This document shows positions 1 to 64,000 of a stretch of 64,000 nucleotides of DNA, in pieces. Source of the stretch: Candidatus Latescibacterota bacterium (GTDB taxonomy: Bacteria; Latescibacterota; CBDEFO01); NCBI GenBank assembly GCA_965248755.1, contig OZ252149.1, positions 2,976,001 through 3,040,000 on the forward strand, given 5' to 3'. The position numbers and the translations under genes are program-made. A model generated the notes under the pieces. The model saw nothing but the letters and a program-made list of their open reading frames with translations. It searched no databases and was not told the origin of the DNA. Each line of letters opens with the position of its first letter. Within the stretch, counting starts at the first letter, position 1.

Positions 1-73
1 CCCTCATGAATGTGATATGGGGAATGTCGGATCGAATCTTAACCTGGCATGAATCTGATATGGGGAACGTCGG
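1..73 (+). mobile_element. Right end of an IS1380 copy (cut by window edge) plus a second degenerate IRR-like copy
   Basis: 1-30 matches the last 30 bp of the IS (33927-33956); catgaatctgatatggggaacgtcgg at 48-73 is a diverged repeat of it. Confidence 0.75.
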
Positions 74-273
74 CTATAAGCCGTTCGACTTCGACCGTTA
101 TGAACTAAACGTAGGACACTGGAAATTGAAAAAGAAGGAGAACCAATTCTTCATAGCTCATGCAATTAATGATGGTCGGAATTATACGTTGCCTATAGTT
201 TTTATAGATAAAAACTGGTTGGCATTAGGCAATAGAGAGTTCCGGAGAGCGAGCCAGTGGGAATAAAAGAGAG

Positions 274-1002
274 ATGAATACAGAGAGAATAAAATATTTA
301 ATGAATAGAGCAATAAAGTACCCTGCCTTTTTTGACGAACACAATATTAAATTAAATAATGTAGTTGATGTAGGTGCTCAGGCGGGACAAGTTTCTCTAC
401 TCTGCCTTAAAAGGAACCCACAGGCCAGAGTATTGGCAATTGAGCCAGTTAGAGAACACTTTGAAGACGCTAAAGAAGTTATTGGGGGATATAAGAACGT
501 CATCCTTGTAAAAAAGGCGGTGGCAAGATATAAGGGCACAAGACAGATAAGATTTAGAATGAACCCTTCTGGTTTTTTTTCAAGTGGACATCTAGTGGGG
601 CTAGATCCTAAGTATGATGTATTGCAAGAGTCAGAAGAGGTGGAAACTGACACACTTTTAAACATACTTAATCAATTCGGCTTCCAACATGTAGATTTTA
701 TGAAGATAGATATTGAAGGAGCGGAAGTTCTTCTTATAGATGATTTAAAAGAGATCGTTAAGTTTACAAATTGTTTCAATATAGAATTATTTGAGTATCC
801 CAAAGAGGATCACTACGAAATATTGAAAATATTTTCGGATGAGCAATTTAGATGTTTTGATGAACTGAGGGGGATAGAATTATTCAGCCTTGAAGGTGTT
901 AGAAACTATTTACGCCTTCGAGATAATGTACCAACATTATGGTATCTCAAGAACCGGGAGGATACAACTGAACATAGAGGATTGGATCAAAAGACAGGCT
1001 GA
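274..1002 (+). CDS. FkbM-family SAM-dependent methyltransferase
   Basis: VVDVGAQAG, VLAIEP and DFMKIDIEGAE motifs. Confidence 0.85.
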   Translation: MNTERIKYLMNRAIKYPAFFDEHNIKLNNVVDVGAQAGQVSLLCLKRNPQARVLAIEPVREHFEDAKEVIGGYKNVILVKKAVARYKGTRQIRFRMNPSGFFSSGHLVGLDPKYDVLQESEEVETDTLLNILNQFGFQHVDFMKIDIEGAEVLLIDDLKEIVKFTNCFNIELFEYPKEDHYEILKIFSDEQFRCFDELRGIELFSLEGVRNYLRLRDNVPTLWYLKNREDTTEHRGLDQKTG

Positions 1003-1035
1003 TTTCCATACGGGAAGCTGTCAGAATAGTGGTAG

Positions 1036-1118
1036 ATACATAAGCACGGACTCCGTAGATAGGGCACCCTGAAAGACATGACTGCTGTCTTCAGGCTTGT
1101 GAGTCCGTGCTTATGTAT
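1036..1118. repeat. 83-bp element with perfect 18-bp terminal inverted repeats and an inner hairpin (MITE-like or structured RNA)
   Basis: ATACATAAGCACGGACTC at 1036-1053 and its reverse complement at 1101-1118. Confidence 0.6.
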
Positions 1119-1192
1119 ATGTCATGCAAGCTACAGGGTCGCCTTAACTGCATCTAGATCAATGTTGATCCCTTCATGATCAAAGACATTCA

Positions 1193-1460
1193 TTAGACCA
1201 GACCAGTGTGGTTCTTCTGCATCAATCTCCTCTCGAAATGGATTGAAAACTGGTGGATGGCCAAGCTCCAATCCCTGATGGGCTTCGTCCACTGCTTACT
1301 GATATTTCTTAACGTCATATACAATAATTTAATCGCTGCCACGTCATTTGGGAAGGTGTTTCTGTTCTTTATCACCTGCCGTAGAGAGTTTTTGAGCGAT
1401 TCGATGGCGTTTGTCGTGTAGATCACCTTTCGGATCTCTTCACAATAGGCGAAAAACGGG
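1193..1460 (-). pseudogene. IS256-family transposase C-terminal fragment
   Basis: FFAY.EEIRKVIYTTNAIESL...FP.D.AAIKLLY...W..PIRDW motif; no N-terminal part. Confidence 0.8.
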
Positions 1461-1494
1461 TTTAAAGCCCTCACGCTCTGCGTGGGGGTTCTTT

Positions 1495-1790
1495 ACTACA
1501 TCCGGTGGTGAAAACATCTCGACAATAGCAGTGGAACAGACGGTAGTCAAACACCCAGCCGTTCTGGAGTGTGCCGTTGTTGCTGTACCTGGGTTGTACC
1601 TGATGAAAAATGGGGTGAATGCCCCAAGGCTTTTGTCACCTTGAAAGATTCTGAGTATGCCACCGAAGCGGAGATCATCGCATTCTGCCGGGAACATCTG
1701 GCTCACTTCAATTGCCCGGATGCCGTGGCGGCGAACTGCCTAAAACCTCCACTGGCAAAGTACAGAAATACGTGTTACGCGATAAACGAA
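1495..1790 (+). pseudogene. Frameshifted C-terminal fragment of an AMP-binding acyl-CoA synthetase
   Basis: SGGENIST..VEQ....HPAVLECAVVAVP and DEKWGECPKAFVTLK lie in different frames. Confidence 0.75.
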
Positions 1791-1870
1791 TCAACTAATT
1801 CGGCTTGCGGAGTGCTCTCTGGCTGCCATTTCTATTGGCATTTATATTTTGCGAACCGACATTGGAGGAC

Positions 1871-3043
1871 GTGATGTATACAGGTTTTGATTTCTATAAA
1901 CTCGATAGCCAGCTAAGCGAAGAACAGCGCCATCTACGCAATCAGGTGCAGACCTACGTTGAGTATCACGTGCATCCCTATATCAATCCATATTGGGAGC
2001 GGGCTGAGTTTCCCTACGAAATCGTCATGGGTTTGAAAGACCTACGTATTATGGGTGGAACCCTAAAAGGGTACGGTTGCGCCGGACTCGATTCACTGGC
2101 AATGGGATTGGTCGCGTGTGAACTGGCCAGGGGAGATGGTTCAGTTTGTACTTTCTATATCGTCCACTCGGGGTTGGCCATGGGATCTATTGGGTTACTA
2201 GGTTCTGAGGAACAGCGTGAGCGCTGGCTACCCAAAATGGCGCTATTAGAAAAAATCGGTGCGTTCGGACTCACCGAGCCTGAGCGTGGCTCCGACGCTT
2301 CTCATGTGCTAACCTCCGCTCGCCGTGAGGGAAAGAACTATATCCTGAATGGGGCCAAGTCCTGGATTGGCAATGCTTCTATTGCTGACTTGATTATCAT
2401 CTGGGCCAGGGATCAGGAAGGCGGGTTCGGCGGTTTTGTCCTTGAGAATCCTCGTGAAGTTGACGGGGTAAAGATCGAGGATATTACCGGAAAGATCACC
2501 ATGCGTGCGGTTCCCACTTCCCACATCACACTTGAAAACGTCCGGATTCCCGAGGCCAATCGGTTGGCAGGGAGCCACTCCTTTCGCGACACAGCCAGGG
2601 TGCTCACTTACAATCGCTATGCGGTTGTCTGGGAAGCCCTTGGGTTAGCCGCAGCCGCTTTTGAACGGGCGTTAAAGTATACCAAAGAACGAGAGCAGTT
2701 CGGACGACCACTTGCCGGCTTCCAATTAATCCAGGAGAAGCTGGTAGAAATGGCCGCTGAACTAACTCAGATGCAATTACTGTGTTTTCAACTTGCACGG
2801 CTTATGGCAACCGATCAGATGAGCGAGGGCATGGTGTCTCTGGCTAAGTACAACAATGCCCGAAAAGCTCGCCACATTGTTGGGCTGGCTCGGGAAGCCA
2901 TGGGAGCAAGCGGCGTGCTGCTCGAAAATCACGTTGCTCGTTTCTTTACCGATGCCGAGGCTATTTACACCTACGAAGGCACCAATGAGATTAACCTGCT
3001 TATTGCTGGCCGCGAAATTACAGGCATAAATGCAATCGTCTGA
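1871..3043 (+). CDS. Acyl-CoA dehydrogenase (glutaryl-CoA dehydrogenase-like)
   Basis: GAFGLTEP..GSD, LNGAKSWIGN, REQFGRPL..FQLIQ and YTYEGTNEI motifs; RBS ggagg before GTG/ATG. Confidence 0.9.
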   Translation: MMYTGFDFYKLDSQLSEEQRHLRNQVQTYVEYHVHPYINPYWERAEFPYEIVMGLKDLRIMGGTLKGYGCAGLDSLAMGLVACELARGDGSVCTFYIVHSGLAMGSIGLLGSEEQRERWLPKMALLEKIGAFGLTEPERGSDASHVLTSARREGKNYILNGAKSWIGNASIADLIIIWARDQEGGFGGFVLENPREVDGVKIEDITGKITMRAVPTSHITLENVRIPEANRLAGSHSFRDTARVLTYNRYAVVWEALGLAAAAFERALKYTKEREQFGRPLAGFQLIQEKLVEMAAELTQMQLLCFQLARLMATDQMSEGMVSLAKYNNARKARHIVGLAREAMGASGVLLENHVARFFTDAEAIYTYEGTNEINLLIAGREITGINAIV

Positions 3044-3324
3044 TCAGGCAAGTTATTATCGGTTAATACCCCCACGTTCTACATGGGGGTTCTTTACTTA
3101 GGTAAGGACATTTCAGGAGAGGGGAACTGCCGCATTTGCTAACTAGCAAGTAATAGGGTTTCATGGCATCCCTGGATTCCCGTTTCCACGGGAATGACAT
3201 TAATTCATGAAATTGTTGCGCTTCCTGAAATTGAGGGGACTTCTTTCTCATCTCCTCAAACATCTCCAGGTTTTCCACATCTTCTATCCGCTCTAACATC
3301 TCTCTGTGCTCACGTATATGACAC

Positions 3325-3720
3325 TTAAAATATGACAGCCCCCTGCCTGGGGACCGGTGTTATAAGCTGACCGCAGGCGGCGGAGATATCTCTGAGCCGA
3401 TCTATGCCGGGCACAAATCCTGCCGTGGAGACGGTTATCTTGCGAGCGCCGATCCCGAGTCCCATCTCCAGACCCATGAGCCTTATGGCCCTGACCACGT
3501 TTTTGTAGTTCAGGAGCGGCTCTCCCATACCCATCATCACCACGTTGGTGATGCCGTCGTCTATCTGCTTATGATGTCTCCTGACGGATATGAGCTGATC
3601 TATAATCTCTGCGGCAGAGAGGTTCCGTATCAGCCCCATCCTTGCGGTCGAACAGAAGGTGCATCCCAGAGCACACCCGACCTGAGAGGATACGCAGACC
3701 GTCCTGCGTTTCCCTTCGAC
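3325..3720 (-). pseudogene. rlmN: Partial, internally deleted duplicate of rlmN
   Basis: Near-identical to 9330-9660 joined directly to the 3' end of rlmN ([15 protein letters not shown]). Confidence 0.85.
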
Positions 3721-4386
3721 GTCCTCAAGTGCATATCGAAGGACTTTCACGTTAGGATGGTCTAGACCGAGGACCTTCTTACTGATTGTCAGTGCCCGCT
3801 TGAAGAGAGGCTGGATCTCACACCCCTTACCTCCCAGCAGTCCCTCTGGGCACGTTGAGGTCTAGACCAAGCTGTTTTGCCACCAAAAGTTGCATGGCCG
3901 AATTGAAATTTAGAGTGGATTGATCGGTGCCACTAGCACCGCCAGAACCACCCATAACCAGCTGCGGAACCTGACGTTTTGCATAAGCATCAGCCCAAAA
4001 CTTCATCACCTTTTCGTAAGTCTCAAGCTTTATCTTTAAGGAGCCGTCTGCCTTCATTATCAGCCTTTTGCGTTCGGCTTCGCCCTGGCCCAGCAGGATT
4101 TCGCGCTGCTTTTGGAGTTCTGCGGCCTGCCGCTGCAGCTTGGCTACCTCAAGCTCCTGTTGGGCTCGCAATTCGGCGACCTCTTTTTCCTGCAGGGCTT
4201 CAACCACAGCACGAATCTTCTCCTCCTCCTTTTCGTACTGGGCTTTAATGACATTGGCTTTACCTACGGCCTCTTTAGTCAGCTTTTCCTGCTCGGCCTG
4301 CTGCGCTTTGGCCCGAGCAGTAGCCACCGCCATTAATGCTTCCTGTTGAGCAGAAATCTGAGCTGAGACCTTTTTCTCGTACTTAT

Positions 4387-6012
4387 CCGACATTCCCCAT
4401 ATCACATTCATGAGGGATTATATTTCGATACATTCTTGTTTCTGAATTAATATTACCACTTTTACATTTTTCAACAAGTACTTTTTTCAATTAAAATAGT
4501 ATTTTCCTCTGAATTATCACTTTCTTTGTGTTTAAATCCTCCAATTAGAGACACCTCTCCATCGACTCACAAAAAAATGTGGCAGTTTAAACAGAATAAC
4601 ATCGCAATCGTTCAATCCGGGATAATATTTCGGCAAATAACCTCTTGTCTATCCCAACCTCAGCCATTTGAAACGTAATATATCCGCTGTGTCTGACAAT
4701 CTTCGCTCCGATTTTGATAAATTTCACGAGGAGGCTGCGTAGTGACCAGTGTTTGATTTTCTTCGGAAGAACAAAACGTCGCAGGAAGTTGCCCAAGTTG
4801 TAAGCCAGAACAAACAGCCAGAGCCTCACCTGATTGGAGACGAAACGCTTGCATGAGAGTCGGGTCCAGTTCAGAGCATACTTGCCCTCCTTAATCCACT
4901 GCTCAGCTCTGCCACGGCCATTGTAGAAGTGTACCACGCCTTCTGGCTTGGCGCTCATGTTGGTCACGATAAATCCCACTCTTGGGAATAACTCCCCTTG
5001 GTGCCATTCAACCTTGGCGACCACTCGCCTCGATTGATCCCAACTGGCCGCTTTATATTGAAATTCATATAACGATACAATCGGTTTCCTCGGCGGTCGT
5101 CCAACTGGCCGAGTCAGCAGGTATCGTATCTTTTCATAGAGTATCTCATTTGCGGGAAGCCGAATGGCATACAAATAGCCGTTTCCCTCCAGATAATCAT
5201 AAATCTCAGGCTTTGCGAATGCAGCATCGCCTCGAAAGTATTTCCTATTCTTCTTGCTCTCGTATCTCTTGACGATCGGTTCCAGAACTTCCTTCCAACG
5301 ATCAGCACTGTGAACATTACCAGAGCGAAGTAGGACTCCTTCACAATCCCCGAACTGATTGAAGCAGAACACTGGATGAAAACAGGTACATCCGAAATGA
5401 CCGTTGTAAGCTGATCCTTCCTGCTGGCCATGTACCGGACTCTCCGAACTGTCCATGTCCAGAATGATTCGTTGATGCTGTGTTTTACTCATCGCTTTTT
5501 GAACCCACTTGCCATTGATATCTGACAAGTTTCTGAGATTGTCATGCTGAGTCAGTATATCAGTTTCAAAACGTCCTATCGTGTTGGAGCTGGCAGCTTG
5601 CCTGCCTTTGTCCTTCTTTCCGGTAATCGCTCGCATGACGGGATCAACGGATAATCGCTCGGCGTCATTTACATCTTCATATCCTGCAAGACGGCTGTAT
5701 ATCGATTGACGCAGGAGAGTAGATATATCATGTTGGATATTACGGCCTGTGCGTTTATCGGTAAAAACCGCTGATACCGAATCAAATAATCCCAGTGCGT
5801 AATCAAGGTCACGATACGCAAGAAGTCCACCGTTTGATGTCACCTTTGCACCATGAAATTCAAGCTTTATTCCTCCATCAAAACCTACTTTCATTCTTTC
5901 ACCCTCTGGATGATCAATATTTATCCGCCATTTATGAGTCTTATTTATTGTAATATAACATGTTCTGGCGACTTTGACAACCATTTTTCGGGTCTAATAT
6001 GGCGAATGGGGG
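4387..6012 (-). mobile_element. IS1380-family element, copy 1 (1626 bp)
   Basis: Imperfect IRs cccccattcgccatat / ccgacattccccatat; flanks ATAAT/ATAAG (imperfect TSD); matches copies 2 and 3. Confidence 0.95.
4587..5984 (-). CDS. IS1380 DDE transposase
   Basis: GYEDVND, LDMDSS..P.HG.QEG, RGDAAF and YNGRG.AEQWIKEGK motifs; true start may be further downstream. Confidence 0.95.
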   Translation of the reverse strand: MVVKVARTCYITINKTHKWRINIDHPEGERMKVGFDGGIKLEFHGAKVTSNGGLLAYRDLDYALGLFDSVSAVFTDKRTGRNIQHDISTLLRQSIYSRLAGYEDVNDAERLSVDPVMRAITGKKDKGRQAASSNTIGRFETDILTQHDNLRNLSDINGKWVQKAMSKTQHQRIILDMDSSESPVHGQQEGSAYNGHFGCTCFHPVFCFNQFGDCEGVLLRSGNVHSADRWKEVLEPIVKRYESKKNRKYFRGDAAFAKPEIYDYLEGNGYLYAIRLPANEILYEKIRYLLTRPVGRPPRKPIVSLYEFQYKAASWDQSRRVVAKVEWHQGELFPRVGFIVTNMSAKPEGVVHFYNGRGRAEQWIKEGKYALNWTRLSCKRFVSNQVRLWLFVLAYNLGNFLRRFVLPKKIKHWSLRSLLVKFIKIGAKIVRHSGYITFQMAEVGIDKRLFAEILSRIERLRCYSV

Positions 6013-6764
6013 ATTATACTCCTTAATCTCAAAGTTCGCTAACCTTATTCCAAGACCCTCAAACGGACTATGCTGGTAAGCAGTCTTACCAGAAGCATCA
6101 CGTTTAATGATCTTATAAGTTCGGGTAATCTCTTCGCCCGAGATTTGGTCAACCACTTTCTTGGTCTCTTCGGTTGTCTCGTAAAGGCCATTCTGGATCT
6201 GATCCCATGCCCAAAAGTTAAAGTCAGTACGCTTTTCCGAGTAGGACTCTCGGGCTGACATGAGGTTGGCCGTCAAACGGAGTGCATTTCGAATAGTGGG
6301 CAGAATCAGCTTTTGCTCAACGTCCCGGTAGCTTCTGTAACCTGCTACGACGACCAAATCCACAGCTTGAGATTCTGTCGTTGGTAAAACGATACGGCAC
6401 GTACCAGAGATTTTGCAAAGAGAACCATCGTTAAAGCGTACCTCAATGCTCTCGTCACGCCTTGCTCCTTCACGGTCGTCGGCCGTAAAATAAAAAGTTT
6501 CCGCTTTTGGCCAAGCTTCTATATCGCCAAAAAACTGCGACCAGAGACCTGGCTCCATCTTAGCTTTCATGGTGCCGGTGATGGCTGTCTGTTTTATTTG
6601 GTAGGTTCCCTTCTCAACTGTCTCAAATAGCTGACCAGCAATAGCCACCGCCACAATTATACAGGCTCCGATAACGGAGAGCATTACTATCCTACGGGTA
6701 TCCATTGTATCCTCCGTTGGTGTAGAAATACGAGTACCCATTGCATCCCTTACTGACGTAGAAG

Positions 6765-7106
6765 TTACGACTCCTGATCCTCTTTGTTCTTCTGTTCCCT
6801 CTTAGAGTCTGAAATGGTCCGATCGAATTGACTCATTTCGTGCTCTATTTTTAACTCGTATGACCTCCTCTCTATCTCCTCAAGTTGCTCGTCAATATCG
6901 GCGATCTCTTCTTCAGTCTTTACCTCCTCTCTTAATAGTTCTAGTTCTCTTCGTTTCTGTTCTAACTCATCTTTTCTCCATTGGATTATAGCATCGGTAT
7001 CCTCCTCCTTTTTTTGGGGGGCAAGTCGGTCAATTAATGGCCTACCTACAAACCAAAAGAGAAGAAGAAATACCACAATAACGAGTAACCACGAAAAACT
7101 AAACAT
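6765..7106 (-). CDS. Hypothetical membrane-anchored coiled-coil protein, upstream partner of the SPFH gene
   Basis: RBS aaggag, N-terminal TM helix, Glu-rich coil. Confidence 0.7.
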   Translation of the reverse strand: MFSFSWLLVIVVFLLLFWFVGRPLIDRLAPQKKEEDTDAIIQWRKDELEQKRRELELLREEVKTEEEIADIDEQLEEIERRSYELKIEHEMSQFDRTISDSKREQKNKEDQES

Positions 7107-7420
7107 GGCCTACTCCTTTCTGGTATGAGATATTCTCTAATGTTGTGGATGGAGTTTGAGCGTATCCTTCCTTTCTCCCTATCTCGGGGATTTATGAGTT
7201 TGATCTCCTGGGGAAAGGCAGGTGAGGCAGTCCACAAATATAGAGATGCAATCATAAATGCTTTGGAACGTTGCTTTATTTTGGGAGTTCCTTTCAACTC
7301 AACTCACTAGCTGAGAAGAAAAAATCGAAAGCATCAAGAATCGCCAACATTCAATATGTTTAGAGATGAGCTGGTTCTTGCGTGCTATCACTGTTTTTGG
7401 GGGTGGTGGGTACAATTTCG

Positions 7421-7550
7421 GCTTAAGGGCCGTGCATAAAGCAAGGCGGAATTTTAAACCGCTTACCTGTCTTCCGAGACCGATGTTTATTTATAGTTTT
7501 TCATATTCATTTACCACACTCTGCCCGCTTTGCTTTATGCTATGTTGGGC
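7421..7550 (-). other. attC-like integron recombination site
   Basis: R'' GCCCAAC just after the Kelch stop; long inner IR gcataaagcaaagcgg / ccgccttgctttatgc; degenerate R' cTTAAGC. Confidence 0.6.
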
Positions 7551-7555
7551 GCGGG

Positions 7556-8357
7556 TTATTTATTTTTCAGTTCACCAATTAAAGTGCTTTTAGGGTTATT
7601 ATCTCCTCCAATGATGTAAACCTTGTTGTCAAGTTGTGCAATACCAAACCGGTTTCTCCATCCTGGCATTGGATCTAACTGTGTCCACAGGTCATTTTCA
7701 AAGTCGTATCGCTCTATTGGTCCTTTGTCCTGTCGAACTCGTCCGGCTATGGCATAGGCATAATTGTCTATGGTTACAAGTCCGAAGAAGCCCCTTGGTG
7801 TCGGCATTTTTGATTTTGTTTTCCATTTGTCAGTATCGGTGTCATATTCCTCTACAATGCCTGTTGGCCCGGTATCTGTATAACCGCCCACAACCAGTAT
7901 TTTGTTCTTAATTACAACTGCCGAATGTCCGTGTTTTGGTGTGGGCATATCAGCCTTTCGTGTCCAGGAATCTTTTTTAGGGTCGTACTGCTCAACGGCA
8001 GTTGAATTCTTACAATCGTTGTCGTTTGTTCCTTCAAGGCCTCCTATTGCATAGATTTTTCCATCATACGCAACTGTTGCCAGTCTGCTCCTTGAAACCG
8101 TCAGGTCTTTACAGGATGTCCATTTTTTTTCAATTATGTCATACTTCTCTATTGTTGACGAATACTGCCTTGAATAGTCCATGCCTCCGGTAACGTAAAT
8201 CGAGTTTGCAAGAATTGTCCCGCCAATAAAAAGTCTTGGTGTCGGTAAGGAGTCTAATGTTGTCCAACTGTCGGCATTGGTGTCATGGACTTCAAAGGCA
8301 CCTCCATTGTCTCCGCGTGAATAAAAACAAGGTCAATATTGTCAAAGTCTTTGTCAT
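7556..8357 (-). pseudogene. Kelch-repeat protein with frameshifted/deleted 5' end (gene cassette)
   Basis: Repeated IY.IGG...VE.YD....W motifs; intact frame 7556-8182; signal-peptide start at 8357 does not read through. Confidence 0.8.
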
Positions 8358-8439
8358 TTTAACTTGCGCCCAACTTGTTTATATCCGAACTATTTCTCAT
8401 ATCTTTCTATTTAGCCTGATTAATTCATAAACTTGCTGG

Positions 8440-8643
8440 AGTCATTGCCAGGGGCAAAGCGACGAAGCAATCTCAAGGTTTTATAGTGGTCTCCTATGCG
8501 AGCCGGAGAGTATTACATTTACCAGAAAATCTAGATCGCTTCGCATTCGGCTCGCAATGACACCCAAGGTGGTAAACGGCATAACTAAATATAGTACAAT
8601 CCCTTAATTAATAGACGGCTTTTTTTGTGAATTATTCGGGTTA
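8440..8643 (-). repeat. Composite MITE/IS-end plus gtcattgc..gcaatc palindromic repeat; second copy at 58961-59150
   Basis: cccgaataattcacaa..aagccgt.tattaattaag.gattgta is shared in inverted orientation. Confidence 0.65.
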
Positions 8644-8709
8644 GGTGTGATATCCGAACTTCAGATATACATTCCTTTGGGTAAAAGACCAACAGTGCTT
8701 TGTTTTCAC

Positions 8710-8891
8710 CCGACACTTCCCCTATCACATTCATGCGGGATTATGTTTCGACACAATCTTGTTTGTGAATGAATATTACCAGTTTTACATTTTTCAGCAA
8801 GTAATTTTTCAATCAAAATAGCATTTTCCTCTGAATTATCACTTTCTTTGTGTTTAAATCCTCCAATTAGAGACACATCTCCATCGACTCA
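8710..8891 (-). mobile_element. Diverged IS1380 right-end remnant abutting the rlmN stop
   Basis: Aligns to 4387-4569 with scattered substitutions. Confidence 0.8.
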
Positions 8892-9986
8892 TGAAAATAT
8901 AACAGCCCCCGGCTTGGGGACCGGCGTTATAAGCTGACCGCAGGCAGCGGAGATGTCTCTGCCCTTACTCTCTCTGAGTGTGGCTGTTATATGGCTGGCA
9001 ATCAATATCTCCCGAAAGCTCTCTATCCGCTCTCTGGAAGGGCGTTCGAACTCAGCTTCAGGGTCGGGGTTATAAGGTATGAGGTTCACTTTGGACGGAA
9101 GGCTCTTGACTAACTTTGCCAGCCTTCTGGCGTCGTCGTCAGAGTCCGTCTCTCCTTTTATAAGGACGTACTCAAATGTGATCCAGCGCCCAGTCTTGTG
9201 GGCAAACTCCCTCCCAGCGTCTATAAGCTCCTGGATAGGATATTTGCCGTTGATCGGCATCAGCCTTTCCCTGTTCTTATCCGTAGTCCCGTTCAGGGAT
9301 ATGGCGAGGCCTACTCTGAGCCCTTCGTCTCTGAGCCGTTCTATGCCGGGCACAAATCCGGCTGTGGAGACGGTTATCTTGCGGGCGCCGATCCCGAGTC
9401 CCATCTCCAGACCCATGAGCCTTATGGCCTTGACCACGTTCTTATAGTTCAAGAGCGGCTCTCCCATACCCATCATCACCACGTTGGTGATGCCGTCGTC
9501 TATCTCTTGCTGATGCCTCCTGACGGATATGAGCTGGTCTATAATCTCTGCAGCAGAGAGGTTCCGTATCATCCCCATCCTTGCGGTCGAACAGAATGTG
9601 CATCCCAGAGCACACCCGACCTGAGAGGATACGCAGACCGTCCTGCGTTTCCCTTCGATGATCAGGACGCTCTCTATCGTGAGTCCATCCTCAAGCTGGA
9701 AGAGGAACTTTACGGTCTTACCGTCGGACGATGTCTGCCTTTCGATCTCTTTCAGACTGCTCACAGTCGCAATCTCTCGCAACTTATGTCTGAACTCTTT
9801 GGAGAGGTCGGTCATCAGGTCGAAGTCAGCCGCGCCTTTGTCGTATATCCACGCAAGGAGCTGCTTGTGCCTGTACTCCTCCTTACCCAGCGGGGCAATA
9901 AAAGCCCTCAACTCATCGGGCAGCAGACCCTTGAGATCTACTCGTGTGTCAGAGTTGGTATTATGCTTCACGGGGGAAAGTTTCAT
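8889..9986 (-). CDS. rlmN: 23S rRNA (adenine-2503-C2) methyltransferase RlmN
   Basis: CVSSQVGC...C.FC, MGMGEP, LAISL, FEYVLI and DISAACGQL motifs. Confidence 0.95.
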   Translation of the reverse strand: MKLSPVKHNTNSDTRVDLKGLLPDELRAFIAPLGKEEYRHKQLLAWIYDKGAADFDLMTDLSKEFRHKLREIATVSSLKEIERQTSSDGKTVKFLFQLEDGLTIESVLIIEGKRRTVCVSSQVGCALGCTFCSTARMGMIRNLSAAEIIDQLISVRRHQQEIDDGITNVVMMGMGEPLLNYKNVVKAIRLMGLEMGLGIGARKITVSTAGFVPGIERLRDEGLRVGLAISLNGTTDKNRERLMPINGKYPIQELIDAGREFAHKTGRWITFEYVLIKGETDSDDDARRLAKLVKSLPSKVNLIPYNPDPEAEFERPSRERIESFREILIASHITATLRESKGRDISAACGQLITPVPKPGAVIFS

Positions 9987-10155
9987 TTGTATTACCTTTG
10001 TATTACCTTACCGAAAAAGTTAGCTTCAAATCTGCACTATATCTTACGCACTAACGATAGCAGGTGAAACCTGCAGATACTGACATACTATATTAACAGA
10101 TGGCACCAGAATCCAGCAATTGTTTCGGCCATTAAGGTCGCAAGGAATCGTTATC

Positions 10156-11322
10156 TCAGGGTCGAGTAGAAAGATTCAAGAACACTGACACGTTATCGCT
10201 TTCCACATTAGACACAGCCAGGTCATTGTCGCCGTCACCATCGAAATCTGCGATGAATACTGATGTAGGATTGACTCCAGCATTGTAGTCCACCTTAGGC
10301 GCAAATGTACCGTTTCCAGTATTCATCAGCACAGACACATTATGGCTGAACCGGTTAGCCACGGCCAGGTCATTATGTCCATCACCATCTAAATCTGCAA
10401 CGAATACTGAACTGGGACTCAGCCCGGCATCGTAGTCCACCTTGGGTGCGAATGTACCGTCTCCACTATTGATCAGCACCGAGACAGTATCATTTTTCTG
10501 GTCCACGCCAAAATTAGCCACAGTTAGGTCACTATGTCCATCTCCATCTAAATCTAATATGAACAACGACCAGGGACCATCCCCGACGGCGTGGTCAACC
10601 GCAGGCGCAAATGTACCGTCTCCATTATTCATCAGCACAGACACATTATCGCTTTGCAAATTAGATACGGCTACGTCGTTATCCCCATCTCCATCTAAAT
10701 CTGAAATGAATACAGAACTGGGACCATCCCCGACGGCGTAGTCCACCTTATGCTCAAATGTACCGTCTCCACTATTTAAGAGCACAGACACATTATCGCT
10801 TTCCGTATTAGCCACAGCCAGGTCATTATGTCCATCTCCATCCAGATCTTCGGCGAATACCGAATGGGGGGACTCCCCAACTTCATAGTCAATCTTGTCC
10901 GCAAACGTAGCGTCTCCATTATTCATCAGCACCGATACAGTAGGAGGAAAGCTGTAGACGTTAGGGACAGCCAGGTCATTATCTCCATCTCCATCCAGAT
11001 CTTCAGCAAATACGGAATTGGGGTAGTCCCCGACAGCATAGTCAACCTTGTCCGCAAATGTACCATCTCCATTGTTCAATAACACCGAAAGATTATCAGT
11101 ATTGCTTCCCCAGGTAACCAGAGCCAGGTCATTGTCCCCATCTCCATCTAAATCTGAGCTGAATACTGATACGGGCTGATACCCCACCGGATAGTTGGTC
11201 GGGGGTCCGAAAAGACTCTGTGTACTAGGTTGCGTTCCACTGTCTCCACCACAGCCTGCCATTAGCAAGAGCAGCGAAAGCATCAGCAGATGTGTGATAC
11301 GGGAGGTGAGTGGTGTTCTCAT
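10156..11322 (-). CDS. FG-GAP/VCBS-repeat beta-propeller lipoprotein
   Basis: Lipobox LMAGC; seven DLDGDG.NDLAV repeats. Confidence 0.9.
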   Translation of the reverse strand: MRTPLTSRITHLLMLSLLLLMAGCGGDSGTQPSTQSLFGPPTNYPVGYQPVSVFSSDLDGDGDNDLALVTWGSNTDNLSVLLNNGDGTFADKVDYAVGDYPNSVFAEDLDGDGDNDLAVPNVYSFPPTVSVLMNNGDATFADKIDYEVGESPHSVFAEDLDGDGHNDLAVANTESDNVSVLLNSGDGTFEHKVDYAVGDGPSSVFISDLDGDGDNDVAVSNLQSDNVSVLMNNGDGTFAPAVDHAVGDGPWSLFILDLDGDGHSDLTVANFGVDQKNDTVSVLINSGDGTFAPKVDYDAGLSPSSVFVADLDGDGHNDLAVANRFSHNVSVLMNTGNGTFAPKVDYNAGVNPTSVFIADFDGDGDNDLAVSNVESDNVSVFLNLSTRP

Positions 11323-11574
11323 GGCGGCGTTCCTTCCTTTTTGATTCGGTTCAGTGTCTCAAAGCCCGGTCGTTGCGGAACTCCCTATGATGGATCGAAA
11401 GAGGAACAGTTCCGAAACTTTATTATCTTGAACCTTTTGCCTGTCCCCAAGTGGTTGGTTTGGCCAAAGTTGTGCCTCCGTTGTATTCCTAAAGGTATTG
11501 TTCCTTCCCGTTGGAGTGATTATAGTGCCTTATGATCGATCTGCGGCGCTCCTATTCATCCCTAAACTCACAGG

Positions 11575-12024
11575 TTACGTAAACAATCGGGAATTGCTTA
11601 TTCTGATCTTTTCAGAGAGATCGTTTATAACATTTCTTAATATCTTGACACCTATATCGTGGTATCTGCTGATCAATATGTCGAAGTCCGCGGTTTTTAA
11701 GCTCAGCGCTATTGACTTTTCTGAAGAAACTATCGTCACTGACCTTTTCCTTCCTGTGAGGGCGCTCATTTCCCCTACCAGTTGTCCAGGGTTAATTTCA
11801 GCTATGTTAAGGTCGATGTCGCCGTGAGGCGCACTTACGCGCAGTTTGCCCGACATGAGGATCAACATCTCCCTGCTGATTTCCCCGTATTTGAATATCA
11901 CCTCCTCGGGATCATAGTTCTTCTGCTCACATATTCTCAGCACGACTTGTGCCTCATCCACAGAGAGTTCGTGGAACATGGGTATTTTGTTTATGATGTT
12001 CAGCAGTTTTAAGTCGGTTGCCAT
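11575..12024 (-). CDS. Stand-alone cyclic nucleotide-binding domain protein
   Basis: IFKYGE...GQLVGEMS....RS pattern; no HTH. Confidence 0.85.
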   Translation of the reverse strand: MATDLKLLNIINKIPMFHELSVDEAQVVLRICEQKNYDPEEVIFKYGEISREMLILMSGKLRVSAPHGDIDLNIAEINPGQLVGEMSALTGRKRSVTIVSSEKSIALSLKTADFDILISRYHDIGVKILRNVINDLSEKIRISNSRLFT

Positions 12025-12359
12025 GTCGTGTTCTCCTTAACGCTGACGAACGGTGTGTCTATTCTGCTCTCCTTACTATAAAGGGTACATCTACCTCTCG
12101 ACCCAATATGGTCTTGTGTAGTTCCGTGCACTCCAGCCTGCACAGCAGGCACTCCGGCCTTCTCCACTCCACATGTTCAAACTCGTTTTGTGCTTCCATT
12201 CTTTTGACACTAATGGTATTATACCCCTACTGGAATGTATGAAGCGATTTCTGGGCTATTAAATGACGATTCTGACGCTTTGGGGACATCTACGAGGCTT
12301 TAGACTTCTCCCTTAGTTGGCGAATCCAGGGCCTGTGATGTCATAACCAATTCCCCTCT

Positions 12360-13325
12360 TTAAAAACCTTTCCAACTGGTAACTGCATAGTCCATAATTT
12401 CAATTATCCTGTCATCTGAGTAGTACCAATATTCCCACGGGCCGTCTTTCTGTATTCTAATAGGTTCACCCAAGAGCCGTCTTATTGTATCCTCAGGCAT
12501 CCCTTTTCTTAGCATCCGTGGAATAGCGTCAGGATACTGAAGACTGACAACTGTACCATCCTTATTAAACTGTTCTACCCGGTGAGAATAATACCCACCC
12601 GTCCTGGAAATCTTGGAGAAATGTCCGAATCTTATGGTCAGGTCATGATACTCCTCCGTGTCGTGTGGCGGAAATTTAGGACGCTGGACAGGCGGAATAT
12701 ACCCCAAGGGTACTATCTGGATCTTGTAATCACCTTCTGGAACTACAAAATATTTTGTTAATTCTACATCGTTCTGAAGATGCTGTGACTCATAAAGGGC
12801 TGACATCCCCTTCAAAAGGATCTTGCTCATCTCGTCATCCCAAAGCATGAAGCGCATCCTAACTGAGGGGCGGCTTGCACCCTCATTGCCATAGACAATT
12901 ACGCGAAATCTGCCGATGGGGATTTCGACATGCGTTAGCTGCCCGGCCGTTATAGTCACACGTTCGATTGCTACTGGGTCGTCCACATTTAAGTCGGTAT
13001 CAACTACTACCTTATATACTCCCGGTTCCAGAAATGCCTGAAGCCCTTTACCCTTGACAACCACCTCATCGGTGGCTTGGTCAACAACCCTGAAATCGAG
13101 CTCGGGAATACCTCCGCTGTACAAGATAAGGACCCCTTTTCCCTCCGGTATCGTTGCCAATTCATCCTTCTTGCTGTACTTCCCTGACGAAGCGCATCCC
13201 ATCAACCAGGCTGCGATGACCAGAACTAATATTATAGCCCGTCCAGGCCTGAATCTGATGTTCTGTCTCCCTACGCTCTCTGATCTCTCCACTACGGTCT
13301 GTAAGTCGGGTGTCTGTGATGTCAT
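12360..13325 (-). CDS. Hypothetical lipoprotein with C-terminal SmpA/OmlA-like domain
   Basis: LMGC lipobox; LRKGM....IRRLLGEP......EYWYY. Confidence 0.65.
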   Translation of the reverse strand: MTSQTPDLQTVVERSESVGRQNIRFRPGRAIILVLVIAAWLMGCASSGKYSKKDELATIPEGKGVLILYSGGIPELDFRVVDQATDEVVVKGKGLQAFLEPGVYKVVVDTDLNVDDPVAIERVTITAGQLTHVEIPIGRFRVIVYGNEGASRPSVRMRFMLWDDEMSKILLKGMSALYESQHLQNDVELTKYFVVPEGDYKIQIVPLGYIPPVQRPKFPPHDTEEYHDLTIRFGHFSKISRTGGYYSHRVEQFNKDGTVVSLQYPDAIPRMLRKGMPEDTIRRLLGEPIRIQKDGPWEYWYYSDDRIIEIMDYAVTSWKGF

Positions 13326-13396
13326 GGATGATTACCTCCGTTAGTTAGCTCTCTTAATGGAAAGGAGCCTATGAGGCCTGCAAGAGGAGTTCTCCC

Positions 13397-14320
13397 TCAG
13401 TTGGAAAACGTTGACTTGATGCGGCCCCAGGTGTCAGCCCCAACCTCCGAGCTGTCAGCCTCAACAACGCCATCGTTGTCATCAAAATGGTCAATGATAA
13501 TGATAACCGGCTCAAAATCAAGCAGGATGTAGTCAACAAACGTAGAGGCATCGAAGTTGGTCGCTGCGGCGTGACTGTTCGTCCACCAGCCTCCGTCGTA
13601 CCCAAGATCATCTGGATCGTCACTGTCCTTAACGGCGAAGACGAGTCCTATGATGTCTCCCGCTTTCAGGGTGTGTACTACGCTCTGATCAATACCTTCA
13701 GAATTAAGGTCGTCAAACGGAGTGACGGCTATCTCTACAGTCTGGACACCTTCCCCACCTACGGTGCCATGAAAACTCCAGCCGATGTCGGCATAAGGAG
13801 GCTTATCTGCCCACGTGGCCGATCCCCAAATAGAGAGCGGATTGTCTCTGTTCAGATAATACCGATAACTCTGTGCCTGAGCTGAGTTGTGCCTGTCCGG
13901 ATCCCTGTCCTGTGGAGGCATGCCCATGTACTGCCCTCCGCTGTGGTCAGCATCTATGCCAAATTCGATGTTTTCCTCACGGTCGTCAGCAGTTAACCGT
14001 GCATTAGAGTGGTCGTCACATCTCTCCTCCCAAAAATAGATCATGTTGGTCACGGGACTCCATCCTATGACTACCTTCACGGCGAGGCTGGCGGGGTTCG
14101 GATTATCAAACCCCCCTTTGACGGTCTCTTTCAGATCATCGTGCGTTAAATAGTACTGTCGAGGATACATCTGCCACTCGGAGCCATCACCGTCCACTTC
14201 AATATCGTCGGGAACCCTGGGAGCGACAAAGGTCTCATCTAACCTCAGGTGAGCGGACCCCATCGAAACAGTAAAAAGCACGAATCCCAGAGCTGTAAAT
14301 ATCGCAAATAGTGTTTTCAT
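13397..14320 (-). CDS. Secreted DOMON/CBM9-like protein, paralogue 5 of 5, C-terminal TWGRIK motif
   Basis: Signal peptide, VDGDGSEW, DADHSGG, ends TWGRIKSTFSN. Confidence 0.8.
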   Translation of the reverse strand: MKTLFAIFTALGFVLFTVSMGSAHLRLDETFVAPRVPDDIEVDGDGSEWQMYPRQYYLTHDDLKETVKGGFDNPNPASLAVKVVIGWSPVTNMIYFWEERCDDHSNARLTADDREENIEFGIDADHSGGQYMGMPPQDRDPDRHNSAQAQSYRYYLNRDNPLSIWGSATWADKPPYADIGWSFHGTVGGEGVQTVEIAVTPFDDLNSEGIDQSVVHTLKAGDIIGLVFAVKDSDDPDDLGYDGGWWTNSHAAATNFDASTFVDYILLDFEPVIIIIDHFDDNDGVVEADSSEVGADTWGRIKSTFSN

Positions 14321-14336
14321 CGTCATATCCTTTAGT

Positions 14337-15281
14337 TCAGTTCGAGAAGGTTGACTTGATGCGGCCCCAGGTGTCAGACTCAACTGCTGTGCCGGGCACC
14401 CAGATACTCGGATCAAAATCAAGCAGGATGTAATCAATAAACGAATCCGCATTAATCCAAGGCGCAGTACTCGAACGATTAAAGGAGTCGGCATTGGCGA
14501 AACTGCTAGACCACCAGCCTCCGTCGTAGTTTCTTAAATCATCGGGATTGTCATCGTCCTTAACGGCAAAGACGAGACCTATGATCTCTCCCGCTGCAAG
14601 GATGTGTACTACGCTCTGATCAATACCTTCAGAATTCAGGTCGTCAAACGGAGTGACGGCTAATTCTACAGTCTGGACGCCTTCCCCACCTACGGTGCCG
14701 TGAAAACTCCAACCGAGGTCGGCATAAGGCGGCTTAACTGCCCACGTGGCCGATCCCCAATGCCAGAGCGGATCCTCTCTGTTCAGATAATAGCGATAGT
14801 TCTGAGCTTGAGATCCGTCCCACCTGTCCGGATCAATGTCTACATACGGGTGCATGTACAATCCTCCGCTGTGGTCAGCATCAATGCTAAATTCGAGGTG
14901 TTCCGAACTGTCGTCAGCAGTTAACCGTGCATTAGAGTGGTCGTCAAATCTCTCCTCCAAAAAATAGATCATGTTGGTCACGGGACTCCATCCTATGACT
15001 ACCTTCACGGCGAGGCTGGCGGGGTTCGGCTCATCAAACCCCTCCTTGATGATCTCTTTCAGATCATCGTGCGTTAAATAGTACTGTCGAGGAAGCAATT
15101 GCCACTCGGACCCATCACCGTCCAGTACAACGGTCCGCGTACCAGCGTGCATCCCCGGAGTCCCATCAATGGGCAACATGGGAGCGACAAAGGTCTCATC
15201 TAACCTCAGGTGAGCCGACCCCATCGAAATAATAAACAGGAGAACTCCCAGTACCGTAAATATCGCAAATAGTGTTTTCAT
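14337..15281 (-). CDS. Secreted DOMON/CBM9-like protein, paralogue 4 of 5
   Basis: Same framework; start MKTLFAIF after RBS. Confidence 0.8.
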   Translation of the reverse strand: MKTLFAIFTVLGVLLFIISMGSAHLRLDETFVAPMLPIDGTPGMHAGTRTVVLDGDGSEWQLLPRQYYLTHDDLKEIIKEGFDEPNPASLAVKVVIGWSPVTNMIYFLEERFDDHSNARLTADDSSEHLEFSIDADHSGGLYMHPYVDIDPDRWDGSQAQNYRYYLNREDPLWHWGSATWAVKPPYADLGWSFHGTVGGEGVQTVELAVTPFDDLNSEGIDQSVVHILAAGEIIGLVFAVKDDDNPDDLRNYDGGWWSSSFANADSFNRSSTAPWINADSFIDYILLDFDPSIWVPGTAVESDTWGRIKSTFSN

Positions 15282-15297
15282 CGTGATAGTCTTTAGT

Positions 15298-16341
15298 TCA
15301 GTTCGAGAAGGTTGCTTTGATGCGTCCCCAGGTGTCAGACTTAACTGCTGTCCAGATCCCAGGCTCAAAATCAAGCAGGATGTAATCATTAAACTCATCC
15401 GCATGGTACTCGCCGCCGGCGAAACTGCTAGACCACCAACCTCCGTCGTAGCCTAATTCATCGGGATTGTCACTATCCTTAACGGCAAAGACGAGTCCTA
15501 CGATCTCTCCCGCTGCAAGGGTGTGTACTACGCTCTGATCAATACCTTCATAATTCAGGTCGTCAAACGGAGTGACGGCTATCTCTACAGTCTGGACGCC
15601 TTCCCCACCTACGGTGCCGTCAAGACTCCAGCCGATGTCGGCATAAGGAGGCTTAACTGCCCATGTGGCCGCCCCCCAATACCAGAGCGGATCCTCTCTG
15701 TTCAGAAAATAGCGATAGTTCTGAGCTAGAGATCCGTCCCACCTGTCTGCATCAATGTCTGACGTAGACATGGACATGTACCGTCCACCGCTGTGGTCAG
15801 TATCGATGCCAAATTCGAGGTGTTCGTTACGGTCGTCAGCAGTTAAGCGGGCGTTAGAGTGGTCGTTAGATCCGTCCCACCCGGCCGGATCCACGTCCTG
15901 TAAACCCGAGGACATGAACCGTCCACCGCTGTGGTCCGCATCGATGCCAAATTCGATGTTTTCCTGACGGTCGTCAGCAGTTAACCGTGCATTAGAGAAG
16001 TCGTCAAATCTCTCCTCCCACATATAGATCATGTTGGTCACGGGACTCCATCCTATGACTACCTTCACGGCGAGGCTGGCGGGGTTCGGCACAGGAAACC
16101 CCCCTTTGACGACCTCTTTCAGATCATCGTGCGTTAAATAGTACTGTCGAGGAAGCAATTGCCACTCGGAGCCATCACCGTCGAGTACAATCGTCCGCGT
16201 ACCAGCGTGCATCCCCGGAGTCCCATCAATGGGCAACATGGGAGCGACAAAGGTCTCATCTAACCTCAGGTGAGCCGACCCCATCGAAATAATAAACAGG
16301 AGAACTCCCAGTACCGTAAATATCGCAAATGGTGTTTTCAT
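15298..16341 (-). CDS. Secreted DOMON/CBM9-like protein, paralogue 3 of 5 (internal duplication)
   Basis: Same framework; SNARLTADDR..DHSGG segment present twice. Confidence 0.8.
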   Translation of the reverse strand: MKTPFAIFTVLGVLLFIISMGSAHLRLDETFVAPMLPIDGTPGMHAGTRTIVLDGDGSEWQLLPRQYYLTHDDLKEVVKGGFPVPNPASLAVKVVIGWSPVTNMIYMWEERFDDFSNARLTADDRQENIEFGIDADHSGGRFMSSGLQDVDPAGWDGSNDHSNARLTADDRNEHLEFGIDTDHSGGRYMSMSTSDIDADRWDGSLAQNYRYFLNREDPLWYWGAATWAVKPPYADIGWSLDGTVGGEGVQTVEIAVTPFDDLNYEGIDQSVVHTLAAGEIVGLVFAVKDSDNPDELGYDGGWWSSSFAGGEYHADEFNDYILLDFEPGIWTAVKSDTWGRIKATFSN

Positions 16342-16357
16342 CGTTATATCCTTTAGT

Positions 16358-17278
16358 TCAGTTCGAGAAGGTTGCTTTGATGCGGCCCCAGGTGTCAGAC
16401 TCAACTGATGACCCATCCAATGTCACCCATTGTTCCGGATCGAAAGGAAGTAGAGTGAAGTCATTGAAGGTATCCGCATTTTGGAACACATGCGCGCCTC
16501 CGACCGTATAGTAGCCACCGTTACCTTGTTGGATGCCAATTTGTTCCTCGTCCGGTCCAGCGAGATAGTCAGTGTCTTCAACGGTAAAGCCTATTCCGAT
16601 GATTTCTCCCTCTTTCAGGGTGTGTACTACGCTCTGGTCGATACCTTCAGGGTTCAGATCGTCAAACGGCGTCACGGCCATCTCCACAATCAGGTTGCCC
16701 GAGTCACCCAGCTCGCCATCAAAGCTCCAGCCGAACTCGGAATACGGAGACACGTTTACCCACGTAGCTGCTCCCCACAACCAGACCGGATCCTCTCCGA
16801 TCACAAAATATTGCCAATGCTGAGCATGAGATGAGCCGTGCCTGTCCGGATCCACATCCAACCCGAAGTTTTGGAACCGTCCTCCGCTGTGGTCAGCATC
16901 CACGCCAAACGCAACCGTCTCCTCAATGTAGTACATTTTCCAACCGACATAAACATCGTCAAATCTATCCTCAAACCAGTATATCTTGTTGGTCACCGGA
17001 CTCCATCCTATAATTATCCGCAAGGCGAGGTCAGAGGGGTCTATAGCCTCTGACCATTCCCCGATCATTATCAGATCCTCGTGCGTTATCCAGAACGACG
17101 GGTCAATATTTGCCCACTCGCTGGTATCACCGTCTGGTATAAACTCGCTGAACCCAGGCCTACCAATAGGCACCTGGACAGCGACAAAGGTCTTATCTGA
17201 CCGTAGGTGAGCAGAACTCTCCACGACAGCAAGAAATACAAATCCCAGTGCTGTAAATATACAAAACAGTGTTCTCAT
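16358..17278 (-). CDS. Secreted DOMON/CBM9-like protein, paralogue 2 of 5 (most divergent)
   Basis: IGWSPVTN, DADHSGG, VTPFDDLN and TWGRIK conserved. Confidence 0.8.
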   Translation of the reverse strand: MRTLFCIFTALGFVFLAVVESSAHLRSDKTFVAVQVPIGRPGFSEFIPDGDTSEWANIDPSFWITHEDLIMIGEWSEAIDPSDLALRIIIGWSPVTNKIYWFEDRFDDVYVGWKMYYIEETVAFGVDADHSGGRFQNFGLDVDPDRHGSSHAQHWQYFVIGEDPVWLWGAATWVNVSPYSEFGWSFDGELGDSGNLIVEMAVTPFDDLNPEGIDQSVVHTLKEGEIIGIGFTVEDTDYLAGPDEEQIGIQQGNGGYYTVGGAHVFQNADTFNDFTLLPFDPEQWVTLDGSSVESDTWGRIKATFSN

Positions 17279-17294
17279 CGTTATATCCTTTCCC

Positions 17295-18320
17295 TCAGTT
17301 GGAAAACGTTGACTTGATGCGGCCCCAGGTGTCAGATTCAACCGCTGTGCCGGGCACCCAGATACTCGGATCAAAATCAAGCAGAATGTAATCAGTAAAC
17401 AAATCGGCATCGCCCTTGTACCCTGACGCTGAGTTGTGACTGATAGACCACCAGCCTCCGTCGTAACCAGGATCATCGGGATTGTCATTGTCCTTAACGG
17501 CAAAGACGATGCCTACGATCTCTCCCGCTGTAAGGGTGTGTACTACGCTCTGATCAATACCTTCAGAATTCAAGTCGTCAAACGGAGTGACGGCCAACTC
17601 TACAGTCTGGACGCCTTCCCCACCTACTTCGCCATCAAAACTCCAGCCGATGAAGGCATAAGGAGGCTTAACTGCCCACGTGGCCGAACCCCAATGCCAG
17701 ATGGGTTCCTCCCTGTTCAGATAATAGCGATAGTTCTGAGCATGAGATCCGTCCCATCTGGCTGGATCAATGTCCTCTGTATACAGCTTCATGTACACTC
17801 CTCCGCTGTGGTCAGCATCGATGCCAAATGCGAGGTGTTCATTACGGTCGTCAGCAGTTAAGCGGGCGTTAGAGTGGTCGTCAGATCCGTCCCACCTGGC
17901 CGGATCCACGTCCTGTGAATAAAACACGTACCTTCCTCCGCTGTGGTTAGCATCGATGCTAAATTCGAGGTGTTCATTACGGTCGTCAGCAGTTAAGCGG
18001 GCATTAGAGTGGTCGTCAAATCTCTCCTCTAAAAAATAGATCATGTTGGTCACCGGGCTCCATCCTATGGCAACTTTCACGGCGAGGCTGGCGGGGTTCG
18101 GCGTATCAAATCCCCCCTTGATGGTCTCTTTCAGATCATCGTGCGTTAAATAGTACTGTCGAGGAAGCAATTGCCACTCGGACCCATCACCGTCCACTTC
18201 AATATCGTCGGGAACCCTGGGAGCGACGAAGGTCTCATCTAACCTCAGGTGAGCCGACCCCATCGAAACAGTAAAAAGCACGAATCCCAGAGCTGTAAAT
18301 ATCGCAAATAGTGTTTTCAT
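17295..18320 (-). CDS. Secreted DOMON/CBM9-like protein, paralogue 1 of 5 (internal duplication)
   Basis: Same framework; duplicated DHSNARLTADDRNEHL segment. Confidence 0.8.
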   Translation of the reverse strand: MKTLFAIFTALGFVLFTVSMGSAHLRLDETFVAPRVPDDIEVDGDGSEWQLLPRQYYLTHDDLKETIKGGFDTPNPASLAVKVAIGWSPVTNMIYFLEERFDDHSNARLTADDRNEHLEFSIDANHSGGRYVFYSQDVDPARWDGSDDHSNARLTADDRNEHLAFGIDADHSGGVYMKLYTEDIDPARWDGSHAQNYRYYLNREEPIWHWGSATWAVKPPYAFIGWSFDGEVGGEGVQTVELAVTPFDDLNSEGIDQSVVHTLTAGEIVGIVFAVKDNDNPDDPGYDGGWWSISHNSASGYKGDADLFTDYILLDFDPSIWVPGTAVESDTWGRIKSTFSN

Positions 18321-18357
18321 TGTGATATCCTTTCGCTGGGAATAATTAACAGGGATC

Positions 18358-21132
18358 CTACTTCATCAAAACCAGCTTCTTCGACTGCCCAAATCCCTCC
18401 GTCTTCAAGCGATACAGATAGACCCCACTGGCAAGACTTTTACCATTGTCATCTTTGCCATTCCATATTACGGAGTAGCTACCGACTGATCTGTAACCAT
18501 CCACCAACGTTGCAACCTTATGTCCCATCAGATTGAACACAGATAGCTCAACGTGACTTTGGACAGGAAGGTCATAGTGGATCACTGTTTGGTGGTTGAA
18601 GGGATTGGGATAGTTCTGGGCTAGGGAGTAAGCTTCAGGAACGTTTAATGATGGTTCTTCATACTCTGTTACAGCAGTGATAGGTATATCAGAAAGATTC
18701 ATCAACACTGACACATTACCGCTGCTAAAATTACCTACGGCCAGATCATTATCTCCATCCCCGTCCAAATCTGCACTGAATACTGACCGCGGTTCGTCCC
18801 CAACTGCATAGTCCACTCTGGCTGCAAATTGCCCAGCTCCATTATTCAAAAACACTGATACAATGTTGCTGAACCTATTGGCCACAGCTAAGTCACTATC
18901 TCCATCTCCATCTAAATCTGCGCTGAATACTGATGTGGGAAAATCTCTTGTAGGACCAATATCAGTGGAGTAGTCCACATTAGTTGCAAATGAACCATCC
19001 CCATTGTTAAACAAAACCGATATATTATCGCTGAATACATTAGCCACAGCTAAGTCATTATCTCCATCCCCGTCTAAATCTGTACTTAATACTGATATGG
19101 GACCGTTCCCAGCGGCGTAGTCCACCTTGCCTGCAAATGTCCCATCTCCATTATTCATTAACACTGAAACATTATCGCTATACATATTAGCTACAGTTAG
19201 ATCATCATCTCCATCCCCATCTAAATCTGCACCAAATACTGCACTAGGAGAATACCCAGCGGTATAGTAAACCCCGTCTGCAAAAGTCCCATCTCCATTA
19301 TTCAATAACACCGAGACAGAACCGGGACCAAATCCCCTATTAGCCACAGCAAGATCATTATCTCCATCTCCATCTAAATCTGCACCGAACACTGAATTGG
19401 GACTAGCCCCGATACCGTACTCCACCTGAGGTGCAAATGTTCCGTCTCCATTATTCAATAACACCGAAAGAGTACTGGCTTGGTGACCAGAGCCCGCATT
19501 AGCTACAGCCAGGTCATTATCTCCATCACCGTCTAAATCCACGCTGAATACTGAATAGGGATCAAACCCAGCAGCATAGTCCACCTTAGGTGCAAACGTC
19601 CCATTTCCATTATTTAGCAGCACTGACACTCTAGCCGTAACTAGGTCATTGTCTCCATCCCCATCTAGATCCGCAATAAAGACTGAACCCCAAGCAGGAT
19701 AGGCAGTTGGGTGTCCAAAAAGGGGAGGAACAAAAGCAAATCTGTCAAAGAGCGTATCGGCCTGACTGTCGGGATTTGTGACTATTACATCCACAGTACC
19801 GACAGGAAGAGCAGGAGTCGTAGCAGTAATGCTCTGGGTGGTCACTGCGACTACATCTGTGGCTGTGCTATTTCCAAAAGTGACAGTTGTTCCTCTCTGG
19901 AAATCCCTCCCTGCTATTGTCACACGGGCACTTCTCAGTTCTACGCCAAGAGTGGGATTAATAGATGTGACAACAGGGGGAGCAGGAGGAGGCGCCACAG
20001 AGAGATTCAACAACACTGACACACTATCAGACACATAATCGAGGCCTCGACTAGCTACAGCCAAGTCATTATCCCCATCTCCATCTAAATCTGCAATGAA
20101 CACTGATCTGGGACTATACCCGACAACATAGTTTATCCTAAGTCCAAACGTCCCATCTCCATTATTTAACAACACGGATACGTCATTGCCGCCGAACCCT
20201 TTAGCTACAGCCAGGTCATTAGCTCCGTCCCCATCCAAATCCGCAATGAAGACTGATGTGGGACTATGCCCGACAAAATAGTCGACCTTTGTTGCGAATG
20301 TCCCATCTCCCTTGTTCATCAGCACCGATACATTATCGACAGCAATGTTAGCCACAGCCAGGTCATTATCCCCATCACCATCTAAATCCGCACTGAAAAC
20401 GGCTTCAGGGCGATACCCAGTCGGATAGTCCACCTTAGATGCAAATGTTCCATCCCCATTATTCATCAACACCGATACATTATCGTTGAGCCAATTCGTG
20501 ACCACTAGATCATTATCTCCATCACCATCTAAATCCGCGCTAAACACTGAAGAGGGAGCGTCTCCAGCGGTATAGTCCACTTTAGGTGCAAACGTCCCAT
20601 CCCCATTATTCGTTAACACTGATACATTACTGATATTCCCAGAGAGAGCTCTATTAGCCGTGATTAAGTCGTTATCCCCATCTCCATTTAGATCGGCAAT
20701 GAAAACCGATGAAGAACTATTCGAAGAACTATTCCCAGTGGCATAGTCCACCTTATGTGCAAATGTCCCATCCCCGTTATTCATTAACACTGAAACATTA
20801 TCGCTCCAAATATTAGCTACAGTTAGATCAATATCTTCATCCCCATCTAAATCTGCACTGAATACTGATATGGGAGCGGTCCCAGCGGCGTAGTCCACCT
20901 TGCCTGCAAATGTCCCATCTCCATTGTTTAACAACACTGATACAGTACGGCTGCCTTCATTAGCCGTGATTAAGTCGTTATCCCCATCTCCATTTAGATC
21001 GGCAATGAAAACCGATGAAGGACCGTTCCCAGTGGCATAGTCGACCTTAGGTGCGAAAAGACCTTGCGCATAGACAGGCGCATTCAAAGCGACTAACAGC
21101 ATCAGAGCTGTATACAAGATTCCCTGTCTCAT
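18358..21132 (-). CDS. Secreted FG-GAP repeat (two blocks) + IPT/TIG protein with T9SS type-A/FlgD-like C-terminal domain
   Basis: Signal peptide, about 14 DLDGDGD repeats, QNYPNPFN..WNGKD..G..LASGVYLY. Confidence 0.9.
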   Translation of the reverse strand: MRQGILYTALMLLVALNAPVYAQGLFAPKVDYATGNGPSSVFIADLNGDGDNDLITANEGSRTVSVLLNNGDGTFAGKVDYAAGTAPISVFSADLDGDEDIDLTVANIWSDNVSVLMNNGDGTFAHKVDYATGNSSSNSSSSVFIADLNGDGDNDLITANRALSGNISNVSVLTNNGDGTFAPKVDYTAGDAPSSVFSADLDGDGDNDLVVTNWLNDNVSVLMNNGDGTFASKVDYPTGYRPEAVFSADLDGDGDNDLAVANIAVDNVSVLMNKGDGTFATKVDYFVGHSPTSVFIADLDGDGANDLAVAKGFGGNDVSVLLNNGDGTFGLRINYVVGYSPRSVFIADLDGDGDNDLAVASRGLDYVSDSVSVLLNLSVAPPPAPPVVTSINPTLGVELRSARVTIAGRDFQRGTTVTFGNSTATDVVAVTTQSITATTPALPVGTVDVIVTNPDSQADTLFDRFAFVPPLFGHPTAYPAWGSVFIADLDGDGDNDLVTARVSVLLNNGNGTFAPKVDYAAGFDPYSVFSVDLDGDGDNDLAVANAGSGHQASTLSVLLNNGDGTFAPQVEYGIGASPNSVFGADLDGDGDNDLAVANRGFGPGSVSVLLNNGDGTFADGVYYTAGYSPSAVFGADLDGDGDDDLTVANMYSDNVSVLMNNGDGTFAGKVDYAAGNGPISVLSTDLDGDGDNDLAVANVFSDNISVLFNNGDGSFATNVDYSTDIGPTRDFPTSVFSADLDGDGDSDLAVANRFSNIVSVFLNNGAGQFAARVDYAVGDEPRSVFSADLDGDGDNDLAVGNFSSGNVSVLMNLSDIPITAVTEYEEPSLNVPEAYSLAQNYPNPFNHQTVIHYDLPVQSHVELSVFNLMGHKVATLVDGYRSVGSYSVIWNGKDDNGKSLASGVYLYRLKTEGFGQSKKLVLMK

Positions 21133-21394
21133 TGATAGGTCTCCCTTTCTATACAGTCAGAGTTGTTGTCGGGCTCCTTCGTTACGACCAGAGTAAGAAT
21201 AAAACCTGATCGTGGCATCTTCTGTCACAGTCCTCCACGACTCTGCCCTCTATTCTTTGTATGTCCGTAATGCAGTATTTACGGACATACTTAAGCTCTC
21301 ATCTCCGGAGAGCTCAGTGCCGCAACTATCGCAAATATCATTTTCATAGTGATAATCCTTTCGCTCACAGGATTCAGAACTGTTACATTAGTCT

Positions 21395-22999
21395 CTACTG
21401 TTTTCCTGTCAGCCATTCGCGGACGATCTGCTTTTGTATCTTCCCCACGGAGGTGCGAGGCAGGGCGTCTATGAACTCCACTCTGCCGGGCACTTTGAAG
21501 GGTGAGAGACGTTCTGCACAGTGCGCCTGAACTGTCTCGGCGGTCAGGTCGGCTTCGGGCTTGGCGACTATCACCGCCACAACGGTCTCGTCTCGGAACT
21601 CATCGGACATGCTGACGACGCAGACATCCAGCACGCCGGGGCAGTCTGCAATTACAGCTTCCACCTCCACGCTGGAGACATTCTGCCCCGCTCGCTTGAT
21701 CAGGTCTTTGCCGCGATCTACAAAGTAGAGGAAGCCGTCTTCGTCTGCATAGGCCGTGTCACCTGAATATAGCCAGGTCCCATCGGGCATCTGGCGGAGC
21801 GTCTCCCCAGTCGCCTGCGGGTTCTTGAGATAACCGAGCATGATGGAGCGTCCCGGCGTCCCGCGCACTATCAGTTGGCCCTGCTGGCCCGGTTCAACTT
21901 CTTGTCCATCGTCATCTACGAGCTTTATCTGATAGCCCAATACAGGGCGCCCCATCGCCAGCAGATTCCGTTTCCCTGAGAGTGGACTCATAATCGGGAG
22001 GCCGCACGTCTCGGTCATCCCCCAGATTTGCTGGAGGGGGCAGGAGAATCTGCTGTGCCACTGGTCGTACTGCTCGGCCGTAAGATTCTGCGCAAAGGTC
22101 AAATTCCTGAGGGAATGGGCATTGTCCGCGGGGCGTTCGGGCTGATTCAGGAGCATCCTTAAGGGCGCGCCGAAGAGCGCCGCCAGCGTGCATTCGTACT
22201 TTTGGGCCTGCTCGAAGAAGCGGCTGGCGCTGAACCTGGGCATCACCGCGACGCTTGCGCCTGCTATCAAGGACGGCCAGAGGGCGTGACAGTGGGCGCC
22301 GCCGTGGAAGAAGGGGAGTGTGATCAGATGGCGGTCTTCCGCCCGAATGCCTGACCCCGCTCGAAAGACCTCAGCTCCATAAACAAGAGCCGCGTTGGTC
22401 TGCATGACGCCCTTAGGGCGCGCAGTCGTGCCTGAGGTGTACATCAAATTTACAGTCCTGTCAGACGCGCCCTCGCCCGGCGGTGGTTCTGGGGACTGAG
22501 CCGCAAGCTGGATTTCGTAGAGGGGGTGTTCTGAATTGCTTGCCGGCTGGCTGTCCGCGTCATCAGGGTTTGAAGTTCCCGTCTGGCAGAGCAGGACCTG
22601 ACGCACTGGCAGCCCGGCTGCAACTTCCCGAACCGCGTCCAGACTCCCCGCCTCGGTAAAGATGATCTCACTTGCGGAATGTGCGACTATATATGCCAGT
22701 TCGTCTGCGGTGGACTTTGGATTGGACGGCACGGCGATAGCGCCCAGATACGAGGCGGCCAGGAGAAGCTGAGGATAGGCCGGGTGATTGGGAAGATGCA
22801 GAATGAAGCCGTCTCCCGTTCCGATTCCCAGCTTATTCAAGAGGTTGGCGGCCCGATGGATGCTCTCCAGAAACTCTGCATACGTCCAGGAGAAGACCTG
22901 ACCGTCGGCGCGCTCATAGACGAGCCACGTCCGCTGCGGCTGATGCGCTGCATATGCCGCGAATATCGAATAGAGGGTCCGGTTTCCAGCAATGTCCAT
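21395..22999 (-). CDS. Crotonobetaine/carnitine-CoA ligase-like AMP-binding enzyme
   Basis: YTSGTTARPKG, WGMTET, SGD, DRGKDLIKRAG.NVSS and LPRTSVGK motifs. Confidence 0.85.
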   Translation of the reverse strand: MDIAGNRTLYSIFAAYAAHQPQRTWLVYERADGQVFSWTYAEFLESIHRAANLLNKLGIGTGDGFILHLPNHPAYPQLLLAASYLGAIAVPSNPKSTADELAYIVAHSASEIIFTEAGSLDAVREVAAGLPVRQVLLCQTGTSNPDDADSQPASNSEHPLYEIQLAAQSPEPPPGEGASDRTVNLMYTSGTTARPKGVMQTNAALVYGAEVFRAGSGIRAEDRHLITLPFFHGGAHCHALWPSLIAGASVAVMPRFSASRFFEQAQKYECTLAALFGAPLRMLLNQPERPADNAHSLRNLTFAQNLTAEQYDQWHSRFSCPLQQIWGMTETCGLPIMSPLSGKRNLLAMGRPVLGYQIKLVDDDGQEVEPGQQGQLIVRGTPGRSIMLGYLKNPQATGETLRQMPDGTWLYSGDTAYADEDGFLYFVDRGKDLIKRAGQNVSSVEVEAVIADCPGVLDVCVVSMSDEFRDETVVAVIVAKPEADLTAETVQAHCAERLSPFKVPGRVEFIDALPRTSVGKIQKQIVREWLTGKQ

Positions 23000-23094
23000 A
23001 TTTAGACCTCAGGAGACAGGGTATGGCCTTTCCTCCAAGCCGTTATTGCGAGGAGGCGTGCCCCCGAATGATTCAATCGGGGACTCCGCTATAC

Positions 23095-23853
23095 CTACAT
23101 TTTATCGTGATAATACTCCAATATCGTCTCTATTCCAGCAAGGTGGGCGTCCACCCTTGCTCTCAGAGGCAGACCTGTCGGACTTTCCAAGGCTATGGCG
23201 TGATCCGTGTGGTTTTCCCAGGTATGCGAGCGCATCGAGTGATAACGCGGATCGTCTGAGTACATCTCCTGAGTTATCATGCCGTCCGATGCAGCTACCT
23301 GGTCTATGACCGTATCTCTATTTATGGGACAGATGTCTTCCACTGTTTCGATGATCCTCCCGCCTATCAGTTCTCCCGATCTCCTCTGTTCATAGAGGTA
23401 GAACCCCACGCTGTCGTAATCCTCGTGCAGGTCTATGATCACGTGAAAGCGACGCCCCGACAGTGACTCCTTTATCATAACCGCCTCAGAAGTCTCGTCA
23501 GTCTTAAAGGTGCGGTTTATGTCCGCGCCGTCGCTGTTATCGCGCCTATTGTGCACGTAGCCGTGCGGGTTGTTGCAGGGGTAGATCAAAAAGTTGAAGC
23601 CATCTACAAGTTGGGTATTTCCCTGCTCCAGAAACTCAAGGAGGGCCTCGACTCCCGCGGGCTCGTCTCCGTGTATGCCGGCACAGATCAGGACAGACTT
23701 TGCCTCTGTTGTGGCGGATTCCAGCTCCCCGATAGAGTCATTCGGGGACAACTCCAGCGTGAGTATCGGATAGCCGCCTGCCGTCCCGATCACTTTCCTG
23801 TGCGCAGGGAGTTTGTCTATCCTGCTGAGGAGATCGTTGTAGTCTCGGAGCAT
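23095..23853 (-). CDS. M14 zinc carboxypeptidase / succinylglutamate desuccinylase family
   Basis: AGIHGDEPAG, NP.G, DINR and IDLHED motifs. Confidence 0.85.
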   Translation of the reverse strand: MLRDYNDLLSRIDKLPAHRKVIGTAGGYPILTLELSPNDSIGELESATTEAKSVLICAGIHGDEPAGVEALLEFLEQGNTQLVDGFNFLIYPCNNPHGYVHNRRDNSDGADINRTFKTDETSEAVMIKESLSGRRFHVIIDLHEDYDSVGFYLYEQRRSGELIGGRIIETVEDICPINRDTVIDQVAASDGMITQEMYSDDPRYHSMRSHTWENHTDHAIALESPTGLPLRARVDAHLAGIETILEYYHDKM

Positions 23854-24145
23854 ATTATTAAGTCAGTAGAGGGGTTGTAGGGGGCGAGTTGATCCCCGAT
23901 AGGTTCAATCGGGGACGCAATATGACAGACACGTTATGCGCCTTCGGCAAGATGCGCCAAAGGCAAGATGCGCCTTCGTCAAGATACGAACAAAACGCAC
24001 GTTTGTCAAGTGCTTCAATAGCGCAGATTTAGGTTGACTTTATCCCCTGAGCAGGCTATCTTAGGCTCAATAATTCCTGAGTAGGCTCAGTATTTCCTGT
24101 CACCTATAGTGAAACTTGACACTACAGCATGGAGGATCTGTCAGA

Positions 24146-25060
24146 ATGAAAGAGAGGATAGCCTATCTAAATGGAGAGATGATGCCTTTCAGAGAAGCGG
24201 GGGTCTCCATCGTAGATTCGGGCGTAGTCTTGGGATGCACGGTCACCGAGATGACGCGCACGTTCAATCAAAAACCGTTCAGGCTGAAAGATCATATGGA
24301 GCGGCTCTACCGATCTTTGAGATACGTAAGGATAGACCCCGGGGTGGATCTTGAGGGTATGGAGCGGCTCTCCATGCGGGTTCTGGAGGCCAACCTGCCC
24401 ATGCTGGAGGCAGACCAGGACTGCGGTCTTATCCATTTTATCACGGGAGGTCAAATAGCCGCCTACGCCGACATAGATCCGGGCGCCGTAAGGCCCACTG
24501 TCTGCATCCATACGATTCCCTTAAAGACCGAGTCATGGGCCAGCTTCTACGCTGAGGGCGCAAGTGTGGTGACGCCTTCCATCAGGCACGTGCCGCCGCA
24601 GTGCTTAGATCCCAAGATGAAATACAGAAGCCGGATGCACTTCTATCTGGCGGAGCAGGAGGTCAAACATGCCGACAGCGAGGCGTTTACGCTGCTTCTG
24701 GACATAGACGGAAACGTCACGGAGGCGTCGGGTGCCAACTTCCTGATCGCAAAGGACGACGCCATCTACTCTCCCACGACGCGAAACATACTCCCCGGAG
24801 TAAGCCGGGCGACTGTTTTTGATCTTGCAGACGGAATGGGCATTACGTGTATTGAAAAAGACCTTCAGGTGCACGATGTGTGCAACGCAGATGAGGCATT
24901 CTTAGCCAGCACGCCTTACTGCATACTGCCTGTCGTAAAGATAAACGGCATACCCATTAAAGATGGGAAGCCAGGGCCGCTGGTTGCAAAACTGCTAGAG
25001 GAGTGGAGCAAGATGGTGGGCGTGGACATCGTAGCGCAGGCGGGGGTGCCTACTTTGTAG
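24146..25060 (+). CDS. Class IV PLP aminotransferase (IlvE/DAT-like)
   Basis: FRL.DH.ERL, VTEASGAN, ILPGVSR and ADEAFL motifs. Confidence 0.9.
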   Translation: MKERIAYLNGEMMPFREAGVSIVDSGVVLGCTVTEMTRTFNQKPFRLKDHMERLYRSLRYVRIDPGVDLEGMERLSMRVLEANLPMLEADQDCGLIHFITGGQIAAYADIDPGAVRPTVCIHTIPLKTESWASFYAEGASVVTPSIRHVPPQCLDPKMKYRSRMHFYLAEQEVKHADSEAFTLLLDIDGNVTEASGANFLIAKDDAIYSPTTRNILPGVSRATVFDLADGMGITCIEKDLQVHDVCNADEAFLASTPYCILPVVKINGIPIKDGKPGPLVAKLLEEWSKMVGVDIVAQAGVPTL

Positions 25061-25154
25061 GCGTCAGAGGGTCATACGTTGTAGGCGGGATAAGAGGCTT
25101 GATCAAGCAAGTAGAGTTGAGCGGAAGCTGGAGAAGGCAGGAGGGGAGTGGACT

Positions 25155-25532
25155 TCAACGATGCAATTTGAAGAATTCTTCTGGGCCATTTGCAGTCAGA
25201 ACAAGCTGATTAAGCAGGTCTCTGCCTATTAAGAAGTTTGCCAGGGGTATGGAAACAACTTCGAGTGGAAAGGAAAAAGAATGGTCGATAGATAGTCTAA
25301 CTTCATGTGTGGGAAGTGGACGTGACGGTCCACCTAATATCCCTCTCAGAGAAACAGCTCCTCTTACAGGCAGCTGTAATTTGCTTCGCAAACTCTCGGG
25401 AATGATGCTCCTGCTGGCACCGGTATCGATCTTCGCTGGAGCTTCTATTCCGTCTTCCGCATCCATCGGTGAGACCATGACGCTTAGGATTAGCGCAGGT
25501 CTAGATGTATCACGCGAGTAGTCAAATCTCAT
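25155..25532 (-). CDS. Retropepsin-like aspartyl protease
   Basis: IDTGA catalytic motif and LIGRDLL. Confidence 0.85.
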   Translation of the reverse strand: MRFDYSRDTSRPALILSVMVSPMDAEDGIEAPAKIDTGASRSIIPESLRSKLQLPVRGAVSLRGILGGPSRPLPTHEVRLSIDHSFSFPLEVVSIPLANFLIGRDLLNQLVLTANGPEEFFKLHR

Positions 25533-25816
25533 CGCACTATTCTGGGTGACGGTATTGTGACGACAGGTATATGTTGTTCTACTTTCATAAGGAGGACATC
25601 TTCACTGGGATAGATCTTGTTTATCCGCTTAGCTAATTTGAACTTATCCCTGTCAGAATCGATCACTTCTTTGTTCTTAATGGCGACAAAGTTGCCTTTG
25701 TAAGCCTCATCCTCTAACAATTTACTTTTGCTAGTATTGAAGAACTCCGGTTCTTCCGCCCATTCCCTCAATTCCCTATCACTTTGGCTCTCTGGATCCA
25801 CTTTCTCTTTAACCAT
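25529..25816 (-). CDS. DUF5678-like small protein coupled to the aspartyl protease
   Basis: YKGNFVAIKNKEVIDSD.D motif; ATGA overlap with the protease. Confidence 0.7.
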   Translation of the reverse strand: MVKEKVDPESQSDRELREWAEEPEFFNTSKSKLLEDEAYKGNFVAIKNKEVIDSDRDKFKLAKRINKIYPSEDVLLMKVEQHIPVVTIPSPRIVR

Positions 25817-25853
25817 TGCTTATACCTTTGTCAGTCAGTCTTGGCGAACAATC

Positions 25854-25913
25854 TGTGACACAGGTCACACTTCATCAAGAAGATACGAAAACGGCTGTGT
25901 GATGTCAATCACA
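25854..25913 (-). promoter_or_regulatory. Sigma70-type promoter with two CRP/FNR-type TGTGA-N6-TCACA sites
   Basis: Sites at 25854-25869 and 25898-25913; minus strand TTGACA-N17-TATCTT; diverged copy at 26236-26297. Confidence 0.65.
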
Positions 25914-25954
25914 TTTGTTCTGCTCCCGATCGGGGACTCTGATCGCCGATACAT

Positions 25955-26140
25955 TCATTCGGGGGCAGGTTCAGGGCTTTCAGAAGCGAGATTTTCTTCG
26001 GTTGAAGATAGCCCGGACTTCAGGCGTCTCAGGTGTGGCTCGAGTTCTTCCCGTATCCTCTTAAAGTCCTCTTGGGCTTCACGAAAGTCCCTCTTGTGTT
26101 TTTCAGAACGATCTTCTTTCGGTGTCTGTTCCTCAGTCAT
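25955..26140 (-). CDS. Small hypothetical protein
   Basis: RBS gaggag; lies downstream of the duplicated promoter. Confidence 0.5.
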   Translation of the reverse strand: MTEEQTPKEDRSEKHKRDFREAQEDFKRIREELEPHLRRLKSGLSSTEENLASESPEPAPE

Positions 26141-26375
26141 ATTGGCTTGCGCTCCTCAATATCAGGTCTGGGTTCGCTTTGTCTTTCTTAGCTGTTGGTA
26201 CTACCTTATATAAACCAGTTTTTTAGCAGATATTCTGTGATACAGGTCACCTCACTACGCTAAAAGATATACAATTTGCCATCAGATGTCAATCACATTT
26301 GTTGTGCTCCGGAGCTGAGGGCTTAAGCATACCTGTAAACGCTACATTACGGACATAGTCAAGGGAGATTCAAAG

Positions 26376-26984
26376 ATGGTACGAAAAATAGTTGTTGTCG
26401 TTTCACTCGTTATGCTGTGGCCTATCTTAGTCTTTGCTGAACGACAACTGGAAGATGTAGTGTATTTAAAGAACGGGAGCATTATCCAAGGGGTTATCAT
26501 TGAGCTGAGCCCTGGCGCAAGTCTCAAGCTTCGCACACGAGATGGAAGCATCTTCGTGTATCAAATGGATGAGATACTGAAGATTGCGAAGGAAGCTCCG
26601 ATAGCGCAGCTTACGGAAGTGAAGAGTCCCGGAAAAGCCTTGGGGCTTTCACTTGTTGGCGGATTGTATTTTGCAACTGGAGTAGGGCAATGGTATAATG
26701 GTGACATCGCAAAAGGCTTCGTCTTTTTCGGACTGAGCAACTTGGCCAACACCTCTATTGTTAAGGCTTTAGAAGACAATATCAATTCCTCTGGCGCTAT
26801 GTTACGCCTATCAAGTTATGCGATAGCGGCTATTGATGCTTACGAATCCGCTAAGAGGAAGAACGAGAGTCAATGGTATAGGGACGCACTGAAACAAGAT
26901 TCTCCTCGAGTGGCTCTGTCCATTATTCCTGTTGTAAGGAATCACCCAAGCGGGGTATTCATATTGGCAACGACTTCTTTCTAG
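26376..26984 (+). CDS. Hypothetical secreted/membrane protein (TM2/DUF5683-like)
   Basis: Signal peptide, DVVYLKNGSII.G, KSP.KA...G.GQWYNG. Confidence 0.7.
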   Translation: MVRKIVVVVSLVMLWPILVFAERQLEDVVYLKNGSIIQGVIIELSPGASLKLRTRDGSIFVYQMDEILKIAKEAPIAQLTEVKSPGKALGLSLVGGLYFATGVGQWYNGDIAKGFVFFGLSNLANTSIVKALEDNINSSGAMLRLSSYAIAAIDAYESAKRKNESQWYRDALKQDSPRVALSIIPVVRNHPSGVFILATTSF

Positions 26985-27099
26985 GTGATTTGGAATGTGA
27001 TTCGTAGAGCAGGGAGGACATACCGTCTGGCCAATCAGAGAGGAAGGGTTACAACAGAGCATTACCAAATGTAGAATAGCAAATGAGGAGTAAAAACAC

Positions 27100-28041
27100 A
27101 TGGTAAGAACCTTCGTTTTCCCCGGCGTTATAGTGTTAGCACTGGTACTATCAGGCGCAGGTCAGGCATACGGGTTTTTAGGTTTTGGGACGCACGCGAG
27201 GTCTGTGTCAATGGGGGGAGCCTTTGTGGCGGTGGCAGACGATCAGGATGCGGTCTTATTGAATCCGTCTGGTCTCGGTCAGATAAAGACTAGAATTGTA
27301 GCTTACACGAATCTGAGTTTAGGTTTGCCAGGAGTGGAGGGTGATGATTTGGGTAAGCGCTTATTAACATACGTTCATCCTTTTGGTGGGAATGTGGGTA
27401 CATTGGGTTTTGGTTATCAGCGCGTGGGGAGTGAGAATTTCAATGAGAACGGTATTACGGCAAGTTGGGGTAAGGAGCTTGGACGTGGGATCCATCTAGG
27501 ATTGGGTTTGAGTTATTTGTGGTGGAGTGTAGGTGATATACTGGATAATAAAGGGAGGGCAGATCCTTTGGGGGGGAGCAGTGGGAATATAGGAGTAGAC
27601 ATAGGTGGATTATGGAGGAGTCCTTGGGATTTTAGTTTGGGGTTATTTTTGAAGAACATAAATAAACCGGATTTATCCAAGGATAGAGGTAATATAGAGG
27701 TACAGGATGGTGCTGGCAAGTTGCCGTTTGACATACATTTTGGTGGTAGTTATCGTCTTGAGAGGGGTTTATTGAGTGTAGATTATGTAGTAATGGATGT
27801 AGGGGGGGAACGCGATACAGATACAAGGTTATTCTTCGGCGGAGAGGTAGATTTGGTGGCGGGGTTTAGTTTTCGGGTGGGCGGCAATCGGATATTTGAG
27901 GAGAGTAGCACGGGGGGATTCAGTTGGGGGGTGGGTTATGAGTTTAGCAACGGTATAGATTTAGATTATGCTTACAACAATCCCGTGCGTTCAGTGGGGT
28001 CTGGTGGCTTTGACAGATTCAGCTTCGCATATAAATTCTAA
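27100..28041 (+). CDS. PorV/PorQ-like outer-membrane beta-barrel, copy 1
   Basis: AR..SMGGAFVAVADD......NPSGL; C-terminal YKF. Confidence 0.8.
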   Translation: MVRTFVFPGVIVLALVLSGAGQAYGFLGFGTHARSVSMGGAFVAVADDQDAVLLNPSGLGQIKTRIVAYTNLSLGLPGVEGDDLGKRLLTYVHPFGGNVGTLGFGYQRVGSENFNENGITASWGKELGRGIHLGLGLSYLWWSVGDILDNKGRADPLGGSSGNIGVDIGGLWRSPWDFSLGLFLKNINKPDLSKDRGNIEVQDGAGKLPFDIHFGGSYRLERGLLSVDYVVMDVGGERDTDTRLFFGGEVDLVAGFSFRVGGNRIFEESSTGGFSWGVGYEFSNGIDLDYAYNNPVRSVGSGGFDRFSFAYKF

Positions 28042-28242
28042 ATGTCGGGTCAAAATAGTCTGGACAAGATTAAAAATATCCCAAAATAGTAGATCGTATA
28101 CAGCAGACGAAGCACTTCCAGTGAGATTGTTTAGCTTCATCCCTCGTTCATTGCGAGAGGCATTCTCCCAAACCGATCTCCCAGGAGATTCCTGTCTACT
28201 TAAGTCTGTAAATACTGCATTGCGGATATAGAAAGAATAGAG

Positions 28243-30054
28243 CCCGGATTTACCCGGCCAGGAGTAGGACAAAAATGCCTGCATCACCTCTGACGATACC
28301 CCCTTAACCCTTCCACCTAACTCCTGATTGTATTTCTCAATAAAGTAATCGACAAGGAAAAAGGGAAGGTCCTCGATATGCTCGCGTAGCGGCGGCAGGA
28401 CGATAGGAACGACGTTAAGGCATAAGAACCGACATTCCCCATATCACATTCATGAGGGATTATATTTCGATACATTCTTGTTTCTGAATTAATATTACCA
28501 CTTTTACATTTTTCAACAAGTACTTTTTTCAATTAAAATAGTATTTTCCTCTGAATTATCACTTTCTTTGTGTTTAAATCCTCCAATTAGAGACACCTCT
28601 CCATCGACTCACAAAAAAATGTGGCAGTTTAAACAGAATAACATCGCAATCGTTCAATCCGGGATAATATTTCGGCAAATAACCTCTTGTCTATCCCAAC
28701 CTCAGCCATTTGAAACGTAATATATCCGCTGTGTCTGACAATCTTCGCTCCGATTTTGATAAATTTCACGAGGAGGCTGCGTAGTGACCAGTGTTTGATT
28801 TTCTTCGGAAGAACAAAACGTCGCAGGAAGTTGCCCAAGTTGTAAGCCAGAACAAACAGCCAGAGCCTCACCTGATTGGAGACGAAACGCTTGCATGAGA
28901 GTCGGGTCCAGTTCAGAGCATACTTGCCCTCCTTAATCCACTGCTCAGCTCTGCCACGGCCATTGTAGAAGTGTACCACGCCTTCTGGCTTGGCGCTCAT
29001 GTTGGTCACGATAAATCCCACTCTTGGGAATAACTCCCCTTGGTGCCATTCAACCTTGGCGACCACTCGCCTCGATTGATCCCAACTGGCCGCTTTATAT
29101 TGAAATTCATATAACGATACAATCGGTTTCCTCGGCGGTCGTCCAACTGGCCGAGTCAGCAGGTATCGTATCTTTTCATAGAGTATCTCATTTGCGGGAA
29201 GCCGAATGGCATACAAATAGCCGTTTCCCTCCAGATAATCATAAATCTCAGGCTTTGCGAATGCAGCATCGCCTCGAAAGTATTTCCTATTCTTCTTGCT
29301 CTCGTATCTCTTGACGATCGGTTCCAGAACTTCCTTCCAACGATCAGCACTGTGAACATTACCAGAGCGAAGTAGGACTCCTTCACAATCCCCGAACTGA
29401 TTGAAGCAGAACACTGGATGAAAACAGGTACATCCGAAATGACCGTTGTAAGCTGATCCTTCCTGCTGGCCATGTACCGGACTCTCCGAACTGTCCATGT
29501 CCAGAATGATTCGTTGATGCTGTGTTTTACTCATCGCTTTTTGAACCCACTTGCCATTGATATCTGACAAGTTTCTGAGATTGTCATGCTGAGTCAGTAT
29601 ATCAGTTTCAAAACGTCCTATCGTGTTGGAGCTGGCAGCTTGCCTGCCTTTGTCCTTCTTTCCGGTAATCGCTCGCATGACGGGATCAACGGATAATCGC
29701 TCGGCGTCATTTACATCTTCATATCCTGCAAGACGGCTGTATATCGATTGACGCAGGAGAGTAGATATATCATGTTGGATATTACGGCCTGTGCGTTTAT
29801 CGGTAAAAACCGCTGATACCGAATCAAATAATCCCAGTGCGTAATCAAGGTCACGATACGCAAGAAGTCCACCGTTTGATGTCACCTTTGCACCATGAAA
29901 TTCAAGCTTTATTCCTCCATCAAAACCTACTTTCATTCTTTCACCCTCTGGATGATCAATATTTATCCGCCATTTATGAGTCTTATTTATTGTAATATAA
30001 CATGTTCTGGCGACTTTGACAACCATTTTTCGGGTCTAATATGGCGAATGGGGG
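28243..30054 (-). mobile_element. IS1380 copy 2 (28429-30054) plus 186-bp captured passenger
   Basis: 5-bp TSD TAGAG at 28238-28242 and 30055-30059 flanks IS plus passenger. Confidence 0.9.
28629..30026 (-). CDS. IS1380 DDE transposase
   Basis: Protein identical to 4587-5984. Confidence 0.95.
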   Translation of the reverse strand: MVVKVARTCYITINKTHKWRINIDHPEGERMKVGFDGGIKLEFHGAKVTSNGGLLAYRDLDYALGLFDSVSAVFTDKRTGRNIQHDISTLLRQSIYSRLAGYEDVNDAERLSVDPVMRAITGKKDKGRQAASSNTIGRFETDILTQHDNLRNLSDINGKWVQKAMSKTQHQRIILDMDSSESPVHGQQEGSAYNGHFGCTCFHPVFCFNQFGDCEGVLLRSGNVHSADRWKEVLEPIVKRYESKKNRKYFRGDAAFAKPEIYDYLEGNGYLYAIRLPANEILYEKIRYLLTRPVGRPPRKPIVSLYEFQYKAASWDQSRRVVAKVEWHQGELFPRVGFIVTNMSAKPEGVVHFYNGRGRAEQWIKEGKYALNWTRLSCKRFVSNQVRLWLFVLAYNLGNFLRRFVLPKKIKHWSLRSLLVKFIKIGAKIVRHSGYITFQMAEVGIDKRLFAEILSRIERLRCYSV

Positions 30055-30306
30055 TAGAGTATAGTGTATTGGAGACTATGACAGAAGATGTCACAATGGG
30101 ATCGCGTTTTAATAGACTTTTTAAAAAGGGGTTAGCATGAAGACCGAAGGTAGAATCTACTATTTTGCCGCGTTCATTGACTTCTTTCTAGGTGATTTGG
30201 AATGTGATTCGTAGAGCAGCGAGGACGTACCATCTTGTCTACCAGAGAGGAAGTGTTACAACAGAGCATTACCAAGTTTAGAATAATATATGAGGAGTGA
30301 AAAGAC

Positions 30307-31257
30307 ATGGTAAGAACCTTCGTTTTCTACGGAGTTGTGGTGTTAGCACTGGTACTATCGGGAGCAGGCCAGGCATACGGGTTTTTAGATGCGGGGACGC
30401 ACGCGAGGTCTATGTCAATGGGGGGGGCCTTTGTGGCGGTGGCAGACGATCAGGATGCGATCTTTTTGAATCCGTCTGGTCTCGGTCAGATAGAGACTAG
30501 GATTGTGTCGTATACGAATGTGAGTTTACTTTTGACGGGGGTTGAGGGAGATAATTTGGGTCAGCACATACTGACTTACGTTCATCCTTTTGGTGGGAAT
30601 GTGGGTACATTGGGTTTTGGTTATCAGCGGGTGGGGAGTGACAGTTTTAATGAGAATGGATTTACGGCAAGTTGGGGGAAGGAGTTGAGACATGGGATAC
30701 ATTTGGGGTTGGGGTTGAGTTATTTGTGGTGGAGTGTGGGGGACATACCATCTGATAGAGTCAGTGGTAAGAAAGATCCGTTGTCTGGGGATAGCAGTGG
30801 GAATATAGGAGTAGACATAGGTGGATTATGTAGGAGTCCTTGGGATTTTAGTTTGGGATTCTTTTTGAAGAACATAAATGAACCGGATATATCCAAGGAA
30901 GGAGGTAATATAGCTGGGCAATCTGATGCAGGCAAGTTGCCGTTTGACATACGTTTTGGTGGTAGTTATCGTGTTGCGAGGGGATTATTGAGTGTAGAAT
31001 ATGTAGTAATGGATGTAGGGGGGGAAGGCGATACAGATACGAGGTTATTCTTCGGCGGAGAGGTAGATTTGGTGGCGGGGTTTAGTTTTCGGGTGGGCGG
31101 CAATAGGATATTTGAGGAGGGTAGCACGGGGGGATTTAGTTGGGGGTTGGGTTATGAGTTTAACAACGGTATAGATTTAGATTATGGTTACAACATTCCC
31201 CTGGGTGCAGTGAAGACTAAAGGCAGTGGCCGATTCACCCCCGCATATAAATTCTAA
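30307..31257 (+). CDS. PorV/PorQ-like outer-membrane beta-barrel, copy 2
   Basis: Close paralogue of 27100-28041 including flanking DNA. Confidence 0.8.
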   Translation: MVRTFVFYGVVVLALVLSGAGQAYGFLDAGTHARSMSMGGAFVAVADDQDAIFLNPSGLGQIETRIVSYTNVSLLLTGVEGDNLGQHILTYVHPFGGNVGTLGFGYQRVGSDSFNENGFTASWGKELRHGIHLGLGLSYLWWSVGDIPSDRVSGKKDPLSGDSSGNIGVDIGGLCRSPWDFSLGFFLKNINEPDISKEGGNIAGQSDAGKLPFDIRFGGSYRVARGLLSVEYVVMDVGGEGDTDTRLFFGGEVDLVAGFSFRVGGNRIFEEGSTGGFSWGLGYEFNNGIDLDYGYNIPLGAVKTKGSGRFTPAYKF

Positions 31258-32358
31258 ATGTCGGGTCAAAATAGTCTGGACCAGATTGTAAAGATCCAAA
31301 AATAGTAGATCGTATACAGCAGACAAAGCAGTTCAAGTGAGATTGTTTAGCTTCATCTCTCGTTCATTGCGAGAGGCATTCTCCCAAACCAATCTCCCAG
31401 GAGATTCCTGTCTACTTAAGTCCGTAAACGCTACACTACCGACATAGATATTAGAGTATAGTGCAGACTATGACAGAAGATGTCACAATGGGATCGCGTT
31501 TTAATAGACTTTTTAAAAAGAGGTTAGCATGAAGACCAAAGGTAGAATCTACTATTTTGCCGCTTTCATCAGTATGATTGTTTTTATATTGCTAACTTAC
31601 CCACAAATTGCATCTGCTTTAACTGGCGACTTTAATGGAGATGGCAAAGTTGACCTTAGTGATTTCGTATTATTCTTAGATGGGTTCGGCACATCAGATG
31701 CAAGATATGATTTAGATAATGATGGTACAGTTGGTCTTGGCGATTTCGTTATCTTTATTGACAATTTTGGCAGAACAGAAGCATTAAGCGGCCCCACTGA
31801 GAATGTATCTTTAAGTCTTGGAGTTCCTTTGCAAGTTCCAACCGTCTCTCCCAAAGTGGTGGGAGCACCAGGCACGAACCAGAGCATCGCTATTACCCGG
31901 GTGAGACTCCTTCTGGAAGAGGTAAAGCTTAAGACATCAGGGGAGGACGCGGGCAAGCCCGGGGCTGATTTCAAGATAGGACCGGTTGTTGTTGACTTAA
32001 ATTTGCAGGGAGCCATAACCCAGATTGGCGTTGGATCTATCCCAATAGGGATATATAACAAATTTGAATTTAAGGTGAAGAAACTGGATGCAGACGATAC
32101 CGACCCAGACGATCCACAATTCGCCGATTTTGCAGGCACTGAAAAAAGCATCATTATCGAGGGAATTCTTAATAGAATTGATTTCACCTTATCTATTGAA
32201 CAAGATTTTGAGCAGGAAACCGAATTAATACCTCCTCTGGAGATAGCTTCGGACACATCTGCCACAAATCTCTCCTTGATGGTAAATGTAACCGATTGGT
32301 TAGCTGGTTCTGATCCAACTGAACTTTTAACCCCCATTCGCCATATTAGACCCGAAAA

Positions 32359-33756
32359 ATGGTTGTCAAAGTCGCCAGAACATGTTATATTACAATAAAT
32401 AAGACTCATAAATGGCGGATAAATATTGATCATCCAGAGGGTGAAAGAATGAAAGTAGGTTTTGATGGAGGAATAAAGCTTGAATTTCATGGTGCAAAGG
32501 TGACATCAAACGGTGGACTTCTTGCGTATCGTGACCTTGATTACGCACTGGGATTATTTGATTCGGTATCAGCGGTTTTTACCGATAAACGCACAGGCCG
32601 TAATATCCAACATGATATATCTACTCTCCTGCGTCAATCGATATACAGCCGTCTTGCAGGATATGAAGATGTAAATGACGCCGAGCGATTATCCGTTGAT
32701 CCCGTCATGCGAGCGATTACCGGAAAGAAGGACAAAGGCAGGCAAGCTGCCAGCTCCAACACGATAGGACGTTTTGAAACTGATATACTGACTCAGCATG
32801 ACAATCTCAGAAACTTGTCAGATATCAATGGCAAGTGGGTTCAAAAAGCGATGAGTAAAACACAGCATCAACGAATCATTCTGGACATGGACAGTTCGGA
32901 GAGTCCGGTACATGGCCAGCAGGAAGGATCAGCTTACAACGGTCATTTCGGATGTACCTGTTTTCATCCAGTGTTCTGCTTCAATCAGTTCGGGGATTGT
33001 GAAGGAGTCCTACTTCGCTCTGGTAATGTTCACAGTGCTGATCGTTGGAAGGAAGTTCTGGAACCGATCGTCAAGAGATACGAGAGCAAGAAGAATAGGA
33101 AATACTTTCGAGGCGATGCTGCATTCGCAAAGCCTGAGATTTATGATTATCTGGAGGGAAACGGCTATTTGTATGCCATTCGGCTTCCCGCAAATGAGAT
33201 ACTCTATGAAAAGATACGATACCTGCTGACTCGGCCAGTTGGACGACCGCCGAGGAAACCGATTGTATCGTTATATGAATTTCAATATAAAGCGGCCAGT
33301 TGGGATCAATCGAGGCGAGTGGTCGCCAAGGTTGAATGGCACCAAGGGGAGTTATTCCCAAGAGTGGGATTTATCGTGACCAACATGAGCGCCAAGCCAG
33401 AAGGCGTGGTACACTTCTACAATGGCCGTGGCAGAGCTGAGCAGTGGATTAAGGAGGGCAAGTATGCTCTGAACTGGACCCGACTCTCATGCAAGCGTTT
33501 CGTCTCCAATCAGGTGAGGCTCTGGCTGTTTGTTCTGGCTTACAACTTGGGCAACTTCCTGCGACGTTTTGTTCTTCCGAAGAAAATCAAACACTGGTCA
33601 CTACGCAGCCTCCTCGTGAAATTTATCAAAATCGGAGCGAAGATTGTCAGACACAGCGGATATATTACGTTTCAAATGGCTGAGGTTGGGATAGACAAGA
33701 GGTTATTTGCCGAAATATTATCCCGGATTGAACGATTGCGATGTTATTCTGTTTAA
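32359..33756 (+). CDS. IS1380 DDE transposase
   Basis: Protein identical to the other two copies. Confidence 0.95.
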   Translation: MVVKVARTCYITINKTHKWRINIDHPEGERMKVGFDGGIKLEFHGAKVTSNGGLLAYRDLDYALGLFDSVSAVFTDKRTGRNIQHDISTLLRQSIYSRLAGYEDVNDAERLSVDPVMRAITGKKDKGRQAASSNTIGRFETDILTQHDNLRNLSDINGKWVQKAMSKTQHQRIILDMDSSESPVHGQQEGSAYNGHFGCTCFHPVFCFNQFGDCEGVLLRSGNVHSADRWKEVLEPIVKRYESKKNRKYFRGDAAFAKPEIYDYLEGNGYLYAIRLPANEILYEKIRYLLTRPVGRPPRKPIVSLYEFQYKAASWDQSRRVVAKVEWHQGELFPRVGFIVTNMSAKPEGVVHFYNGRGRAEQWIKEGKYALNWTRLSCKRFVSNQVRLWLFVLAYNLGNFLRRFVLPKKIKHWSLRSLLVKFIKIGAKIVRHSGYITFQMAEVGIDKRLFAEILSRIERLRCYSV

Positions 33757-33956
33757 ACTGCCACATTTTTTTGTGAGTCGATGGAGAGGTGTCTCTAATT
33801 GGAGGATTTAAACACAAAGAAAGTGATAATTCAGAGGAAAATACTATTTTAATTGAAAAAAGTACTTGTTGAAAAATGTAAAAGTGGTAATATTAATTCA
33901 GAAACAAGAATGTATCGAAATATAATCCCTCATGAATGTGATATGGGGAATGTCGG

Positions 33957-34142
33957 TTCTTATGCCTTAACGTCGTTCCTATCGTCCTGCCGCCGCTACG
34001 CGAGCATATCGAGGACCTTCCCTTTTTCCTTGTCGATTACTTTATTGAGAAATACAATCAGGAGTTAGGTGGAAGGGTTAAGGGGGTATCGTCAGAGGTG
34101 ATGCAGGCATTTTTGTCCTACTCCTGGCCGGGTAAATCCGGG
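33957..34142 (+). pseudogene. Captured internal fragment of a sigma54 enhancer-binding (NtrC-like) gene; also at 28243-28428
   Basis: Translates to LNVVPIVLPPLREHIEDLP..VDYFIEKYN..VKGVSSEVMQAFLSYSWPG. Confidence 0.8.
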
Positions 34143-34232
34143 TTATAATAAATACGGCTTCGCGGGAGTTGCAATAAGGGCCAACTATTACAGGAATCCT
34201 GTCGAAGACTCTCTGGTGATGGTGAAGTTTAT

Positions 34233-35039
34233 TTGAGTGAAAATCCCTTAGACACTACTATAGAAACTTCCGAATTCCTCAGGGGACAGGGCTTTACGGG
34301 GGCGAAAATCGGGGTTGTGTTGGGATCAGGATGGAGAGTCTTTGCGGAGTCTTTCAAGTTCGATCTTTCCATTTCGTACAGCAAGATCCCTCATTTTTGG
34401 AACTGCCGTGTCCAGGGCCACGAAGGGATGTTGTACCTGGGTTCAGTTTCGGGTAAAAGGTGCCTAGTTATGTCGGGGAGGGCGCACCTCTATGAGGGTC
34501 TCGACTGGGACGAGGTGACTTTTCCGATCAGAGCAATAGGGACTTTGGGTGTGAAGACTCTTGTAGTTACGAACGCTGCAGGTGGGATAAATAAAGCGTT
34601 TCGCGTAGGTGATCTTATGCTTATCTCAGATCACGTGGGGACGTTCATGCTGGAAAGGAGAAGGCTAAGTTTCCTCAGTTCGGGAGGGGAAAGCTACTGC
34701 TCGATGAAACTTCGAAAGAGGGCATACCAAGCGGCACAAAGGCACGGGATCTCGCTAAAGGAAGGTGTCCTTCTGGGCATGTTGGGCCCTTCTTATGAGA
34801 CACCAGCTGAACTGGAGATGGCAAGACGGATAGGGGTTGACGCTGTGACGATGTCCACTATACCTGAGGTTAAAGCGGCAAAAGAACAGAGTATGGACGC
34901 CCTGGGCGTCTCTTTCATATCTAATCTGACCTTTGGAAATCGCCCAGACAGTCTGGATCATTCCGGAGTTATAGCGGTTTCTGAAAGATTTAAACAGAAG
35001 ATGTCGGACTTTCTAACGGGGCTAGTAGATTGCGTATAG
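34233..35039 (+). CDS. punA: Purine nucleoside phosphorylase (trimeric PNP I), carried as a passenger
   Basis: GVVLGSG, GRAHLYEG, VTNAAGG, GPSYETPAE and MSTIPE motifs. Confidence 0.9.
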   Translation: MSENPLDTTIETSEFLRGQGFTGAKIGVVLGSGWRVFAESFKFDLSISYSKIPHFWNCRVQGHEGMLYLGSVSGKRCLVMSGRAHLYEGLDWDEVTFPIRAIGTLGVKTLVVTNAAGGINKAFRVGDLMLISDHVGTFMLERRRLSFLSSGGESYCSMKLRKRAYQAAQRHGISLKEGVLLGMLGPSYETPAELEMARRIGVDAVTMSTIPEVKAAKEQSMDALGVSFISNLTFGNRPDSLDHSGVIAVSERFKQKMSDFLTGLVDCV

Positions 35040-35060
35040 CAGATCAACTAAAGGAGCAAT

Positions 35061-35133
35061 ATGAACTGGTTCGATAAGATAAAAAAGGGGATTAAGACAA
35101 GGATAAAGAGGGGGATACCGGAGGATATATGGA
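35061..35133 (+). pseudogene. Captured 5' end of an accD-like gene
   Basis: RBS aaggag then MNWFDKIKKGIKTRIKRGIPEDIW, resembling the AccD N-terminus; cut at the unit end. Confidence 0.55.
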
Positions 35134-36130
35134 TTTAAATCTAAAGGATCTAACAATCATAGAACAGATCGCGGAGAACATTGCGCAATCTTTTGAGGCC
35201 TTTGAAGATGATGACGGGGATGGAGAGCTTGATTTTGAAGGAGATGTCTCCACTGTTAACCTTGGCAACAACAGCTTCACACTTACTAATAGTTTGATTG
35301 TTGTGACTGACAGTACTACAATCTTTCAGGGTTCGATTGTAAGCTTAGATAGCGTCGAGAGTCTGCTGTCGCAAGGCAAAGAGGTTGAAGTCGAAGGAGA
35401 AGGAAGCAGACTAAGCGACGGCTCAGTTTTTGCCACTGAAGTTAAGTTTGAGTCTGAAGAGGAAGAACGAAAAGAGGAAGATGGCAAGGGTGGTAAAGGG
35501 GGAGGTACCGCTCCAACAATAGATGCTGTCAATCCGAATAGTGTTCCTGCGGGAACGGACGCTGTGGTGACTATCACAGGTTCTAATTTCTTCAATACGC
35601 CGGATTCCATTACGCCCGATAGAATCGGGGAGACGCCGGATGGAATCCGGGTATCTATTGACGGGATCATGCTGGCTGTGACGTTTGTTGATTCTACTAC
35701 TCTTAAGGCCACGATTCCGGGGACGGTAGCCGAGGGGTTATACGACGTGACTGTGACGAACCCGGACGACCAGAGCGTGACGCTCTCCAGAGCTTTGACA
35801 GTGGAAGGCGAGGAAGTGGACGGTACCGCTCCGACGATAGATGCTGTCGTTCCGGATCATGTGCCTTTGGGCATGGATAGTGTGGTGACCATCACAGGAG
35901 CTAATTTCTTCAATACGCCGGATTCCATTACGCCCGATAGAATCGGGGAGACGCCGGATGGAATCCGGGTATCTATTGACGGGATCATGCTGGCTGTGAC
36001 GTTTGTTGATTCTACTACTCTTAAGGCCACGGTTCCGGGGACGGTAGCCGAGGGGGTCTACGACGTGACTGTGACGAACCCGGACGACCAGAGTGTGACG
36101 CTCCCCAGAGGTTTGACAGTGGAACCTGAG

Positions 36131-36292
36131 TAAGTAGAAGAAAGGGAAGGTGTCGGCGCAACGACGAAGGTAAAGGTATACGCCCGATTGAGCCATTCGG
36201 GGAGAGGCCCGATAGAATCATTCGGGGGCAGACCCCCTACTCAAAGGGGGCGTGTTTGGATCTCTTAAAGTAGCCGAGGACACAGCATCTGG
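36131..36292. repeat. Direct repeat of 38602-38792, including the 3' end of the xis-like gene
   Basis: gtaagtagaaga..ctactcaaagggggcgtgttt..gaggacac shared. Confidence 0.8.
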
Positions 36293-36350
36293 AAAAGTCT
36301 ATTTCATCAAAATCGGCTTCCTCGTTTTCAGAAATCCATCTGCCAAAACC

Positions 36351-38441
36351 TTAGAGCCTACCCACGACAAACAGGACATCAAAAAGATTAACTATGCCAT
36401 CAGCCCCTCCGCCTGTACCATCCACTGCATCCATAAGGAACCTTGTTACTTTATCCACTCCTGATATCACATCCGACGCACCAGACTCAGAAATCCTGCT
36501 AAGAACCACATCCACTACAAAGTCCAAATCCTCCGTGCCAATCTCACCGTCTGATACTCCTCTCTTAAAAGGTGAGAACCTCGACACATCCCCCATAATC
36601 CCCGTCACAGTCCGTATCATAAATCCTCCATCACCGGTTATTCCCACAAACTCCGAGCCCCGTCTCCACCGTGTGACTCCTCCGATCTCATCGAAGGTCC
36701 AACTCTTACCCGTGTCAAGACCGATATTTACACCTATCGAAGGACCCGCAGCAGAAGATAGCTCCATAGCTATAAACAGAGTCTGTCCCTGAGTTATTCC
36801 TACACTGACTCTGCCATCCTCAAACCTTGTGAATCCTTCAGATGCAAGCTGACTCAAACCTCCGGCAGGGTCTATCACCTTACTTGTCAACGACACTCCC
36901 GGCTCACTGCCGCTGGCATCAAAGACCCTGGCGACAAAAGGATTAAGCACCGCTGTGACGTTATAACTCACAGCCAAAAGGCTATCCCTCAACGTCCCGG
37001 CGGTGTTGACCTTGACCGTATCTACCACGGTCTCAATGGCTGCTCTATCTCCCGTAGCGTCAAAGGAGACAGTATCGCTTATCGCATCAATAGAAACAAA
37101 AGTAAATCCGTTAGAAAGCGTGTCTGCCTGACCGTCTGGATTTATCACTATCACATCTACTATAGCGACAGCATGAGCTAAAGTCACTGCAGTAATAATA
37201 GTGTCCGACACTACGACTATATTTGTGGCTGAGCTATCTCCAAAACTAACAGTCCCTCCGATTTTGAAACCACCACCTCCTATCGTCACAGACGTACCTC
37301 CCAATTCCGTGCCGGAAGCGGGGTCAATTGATGTCACAGAAGGAGGAGGCTCCACCTTACGTATCCGCTGATTGCCCTGATCCGCAATATAGATAACCCC
37401 CAATCCATCCACGAATACGCTCTGAGGAAAATTGAAACTTGCACTGGTAGCCGGACCTCCATCACCGGAAAATGCCTTGGTGCCATTTCCTGCCACGGTG
37501 GAGATGATGCCTGACGTATCCACCTTACGTATCCGGTGATTGACCTTATCCGCGATGTAGATAACCCCCGATCCATCCCCGAATACGCCAAGAGGAGCGT
37601 TCAAACTCGCACTGGTAGCTGGACCACCATCACCGGAAAATGTACTAGTGCCCTTTCCTGCCACGGTGGAGATGATGCCCGATGTATCCACCTTGCGTAT
37701 CCGGTGATTGAGCTGATCCGCAATATAGAAATTGCCCGATCCATCCACGAATACGCCAGAAGGAGTCTTCAAGCTCGCACTGGTAGCTGGACCTCCATCA
37801 CCGGAGAATCCAGAAGTGCTATTTCCTGCCACGGTGGTGATGATGCCTGATGTATCTACCTTACGTATCCGGTTATTGCTGCTGTCGGCAATATAGATAT
37901 TTCCTAATCCATCCACGGATACACCCTGAGGGTTACGTAAGCGCGCGTTGGTAGCTGGACCTCCATCACCGGAAAATCCAAAAGTGCTACTTCCTGCCAC
38001 GGTGGTGATGATGCCCGACGTATCAACCTTACGTATCCGGTGATTGGTCCTATCCACGATGTAGATATTTCCCGATCCATCCACGAATACGCCAAAAGGG
38101 GAGTTCAAACTCGCACTGGTAGCTGGACCACCATCACCGGAAAATGCAGCAGTGCCATTTCCTGCCACGGTGGAGATGATGCCCGACGCATCAACCTTAC
38201 GTATCCGGTGATGGAGCCAATCCCCAATATAGATATTGCCCGATCCATCCACGAATACGCCACGAGGACCATTCAACCTCGCACTGGTAGCTGGACCACC
38301 ATCACCTAAACCACTGTTTCCACCTCCTGCCACGGTGGAGATGATCCCCAACGCAGAAGCAACTGAAGGGACGAATTCAAACGTCCAAAAGCCCACAAGC
38401 AGCACGCTAATCAGAATGGCTTTATAGTGATCTTTGTTCAT
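36351..38441 (-). CDS. Secreted NHL-repeat + IPT/TIG protein with dockerin-like C-terminus
   Basis: Six GDGGPAT.A.L..P.GV.VDG.G..YIAD repeats; signal peptide. Confidence 0.9.
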   Translation of the reverse strand: MNKDHYKAILISVLLVGFWTFEFVPSVASALGIISTVAGGGNSGLGDGGPATSARLNGPRGVFVDGSGNIYIGDWLHHRIRKVDASGIISTVAGNGTAAFSGDGGPATSASLNSPFGVFVDGSGNIYIVDRTNHRIRKVDTSGIITTVAGSSTFGFSGDGGPATNARLRNPQGVSVDGLGNIYIADSSNNRIRKVDTSGIITTVAGNSTSGFSGDGGPATSASLKTPSGVFVDGSGNFYIADQLNHRIRKVDTSGIISTVAGKGTSTFSGDGGPATSASLNAPLGVFGDGSGVIYIADKVNHRIRKVDTSGIISTVAGNGTKAFSGDGGPATSASFNFPQSVFVDGLGVIYIADQGNQRIRKVEPPPSVTSIDPASGTELGGTSVTIGGGGFKIGGTVSFGDSSATNIVVVSDTIITAVTLAHAVAIVDVIVINPDGQADTLSNGFTFVSIDAISDTVSFDATGDRAAIETVVDTVKVNTAGTLRDSLLAVSYNVTAVLNPFVARVFDASGSEPGVSLTSKVIDPAGGLSQLASEGFTRFEDGRVSVGITQGQTLFIAMELSSAAGPSIGVNIGLDTGKSWTFDEIGGVTRWRRGSEFVGITGDGGFMIRTVTGIMGDVSRFSPFKRGVSDGEIGTEDLDFVVDVVLSRISESGASDVISGVDKVTRFLMDAVDGTGGGADGIVNLFDVLFVVGRL

Positions 38442-38736
38442 GATGTATACCTCTATAATGTTCGGATGAATGAAAAAGGCGACCAGTACTTGCCATATAC
38501 TTTCTAATGTTATTTATCACATAATAACATATTATGACATATTATGAAAGCATTGTTCTGGTTTAATATGGGGAATGTGGGAATATAGCTTAAAATGACG
38601 CGTAAGTAGAAGAAGGGGAAGGCGCCCGATAGAATCATTCGGGGAGAGGCCCGATTGAGCCATTCGGGGGCAGACAGCCGGCGCAATGACGAAGGTAAAG
38701 GTACAGGCCCGATAGAATCATTCGGGGGCAGGCCCC

Positions 38737-38942
38737 CTACTCAAAGGGGGCGTGTTTTGATCTCGTAAAGTAGCCGAGGACACTGCTTCTGGGCAGGAGG
38801 TACTGTTTTCCCGGCTTGTAGGCTGTGAGCAATCCGCAGTGTATTAGTTTACGTGCCTTTCTGTTCAGAAAGGCATCTGTCTTTCTGAACACCTTAGGAA
38901 TTTAGCCGCCTCCTTGACTGTAAGCATGTCCTGGGTATCCAT
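38737..38942 (-). pseudogene. Disrupted copy of the xis-like HTH gene
   Basis: Near-identical to 42073-42258; inserted palindrome tgcctttctgaacagaaaggca introduces a stop. Confidence 0.85.
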
Positions 38943-39060
38943 CTTTGCCTCCTTTTGTACCGTAAATTCAGGTTGACAAAAGAAATTCGTTATTATACTT
39001 TTAATCGTAAAGGCATACCGCTCCCCTTGACAGAGCGACAAATATTTCGCAAATTGGGGT

Positions 39061-39390
39061 TTGAGAAGGGAGGTCAAGGTGTCGAGCCCCGAAGTGAAAG
39101 ATGGTAAGCGCTGGACGGCGACCCGTAAGGGAGAGATTGTGTTGGCTCTTTTGAGAGGAGCAGATCTATCTGAGGTGTGTCGTAAGAATGGAATTAGCCA
39201 GTCGCAGGCGTATGCTTGGCGTGATAGTTTCTTAGAAGGGGGCCAGGAGAGTCTGAAGTCTCGGCGTGGTCGCAAGGATCCGAAGGAGCGAGAGGTTAGC
39301 CGGTTGGAGCGCAAGGTAGGGCAGTTGACGCTCCAGTTGGAGATACTCGAAGAGGTAGCCCGTCTAAAAAAAACGAAGCGGTTGCCTTGA
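39061..39390 (+). CDS. IS3 transposase OrfA (HTH)
   Basis: RWTA.RK.EIV...SEVCRK.GIS....Y.W pattern. Confidence 0.85.
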   Translation: MRREVKVSSPEVKDGKRWTATRKGEIVLALLRGADLSEVCRKNGISQSQAYAWRDSFLEGGQESLKSRRGRKDPKEREVSRLERKVGQLTLQLEILEEVARLKKTKRLP

Positions 39391-40250
39391 GTGGGCGGTT
39401 TTTGGGTCGAGGCTATTCCCGCAAGGTGGTAGCTTTGGCTTTGGGTTTGCATCGTTCGACTCTGTATAGGTTTAGGGATAGAGGTGTCAGTTCTTCTGTT
39501 AAAGAGCCTGTGATAGATGAGGAGCTTGCTTTTCGTATTCGAGGGATACTGGACCAAGAAGAGGCATTTGGTCACAGGCGGGTTTGGGCGCATCTTCGTT
39601 TCAAGGAAGGGGAATGTGTCAACGTTAAGAAGGTTCATAGGATAATGAAGCTTAAGGGGTGGCAGTGTAAGCTGTGGAATCGTCCCGGGAGAAAGGGGCC
39701 ACAGGTTGCCCAGAAGCGTTCTGTGGTGGATAGTCCCGACAGTTTGTGGTCGAGTGACTTGACAAAGATTTACTGTGGAAAAGATGGTTGGTGTCCTCTT
39801 ATTGCGGTGGTGGACAACGGAAGCCGGGAGGTTCCTGGGTATCGTTTTAGTCGAAAAGGGAGGGCACTGGAGGCCACAGATGCCCTGGATCGGGCCGTGA
39901 TCTCTCGATACACTTCCAAGGAGGCTGTCCCCCAGGGTCTCACTTTGCGCTCTGACAATGGTTCCATCTTTTTGGCTCGGGCCTATTTGGCCAGTACCGA
40001 ATATTGGGGAATTCGTCAGGAATACATACCAAGTGGTAAACCCGATTGGAACGGTGTTGTAGAGCGTTTTTTCAGGACCCTCAAGCAAGAGTGTGTTTGG
40101 CTTCACAAGTTTGAATCCTTTGAACAGGCTGAGAAGATCATATCTCAGTGGATCGATAATTACAACAAGAACAGGCTTCATTCATCCCTGGGATATAAGA
40201 CCCCAAAAGAGTGGAGAAAACAATTTTATCTACTACCCCAGGTTGCTTAA
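39387..40250 (+). CDS. IS3 transposase OrfB (rve/DDE)
   Basis: WSSDLT, SDNGS, NGVVERFFRTLKQE and YN..RLHSSLGY motifs. Confidence 0.9.
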   Translation: MSGRFLGRGYSRKVVALALGLHRSTLYRFRDRGVSSSVKEPVIDEELAFRIRGILDQEEAFGHRRVWAHLRFKEGECVNVKKVHRIMKLKGWQCKLWNRPGRKGPQVAQKRSVVDSPDSLWSSDLTKIYCGKDGWCPLIAVVDNGSREVPGYRFSRKGRALEATDALDRAVISRYTSKEAVPQGLTLRSDNGSIFLARAYLASTEYWGIRQEYIPSGKPDWNGVVERFFRTLKQECVWLHKFESFEQAEKIISQWIDNYNKNRLHSSLGYKTPKEWRKQFYLLPQVA

Positions 40251-40331
40251 TTGGTGTCGCTTTCCTGGGAAGCAGTACAAAAGGTATAATATGAATGTCA
40301 GTTGTTGAACCAAGGTATAATATATGCAGCC

Positions 40332-40493
40332 ATGAAAAAACTATTTGCAGTCTTCATTGCTCTGGGATTTGTACTTGTCACCGTCCGGAAGAGTTCTGCT
40401 CACCTGCGAATGGATAGAAGCTTAGTCGCTGTGCTAGTGCCCATTGGTACCAGATGGGGGACCTTGCGAAACCGATACAACAGAGCTGGCTAA
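40332..40493 (+). pseudogene. Truncated 5' fragment of a sixth DOMON/TWGRIK-family paralogue
   Basis: MKKLFAVFIALGFV..SSAHLRMDRSLVAVLVPIG matches the N-terminus of 16358-17278. Confidence 0.7.
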
Positions 40494-40499
40494 GGGGAA

Positions 40500-41960
40500 G
40501 TGTTAACCATGAATGACCAAGATATAGTACCGATCGTTTTGAAATGGAAAGAGAACATAGCGTTTGAGTGCAAAAGAGCTGACGTTAAGCCATCTAAGCT
40601 ATTAAAAACGATTGTTGCTTTTGCAAATACTGAAGGTGGAGTCCTTGTCGTCGGACTAGAGGATCCCTTGAAAGCACGCGCTGAAAAGAGGCTGATTGGA
40701 ATTAGTGAGAACCTAGACAATGTTTCAGAGTTTTTGAAATTGATTGAAAGGGAAATTGATCCCCCATTGCAGTCGTGGCAGGAAAAGCATCTTCCAATCA
40801 CAAATACTCAAAAAGATGACGATCAATTACTAGTGGTGTATGTAGAAAAGAGCAACGATGTGCATTCACTAAAGCAGGGCGACACTTTAGTTCGGCGTGG
40901 AAACCAGATTGCAAAAATTGGATCTAAGCAAATTATACGACTCCAGTATGAAAAGGGATCCATCAAATTTGAGGATGAGTTATCAGGAATACGAAACCTT
41001 GAAGAACTTGATGGAAAACTACTAGGCAAGTACAAGAAAGATACAAGGAGCGAAAGTCAAGACAATTGGCAATTCCTAAAAGATAATGGGCTTGCGGTGA
41101 AGCAGAACGACGGCTTTGAGCTTACAAAAGCAGGTGTTCTGTTGTTTGGTAACAATCCTTCTGTAATACTCGGGAATAAGTGCGGCATCAAAATCTCTCA
41201 TTATTATGGTACGAAACCGACGTACTCTGGAGAGCCAAATTTTGTGAGACAGCCGTTTACTGTTGAAGGACCTCTTTTAATTCAAATTCAGAAAACGCTG
41301 GATTACTTTATGGATGTTGTCAAGAGTTCACCACCGAAATTGCGGGGCCATGCCTTCAGACCATCCCTTCTTATTCCCGAATGGGTCTTTCAAGAAGCGG
41401 TGGCAAACACTGTTATCCATAGGAACTATTTTCTCCAAGATGATATCCAGATTAGATTTTTTGATGACCACATAGAAATTGAGAGCCCAGGAATATACCC
41501 GGGGCACATTACAGTAAGGAACATCAGAAGCGAAAGATTCGCTCGCAATCCTCTTATTCAGCGTACATTAAGCCGCTTTCGAGAATCCCCCAACTTGGAT
41601 ATAGGCGAAGGAGTGGATCGCATGTTTGAAATTATGAAGGAGCATAACCTTTATGATCCAATTTACTCTCCATCTACAGTGAAACATTCTGTGCTATTAT
41701 ATCTCTTTAACGTACAGAGAACAGAATATTGGGACACAGTGAGTAAATACTTGGATGAGCATCATAGAATCACCAATAGCGAAGCAAGAAATATTACAGG
41801 AATCAAGGATACACTCAAAATGACTCGTTTATTAAAATCATGGGTCGATAGGGGGTTATTAGAAAAGATTGGAGAGAGGGCAAAAAGGATAGTCTATTAT
41901 ACAAAGCCTGGACAGGATATACAGAGCAGTTTATTTTCAATGGGGGTTGAAAATAAATGA
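40500..41960 (+). CDS. AlbA_2/Schlafen + HATPase_c_4 + winged-HTH protein
   Basis: FECK, IVAFANTEGG, EAVAN..IHRNY, IEIESPG, RNP and IGEG motifs. Confidence 0.85.
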   Translation: MLTMNDQDIVPIVLKWKENIAFECKRADVKPSKLLKTIVAFANTEGGVLVVGLEDPLKARAEKRLIGISENLDNVSEFLKLIEREIDPPLQSWQEKHLPITNTQKDDDQLLVVYVEKSNDVHSLKQGDTLVRRGNQIAKIGSKQIIRLQYEKGSIKFEDELSGIRNLEELDGKLLGKYKKDTRSESQDNWQFLKDNGLAVKQNDGFELTKAGVLLFGNNPSVILGNKCGIKISHYYGTKPTYSGEPNFVRQPFTVEGPLLIQIQKTLDYFMDVVKSSPPKLRGHAFRPSLLIPEWVFQEAVANTVIHRNYFLQDDIQIRFFDDHIEIESPGIYPGHITVRNIRSERFARNPLIQRTLSRFRESPNLDIGEGVDRMFEIMKEHNLYDPIYSPSTVKHSVLLYLFNVQRTEYWDTVSKYLDEHHRITNSEARNITGIKDTLKMTRLLKSWVDRGLLEKIGERAKRIVYYTKPGQDIQSSLFSMGVENK

Positions 41961-42072
41961 TAAGATGTGACTTTAGTCCCAGAACAAGTAGGTACTTAGC
42001 AATGGCCTTTATTTTCATTTTACTGGGAATGAGCCAAGTGCAGGCACAGCGGCCTGCGGAGCAGGTACAGCC

Positions 42073-42258
42073 CTACTCAAAGGGGGCGTGTTTTGATCTC
42101 GTAAAGTAGTCGAGGACACTGCTTCTGGGCAGGAGGTACTGTTTTCCCGGCTTGTAGGCTGTGAGCAATCCGAAGTGTATTAGTTGACGCAAGTGTCTTT
42201 CTGAGCACCTCAGGAACTTAGCCGCCTCCTTGACTGTAAGCATGTCCTGGGTATCCAT
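42073..42258 (-). CDS. Excisionase-like HTH_17 DNA-binding protein
   Basis: MLTVKEAAKFLRCS...L..LI..G.L.AYK.G pattern. Confidence 0.85.
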   Translation of the reverse strand: MDTQDMLTVKEAAKFLRCSERHLRQLIHFGLLTAYKPGKQYLLPRSSVLDYFTRSKHAPFE

Positions 42259-42414
42259 CTTTTTCTCCTTTGACGAAAGCCTAATTACCGTTTTTGGTTT
42301 ACGGAGACTGAAGGATTGAACCTTTTGAAGGGTTATCTATAAACTTTCTGAAAAACAAAAATTATTTTTTATAACAAAGTAATAGTAAAAAGGTTCAAAA
42401 GGTTCAGTGCTTCA

Positions 42415-44754
42415 CTATTCCTCTCTATTCTTGATAAGTCCGATTCCCCGATAATAAACTCTACCGCCGGTTCCTCTATATCTGACGGACATCTCTCCCA
42501 TACGCCTGCCAAAGACCTTATTGCTCTTCGGCCTGAAACCATTTTCTTCACAGCCTTGTACGTATGTCCTATAGGCGTCTCCCGCCGGCACACTTGCTTC
42601 AGGGTCAACGTAAAAGTATTCCTCAAATATCTGAGCTATGTCGTCCTCCTCATCCTTATAGGCCTTCGTGGCCATCTTGACAGTATCTGGAGGCGCGAGG
42701 CCGTGTTCTTGGAAGTCGAGGCAGCCCTGGACGAGGCACGAGAGTATGCCCGATCCCTCTACTTTCAGTTTCTCCGCCAGGTTGGGGTCTCGCTTTCTTT
42801 CGTGGTCTCTTTGCGGGTCGTCCACAAACGAGAGATTGAAGGGTATCAGTCTGATTCTCTCCCAGAGGGCGTAGTCGTAGGCGTTTGCCTTCGGCTTGTG
42901 GTTGGTCTGGAGGAAGAGAGTAAAGGTGGGCCGAAACTCCACCTGGTGCTTCCCGTAGACCTCTCTTGCCACAAGGGAGTCTCCGCCTGATAGCCACTTG
43001 ACCTGACTGGTGTCCAGGTGGCGTCCCTCGTCGGATTCCGACGCCCAGACGAGGCGCTTGCCTCTGAGGGCCATCAGCTCCGATCTGGGAGAAGAGGCTG
43101 CGGGCCGAAAGCGGTTGTATAAGAGCATCTCCTTGGGGGCCTGCGAGACATAGGGACCCAGCACATCTGACAGCGCCTGAAACAAGGTCCCCTTGCCGTT
43201 CCTTCCCTGTCCCCAGAAGATGTAGAATTCGTGCTGTGTCGAAAGCCCTAACATAGAGTAGCCCAGCAGTCTCTTGACGTAGGAGATCAGCTCCTGATCC
43301 TCGTCGAAGATCTGAAAGAGGAACTCCTCCCATGCGGGACAAGGGGCGTCTGTCCCCTTCTTGGGACAGCCAATGTCTGTCCCCTTGTACTCCGTGGGGC
43401 AGACTGTCTTTATGTATTCCTCTTGTCTGCCTTCTCTCAATTCTCCCGTTCTGAGGTCTATAACGCCGTTGGGGCATGCCAGCAGGTAGGGGTTTCTGTC
43501 CCATTCGTGGCCCTCTATCGCCAGGGAATCTGCGCCGCTGGATGCGAGTTCAAGGACTTCGTCTGCCCGCCGCCTCGTGCTGAGCTGTCCGATTCTCTTT
43601 CTCAGCTGCTTCGTCTTCGTCTCGTTCTCCCCGATAGCTTCAATCGCTGTCTGGCTCTGTCTGTAGAGAGCGTCTTTATAGATCTGGATCACGCCCTCTA
43701 CGGAGGCCCTCGCCTCCCTGATCCTGTCGGGCGCCCAGAAGTGCCCCTTCCACTCGTACCATGTACCCTGGGAGCTGTCGTAGCAGAATCTGTCTCTGTA
43801 GAGCTTGACGAACAGTTTGGCGTCTCCGCGCTCGCCGTCGGAGAGAGCACAGAGGGTGTCCCCTGAAAGAGCGTAGGGGGTGTCACCTGAAAGAGCACAG
43901 AGGGTGTCCTCTGAAAGAGCACGAAGGGTGTCACTCTTTGGCTCTCCGTTGTAGGCGTTCGTGCCTACAGCGTAGGCATACGTGCCTGCCTTGTAGGCAC
44001 GCGTCCTGCCAATGGAGACCACGACCTGCTCCAGCTCCGATAGCTCAAGCGGAGGCCTGTTCTTCAGGTTCCATTCGACTAACTCTGCGCTGACCTCTGT
44101 CTTTGTCTTTCCCTGCCCGAAGAAGTGTCCGGCCAATCTTGCCGCGGAGTCGTTTCTGGAGCCTTCATCCACGCCATTTTCTAAAGACGGTAGAACAGAC
44201 ATTCTTGACTGTTTTTGTTCCCCGTCAGACAGGAACGTCTGACCTACTTTGCACGCATCTATTATCCATTTTGGACAGTCTGAGGGCATCTGGTTGTCGG
44301 GAGAGATGCGCCACTCGTATCGCCCTTTTTGATTCTCTGACGGAGGCACGACCACGTATCCGCCGTTTGCTCTCAGGTCTATGCCCTTCCGTCTGGCGAA
44401 ATTGCGGAGCAGTTTGGCTTCATCTCCGTCTTTCGGCATAGCGTAGAAGTAGTGGCGGCCGCCGGAGCCGGTCTTGCTGTACACAGTCGGCTCTCCGTCG
44501 TCCAGTTTCTCGAATGAGGTTATACCTTCTGATCCGTCCAGATCTACCACCACGACATTGGATATGTTGCCTGTCACGATCCCGATCTGTGCGTCTTTAT
44601 AGTCTCTCCACCACAACATAATCTGCTCCGGAGTCGCCCGCCCGCGCTGGTAGGCAAGCCACGAGATATAGGGCTTCTTGTCCGGCCGAACAGGGATCAC
44701 AGACCAGCCGATGGATTCATAGCCGAGCGCCGCAGATAATAGTTCGTCTGGCAT
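42415..44754 (-). CDS. Bifunctional prim-pol + PriCT + D5/P4-type SF3 helicase
   Basis: VVVDLD, TGSGGRH.FY, DLRA.GGYVV.PPS, GSRN, Walker A GQGRNGKGT, TNHKP. Confidence 0.92.
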   Translation of the reverse strand: MPDELLSAALGYESIGWSVIPVRPDKKPYISWLAYQRGRATPEQIMLWWRDYKDAQIGIVTGNISNVVVVDLDGSEGITSFEKLDDGEPTVYSKTGSGGRHYFYAMPKDGDEAKLLRNFARRKGIDLRANGGYVVVPPSENQKGRYEWRISPDNQMPSDCPKWIIDACKVGQTFLSDGEQKQSRMSVLPSLENGVDEGSRNDSAARLAGHFFGQGKTKTEVSAELVEWNLKNRPPLELSELEQVVVSIGRTRAYKAGTYAYAVGTNAYNGEPKSDTLRALSEDTLCALSGDTPYALSGDTLCALSDGERGDAKLFVKLYRDRFCYDSSQGTWYEWKGHFWAPDRIREARASVEGVIQIYKDALYRQSQTAIEAIGENETKTKQLRKRIGQLSTRRRADEVLELASSGADSLAIEGHEWDRNPYLLACPNGVIDLRTGELREGRQEEYIKTVCPTEYKGTDIGCPKKGTDAPCPAWEEFLFQIFDEDQELISYVKRLLGYSMLGLSTQHEFYIFWGQGRNGKGTLFQALSDVLGPYVSQAPKEMLLYNRFRPAASSPRSELMALRGKRLVWASESDEGRHLDTSQVKWLSGGDSLVAREVYGKHQVEFRPTFTLFLQTNHKPKANAYDYALWERIRLIPFNLSFVDDPQRDHERKRDPNLAEKLKVEGSGILSCLVQGCLDFQEHGLAPPDTVKMATKAYKDEEDDIAQIFEEYFYVDPEASVPAGDAYRTYVQGCEENGFRPKSNKVFGRRMGEMSVRYRGTGGRVYYRGIGLIKNREE
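43837..43932 (-). repeat. Four 24-bp tandem repeats inside the primase-helicase linker
   Basis: gacaccc.....gctct.tc.g.. repeated four times (DTLRALSE, DTLCALSG, DTPYALSG, DTLCALSD). Confidence 0.85.
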
Positions 44755-44889
44755 CTGGCTTCCTCTTGGCGTTGTAGGGGTATATGTGCCTTCGGCAAGA
44801 TGTGCCGAAGGCAAGATGTGCGTGTCCTCTACAAAGGTGCTGTCTACTATTTAAGTGCATATACATTAGTACACTATTGTAACTGACAT

Positions 44890-44940
44890 AATATAGGACA
44901 TGCAAAGGCCAAAGTCAAGCCGCAATCTTCCTATATGGAG
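44890..44940 (-). promoter_or_regulatory. Promoter TTGACT-N17-TATATT with upstream 21-bp motif, for the primase/xis operon
   Basis: Same boxes and motif as at 58868-58937. Confidence 0.75.
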
Positions 44941-45156
44941 TGAGAAAGGTTTCTGCGCTCGTACGTGCGCGTGCGTTTGCTCAGTTTGGGTCAGTCCCAG
45001 CGCCAGCGGAAAGGTACTTGAGTCGGGCGAGTGATCCCTGATAGAAGCAGTCGGGGACGCCCCTGCGTTGTGTCTGCTCTCTTGACTTTTCCCCACGAAT
45101 TCATCATACTACCAGGTGGAATCAGGAAGGGGCGCCTACTTTGTAGGAGTTGAACA

Positions 45157-45498
45157 ATGCGTGATATCATAACAATATCCGTCCTTTTTACTGTGCTGGG
45201 GATGTTGCATCCATCAGGCCCATGTGCGGAGGAGATAACCAAACTGGATCTCCTGCAGATGGAAAACAGGCTGAAAGAGTATATAGATCTGAGGATTTCT
45301 TCTGTACACATCAGGATAGATGAAATGGACAAAAGGATTGGCTTAGTTCAGTGGATGATAGCCTTTCTTTTTATCATAATAGTAGTTATTCAGGGGATAC
45401 CTCAGTTTGCAACTTTCTACAGAGAGCGACGAGACACTTTGGAATTCAGTCACCGTCTGGATCAGATGGAGCAGAAATTAAGCAGTCTGGCACAATAG
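45157..45498 (+). CDS. Hypothetical membrane protein (moron-like, opposite strand)
   Basis: RBS aggag, signal peptide, coil and one TM helix. Confidence 0.65.
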   Translation: MRDIITISVLFTVLGMLHPSGPCAEEITKLDLLQMENRLKEYIDLRISSVHIRIDEMDKRIGLVQWMIAFLFIIIVVIQGIPQFATFYRERRDTLEFSHRLDQMEQKLSSLAQ

Positions 45499-45609
45499 AA
45501 AGCAAAATTCCTGACTACCTCGTTTTGCCCATCGGGAGAGTGGTCCCCGATAGATTCAATCGGGGATCGCCCCTGCGTTGTGTCTGAAGTCCCAGCAACA
45601 TAGATAGTT

Positions 45610-45840
45610 TCATCTCAACCACCTCCCGAAGAAGGGCACAGTCGCCGAAAGCGCCTCTGCCAGTTCCTCTATGACTTCCTCCACTTCTTCCTGAGTCCAG
45701 CCGTCTTTTCTGTTGGCTCTTATGCTGGTTACCACATCCTCCCACTCCTTTGCAGCCTTCCTGGACCGCTTATACCAGACGGCGGCAAAGAGACCTATCC
45801 CTGTTACTGCGCCTCCGATTCCCATAATCCAGTCGAACAT
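45610..45840 (-). CDS. Small membrane protein of the lysis cassette (holin-like)
   Basis: N-terminal TM helix; one-base overlap with the upstream gene. Confidence 0.55.
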   Translation of the reverse strand: MFDWIMGIGGAVTGIGLFAAVWYKRSRKAAKEWEDVVTSIRANRKDGWTQEEVEEVIEELAEALSATVPFFGRWLR

Positions 45841-46082
45841 TATTTGTCACCTCCTAAAATGGATTTTAGCGCCATCATGACTCCTGCTGCTCCGCCTCCT
45901 GTTATTGACCCCCAGAGACCCGATTTGACCTTGAGTTGAGCGACATCCTCTTTCATCCCGATGATCATTCGATTATTCTCCTTCACATCACGGCTCACCG
46001 ATTCGATGTATTCGGTCAGATTGTCCAGCCGGGCTACAACTTCGCCCTCAAAGCGACCTCTTTGTCTGTCGTTATCATTCAC
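45840..46082 (-). CDS. Coiled-coil + C-terminal TM protein (holin-like)
   Basis: Directly after the amidase; hydrophobic C-terminus. Confidence 0.55.
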   Translation of the reverse strand: MNDNDRQRGRFEGEVVARLDNLTEYIESVSRDVKENNRMIIGMKEDVAQLKVKSGLWGSITGGGAAGVMMALKSILGGDK

Positions 46083-46576
46083 TTTAAGAACCTCCCAAGT
46101 ATCTCTCTAATCTGATCCATCTCTATATCGGGGCACGTCTTACTGGTCGCAAAGTTCGGCTTGACCCTTCCGATCTCGTAGTGTCCTATCACGTTCTGGG
46201 GGCGAACGCCGAACTGTCTCATCCATCTCTGGGTCTGCCGGAGCGCAGTGCAGATCTGGTTGAGTGTGTAGTCTCCGCCCCTTCCTATAAGGCAGATGGA
46301 TATGGACTCTCTATTCAGACCGTAGGCATGAGCCTGCAGCTCATCTGCCTCCAGCTCCGAATCTTGATCCAGCGGCCTGCCCGTCTCCAGCATACCATCC
46401 AGATGGGCTGCGTATCGCCCTTCTTTTCTGTCCTGTGAGGTCAGATAACCGTTCAGGATGACGGCTCCGTAACCTACCCTTGACCAGCCTCTTTCTCTGT
46501 GCCAGCCATCTATTGTGATCGCCGATCCGAACGTTGAATCGCTGGCATGCCAGACTATGTATTCAGCTCGTGACAC
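46079..46576 (-). CDS. N-acetylmuramoyl-L-alanine amidase (Amidase_2, T7 lysozyme-like endolysin)
   Basis: IVWH, WH..RGW..VGY, AHA.G.N..SI.ICL.G, IGH.E and KTCP motifs; GTG start after ggagg. Confidence 0.9.
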   Translation of the reverse strand: MSRAEYIVWHASDSTFGSAITIDGWHRERGWSRVGYGAVILNGYLTSQDRKEGRYAAHLDGMLETGRPLDQDSELEADELQAHAYGLNRESISICLIGRGGDYTLNQICTALRQTQRWMRQFGVRPQNVIGHYEIGRVKPNFATSKTCPDIEMDQIREILGRFLK

Positions 46577-46769
46577 CTTGATTCTCCTCCAATTGACAGG
46601 GTGAATGCCCTTCTGATATTGTCCCGCAGGATGTGCACTCCCATATGCCCTTTTGGGGATCATATATCATGCCCTCGTAGCAAAAGGAGCAGACCCGCCG
46701 AGGCGGATCGTATCTGATGACTTCCTGTTTCTCCTTGTCCCATTCGGCTGTGAGTTTGATTTCAGACAT
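46563..46769 (-). CDS. Small zinc-ribbon protein
   Basis: CSFC...WECTSCG. Confidence 0.55.
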   Translation of the reverse strand: MSEIKLTAEWDKEKQEVIRYDPPRRVCSFCYEGMIYDPQKGIWECTSCGTISEGHSPCQLEENQGVTS

Positions 46770-46861
46770 TGTTTTAGGTGTCCTCCAATTCCGTAGGGGC
46801 AGACCCGTGTGTCTGCCCTTCGTATGTCTGACTGGGCGAACACATGGGTTCGCCCCTACAT

Positions 46862-47476
46862 TCATACTGTCCCATCCGTTGTGTACTCTATCTCCAGATC
46901 CAATAATCTAAACAGCCCCGTGTGAGTGTCGTTCGCGCTTGCCCCCTGACGCTCCAGCTTGATGGCTGCAATATCTGTCTTTGCTGAGAGTGCAGCAGCC
47001 GGAACGTTAAAGGTGCTGTCCTGTTCATACACATTGGCGCTGTCGTCAGGATTCAAGGTGTTGGCAGATGATGTCGGCGTTCCGAGCGATGAGTTCAGGC
47101 TCGTAACAGTCCGGGAAAAGGACAGTTCCACATTCCCGCTATGGGCTGTGGTCATAACGTATGATAGGACTACGGCTATAGGCTTGGTTATGTCGCAGTC
47201 GTGCGGGCATTCAAACGATGCCCTGATGGTATTCGTGGCAGTCGTAGAGAAGTCCAGCCCGGGATAATCTCCTGTAAGGGCTTCGGCGGGCGGATTCGTC
47301 CCATCCAGCCTGATTGCTCCCCAGAGCGATGCCCGCACCAAATTGCCGGCCTTCAGATTATCAATGTCTATATTGCCGTTGAACTCGGTGTAGATGACGT
47401 CAAAGTTGCGGTTTATGGCGTATGCGCTATTTGCGCCCAAATCTCTTATCTGGTAAGGCTTGGCAATGAATCCCAT
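46862..47476 (-). CDS. Virion-associated hypothetical protein (tail-tip/needle position)
   Basis: Position after the nozzle; N-terminal AINRNF helix then beta-rich domain. Confidence 0.55.
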   Translation of the reverse strand: MGFIAKPYQIRDLGANSAYAINRNFDVIYTEFNGNIDIDNLKAGNLVRASLWGAIRLDGTNPPAEALTGDYPGLDFSTTATNTIRASFECPHDCDITKPIAVVLSYVMTTAHSGNVELSFSRTVTSLNSSLGTPTSSANTLNPDDSANVYEQDSTFNVPAAALSAKTDIAAIKLERQGASANDTHTGLFRLLDLEIEYTTDGTV

Positions 47477-47595
47477 TATCTTATCCTCTGAATCGTTTCG
47501 AGTGCGCCTGTGGGACTAGATCCACAACAGATGAATGTAGGGGCGAGGTCTACTCGCCCATGGGCTGGGAGAATGGATGCTCTGTCTATTGTCTG

Positions 47596-49086
47596 CTATC
47601 CTCTGAATCCCCTTTCGTTTGCCACAATGGACAGTCCGCCGAGCGAAAAGTCTCGCTGTGAGGACTCTGTGATCTTAAACTGGATGTATCTGCCTGCCGC
47701 ACCGTCCAGCGGCACTCTGTGGACGCTTCTGGAGTTTACGCCCGAAAGAGAGTAGCTGCCTGTGGCTGTCGCGGCAAAATCTACGAACCACTCCACGGTC
47801 AACGTCACTCCGCTTGCGTGGGCGTCCTCCACGAAGATGTAGGAATATCTGAAAAGCTTGGTCGTGTCTGCACGCTTCAAATCGAAACTTTTGGTCTTTA
47901 TCGTTACGCTTATGTCTGCCGAGGGCGGATCGTTGAGTCCCGTATCGGCCTGTGAGACGAAGCCTGTTCCATCTCCTGTCCATACTATCTGTGACTCTAT
48001 CGGGATGCCCGACAGAAGCGGATCTGCAACGTAGGCAAGTGCGTTCCCCGTGATCCCTGTGAACTTCGTCCAGGCATTGTTGAGATAGTCGTAGACGAAA
48101 ATGATCGTATTATTCGAGCCCCCCGACGGCGTCAGAGCGATCCAGTATTGATTTCTCTTTCGGTTGTGGCAAGATGCGGCCCTGGAAAGACGCGTCAGAT
48201 TAAGGGGGGTCGGACTGTCAGGGCCAGACGAGACGAGGTCCTCGATCTTTTCGGAGATGTAGTTCACTCGTGTGCCCCGAAAGGCGTAGACTCCCCTTTC
48301 GCCGTAGAAGTAGAGGCTGTCAGGGCCAGATGAATCGTCCGTGATGTTCTGTATGGAGTTTTGCGCAAGGCATCCCACGTCAGACGTGATCTGGGATACC
48401 TTGAAGATCGAGCCCGAATCACCCGACAGCGTATATATAGAGTTGCGCTTGAAGATGACCAACTGATCAAAGAGGACAGCAAGTCCGCTGATTTGATCTC
48501 CATCGTCCGGATTTATATCTATGTGGTCGCCGGATGTCCATACCTCAGGATTGTTCACCTTGGAGTAGTAGAGCCTCGATGGATCGGTAGAATTCCCCGC
48601 CAGGAAGAGATAGTTGTTGAATAGCTTCAAAAACTTTCCTTTTGGAGGAGACCCTCCCAGATCGGCGAAGGTGGTGCCGTCGTATTTCTTGACGTTATCC
48701 GTCCCGTTGGTCAGAATCAAAAGGTCGGTAAAGGTCTCAAAGCCCCACGGCAGGCCGTTGGTCAAGCCCGTAGCAATAGAATCCAACTCCAGAGTCGAAG
48801 TGTTGTACTTGTAGACCTGTGTCCCCGCCGTGACGATAATCGCCCTTGTCCCATCTTTCTTAACGTAGTCGTAGATTCCGGTTATAGAGGCAGAGATAGA
48901 GGTCAAGTTTCGCCTTTCGTGCCCCTTTCTCTTGACCCATGCGCCGTGTGTGTCCAGGTGGATATTGTCCAACTGGACAGCGTCTTTGTCTGGAAACGAC
49001 CCGACAGACGCCTTACTGTTTAGGCCTCCCGTGTTGTCAACATACGGGATCTCGATGTAGCTCTTTTTCCTTTTAGACCTTGTCAT
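47596..49086 (-). CDS. Tail nozzle / head-closure protein (P22 gp10 or T7 gp12-like beta-propeller)
   Basis: GGLN...KRKG N-terminus, RLYYS, LVIFK, VGC.A..SI, GRYIQFK. Confidence 0.75.
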   Translation of the reverse strand: MTRSKRKKSYIEIPYVDNTGGLNSKASVGSFPDKDAVQLDNIHLDTHGAWVKRKGHERRNLTSISASITGIYDYVKKDGTRAIIVTAGTQVYKYNTSTLELDSIATGLTNGLPWGFETFTDLLILTNGTDNVKKYDGTTFADLGGSPPKGKFLKLFNNYLFLAGNSTDPSRLYYSKVNNPEVWTSGDHIDINPDDGDQISGLAVLFDQLVIFKRNSIYTLSGDSGSIFKVSQITSDVGCLAQNSIQNITDDSSGPDSLYFYGERGVYAFRGTRVNYISEKIEDLVSSGPDSPTPLNLTRLSRAASCHNRKRNQYWIALTPSGGSNNTIIFVYDYLNNAWTKFTGITGNALAYVADPLLSGIPIESQIVWTGDGTGFVSQADTGLNDPPSADISVTIKTKSFDLKRADTTKLFRYSYIFVEDAHASGVTLTVEWFVDFAATATGSYSLSGVNSRSVHRVPLDGAAGRYIQFKITESSQRDFSLGGLSIVANERGFRG

Positions 49087-49236
49087 TATTCTGCGTCCTC
49101 TCAAGTGGCAGGCAGTAAACAGGGGGGTTCACCCCGAAGCAATCTCGTTTTACAGTAGACAGATCGTAGGGGCGAGGTTCACTCGCCCAGGGGGCAGGGT
49201 TCGCCCTTGCCTTTCCCTGTCTACTGTCTACTGTCT

Positions 49237-49341
49237 TACGACCCGACAGATGCCTTACTGTTTAGGCCTCCCGTGTTGTCAACATACGGGACCTCGATGT
49301 AGCTCTTTTTCCTTTTAGACGTTGTCATTATTCTACGTCCT
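49237..49341 (-). repeat. Duplicate of the nozzle 5' end (part of a tandem duplication with the spacer)
   Basis: Copy of about 48997-49101; 49166-49239 also matches 49617-49705. Confidence 0.8.
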
Positions 49342-49700
49342 CTATATGCAAGACCGCTATTGTAGGGGCAGCCCGGGTGTCTGCCCTGGGGACAGGGTTC
49401 GCCTTTGCGTTGCCCTGCCCCAATCGAACCCCCGTTGGTCATTGCGAGCGGAGCGAAGCAATCTCGTATGTGCTTCCTTTGTGAAAGAACCGAGATTGCT
49501 TCGGGGTGAACGCCTCTTGAGCAAGAGGAATGAACGCCCGATACAATCATTCGGGGGCAGGCCCCCTCGCAATGACTTAATGAAAGCAGTGTCATCGCCA
49601 GCATACGCAGAACCTTGTAGGGGCGAGGTTTACTCGCCCTGGGGGCAGGGTTCGCCCTTGCCTTTCCCTGTCTATTGTCTACTGTCTACTGTCTACTGTC

Positions 49701-50663
49701 TTACGTTCTGTCAAATAGAATGTTAGAGAATCCCCTCAGATGTCGTCCCTTCCTTCTCAGACCTACAGGCTTTACTCTGATGCCTCCATCGTAGTCTCTG
49801 GCGTCCTCCCAGACGAGGGTATTCAATTGGCTTTCGTACAGACTTTCTGCGTCTTCGGCGTAAGGGTCATCCAGCCATCTGTTGGCCGCTGCCAGCCCTT
49901 TAAGATAAAGCAGCCTGTGGTACTTGGCGGGCAGACCTGATGTATCGCTTGTCGAAGAAAGCTCCGAAAGGGTCTTGTAGTAGCGGTATGAAATCTGTAT
50001 TACCTCTCTGGGGTACGGATAGAACAGAGCCTGAAGCGCCCCATTTGAGTCTCTCACTTCACAGTAGATGCTCGGAATCCCAGACGTATTGGCATCCAGA
50101 TCGGGGACGGTCTGCTCCAGGTCCCTTATGTCCATCTTCTTTAAAGCAGGGAAGCTGTGTCCACCCAGAATGAGACTTGCCCCCGGCAGCTTCGTGTGAA
50201 CCATCTCCATTATCTCGTCCACATCAGAGGCAAGGCTGTACTCCCTCTGGAAGATGGAATAGCTCTTACCCGCTGCAGTCGTGCCGATATAGTTTGTGGT
50301 AAGCTCAAGTGATGTATCGTTCGTTATGGAACTTATGACGTAGGTACTATCGTCGCCATCTACTCTGAACCGGTCGCCTGCGTTTACGTTTGCCGAAAAG
50401 GCCGTCCCTGCGCCCGTTACTGTTGCATCACCGTTCGTCACGCTCACAGTACCGGCACTGTAGACGGCCTTCGTCTGAAAGACACCTGTCTTCTGCTGCC
50501 AGCGGTATCGCCTTCTGGAAAGCACATCCTCCTGCGCCCGATTGATCTGATCTATTATGACCCTGGTAAGCCCCAAGGGACTCCCTGGAATAGAGCCTAA
50601 AGTCGGCTCGTGGACCTCTGTGAGCACCTCATTTACCAGCGCTAGCAAAGTTCTGGATGGCAT
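49701..50663 (-). CDS. Head-tail adaptor (tail tubular A-like) with inserted beta domain
   Basis: TLL.LVNEVL, INRAQ..V...RYRW, YSL.SD, FYPYP, LP.KYH motifs. Confidence 0.75.
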   Translation of the reverse strand: MPSRTLLALVNEVLTEVHEPTLGSIPGSPLGLTRVIIDQINRAQEDVLSRRRYRWQQKTGVFQTKAVYSAGTVSVTNGDATVTGAGTAFSANVNAGDRFRVDGDDSTYVISSITNDTSLELTTNYIGTTAAGKSYSIFQREYSLASDVDEIMEMVHTKLPGASLILGGHSFPALKKMDIRDLEQTVPDLDANTSGIPSIYCEVRDSNGALQALFYPYPREVIQISYRYYKTLSELSSTSDTSGLPAKYHRLLYLKGLAAANRWLDDPYAEDAESLYESQLNTLVWEDARDYDGGIRVKPVGLRRKGRHLRGFSNILFDRT

Positions 50664-50789
50664 ATTTTATTTCCTTAGTTTTTGGTAGTGGGTCAGACCC
50701 CCCTTTAATTTCCCTCTTACCAAGGGGGGATACAGGGGCGTTCCTGTCTGACATCCTTAGGGGGCAGCCCTCGCCCCTACATTCTTGAT

Positions 50790-51059
50790 CTACGCATAAT
50801 GCACAAAGACAGACGGGCTCGTGCCCGTCAAAGTCGCATAGACACCGATGTCAATTCTGATTCCCTCTGGGAAAGAGACGTTCACCGTAGTGTTCGCGGA
50901 TGCCTTAAGCGTCACTATCGGATTACCGCTGCCTGCTGTATTGTCATATAGAGCCGCCGAAGCAGCATCAGCGCCAGCAGTCAGCGTGGCCCCTTGTACA
51001 TTGGCAAGGCCTGTAGTAACCTGCCCTGAGGTCGTTCTTTCTTTAGTAAATCCTGCCAT
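50790..51059 (-). CDS. Small virion protein
   Basis: Beta-rich 89 aa; P.GIR...GVY pattern seen in podovirus head regions. Confidence 0.6.
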   Translation of the reverse strand: MAGFTKERTTSGQVTTGLANVQGATLTAGADAASAALYDNTAGSGNPIVTLKASANTTVNVSFPEGIRIDIGVYATLTGTSPSVFVHYA

Positions 51060-51107
51060 ATTCTATCACCTTTTTGTTTATGGTAGACAGTAGATAGAGA
51101 CAGATGG

Positions 51108-51188
51108 CACGACCAAAACGGGTCGCAAAAGGGGGCCGACCACAGCGGGTCGGCTAAGAGGGCCGACCAAAACGGGTCGGCTAAGGGG
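51108..51188. repeat. Three tandem hairpin units ccgacc-N6-ggtcgg (26-bp period)
   Basis: Directly visible. Confidence 0.75.
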
Positions 51189-51260
51189 GTCCTCCTACCT
51201 ACTGTTCTACTGTAGGCCTCCTGTCTACTGTTCTACTGTCTACTTGTTTCCCCTATACTA

Positions 51261-52220
51261 CTATGCTGCAGTAGGATCGATTTTAGCGCCGCCTGCCGCG
51301 TCTCCGACGTAGTTTTCGACTACCTGCTCAGGGTGCCTGTCCTGAGTGACTGCAGTCGCCGAGCAGTTGGCAAAGTAGTTTCTGGCTATGACTCCCAATG
51401 GGGAGTTTGCCTCTGCCGCCTCAAAGGTGATTCCCACTTCATCACCGGCGTCAGTTGCGCCCAGGAAGAAGTTATCTACTATGAACGCACCGTATCTGGT
51501 CGTCGCATTTGTCCTGGTGGGCACAGTTATCGCAGTATCCCCGTCGTCCATCATAAAGAAACAGTCCTTTATGATCGGCCTTGTCGAATCCCAGACGATG
51601 TCAGCGCCGTCAAATCCGGGAGCAAAAAAGCACCGCTCGATTATACACTCGCCGGCGTCGTTTGTACCATCTCCCAGACGTATTCCGTTGCCTCCTGCCT
51701 GTTCGTTCCATCCTGCAATAAACATGTCGTGAAGATACGTATAGTTGGTCGCTGCTGTGTCTGCGATATCAATGATACCGTGGAGAGCTTGAGCGCTTAC
51801 ACCGATCCTGAAGAACCCTATTTCTACATTATCAGCCTCTACTGCCAATAGTTCATTGACATTACCGCTTGGCCCGTTCAACGATGGACAGCCGTACCCG
51901 TAGGGCGCGGGCGGATAGCCCAGAAGCCGGATATCGTCCTTATCGATAGTAAGAACACCACCGGGCGTATGCGTCCCCCGCAAAAGAACGATCGTATCCC
52001 CTCTTCCTGAAACACACGAATCGAGGGCTTTCTGGACGGTGGCCAAGGGAGTTAAAGGGCTTGCCCCATCGTTATTGTCAGAAGGACCTTTGCCCTCCGG
52101 ATGGGCTACATGCCCTGTGGTAGGCGCTACAAAGAATGTCTTACCTGTAAGAGAGGAATAGTAACTATTCCCCCCGATGATAGCGTCAACGCTTAATACA
52201 CCGAAATTTGTCAATCCCAT
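51261..52220 (-). CDS. Pectin-lyase-like beta-helix virion protein
   Basis: FFVAP...SD.NDG.SP..PLATVQKALD......GDTIVL..G cap motif. Confidence 0.75.
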   Translation of the reverse strand: MGLTNFGVLSVDAIIGGNSYYSSLTGKTFFVAPTTGHVAHPEGKGPSDNNDGASPLTPLATVQKALDSCVSGRGDTIVLLRGTHTPGGVLTIDKDDIRLLGYPPAPYGYGCPSLNGPSGNVNELLAVEADNVEIGFFRIGVSAQALHGIIDIADTAATNYTYLHDMFIAGWNEQAGGNGIRLGDGTNDAGECIIERCFFAPGFDGADIVWDSTRPIIKDCFFMMDDGDTAITVPTRTNATTRYGAFIVDNFFLGATDAGDEVGITFEAAEANSPLGVIARNYFANCSATAVTQDRHPEQVVENYVGDAAGGAKIDPTAA

Positions 52221-52637
52221 CAATTCTCCTCCTTATGCTTAAGTAAGTAGTATACACAATGTAGGGGCGAGGTCATCTCGCCCGCAGTAGGCAGGGAGGG
52301 GATGAGGTGCTTCCTGCCCCCGACTTGATCGGGGGTTACCCCGCCTAACGTGTGTTTCCGTAGGGTCGAGAGCACTTCGTGCCTTTCTGTCTCTGCTCCC
52401 CAGCAAGGCTCCGTGCCCCCATCCTTGGAGATTGCTTCGGCCCGATTGAGCCATTCGGGGAGAGGCCCGATAGATGCAATCGGGGGCGCTCGCAATGACG
52501 TTACTTAGTTTGGGTCATTGCGAGGAGATTCTTCCCTGTTGATCAAGAGGGGCTTCACCCCGAAGCAATCTCGGTTACAATAGACACGATGTAGGGGCGA
52601 GGTCCACTCGCCCCCTTGCCTTACCTGTCTACTGTTT

Positions 52638-53540
52638 TTATGCTCCTGGAGATCCGAAGACGCCCCTGAAGTCGCTCCATCCCACGCCAAAGCGCATAGT
52701 GCCCTTTATCTTCAGATCGCCTGTATCGAAGTCCTCACCCGGCGTCACGGTAAACCTCTTCCTCCAGAAGAAATTCAGTTCGTGATCGTCCTTTTCGCCT
52801 ACTAAGAACCAGGCGTCAGGGTCGGTCAGATAGTGCCACACAAATGGCCGTAAGCTTAACATCTGAAAGGCGTTTTCAGCGTTATTTGCCGTATCGGGAC
52901 GGCCCGAAGACTTCAAAAGCTCGAAGGTGTCCCACTCTGACTCGTTAGGCACGACTAAAAGTCTCGGCTTTACGGCCATCTTCAGCCCTGCGTCATCTGT
53001 AAAGTCCTCAAAGTCGTTTATCGCCTGACGAAGCGACGTGACGGAAAGGTCGGCGTCGGTTGAGAGCTTGTTCTGCTCGGTGCCGCCTGCCTTTACAAGC
53101 GGGTGGTCTGTCGCAAATAGTGGCTTAGCGTCAGCGCCGGGGTAGCTTGTGTTGAAGCCGTTATTGAAGACATCGGCGGTGACGATCTCGACAGTCTGAG
53201 CCGCAGACCTTCCTAATGCCCTTGCCATCCGCCTCATAGGGCTGTAGAAGTCGTCCTCTCTCATCTCCTCTGATACCCTGAAACCGAGTCCGTAGGTAAC
53301 ATGAGTGTATCGCTTTTTGAACCCCTGAACAGGGTCATCGTAGCTGATCGCCTCACCTTCGTCCTTTGTGGAGAAGAGCCCCAATCCGCTGACCGAAGCG
53401 TCCTCCTCGTACTGACTGTCCGAGGAGTGGACGTTGAATATGAAAGAGTATTCCTCTGGATAGGACTTATACTTATTGAAGATGACCTTCCTCAATCCAG
53501 CGGCTAACAGAAACTCGAAGTTTGGCGAAATTGATGCCAT
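52638..53540 (-). CDS. Major capsid protein (HK97 fold, Mu gpT-like/podovirus type)
   Basis: GL...K.EG..I.YD, YGLGF.VSEE..EDD, AD..PLF.TDHP, YLTD.DAWF and G.SD.RG.FGSPGA motifs. Confidence 0.9.
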   Translation of the reverse strand: MASISPNFEFLLAAGLRKVIFNKYKSYPEEYSFIFNVHSSDSQYEEDASVSGLGLFSTKDEGEAISYDDPVQGFKKRYTHVTYGLGFRVSEEMREDDFYSPMRRMARALGRSAAQTVEIVTADVFNNGFNTSYPGADAKPLFATDHPLVKAGGTEQNKLSTDADLSVTSLRQAINDFEDFTDDAGLKMAVKPRLLVVPNESEWDTFELLKSSGRPDTANNAENAFQMLSLRPFVWHYLTDPDAWFLVGEKDDHELNFFWRKRFTVTPGEDFDTGDLKIKGTMRFGVGWSDFRGVFGSPGA

Positions 53541-53704
53541 CTATTTCCTCCTTTTCTAAACGTGCGTTCTCGTAGGGGCACGCCCGATAGAGTCATTCGG
53601 GGACAGACCCCCGATGGGATCGTTCGAGGGCAGGCCCGTGTGTCTGCCCTAAACAATTGAGAGACTTTGATGCGGTAGGTCAGACATTCCTGTCTGACAC
53701 TAAA

Positions 53705-54211
53705 TTACACTCCAGTTGTCTGCTTGAGCTGATGCTCGTTGATCTGTACAGCGATCCTGGCCCACGATCCCCATGCGTTTCCGACGACCTTATGGAGACC
53801 TAAAACCCTCAATTGAGCAGAGCCAGTCGTAACCCCGGATATATCCAGTTCGTGCCCGGACAGTTTGCTGTCCACATCTCCCGTTCCGGCGACTACGTCT
53901 GCGTTGTTTCCCACGTGAGTCTGCGCAGATGCAACAGCAGCTCCGTCGTCCTGGACAGAGAAGACAGTGTCGGGGTCATCATAGACCCAGACCGAGTCTG
54001 TCTTAGAAGCGGTGCTGAAGTTTCCCGCTACACCCAAAAGGGCATTGCCGGCCGCAGCCGCAGCCACGTAGCCGTCCGCCTCCAGCTTTACGGCATCTCC
54101 GATGTAAATTGCTGACGCCGAATTATCCTTTGTATACTTGACGAGCCTCGGCGGTCCGCCCTGCTTGGTCTGGATCGGACTTAACCCTCTCGGACTATCT
54201 ACATTTGCCAT
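53705..54211 (-). CDS. Capsid cement/decoration protein
   Basis: MANVD.P.GL.P, IYIGD.V, VYDDP...F..Q, INEH; immediately upstream of the MCP. Confidence 0.75.
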   Translation of the reverse strand: MANVDSPRGLSPIQTKQGGPPRLVKYTKDNSASAIYIGDAVKLEADGYVAAAAAGNALLGVAGNFSTASKTDSVWVYDDPDTVFSVQDDGAAVASAQTHVGNNADVVAGTGDVDSKLSGHELDISGVTTGSAQLRVLGLHKVVGNAWGSWARIAVQINEHQLKQTTGV

Positions 54212-54281
54212 CTTTACCTCCTTTTCTTGCTCTAACGAGCGTTTTTGTACGGGCGTGGCAATCTCGCCCCTACATCCTTAT

Positions 54282-54731
54282 TCAGCGTTGGATACTTAAT
54301 CTTCCGAAGACGAACTCTTCGGCTTCCTTTTTACTCATTCCACCGCGTGTCAGGGCGTGCTGAGCCCTGTCTATAGCCTCGTCAACATCGTCCACAAGCT
54401 TTCTGACTTGAGATGAACTTTCCTCCTGGAAGTGCCTGTTCCTTTTTTCCGCCAACTCCTCGGGCATCTCACAGAGGGTCATCTCCCTGCGTTGAATACC
54501 GGAGGTCAACTGCGATCCACTCTGGGGATCGTGTTGTTTCTTCTCCTTTGCCTGGACGGGATTCCAACCGTCGTACTTTTTAGTCTCAAGGTTCTCAGTT
54601 ACGACCCATCTTAAGCGTTTGCCCTCCTTTTTCTTCTGCTCCTTAAGATCAGAATCGAGGGCCAGAAGATCAGGTCTTGTCCACTCGGCTACCACCTCTA
54701 CCCTATCTTTTCGTTCCTTTCCTGTTCCCAT
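54282..54731 (-). CDS. Conserved podovirus head-region protein
   Basis: LRWV...GW.PV...LCEMPEE....RN pattern. Confidence 0.65.
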   Translation of the reverse strand: MGTGKERKDRVEVVAEWTRPDLLALDSDLKEQKKKEGKRLRWVVTENLETKKYDGWNPVQAKEKKQHDPQSGSQLTSGIQRREMTLCEMPEELAEKRNRHFQEESSSQVRKLVDDVDEAIDRAQHALTRGGMSKKEAEEFVFGRLSIQR

Positions 54732-55393
54732 AGTGCTCTCTGCTCCTTTAAGATATTTATAGTTGACTGTTCGTACGACTGCTTGATATGCAAGAGAGAA
54801 GCCCGGCAGATATGATCGCACGGGACATCCAGATTTACGGCTACACTAAACCCACAAGCCTTCGCCTTTATGCAGAAATAGAGATCTGATCCCACCTTGA
54901 CTGTCCCATCTGCGTTTAGCCACAGGTCGAACGGTATCTTCATTTCGGCATGCTCCAGGACCCTTCTGTGTATCATAATACATCCTGCACCGACGGCATC
55001 TACTTCACAAATCCCGCCAAAGACTTCCGGATTGACGATAGTAAAGGCTTCATCTTCGGAGTTGTAGTAGTATATACAGGGGCCTGGAACGTCTAATGGC
55101 TTATAAGTTGATAAGCACAGCCCGCCGCAGATGTCGTGTCCAGACGTGGCTAATTTGAGAGGGTCTGTAGTCGGAACGACATCATCATCGATCATCAAGA
55201 GCCATTCTTTATCCGCCTTAAGGAAATCGGCAACTATGGCGTTTCTTACCACGTGCGATCCTTGATGTCCGTCCTTGAAGCTTATATATAGATCGGGATA
55301 AGCCTTTCGGAGCGTCAAAATATGCCTGACAGTCCCCCGGTGCAGCCATCCTGTAGTCGGAATTGCAAGGAACACGTCTTTGGGATTTACCAT
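54698..55393 (-). CDS. GT-A fold glycosyltransferase
   Basis: FLAIPT, RNAIV..FL, LLMIDDD, GAGC.MI.R.V, GSD..FC motifs. Confidence 0.8.
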   Translation of the reverse strand: MVNPKDVFLAIPTTGWLHRGTVRHILTLRKAYPDLYISFKDGHQGSHVVRNAIVADFLKADKEWLLMIDDDVVPTTDPLKLATSGHDICGGLCLSTYKPLDVPGPCIYYYNSEDEAFTIVNPEVFGGICEVDAVGAGCIMIHRRVLEHAEMKIPFDLWLNADGTVKVGSDLYFCIKAKACGFSVAVNLDVPCDHICRASLLHIKQSYEQSTINILKEQRALWEQERNEKIG

Positions 55394-55663
55394 TATCGTT
55401 TCCTATCTACTGTCTATTGAGCGAACACGTGAGCCTGTCCCCGAAATGAATGTCATTCCCGTGGAAACGGGAATCCAGGGATGCCATGAAACCCTACTAC
55501 CTGTCCCCGAAAGGTTGAAGCGGGGGCCTGCCCTCGAACGATTCTATCGGTGATTCACCCCGAAGCAATCTCGCTAAACGTTCGTTTTTCGTAGGGGCAG
55601 ACCCGTGTGTCTGCCCTTGCCTTCTTTGGGTCATTGCGAGCGAAGCGAAGCAATCTCATCTGT

Positions 55664-56410
55664 CTACTGTCTACTGCTTTTAAATCCTTCTCTTCTCATC
55701 TCGGACGCACCGTCTACCAAATCCTTTTCGGAGAGCCCTAACTTTCTTGCTATCGACCTCCCGATAGCTCCCACACTTTCTTTTTCTTCTTTCGGTGAAG
55801 AGGGGCTCTCGACAAAGGGCATAGAGTATTCAATGGACGTCTCACTTTCCGCCATCGCATCATCCACTGTCTGCTCTTCCCTTGCTTCTTTTTCCTTTCC
55901 CTGTCTCCCCCGATTGAATCTATCGGGGCCTACTGTTTGCTGTCTACTTGCCTTGGACGCCCTGGCTAACCGATAGGCAATATCCAGAGCAGATGTCAGA
56001 TCGATCTGGCTTAAGCGTTGCAAAGCAGGCGTCCTTTGAGTCACCTCTATCATCTGTGGTATCATCTCGTTGAAGTCCTCGTAGCGTTGAGAAGGAGATT
56101 CGAGCTTTACGGACTTCGCCTTTTGGCTTTCTTCTTTGAAGAGTTCTTTACCCTTTCCCTGAGTGAGTTGATCCCCGATTGAATCTATCGGAGACCCTTC
56201 AGCCCGACGTGCGTCATCAGGTTCGGCGGAATCTTCCAGAATATTCGTATCGTGTAAGTACGATTCAACGACCTCTTGGTGATCCTCCCGGGACAGCCGA
56301 GGATCGTCGCCTGTATCCTCTTGTTCATCACGGACTTGCACCTGATCTTTTATGTCATCATCCTTGGTCTGCAAAGGCTCAGTCTGTAGAGATTCAGTCT
56401 GTAGAGACAT
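55664..56410 (-). CDS. Putative capsid scaffolding protein
   Basis: Acidic, helical, between portal and capsid genes; C-terminal IARKLGLSE. Confidence 0.65.
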   Translation of the reverse strand: MSLQTESLQTEPLQTKDDDIKDQVQVRDEQEDTGDDPRLSREDHQEVVESYLHDTNILEDSAEPDDARRAEGSPIDSIGDQLTQGKGKELFKEESQKAKSVKLESPSQRYEDFNEMIPQMIEVTQRTPALQRLSQIDLTSALDIAYRLARASKASRQQTVGPDRFNRGRQGKEKEAREEQTVDDAMAESETSIEYSMPFVESPSSPKEEKESVGAIGRSIARKLGLSEKDLVDGASEMRREGFKSSRQ

Positions 56411-56424
56411 CGCATCCTCCTTGT

Positions 56425-56694
56425 TTATCTTTTCCTTAGCGTAATTGAGATAGTTATCGTGTTCTCGTCCTCATTCGACTCTATTTTCATAGCGCTGCAC
56501 ACCGTTTGGAGGGCCACAGAGACTGCGCCCTCGATAATCTCCTCGAACACGCCTACAGCCTTCATGCTCATCAAAAGATCACATTTGATATACGCTTCTA
56601 ATTTGTCCGACACGGTCTTTTTGATCGAAGGGATCAAAAGGTCGGCAAGCTTAGCCTGCTTGGTAGCCTTCTGGGTCTCAGTCTGTTGAGACAT
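56425..56694 (-). CDS. Phage hypothetical protein
   Basis: RBS ggagg; co-oriented in the operon. Confidence 0.6.
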   Translation of the reverse strand: MSQQTETQKATKQAKLADLLIPSIKKTVSDKLEAYIKCDLLMSMKAVGVFEEIIEGAVSVALQTVCSAMKIESNEDENTITISITLRKR

Positions 56695-56941
56695 CGTTGA
56701 GTTTTCCCTCCTTTATCACCTGTTTGGGGATACTCATAATCTCCAAAGCCGCGTGGAGTTTCCCCTTATGATAGAGCACCTCTTCCCACGAATGGCTACT
56801 TATGACCTTGTTCGTCTCCATTTCCCTGTAAGCCTCAATCCTTTTGGATAGTACCTCCCATCCGGGGTGGCGCATAAGTTCCTCTATGATCTCAGTGTCC
56901 TCTATACGCTTGGTCTTTTCCTTACTCGATGTTTTCATCAT
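56678..56941 (-). CDS. Portal-adjacent small protein (Bbp19-like)
   Basis: L..HPGW.......KG pattern typical downstream of podovirus portals. Confidence 0.6.
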   Translation of the reverse strand: MMKTSSKEKTKRIEDTEIIEELMRHPGWEVLSKRIEAYREMETNKVISSHSWEEVLYHKGKLHAALEIMSIPKQVIKEGKLNDVSTD

Positions 56942-58787
56942 CAGATCCCTGTAGAGACTCAAGATAAGACGTCAAGCCAAGCGTTGACGCTTTTCCGTCA
57001 CGTTGTGCGGTTTTTCTATTGCGACTCCGTTTACGACCATTTTGTGTCGAGCGTTGATCTCGAAGCGTCTCCTTGGGTCTTTGACCTATAATCCCCGCGA
57101 TATCCTTTTCGTCGTGTGCCAAAAGGAGTCTCCTTGTGACCTCAAAGACCCTGGACGGATCGCCCTTAATCAGAGAATTATTGATCAGGCGGTCGTACAG
57201 AAAGACAGAGGTCTGCCTTTGGGCCTGTTTATTGATACTTTGAGTATTGCCAGAGAGTATATAGTCGAATTTGCCCTGGATAGATTCCCTTGGGATCTCC
57301 TCAAATACATCCTTCCCGTCTTTTCCTGTAACACGAATTACAGTCTCTGGAGCTATGTACTGCTGATTGATCTGCACGACCTGCTCTAAGAACTCCCTGA
57401 ATGACTCCTGTATTCCCTTGATGATTAGATCTATTCTGGCATTTGCCTCCTGGATAACCGCCATTGTCCCTGTAGCCGTCCTTGGGGCATTAGGTGTGTC
57501 GGGAGACCTTCCCACAAGAAAGTCAGAAATGCCGAGGATACGCTCGATGTAAGCCAACACCAGTTGCTCTTCGTTAAAGTAGAAGGACGTCACATCGGGG
57601 TGCTTCGGGAAGAGAATCCCGTTTACGTCAGACACAGCGTATCCCCTTCCCGGTTCGAGGTTAAGTGTCTCGGGGAGTCCGGTCGAAGTCGGCTCGTAGA
57701 AGAAATAGGGGATATTCGTAACCGTCCCGGAATCTATCCTTTGATTGTGTAGGGCATTTATCTCCTCCTGGAGGTCCCTTATCCTTTCTGGTATCCCGAT
57801 GGAGTAGAACCTTGCGGGGACCCGGACAAAGTGGAAGTCTATAAATGGCCGTTTCCCGTGTTGAAAGAGATCGTCCAGAAAGACAGCCCTTAATAGCCTT
57901 CTTGCCTCCTTTGCCACCGTAAAGACACATTCCTCCTCGAAGCCGTCTTCATCAACATCGTATCTTCCGTACCACTCCAATATCTCTATTTCATTTGCCT
58001 CATCCGATCCAGTGGTTGTAACCCCTTCCAGATCGTCCTCTACCACTCTGATAGCATCTTGAGGATCAGACCTGCTATTGTCGTCTGCAAAGACCTTGAG
58101 ATCCTCATCCACATTTTGGTATATACCCTCCACTGCTCTCTTTTTGAGGTCATCGAATCTGACCCAGCACCTGTGGATAAGGTGATCGCAGCTTTGCAGA
58201 TCTTTAGCATTAGACGGGATTATAAGATCGGCTGTATCCACCACCTCGAACCTCGGCCCCTCATATACCACGATCTCTTTTTTATTTCCTTTCGCTGTGA
58301 CTGTAGGGGCAGCAGGCCCATGTGTTTGCCCTGATCCATCTTCCCTCACAGTCCGCGTCACCCTCTCCCACGTAAGCTTACCACAAGCAGTGCCGTCAAT
58401 TAGGGTCAGCGTAACGATGTCGTAGAAAGTCCAGTAGACCTTCATGTGATTGTTCAATTCCCAGTGCAGAAACTGCTCAAGGATCCTTGCCCGTTCGACA
58501 TCGCCCTTTTCTATCGCCCTGACATTAGCAACAGGCGAGGAGTCAAAAAGAGCCTTCATCAACTTGGGTGTAAGCGTATCCACAACCGTACCCGTCACAG
58601 GGACGTGGAGATTGGAGGCGTTCTCCCATGGCCACGACTTCGGCTCGGTTACGCCCCTGTACTGTTTTCTGTAATCCGCCCTCTTGTGGAGCCATTCGTC
58701 CCTGTTTTGCGTATCGCGGTTGTAGTCGTCCAGGACCCTTTGGACGATCGCCTCTTCCATAGTCTCCGTCAGTTTGATTTGTCCCAT
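56922..58787 (-). CDS. Portal protein (P22-like)
   Basis: PW..ASNL..P, GTA..K..W, RFY.IG...I.DLQ..IN..HNQ.ID, TATG motifs. Confidence 0.88.
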   Translation of the reverse strand: MGQIKLTETMEEAIVQRVLDDYNRDTQNRDEWLHKRADYRKQYRGVTEPKSWPWENASNLHVPVTGTVVDTLTPKLMKALFDSSPVANVRAIEKGDVERARILEQFLHWELNNHMKVYWTFYDIVTLTLIDGTACGKLTWERVTRTVREDGSGQTHGPAAPTVTAKGNKKEIVVYEGPRFEVVDTADLIIPSNAKDLQSCDHLIHRCWVRFDDLKKRAVEGIYQNVDEDLKVFADDNSRSDPQDAIRVVEDDLEGVTTTGSDEANEIEILEWYGRYDVDEDGFEEECVFTVAKEARRLLRAVFLDDLFQHGKRPFIDFHFVRVPARFYSIGIPERIRDLQEEINALHNQRIDSGTVTNIPYFFYEPTSTGLPETLNLEPGRGYAVSDVNGILFPKHPDVTSFYFNEEQLVLAYIERILGISDFLVGRSPDTPNAPRTATGTMAVIQEANARIDLIIKGIQESFREFLEQVVQINQQYIAPETVIRVTGKDGKDVFEEIPRESIQGKFDYILSGNTQSINKQAQRQTSVFLYDRLINNSLIKGDPSRVFEVTRRLLLAHDEKDIAGIIGQRPKETLRDQRSTQNGRKRSRNRKTAQRDGKASTLGLTSYLESLQGSDDENIE

Positions 58788-58867
58788 AGCCTTTCCCTGT
58801 GAAGATGATTTAGAGGGTTTTCTATCTACTACTCGCTCGTATACTATTCATTTGTTCATATAGAGTA

Positions 58868-58937
58868 AATATAAGACAAACTCCGCATTCAGTCAAACCG
58901 CAGGATGCGTTATCTTCCGCAATCTTCCTATTTGGAG
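58868..58937 (-). promoter_or_regulatory. Promoter TTGACT-N17-TATATT with upstream 21-bp motif, for the portal/structural operon
   Basis: Shared with 44890-44940. Confidence 0.75.
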
Positions 58938-59349
58938 AAAAAAAATAGCGAGTGCGTTTAGCCCGAATAATTCACAAAACAAGCCGTGTATTAATTAAGT
59001 GATTGTATTATAGTTATGGCGTTTGACCACCTTCGTTGTCATTGCGAGCGAAGCAAAGCAATCTCGCTCTTGAATATACAGATTGTAGGGGCGAGGTCCA
59101 CTCGCCCCAAGGTCGGCATAATCCCACCTCTACCTTTAATCTAGATTGCCTATTTGGAGGCTTCAAAATTCCCGAATATCCGACTAATTCGCTAAATGCA
59201 ACCTTTCCGAATAACAATACGTGGTTGAAATAGTCCTTGACTTATCAATTTGATGTTCGTATTATCTTCCTGATGATTGTTTATATCGTTCTGTGTATAT
59301 CATAGTGATTTACAACGCCTTACGGGGCTTAAACTAAGGAGGGTAAGAA

Positions 59350-60321
59350 ATGAACAAAGTCTCTTTCATAACCTCAGCTTGCGTGTTTGTGATCTCTCTA
59401 TCCCTGGCAAGCTGCGGAGGAGAAAAAGAACAGGGTGCTACGGAGTCGAATCGTCAGGAAGACGCTGCAAAAGCGATTTCCGAAGCCAGAGCGCATGTGG
59501 AGAGGAAAGAATATAAGGAGGCCTTGGCGGCCTGCACTCGTGCGATAGAAGCCGACCCAGATGCGTATGACGCCTATACGATACGATGGGCGACTCTCGC
59601 AGAACTATGGGGGACTCGCGCACAAATTATGGCTCCAGTTGGAGCGCGCCACAAAATAACAATCTTGGCTCCACCACCTGAAGCGCGCAAAAAAATAAGT
59701 AGTAAAATCGATGCGTTCCTCCAATCGCACAAAGAAACACCAAAGGCGTTGGATACAGCCTATTGGGGCTATATGTTTCTTCCCGGGTATGGGCGCACCG
59801 AGAATGTCCCGGAAGATCTATTTACCAGGATGCTGCAATATCCCAAAACCGAGGCCTGGCTTTCAGCATTGTTGGGTTTAGCAGAGAAGAGCCTTAAGCC
59901 GCGTGAAAAATGGGACTATTACCGGCGCATAATTGATGAAGCTACGGCCGAGGATTTCCCTGAACTTTCTTTATGGTATGCCGAGGCGCATACAAAAATG
60001 CTGAAATTAGCAGAGCAGGAAAGTGCGCTGGCAGACGGAGAGTACCTCGATGAACTAATAGACCGCTACCTACAAGCGCATCTGACCTATAGTCGAAGCG
60101 CAAAACAGTGGTCCGGAGTGGCTTACACTGAAGCTGTCAAATGGCGTCTCAAGTTCGGAATCAAACTGGACAAGGCGTCGGAAGCGTTGGAACAAGCCGA
60201 GAATAGCCTAAAGGAACAAGAGACGCAAGAATGGCTTAAACAGATAGGTGGGAATCCGGAGGAAGTCCAGAAAAGCCTTGCACACCTGCGCGGTGAAATC
60301 TCCCAGCAACAGGGGCGCTAA
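59350..60321 (+). CDS. TPR-containing lipoprotein
   Basis: LASC lipobox; EA....RAIE.DP TPR pattern. Confidence 0.75.
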   Translation: MNKVSFITSACVFVISLSLASCGGEKEQGATESNRQEDAAKAISEARAHVERKEYKEALAACTRAIEADPDAYDAYTIRWATLAELWGTRAQIMAPVGARHKITILAPPPEARKKISSKIDAFLQSHKETPKALDTAYWGYMFLPGYGRTENVPEDLFTRMLQYPKTEAWLSALLGLAEKSLKPREKWDYYRRIIDEATAEDFPELSLWYAEAHTKMLKLAEQESALADGEYLDELIDRYLQAHLTYSRSAKQWSGVAYTEAVKWRLKFGIKLDKASEALEQAENSLKEQETQEWLKQIGGNPEEVQKSLAHLRGEISQQQGR

Positions 60322-60356
60322 AGTTTTGTAGAGCAAAGGGACTGGATAGCTGGGTT

Positions 60357-60461
60357 TGATTGAAAAAAGTACTTGTTGATAAATATAGAAGTGATAATAT
60401 TAATTCACTAATAAGATTGTATCGAAATATAATCCCTTATGAATGTGATATGGGGAATGTC
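60357..60461 (+). mobile_element. Diverged IS1380 right-end remnant
   Basis: Aligns to about 33852-33954. Confidence 0.75.
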
Positions 60462-60645
60462 AAATTAATACTCTCTTCGAGGTATTGTACTTTGTTTTCA
60501 ATTTGAAAAAAGCCAAAAAAGCTTGGATGTTTTCTCTATCTCAGGTAACTATAGTATGACAGTGATATTAAGTTCTCATAGTATTTCTAGAATGATTGAT
60601 AAATACTAAATAGTTGTGAATTATATATTATATCATCAAAAAGGC

Positions 60646-60675
60646 TTGACAAAAGGGTTGGAATTGTAGTATAAT
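60646..60675 (+). promoter_or_regulatory. Consensus sigma70 promoter
   Basis: TTGACA-N18-TATAAT upstream of 60774. Confidence 0.65.
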
Positions 60676-60773
60676 GTTAGCGATTACAGATGTGATCGAG
60701 AAGTCGTATATAATCTAGTAGAGGAAAAAGGATTTCTTATGAATTAGTAACCCTATAAAAGAAGGAGGGTTCG

Positions 60774-61442
60774 ATGATTCGCAAAATTTATTTCATAGGA
60801 TTATTGATGCTGGTAATGTTTCTTGGAGTAGTGCAGGGAGATGAATTGCCGGTGTTGGGTTTATATGAAGGTGATAACTTAGTATTTCTTTCAGTAGTAA
60901 ATGAGGGTGAATTGACTTTAAAGAGGGTTGGGGTGGAAGTAAGAGCGAAAGATCTACCCGAGTGGGTTCAGATCGGAGAACTAGTGAAGCGGATAGATAT
61001 ACCTAAAAGGTCTACTGGAACAGAAAAGCTGATGATTCCCATGTATGTGGAGGGAACAGTGGTGGGTGAAGCCTTCGAGCTACCAATAGTGTTGAGCGCT
61101 GAAGATGGCCGTACGTGGACGTTTGAGGTGTTGGTAGAGATTAAAAAGGCTCGTCCAAAGTCCTTCGCGCTTATGCAGAACGCACCTAATCCGTTCAATC
61201 CAGTCACATTGATTCAGTACACATTGGGAGGGAATCAAACTGTTCCCACGCAATTGAATATATTCAACATTATGGGGCAGAAGATACGGACATTGGTCAA
61301 TGAGCCCCAGGCGCCAGATTATTACTCCGTCATATGGAATGGCTTGGATGATCACGAACAAAAGGTCGCCACCGGAGTGTATTTCTTCAAACTAGCTGCA
61401 GGAAAATTTGTGAAGACAAGGAAAATGGTTTTGCTAAAATAA
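60774..61442 (+). CDS. Secreted protein with T9SS type-A/FlgD-like C-terminal domain
   Basis: QNAPNPFNP.T.I.Y...WNG.D.....ATGVYF. Confidence 0.85.
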   Translation: MIRKIYFIGLLMLVMFLGVVQGDELPVLGLYEGDNLVFLSVVNEGELTLKRVGVEVRAKDLPEWVQIGELVKRIDIPKRSTGTEKLMIPMYVEGTVVGEAFELPIVLSAEDGRTWTFEVLVEIKKARPKSFALMQNAPNPFNPVTLIQYTLGGNQTVPTQLNIFNIMGQKIRTLVNEPQAPDYYSVIWNGLDDHEQKVATGVYFFKLAAGKFVKTRKMVLLK

Positions 61443-63440
61443 ATGAAAAGGAGGATTAGCATGGATTGGAAGATCAGTATAGTAGCTTTGGCGCTTGCAC
61501 TTTCGTTCCCTTTTTCAGCCTGGTCCGATGTTGTAGGAACAACTTACTCCACCATTTTGGTTGAAGATCCAAAGATTACTTTAAATGGGGATTTAGCAGA
61601 CTGGGAGAAGATAGGGTTAGAGCCAGTCAATATTGAACATTTCTGGTTTGGACCCACAACAGATGCGGCAGACATTTCGGGAAACTTCCGGACTTTTGTG
61701 AGTAGGGATCACCTATATATAGGGGTTAAGGTAAGCGACGACCTGGTGTGCTCAGGCACTACATGGGGCAGAAAATGGTTTCAGGATGATGTCGTGCAGA
61801 TATCTTTTAATGGGGATCTGGACGCTGACAAGATACCGGTGTTTGAGATATGGGAGAAGGACTATTTCGATCTCAACGACGGGGAGATACAGATTGTGGC
61901 GGACGCACCGGGAAAGGTTCATCTGGAAGGTTCAGGAGTCTTTTTCTATCCCGTGACAGATCCCTACGATCAGGAGATTCCGTATACATGGGAGCTTTTA
62001 GGAGTAGAGGCAGTAGTTAAGCGTACAGATACAGGATATATAGTTGAAATGCGTATACCTAAAGAAGTATTAGGTGTGGAGCAATTCGTTCAAGGAACCC
62101 AGATCGGTTTGAATGTGCGAATTATAGATGATGATGATGGGGGAGAACATGACAATGTTTTAAGTTGGACTAGAGAAAAGGAAACCGAGGGTACGATACC
62201 CTATGGGATAGTACAGGTAGAAGCAGTTCCAGCGGCTTCCGAGTTGGTAGATTTAGTTGTTGGGGAGGTGAAAGTAGAAGAAGGTTCACAAGAGCTGTTG
62301 GTGACTATGGAGCCGCAGGAGAGCTCAGAAGTGCACGCTATTTCTGCTCTTATCTCCGAAGGAAAGGTAACTGAAGCTCAGGCCAAATTGGAGGAATGGG
62401 TCGAGATCCGTAAGGAAGATACGCAAAGAAGACGGGCGGTGTACCTTCTGGGGAGATTTTACTGGCAGTCTGGACAGTATCAGAAAGTGATTCAGACAAT
62501 GGAAAAACTTGTGCATCTTTCATCATCAGAGATTGTAAGATGCCAGGCTCTACAGGTGATGGCTAATGCGTATGATGCCTTGGGGGAATATCAAAAAGCT
62601 ATTACGAGTTGTGAGCAGATACTCAATATTGTAGACTCAGGTTCATATGTGGCAAAGTATGCGACCGTAGAAATGGGGCTATATAAGATCAAACTGGGAG
62701 AATATGAGCAAGGCTTGCGGATGTATGAAGAGGCCTGGAAGGAAAGAGAAGGTTCTCGACTATTAGCGTTTGGAGCTGCTTATCAAGGACAGGGTATATA
62801 TAAGGATGCCATTGCCCAATATGAGAGTGATGTCGTACAAACAGTGCATCCCAGGATCAAACTGGTAGGACTTGAGCAAGTGGCGAAGATGTATGAAGAG
62901 TCTTGGGAGGTTTTGGAGCGTAGAAAAGATTCCCCTGGGCAAAGCTGGGTATCAATTCTAATGGCTTTAGTGTACGTTTATGAACAACAAGGAAGACATA
63001 GGGAGGCCATTGCCCAATATCAGAAAGTAATGGAGCTATATCCCAACCTTGAAGCATTGGCTCAATATTCGATAGGCCACAATTACTGGTTACTGTTTGA
63101 AGTTGATCGTGCTATCGTGGAGTTCGAAAAGGTACTGGATAATTATGCTGACGTTATTTCTAAAGAGTACCTTGCTAATACACAAAATTTCTTGGAACAA
63201 CTCTATGCTATTAGAAGAAATTATCCCGGAGAGGAATGGAGGGTAGTCGGAGAAGCTTTGGATATGGTGAATGCTGGCAGATATGAGGAAGCTGCAACCA
63301 TATATAAAGATCTCCTTGACCATGTTCATGAGGGCCTCAATGGCCGACTCATTCGCAATGTAGCTGATATGTTCCGCAAACGGGGAGTGTTTAAGGAAGT
63401 CTTCTCCGAATTCCTGGAATTGCAGGGAATTGAACAGTAA
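61443..63440 (+). CDS. CBM9/DOMON-like sugar-binding domain + TPR protein
   Basis: LNGDLADW, LYIGVKVSDD, GYIVEMRIP; C-terminal TPRs. Confidence 0.8.
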   Translation: MKRRISMDWKISIVALALALSFPFSAWSDVVGTTYSTILVEDPKITLNGDLADWEKIGLEPVNIEHFWFGPTTDAADISGNFRTFVSRDHLYIGVKVSDDLVCSGTTWGRKWFQDDVVQISFNGDLDADKIPVFEIWEKDYFDLNDGEIQIVADAPGKVHLEGSGVFFYPVTDPYDQEIPYTWELLGVEAVVKRTDTGYIVEMRIPKEVLGVEQFVQGTQIGLNVRIIDDDDGGEHDNVLSWTREKETEGTIPYGIVQVEAVPAASELVDLVVGEVKVEEGSQELLVTMEPQESSEVHAISALISEGKVTEAQAKLEEWVEIRKEDTQRRRAVYLLGRFYWQSGQYQKVIQTMEKLVHLSSSEIVRCQALQVMANAYDALGEYQKAITSCEQILNIVDSGSYVAKYATVEMGLYKIKLGEYEQGLRMYEEAWKEREGSRLLAFGAAYQGQGIYKDAIAQYESDVVQTVHPRIKLVGLEQVAKMYEESWEVLERRKDSPGQSWVSILMALVYVYEQQGRHREAIAQYQKVMELYPNLEALAQYSIGHNYWLLFEVDRAIVEFEKVLDNYADVISKEYLANTQNFLEQLYAIRRNYPGEEWRVVGEALDMVNAGRYEEAATIYKDLLDHVHEGLNGRLIRNVADMFRKRGVFKEVFSEFLELQGIEQ

Positions 63441-63569
63441 GACTAACAATTATATTGGGTTAGATTCCCGGCAGAAGAGAAGAGTATTGTCTTTATGAAC
63501 CACAAGTCCATATTGAGCAGAACACCATAAGGTTGGTAACCTTTAAGTGGTATGGGAAGGGAGATAAAG

Positions 63570-64000
63570 ATGAAGCCAAGAGAAATTATAATTCTGTTTG
63601 TCATGTTAATAGTAACAGCGTTTTTGGGGAGCAGTACTTATGCCTGGCATGACAATATTCATGCGTTACAGGGTCAGTATACGAATAGGGGTATAAAAGT
63701 GCCAGATGCTAGTAAATTCTGTTCTACTTGTAGTGCTACATTTTTCAATTCTAATGAGATTAACAGTAACGACGGTAATCCCGACTTCTACTATGATGCA
63801 ACTTTCTGGAGCGATATGGACTATGCCCGTGTGCTGAACGGGCAGGTTGATCTAAATAGTGCTTACAGAACTCCAGACCATGATATTGATGAGGGTGGGG
63901 TGCTAAACAGTCTCCATCAATATGGTAATGGCGCAGATGTAGGCGCAGTAAATGGAAAGGCTTGGAGTGCAATGTCCGGTGATGAAAGGGATGACTTCAA
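63570..64000 (+). CDS. Secreted protein with peptidase M15A-like motif (truncated by window end; absent from ORF track)
   Basis: MKPREIIILF signal peptide; NSAYRTPDH....GG..NSLHQYG.GAD. Confidence 0.65.
   Translation, partial: MKPREIIILFVMLIVTAFLGSSTYAWHDNIHALQGQYTNRGIKVPDASKFCSTCSATFFNSNEINSNDGNPDFYYDATFWSDMDYARVLNGQVDLNSAYRTPDHDIDEGGVLNSLHQYGNGADVGAVNGKAWSAMSGDERDDF

Follow-up and report, generated by a model that had tools for sequence, protein, structure and literature searches.

A young, dispensable and host-maintained podovirus module was identified in the chromosome of a Latescibacterota bacterium (genome G000), part of which was analysed as a stretch of 64 000 nucleotides (the window). 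The element spans 27.6 kb and consists of three units: a terminase operon, a portal-to-lysis operon and a primase–origin unit. A gene-transfer-agent (GTA)-like or lateral-transducing function appears plausible. Gene content, the lack of an integrase and of an att pair, orthology with a Latescibacterota sister-species genome (G001), purifying selection and a common promoter block were observed directly.

Gene content and extent of the element

Sixteen open virion and lysis ORFs run on the minus strand from the portal gene (56922–58787) to a holin-like pair (45610–46082); the primase–helicase gene and then an excisionase-like HTH gene lie 3' of them (Table 1). About 15 co-oriented, uninterrupted ORFs had been described in an earlier sequence-only reading, and the orientation and openness were upheld apart from an interposed plus-strand gene of 113 residues (45157–45498). 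Its labels were backed by family matches for the portal (PF23899), major capsid (PF25209), adaptor (PF24175), nozzle (phrog_3287 and phrog_578), amidase (PF01510), glycosyltransferase, Prim-Pol/D5 and HTH_17 genes, whereas the scaffold, cement, beta-helix and holin labels had no family match over the cut-off and derive from gene position and from homologous ORFs of phage contigs. The holin-like pair matched XhlA below the cut-off (E 0.005).

Adaptor residues 65–150 match tail-fibre PHROGs. The nozzle gave no PDB sequence match and its scans of viral and metagenome contigs returned one distant locus; in G001 its start is single. The 319-residue protein encoded after the capsid gene had no family or PDB sequence match and is probably a head or tail appendage. 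The short tail-fibre gene (46862–47476) had been overlooked in the earlier reading. A model of its product (pLDDT 87; alignment-free model only 36) predicts a short helical anchor and a carbohydrate-binding-module-type beta-sandwich tip with no shaft, and the best Foldseek matches were CBM61, CBM6 and Eph ligand-binding domains, with modest TM scores. A 100-residue ORF at 46563–46865 was rejected as a gene: it is mostly repeat sequence, has a dN/dS of 0.89 and is broken in G001.

An assembly join at about 58.9 kb, raised earlier as a possible objection, was not found: one read contig, probably from the source sample, spans 55905–60500 without a difference, and the sister species has the same junction. 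The element was contained in 12 sequencing runs from five studies, with no RNA run among those listed. Read-contig depth was similar in module and flank, a figure that gives no copy number. The spacers are filled with host palindromic repeats, as previously noted (11 of 12, against 358 of 1637 co-directional gaps genome-wide, a contrast inflated because the motifs were chosen from these same spacers). No other virion genes were found in G000 beyond the module.

Table 1. Features of the element (window coordinates, except for terS, terL and the terS promoter block, which are given on the G000 contig)
Feature	Position	Strand	Evidence and remarks
Excisionase-like HTH_17 gene	42073..42258	-	TIGR01764
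Origin-like site	42309..42414		21-nt inverted repeats around 64 nt of 80% A+T
Prim-Pol/PriCT/D5 primase-helicase, P4 family, 779 aa	42415..44754	-	PF09250, PF08706, TIGR01613 over cut-off
Shortened promoter block copy before primase	44886..44945	-	Missing before G001 primase
Gene between lysis and primase, opposite strand, 113 aa	45157..45498	+	Diverged orthologue in G001
Two small membrane proteins, holin-like, 80 and 76 aa	45610..46082	-	Kept in G001
Amidase endolysin	46079..46663	-	PF01510 E 2e-9, phrog_822; zinc-ligand motifs present
Miniature tail fibre, 204 aa	46862..47476	-	107 homologues; domain occurs in tail-fibre-type proteins
Nozzle/head closure, 496 aa	47596..49086	-	phrog_3287 E 4e-45, phrog_578 E 1e-6; dN/dS 0.17
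Dead duplicate of first 35 nozzle codons, then repeats	49236..49343	-	96% over 106 nt
Adaptor with inserted fibre-type domain, 320 aa	49701..50663	-	PF24175 E 4.5e-13
Virion-region ORF, 89 aa	50790..51059	-	phrog_28102 E 0.0016; homologues in 3/239 loci
Protein after capsid gene, 319 aa	51261..52220	-	N-terminal match to phage ORF in contig L177; dN/dS 0.17
Major capsid protein, Mu gpT/PF25209 type, 300 aa	52638..53540	-	dN/dS 0.06
Probable capsid cement/decoration protein, 168 aa	53705..54211	-	phrog_37556 (unknown function); homologues in 101/239 loci; dN/dS 0.13
Conserved head-region ORF, 149 aa from ATG	54282..54731	-	Homologues in 31/239 related loci
Glycosyltransferase-like, phage-borne, 231 aa	54698..55393	-	phrog_34859 E 5.5e-11; 55% to same-place gene in phage contig L092
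Probable scaffold (label from position), 248 aa	55664..56410	-	28% to same-place ORF in L092
Two small ORFs, 94 and 89 aa	56425..56962	-	Both kept in G001; no passing family match
Portal, 621 aa	56922..58787	-	PF23899 E 2e-48, phrog_1216; dN/dS 0.17
Promoter block before portal	58863..58944	-	Upstream direct-repeat motif and TTGACT-N17-TATATT
Host-type cargo	59350..64000	+	TPR lipoprotein (59350-60321), FlgD-Ig protein, CBM9/TPR protein, M15 peptidase
terL, 520 aa	G000:C1 3043601-3045163	-	PF03237 E 2e-16, phrog_2 E 2.6e-37; dN/dS 0.14
terS, N-terminal helix-turn-helix, 135 aa	3045129-3045536	-	phrog_24579 E 1.7e-4, PF13022 E 4.6e-7
Promoter block copy before terS	3045579-3045660	-	83% over 78 nt to portal copy; kept in G001

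Terminase operon and intervening cargo

Where the sequence-only reading had reported no terminase, intact terS and terL genes (3043601–3045536) were located 3.6–5.5 kb past the window end, on the minus strand like the portal gene and 8.8 kb beyond it. The Walker A, Walker B and nuclease acidic motifs of TerL are all present. Since both genes belong to the same element, a terminase-free capsid was ruled out. The proposal that packaging functions are encoded elsewhere holds in that they are separate from the portal operon, but they are only 8.8 kb away and within the same element. Host cargo fills this distance and extends past the window end with genes for a HEAT protein, an IS3-type element and a thioredoxin. 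Both species carry an opposite-strand lipoprotein gene (the TPR lipoprotein) and variable cargo between portal and terminase; terL lies at most 1.3 kb from the portal in all 14 related loci that hold both genes. Two further genomes (G041 and G042) appeared to be terminase-free, but G041 carries a split terL upstream that PF03237 missed, so that family searches can miss genes.

Inheritance, selection and decay

The same element was found at the same chromosomal site in G001, with the same flanking core genes; the flank beyond the excisionase-like gene has been rearranged by insertion sequences. Pooled over 19 packaging, virion and lysis ORFs (the rejected 100-residue ORF included), the comparison of G000 with G001 gave a dS of 0.098 and a dN/dS of 0.22. 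The values were 0.098 and 0.21 for 11 flanking host genes and 0.093 and 0.26 for 132 other host orthologues. Under neutrality 18–22 (about 20) nonsense changes would be expected per branch, and none was seen in G000. Site, flanking core genes, host-like divergence and a dN/dS well below 1 are the marks of domesticated orthologous defective prophages. A dN/dS near 1 would have told against the earlier reading, and the value obtained, 0.22, is far from it. Orthology, the host-like dS and dN/dS and host-like codon use support its proposal of long residence under selection. A relative carrying both terminase and integrase would have told against that reading as well: G001 has the terminase, but no integrase in the stretches read.

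In the sister species the module is decaying. All four contigs on record have a capsid gene truncated at residue 258 (assembled proteins), the G001 portal has a stop at codon 446, the G001 scaffold gene is frameshifted and further strain-specific breaks affect portal, scaffold, adaptor and fibre. Amber read-through of these stops was rejected, no PylS being found over the cut-off. The module is therefore dispensable. Among 168 genomes of the phylum, many of them incomplete, strong matches were obtained in two, confined to one genus and too few for a tree of co-diversification with the hosts; two weak matches were unrelated and the element was not found in the other 164.

This narrow range and the gene breaks would suit a cryptic prophage in slow decay that brings no host benefit, with selection only purging missense changes that are toxic on leaky expression. 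The many other mobile remnants in G000 are in keeping with this, as is the number of amino-acid positions that vary among sister strains (15 of 2647 in the module against three of 1391 in host genes, a difference that is not significant, p 0.14). Stops and frameshifts would be tolerated under such decay, yet G000 has none of the roughly 20 expected; repeats fall in spacers and not in genes, and promoters have been kept on both halves of the terminase/portal split. Slow decay is accordingly considered quite improbable.

Search for integrase, att sites and ejection genes

As had been claimed, no integrase was found near the module in G000, the nearest recombinases being more than 300 kb away. 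No flanking att pair was found. Integration at a tmRNA 5.3 kb beyond terS was discarded: no tRNA or tmRNA 3' end is duplicated, and the longest flank repeat is 13 nt. Set against the GTA (viriform) criteria in the available part of PMC9662315, the particle proteins are Caudoviricete-derived, and the missing integrase and att sites, together with the split operons, mark the element as endogenised. With a temperate podovirus prophage it shares the small and large terminase subunits, while integrase and att sites are lacking and internal virion (ejection) proteins were not found by the searches described here.

Families phrog_598 and phrog_2534 were absent from both species in searches whose controls worked; that for phrog_5880 had no working control. 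No unlinked ejection gene emerged in G000 from profile searches, from composition or from comparison with every ORF of 239 related loci. Ejection-type genes lie near the capsid gene in 12 of the 239 loci (seven training and five new; many of the 239 are too short), and none lies near that of G000. The absence of recognisable ejection genes thus stands for family, similarity and composition searches, although ejection proteins diverge fast and divergent forms could escape family searches. The fibre gene is joined to the lysis genes in both species, so ejection genes were lost before this selection acted. G000 has intact ComEC and DprA; they discriminate little because they are common in control genomes (10 of 14 and 11 of 14, respectively).

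The lack of ejection genes would also fit a set kept by the host for a particle that delivers nothing: a decoy, an adhesive or antagonistic particle, or a means of lysing a subpopulation and releasing extracellular DNA, PBSX-like in that DNA is packaged and not injected. The glycan-binding-type fibre and the selection on capsid, portal, terminase and lysis genes alike are consistent with such a particle, and the available text on the Faecalibacterium prausnitzii GTA (FpGTA; PMC12946183) does not settle this point for its particles either. Lysis alone would not keep capsid and terminase at a dN/dS of 0.06–0.17, and no toxin or killing gene was seen in the operon. We regard a non-delivering particle as rather unlikely.

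Promoter block and primase–origin unit

The portal gene lies directly behind its own promoter, as first read (TTGACT-N17-TATATT at 58896–58868). It, terS and the primase gene all start from copies of one promoter block. Further copies in G000, through which unlinked virion loci were sought, precede only a second primase copy and two host genes. In G001 the block also precedes a phage-type replication gene, and the primase has lost it. Because copies occur at non-module genes and one is lost at the G001 primase, the block may be a mobile promoter rather than the mark of a regulon. In a search for SOS control a candidate box was seen before lexA and none in the promoters of the module; the search yielded no regulon.

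The primase–helicase is intact in both species, with a dS of 0.30 and a swapped C-terminus; the G001 origin-like site has the same layout and different repeats. Between the species the origin was exchanged along with the C-terminus, a pattern that suggests recombination with active relatives. At least seven copies of the primase–origin–xis family occur in the genome, and copies or fragments of the HTH_17 gene lie at eight other places in G000; no integrase follows the one in the module. The unit may be a neighbour rather than a part of the element.

PICI- and P4-like satellites hold their own integrase with a primase and origin in a small excisable island. In the module primase and origin-like site are present, and integrase and att sites are absent. 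A helper-dependent system might nevertheless be considered, either with an incoming phage supplying ejection proteins and regulators or with capsid-less primase–origin–xis elements using the module for packaging, and this use would be what preserves it. The promoter block common to the primase family, terS and portal agrees with this, as do the joint exchange and an integrase–primase island at 3.934–3.940 Mb in G000. A satellite must excise, yet neither an integrase nor an att pair was found beside the module; all other origin–xis copies in G000 are without an intact primase, and host-gene-level selection on a chromosomal module needs a host benefit. Helper dependence is likewise considered quite improbable.

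Proposed function

The reading preferred here, to which we give slightly less than an even chance, is an immobilised short-tailed-phage set, inherited at one site by two species and kept by selection in G000, that probably makes DNA-filled particles which cannot propagate themselves and which would move host DNA between cells. The terminase, portal-to-lysis and primase–origin units would be switched on together through the common promoter block, and the primase–helicase would copy the region in place from its own origin, like the run-off replication of the Bartonella GTA (BaGTA). The helix-turn-helix of TerS points to site-specific initiation of packaging; TerS would set off headful packaging on the chromosome, and the first DNA to be packaged would be the element and host sequence lying past the primase, in a lateral-transduction-like and not a random manner. 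Telling against this reading, besides the narrow range and the decay in the sister species, is that the element could package itself: TerS keeps its helix-turn-helix and 27.6 kb is less than the 40–57 kb of related phage contigs. The amidase and holin-like proteins would lyse the producer cell and the miniature fibre would bind a surface glycan. Without ejection proteins to bridge the envelope, the DNA would get no further than the periplasm and would depend on the ComEC/DprA uptake route of the recipient.

More tentatively, and with clearly less confidence, a podovirus may be turning into a GTA here, with ejection and integrase functions lost, operons split under one promoter, replication in place, pac-directed packaging and competence-based entry.

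Comparison with known systems

The closest published systems are FpGTA and domesticated defective prophages, described here from the available parts of the cited papers. FpGTA likewise has a podovirus-type terS–terL–portal–scaffold–capsid set fixed in the chromosome and divided among at least two operons, along with genes for fibre and lysis, and delivery is no more shown there than here (PMC12946183). Compared by description, its TerS is without an obvious DNA-binding domain, whereas that of the module keeps the helix-turn-helix; its particles have been seen (∼40 nm, 8.4–8.9 kb DNA), whereas the module is known from genes alone; its operon I is in all 12 genomes examined, whereas the module is in two species, one of them decaying; and the adjacent primase–origin unit is a feature of the module (PMC12946183).

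BaGTA resembles the module in its particle and lysis genes beside a phage-derived replication unit and in a strong sigma-70-type promoter (PMC5496983, bioRxiv 10.1101/2024.11.20.624540). According to the same partial source, it pairs a run-off origin with particle genes and its uptake needs comEC, dprA and comM (PMC5496983); a comparable competence-gene route would account for the missing ejection proteins of the module. As described, BaGTA is genus-wide, experimentally shown and under a Q-like antiterminator, whereas the module is known from its genes and no such antiterminator was recognised in it (PMC5496983, bioRxiv 10.1101/2024.11.20.624540).

Purifying selection on defective prophages is common (Bobay et al. 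2014, as cited in the available text of PMC5381585). The domesticated orthologous prophages characterized there are likewise integrase-less, between the same flanking core genes, with a host-like rate and purifying selection on structural genes; unlike them, the module keeps a complete packaging, head, short-tail and lysis set, recognisable ejection genes are cleanly missing from it and its portal operon has its own promoter after the terminase split (PMC5381585).

Uncultured podoviruses of 40–57 kb have a PF25209 capsid, an SU10-type portal and adaptor and the same order of terL, portal, scaffold, glycosyltransferase, 149-residue ORF, cement and capsid genes. The best phage match to the module is L092 (capsid 65%, glycosyltransferase 55%, portal 38%). 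In these phages, by contrast, terL lies immediately next to the portal gene, and in loci of sufficient length the nozzle gene is often followed by ejection-type genes.

If particles are made, the module would be a young prophage-to-GTA intermediate in which a DNA-binding TerS and a replication origin survive. Virome long reads would then be predicted to show host DNA of one size, with coverage that begins at terS and falls past the primase. If none are made, the module adds to the list of domesticated prophage remnants and has now been shown to be dispensable. Should a GTA in the making be correct, the keeping and losing sister species would form a natural pair for testing the origin of GTAs, in an uncultured phylum, and the loss of ejection proteins would be the recurrent step in turning podoviruses into GTAs.

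Gene content and its closest parallels

The source genome (G000) is a single-contig assembly of 4.54 Mb. All 16 virion and lysis ORFs of the module are open; next, in order, come a 113-aa gene on the plus strand, a primase-helicase of the P4 family and the excisionase-like gene (xis). Family matches support the assignments of portal, capsid, adaptor, nozzle, amidase, glycosyltransferase, primase and HTH_17; scaffold, cement, holin and beta-helix are labels from position. The domain of the 204-aa gene 3' of the nozzle recurs in 107 proteins, and tail-fibre matches occur in many of the 22 homologues scanned. Modelled with pLDDT 87, the protein folds as a beta-sandwich whose nearest structures, at modest TM scores, are carbohydrate-binding modules and Eph ligand-binding domains; it is a miniature tail fibre. 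The Schlafen/AlbA_2 gene facing xis is possibly defence cargo, and the neighbouring insertion element is presumably of the IS3 family.

Coordinates of features of the module and of related loci (window, positions in the 64,000-nt stretch; G001, sister species; G041, Vulcanimicrobiota bin)
Feature	Location	Remarks
Virion and lysis ORFs	window 58787 to 45610	minus strand
Read contig	window 55905-60500	unchanged; probably from source sample
Tandem repeats in primase linker	window 43841-43934	3-4 copies of 24 nt, in frame; shorter in G001
Primase-end/origin/xis unit	window 42309-42414	copy in the window
Primase-end/origin/xis unit	G000 1892978	
Primase-end/origin/xis unit	G000 3084897	
Primase-end/origin/xis unit	G000 4187586	
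Primase-end/origin/xis unit	G000 58446	
Primase-end/origin/xis unit	G000 285651	
Primase-end/origin/xis unit	G000 112216	
Schlafen/AlbA_2 plus RecG-C ATPase-like gene	window 40500-41960	lower GC
Second xis copy	window 38735-38955	broken, beside IS3-type element
IS3-type element	window 39061-40250	recurs in cargo beyond portal
Palindrome of GAAC-N4-GTTC type	G000 3706757	lexA promoter
Broken replication gene (L287)	G001:C3 381330	preceded by promoter block
Broken replication gene	G000 2070957	block deleted
Capsid-less island	G000 3934247-3939723	tyrosine integrase; intact 853-aa primase-type protein, 46% like N-terminal half of window primase
Related head/neck genes (L256/L257)	G041:C3 2812-36347	scattered among host-type genes

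Terminase and the missing functions

The terminase thought to be lacking is present beyond the window end. A single PF03237 match there is a 520-aa terL that has the Walker A, Walker B and nuclease motifs and stops 8.8 kb short of the portal start. The terS gene overlapping it encodes 135 aa, with a helix-turn-helix at the N terminus. Plus-strand genes for exported proteins and an insertion sequence fill the terL-portal interval; a metallo-hydrolase, a dehydrogenase, relA and the tmRNA lie on the far side of terS. The split is derived, because in all 14 related loci with matches to both genes no more than 1.3 kb separates the end of terL from the portal. The suspected assembly join at about 58.9 kb proved to be a real junction, since it is spanned by one read contig and the portal stands head to head with the same lipoprotein gene in G001. 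The terL of G041, which was missed by the PF03237 search, consists of two pieces that lie 5 kb upstream of the portal and have the opposite orientation; at another locus, L259, a portal-to-capsid block sits between host genes. Both are possibly parallel cases.

The absence of an integrase was borne out, all 15 tyrosine and two serine recombinase matches in G000 lying more than 300 kb from the element, which is bordered by neither an att-like repeat above 13 nt nor a duplicated tRNA end; no repressor was recognised. All ORFs of 239 related loci matched no unlinked virion-like gene in G000. The ejection-type genes phrog_598 and phrog_2534 (P22 gp7/gp16/gp20 type), often found behind the nozzle in related phages, were likewise not found in G000 or G001. 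Such negatives are limited by the fast divergence of ejection proteins and by a profile search that missed a split terL. The genes downstream of the nozzle in its best relative are without family matches.

Inheritance, selection and decay

At the same site G001 carries terS-terL, different cargo and the block from portal to xis. For 19 ORFs of packaging, virion and lysis taken together, G000 and G001 differ by a dS of 0.098 with dN/dS 0.22, compared with 0.098 and 0.21 for 11 flanking host genes and 0.093 and 0.26 for 132 single-copy host orthologues (400 kb of one G001 contig). A dN/dS near 1, named beforehand as counting against the reading, was thus not found, and the equal dS favours descent over two insertions. 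No nonsense change was found in the G000 module, where neutral decay over half the G000-G001 distance predicts 18-22; long residence under selection is supported. As both genomes are without the same genes, selection postdates the phage's loss of autonomy. Codon use is host-like. Palindromic host repeats, presumably of REP type, give 31 motif matches in the spacers, where 17-kb bins have a median of two and never exceed 19, the motifs having been picked from these very spacers; they break no gene, and a duplication at the nozzle start leaves a full nozzle copy.

The sister species shows decay: the capsid gene has a stop at codon 259 in all four contigs on record (which may not be independent samples), and portal, scaffold, adaptor and fibre carry further breaks, each in single records. 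Pyrrolysine read-through was excluded. The module's share of broken genes alone is unexceptional, because 16 of the 132 host controls are also broken in G001 (some being wrong starts); the shared stop, by contrast, falls at a near-invariant capsid residue and is exceptional. Sister-strain polymorphism in the module was 2.6-fold above that of five host genes, not significantly. The capsid profile located the element in two of 168 phylum genomes, two further matches being weak and unrelated. From this decay and narrow range, the module is young and dispensable relative to established gene transfer agents (GTAs).

Promoter block and replication unit

The terS, portal and primase genes each begin from TTGACT-N17-TATATT preceded by a common direct-repeat motif. 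With 42 occurrences in G000, the promoter itself looks like the host's general consensus. A profile of the whole block, built from five copies, found six (next match E about 1): three belong to the element, a fourth precedes a broken primase paralogue, and the remaining two, which are weaker, precede host genes. In G001 the block persists at terS and portal (four matches versus none in the control) but is gone from the primase. The pattern fits co-regulation of the split units, but also a promoter spread by primase elements. The module showed no SOS box, and no GAAC-N4-GTTC-type palindrome was found before recA in G000. The broken replication gene of L287 and its G000 counterpart are taken to be lambda-O-like.

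An origin-like site, which we take to be of SaPI/P4 type, follows the primase. In G001 the primase C-terminal domain and origin repeats differ yet are well formed (primase dS 0.30). At least seven origin-xis copies occur in G000, the one in the window included, each with an A+T-rich stretch of 50-64 nt enclosed by inverted repeats that differ in sequence between units. The primase is gone from most of them, and no integrase adjoins them in the stretches read. The primase-origin-xis unit may either belong to the particle system or be a mobile element that lies next to it.

Proposed mechanism and classification

The module is tentatively read as a host-kept, non-propagating DNA-packaging particle, ahead of three rivals: a particle that delivers no genes, which is unlikely, and a relic without host benefit and dependence on a helper or satellite, both less likely still. 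The split units would be induced jointly, the region replicated in place and pac-type packaging started from the chromosome; the producer cell would lyse, the particle would bind glycan and the DNA would enter the recipient via competence proteins. G000 has intact ComEC and DprA, but both are common generally. Lateral transduction, a topic of PMC8575938 and of the PMC12946183 discussion, supplies the idea for the packaging step. The Bartonella GTA (BaGTA) is a precedent for a linked origin with competence-dependent uptake (PMC5496983).

Two of the six GTA criteria of PMC9662315 apply, and the element is not filed as a GTA. It falls outside the definitions of an inducible prophage and of a satellite, and corresponds to the domesticated orthologous prophages of Bobay 2014 (as cited in PMC5381585). 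The nearest published system is the Faecalibacterium prausnitzii GTA (PMC12946183); the literature covered, which took in few subscription papers, held nothing closer on such elements in Latescibacterota or on ejection-less podovirus agents. That selection kept the module once it was immobilised has far stronger support than any single function.
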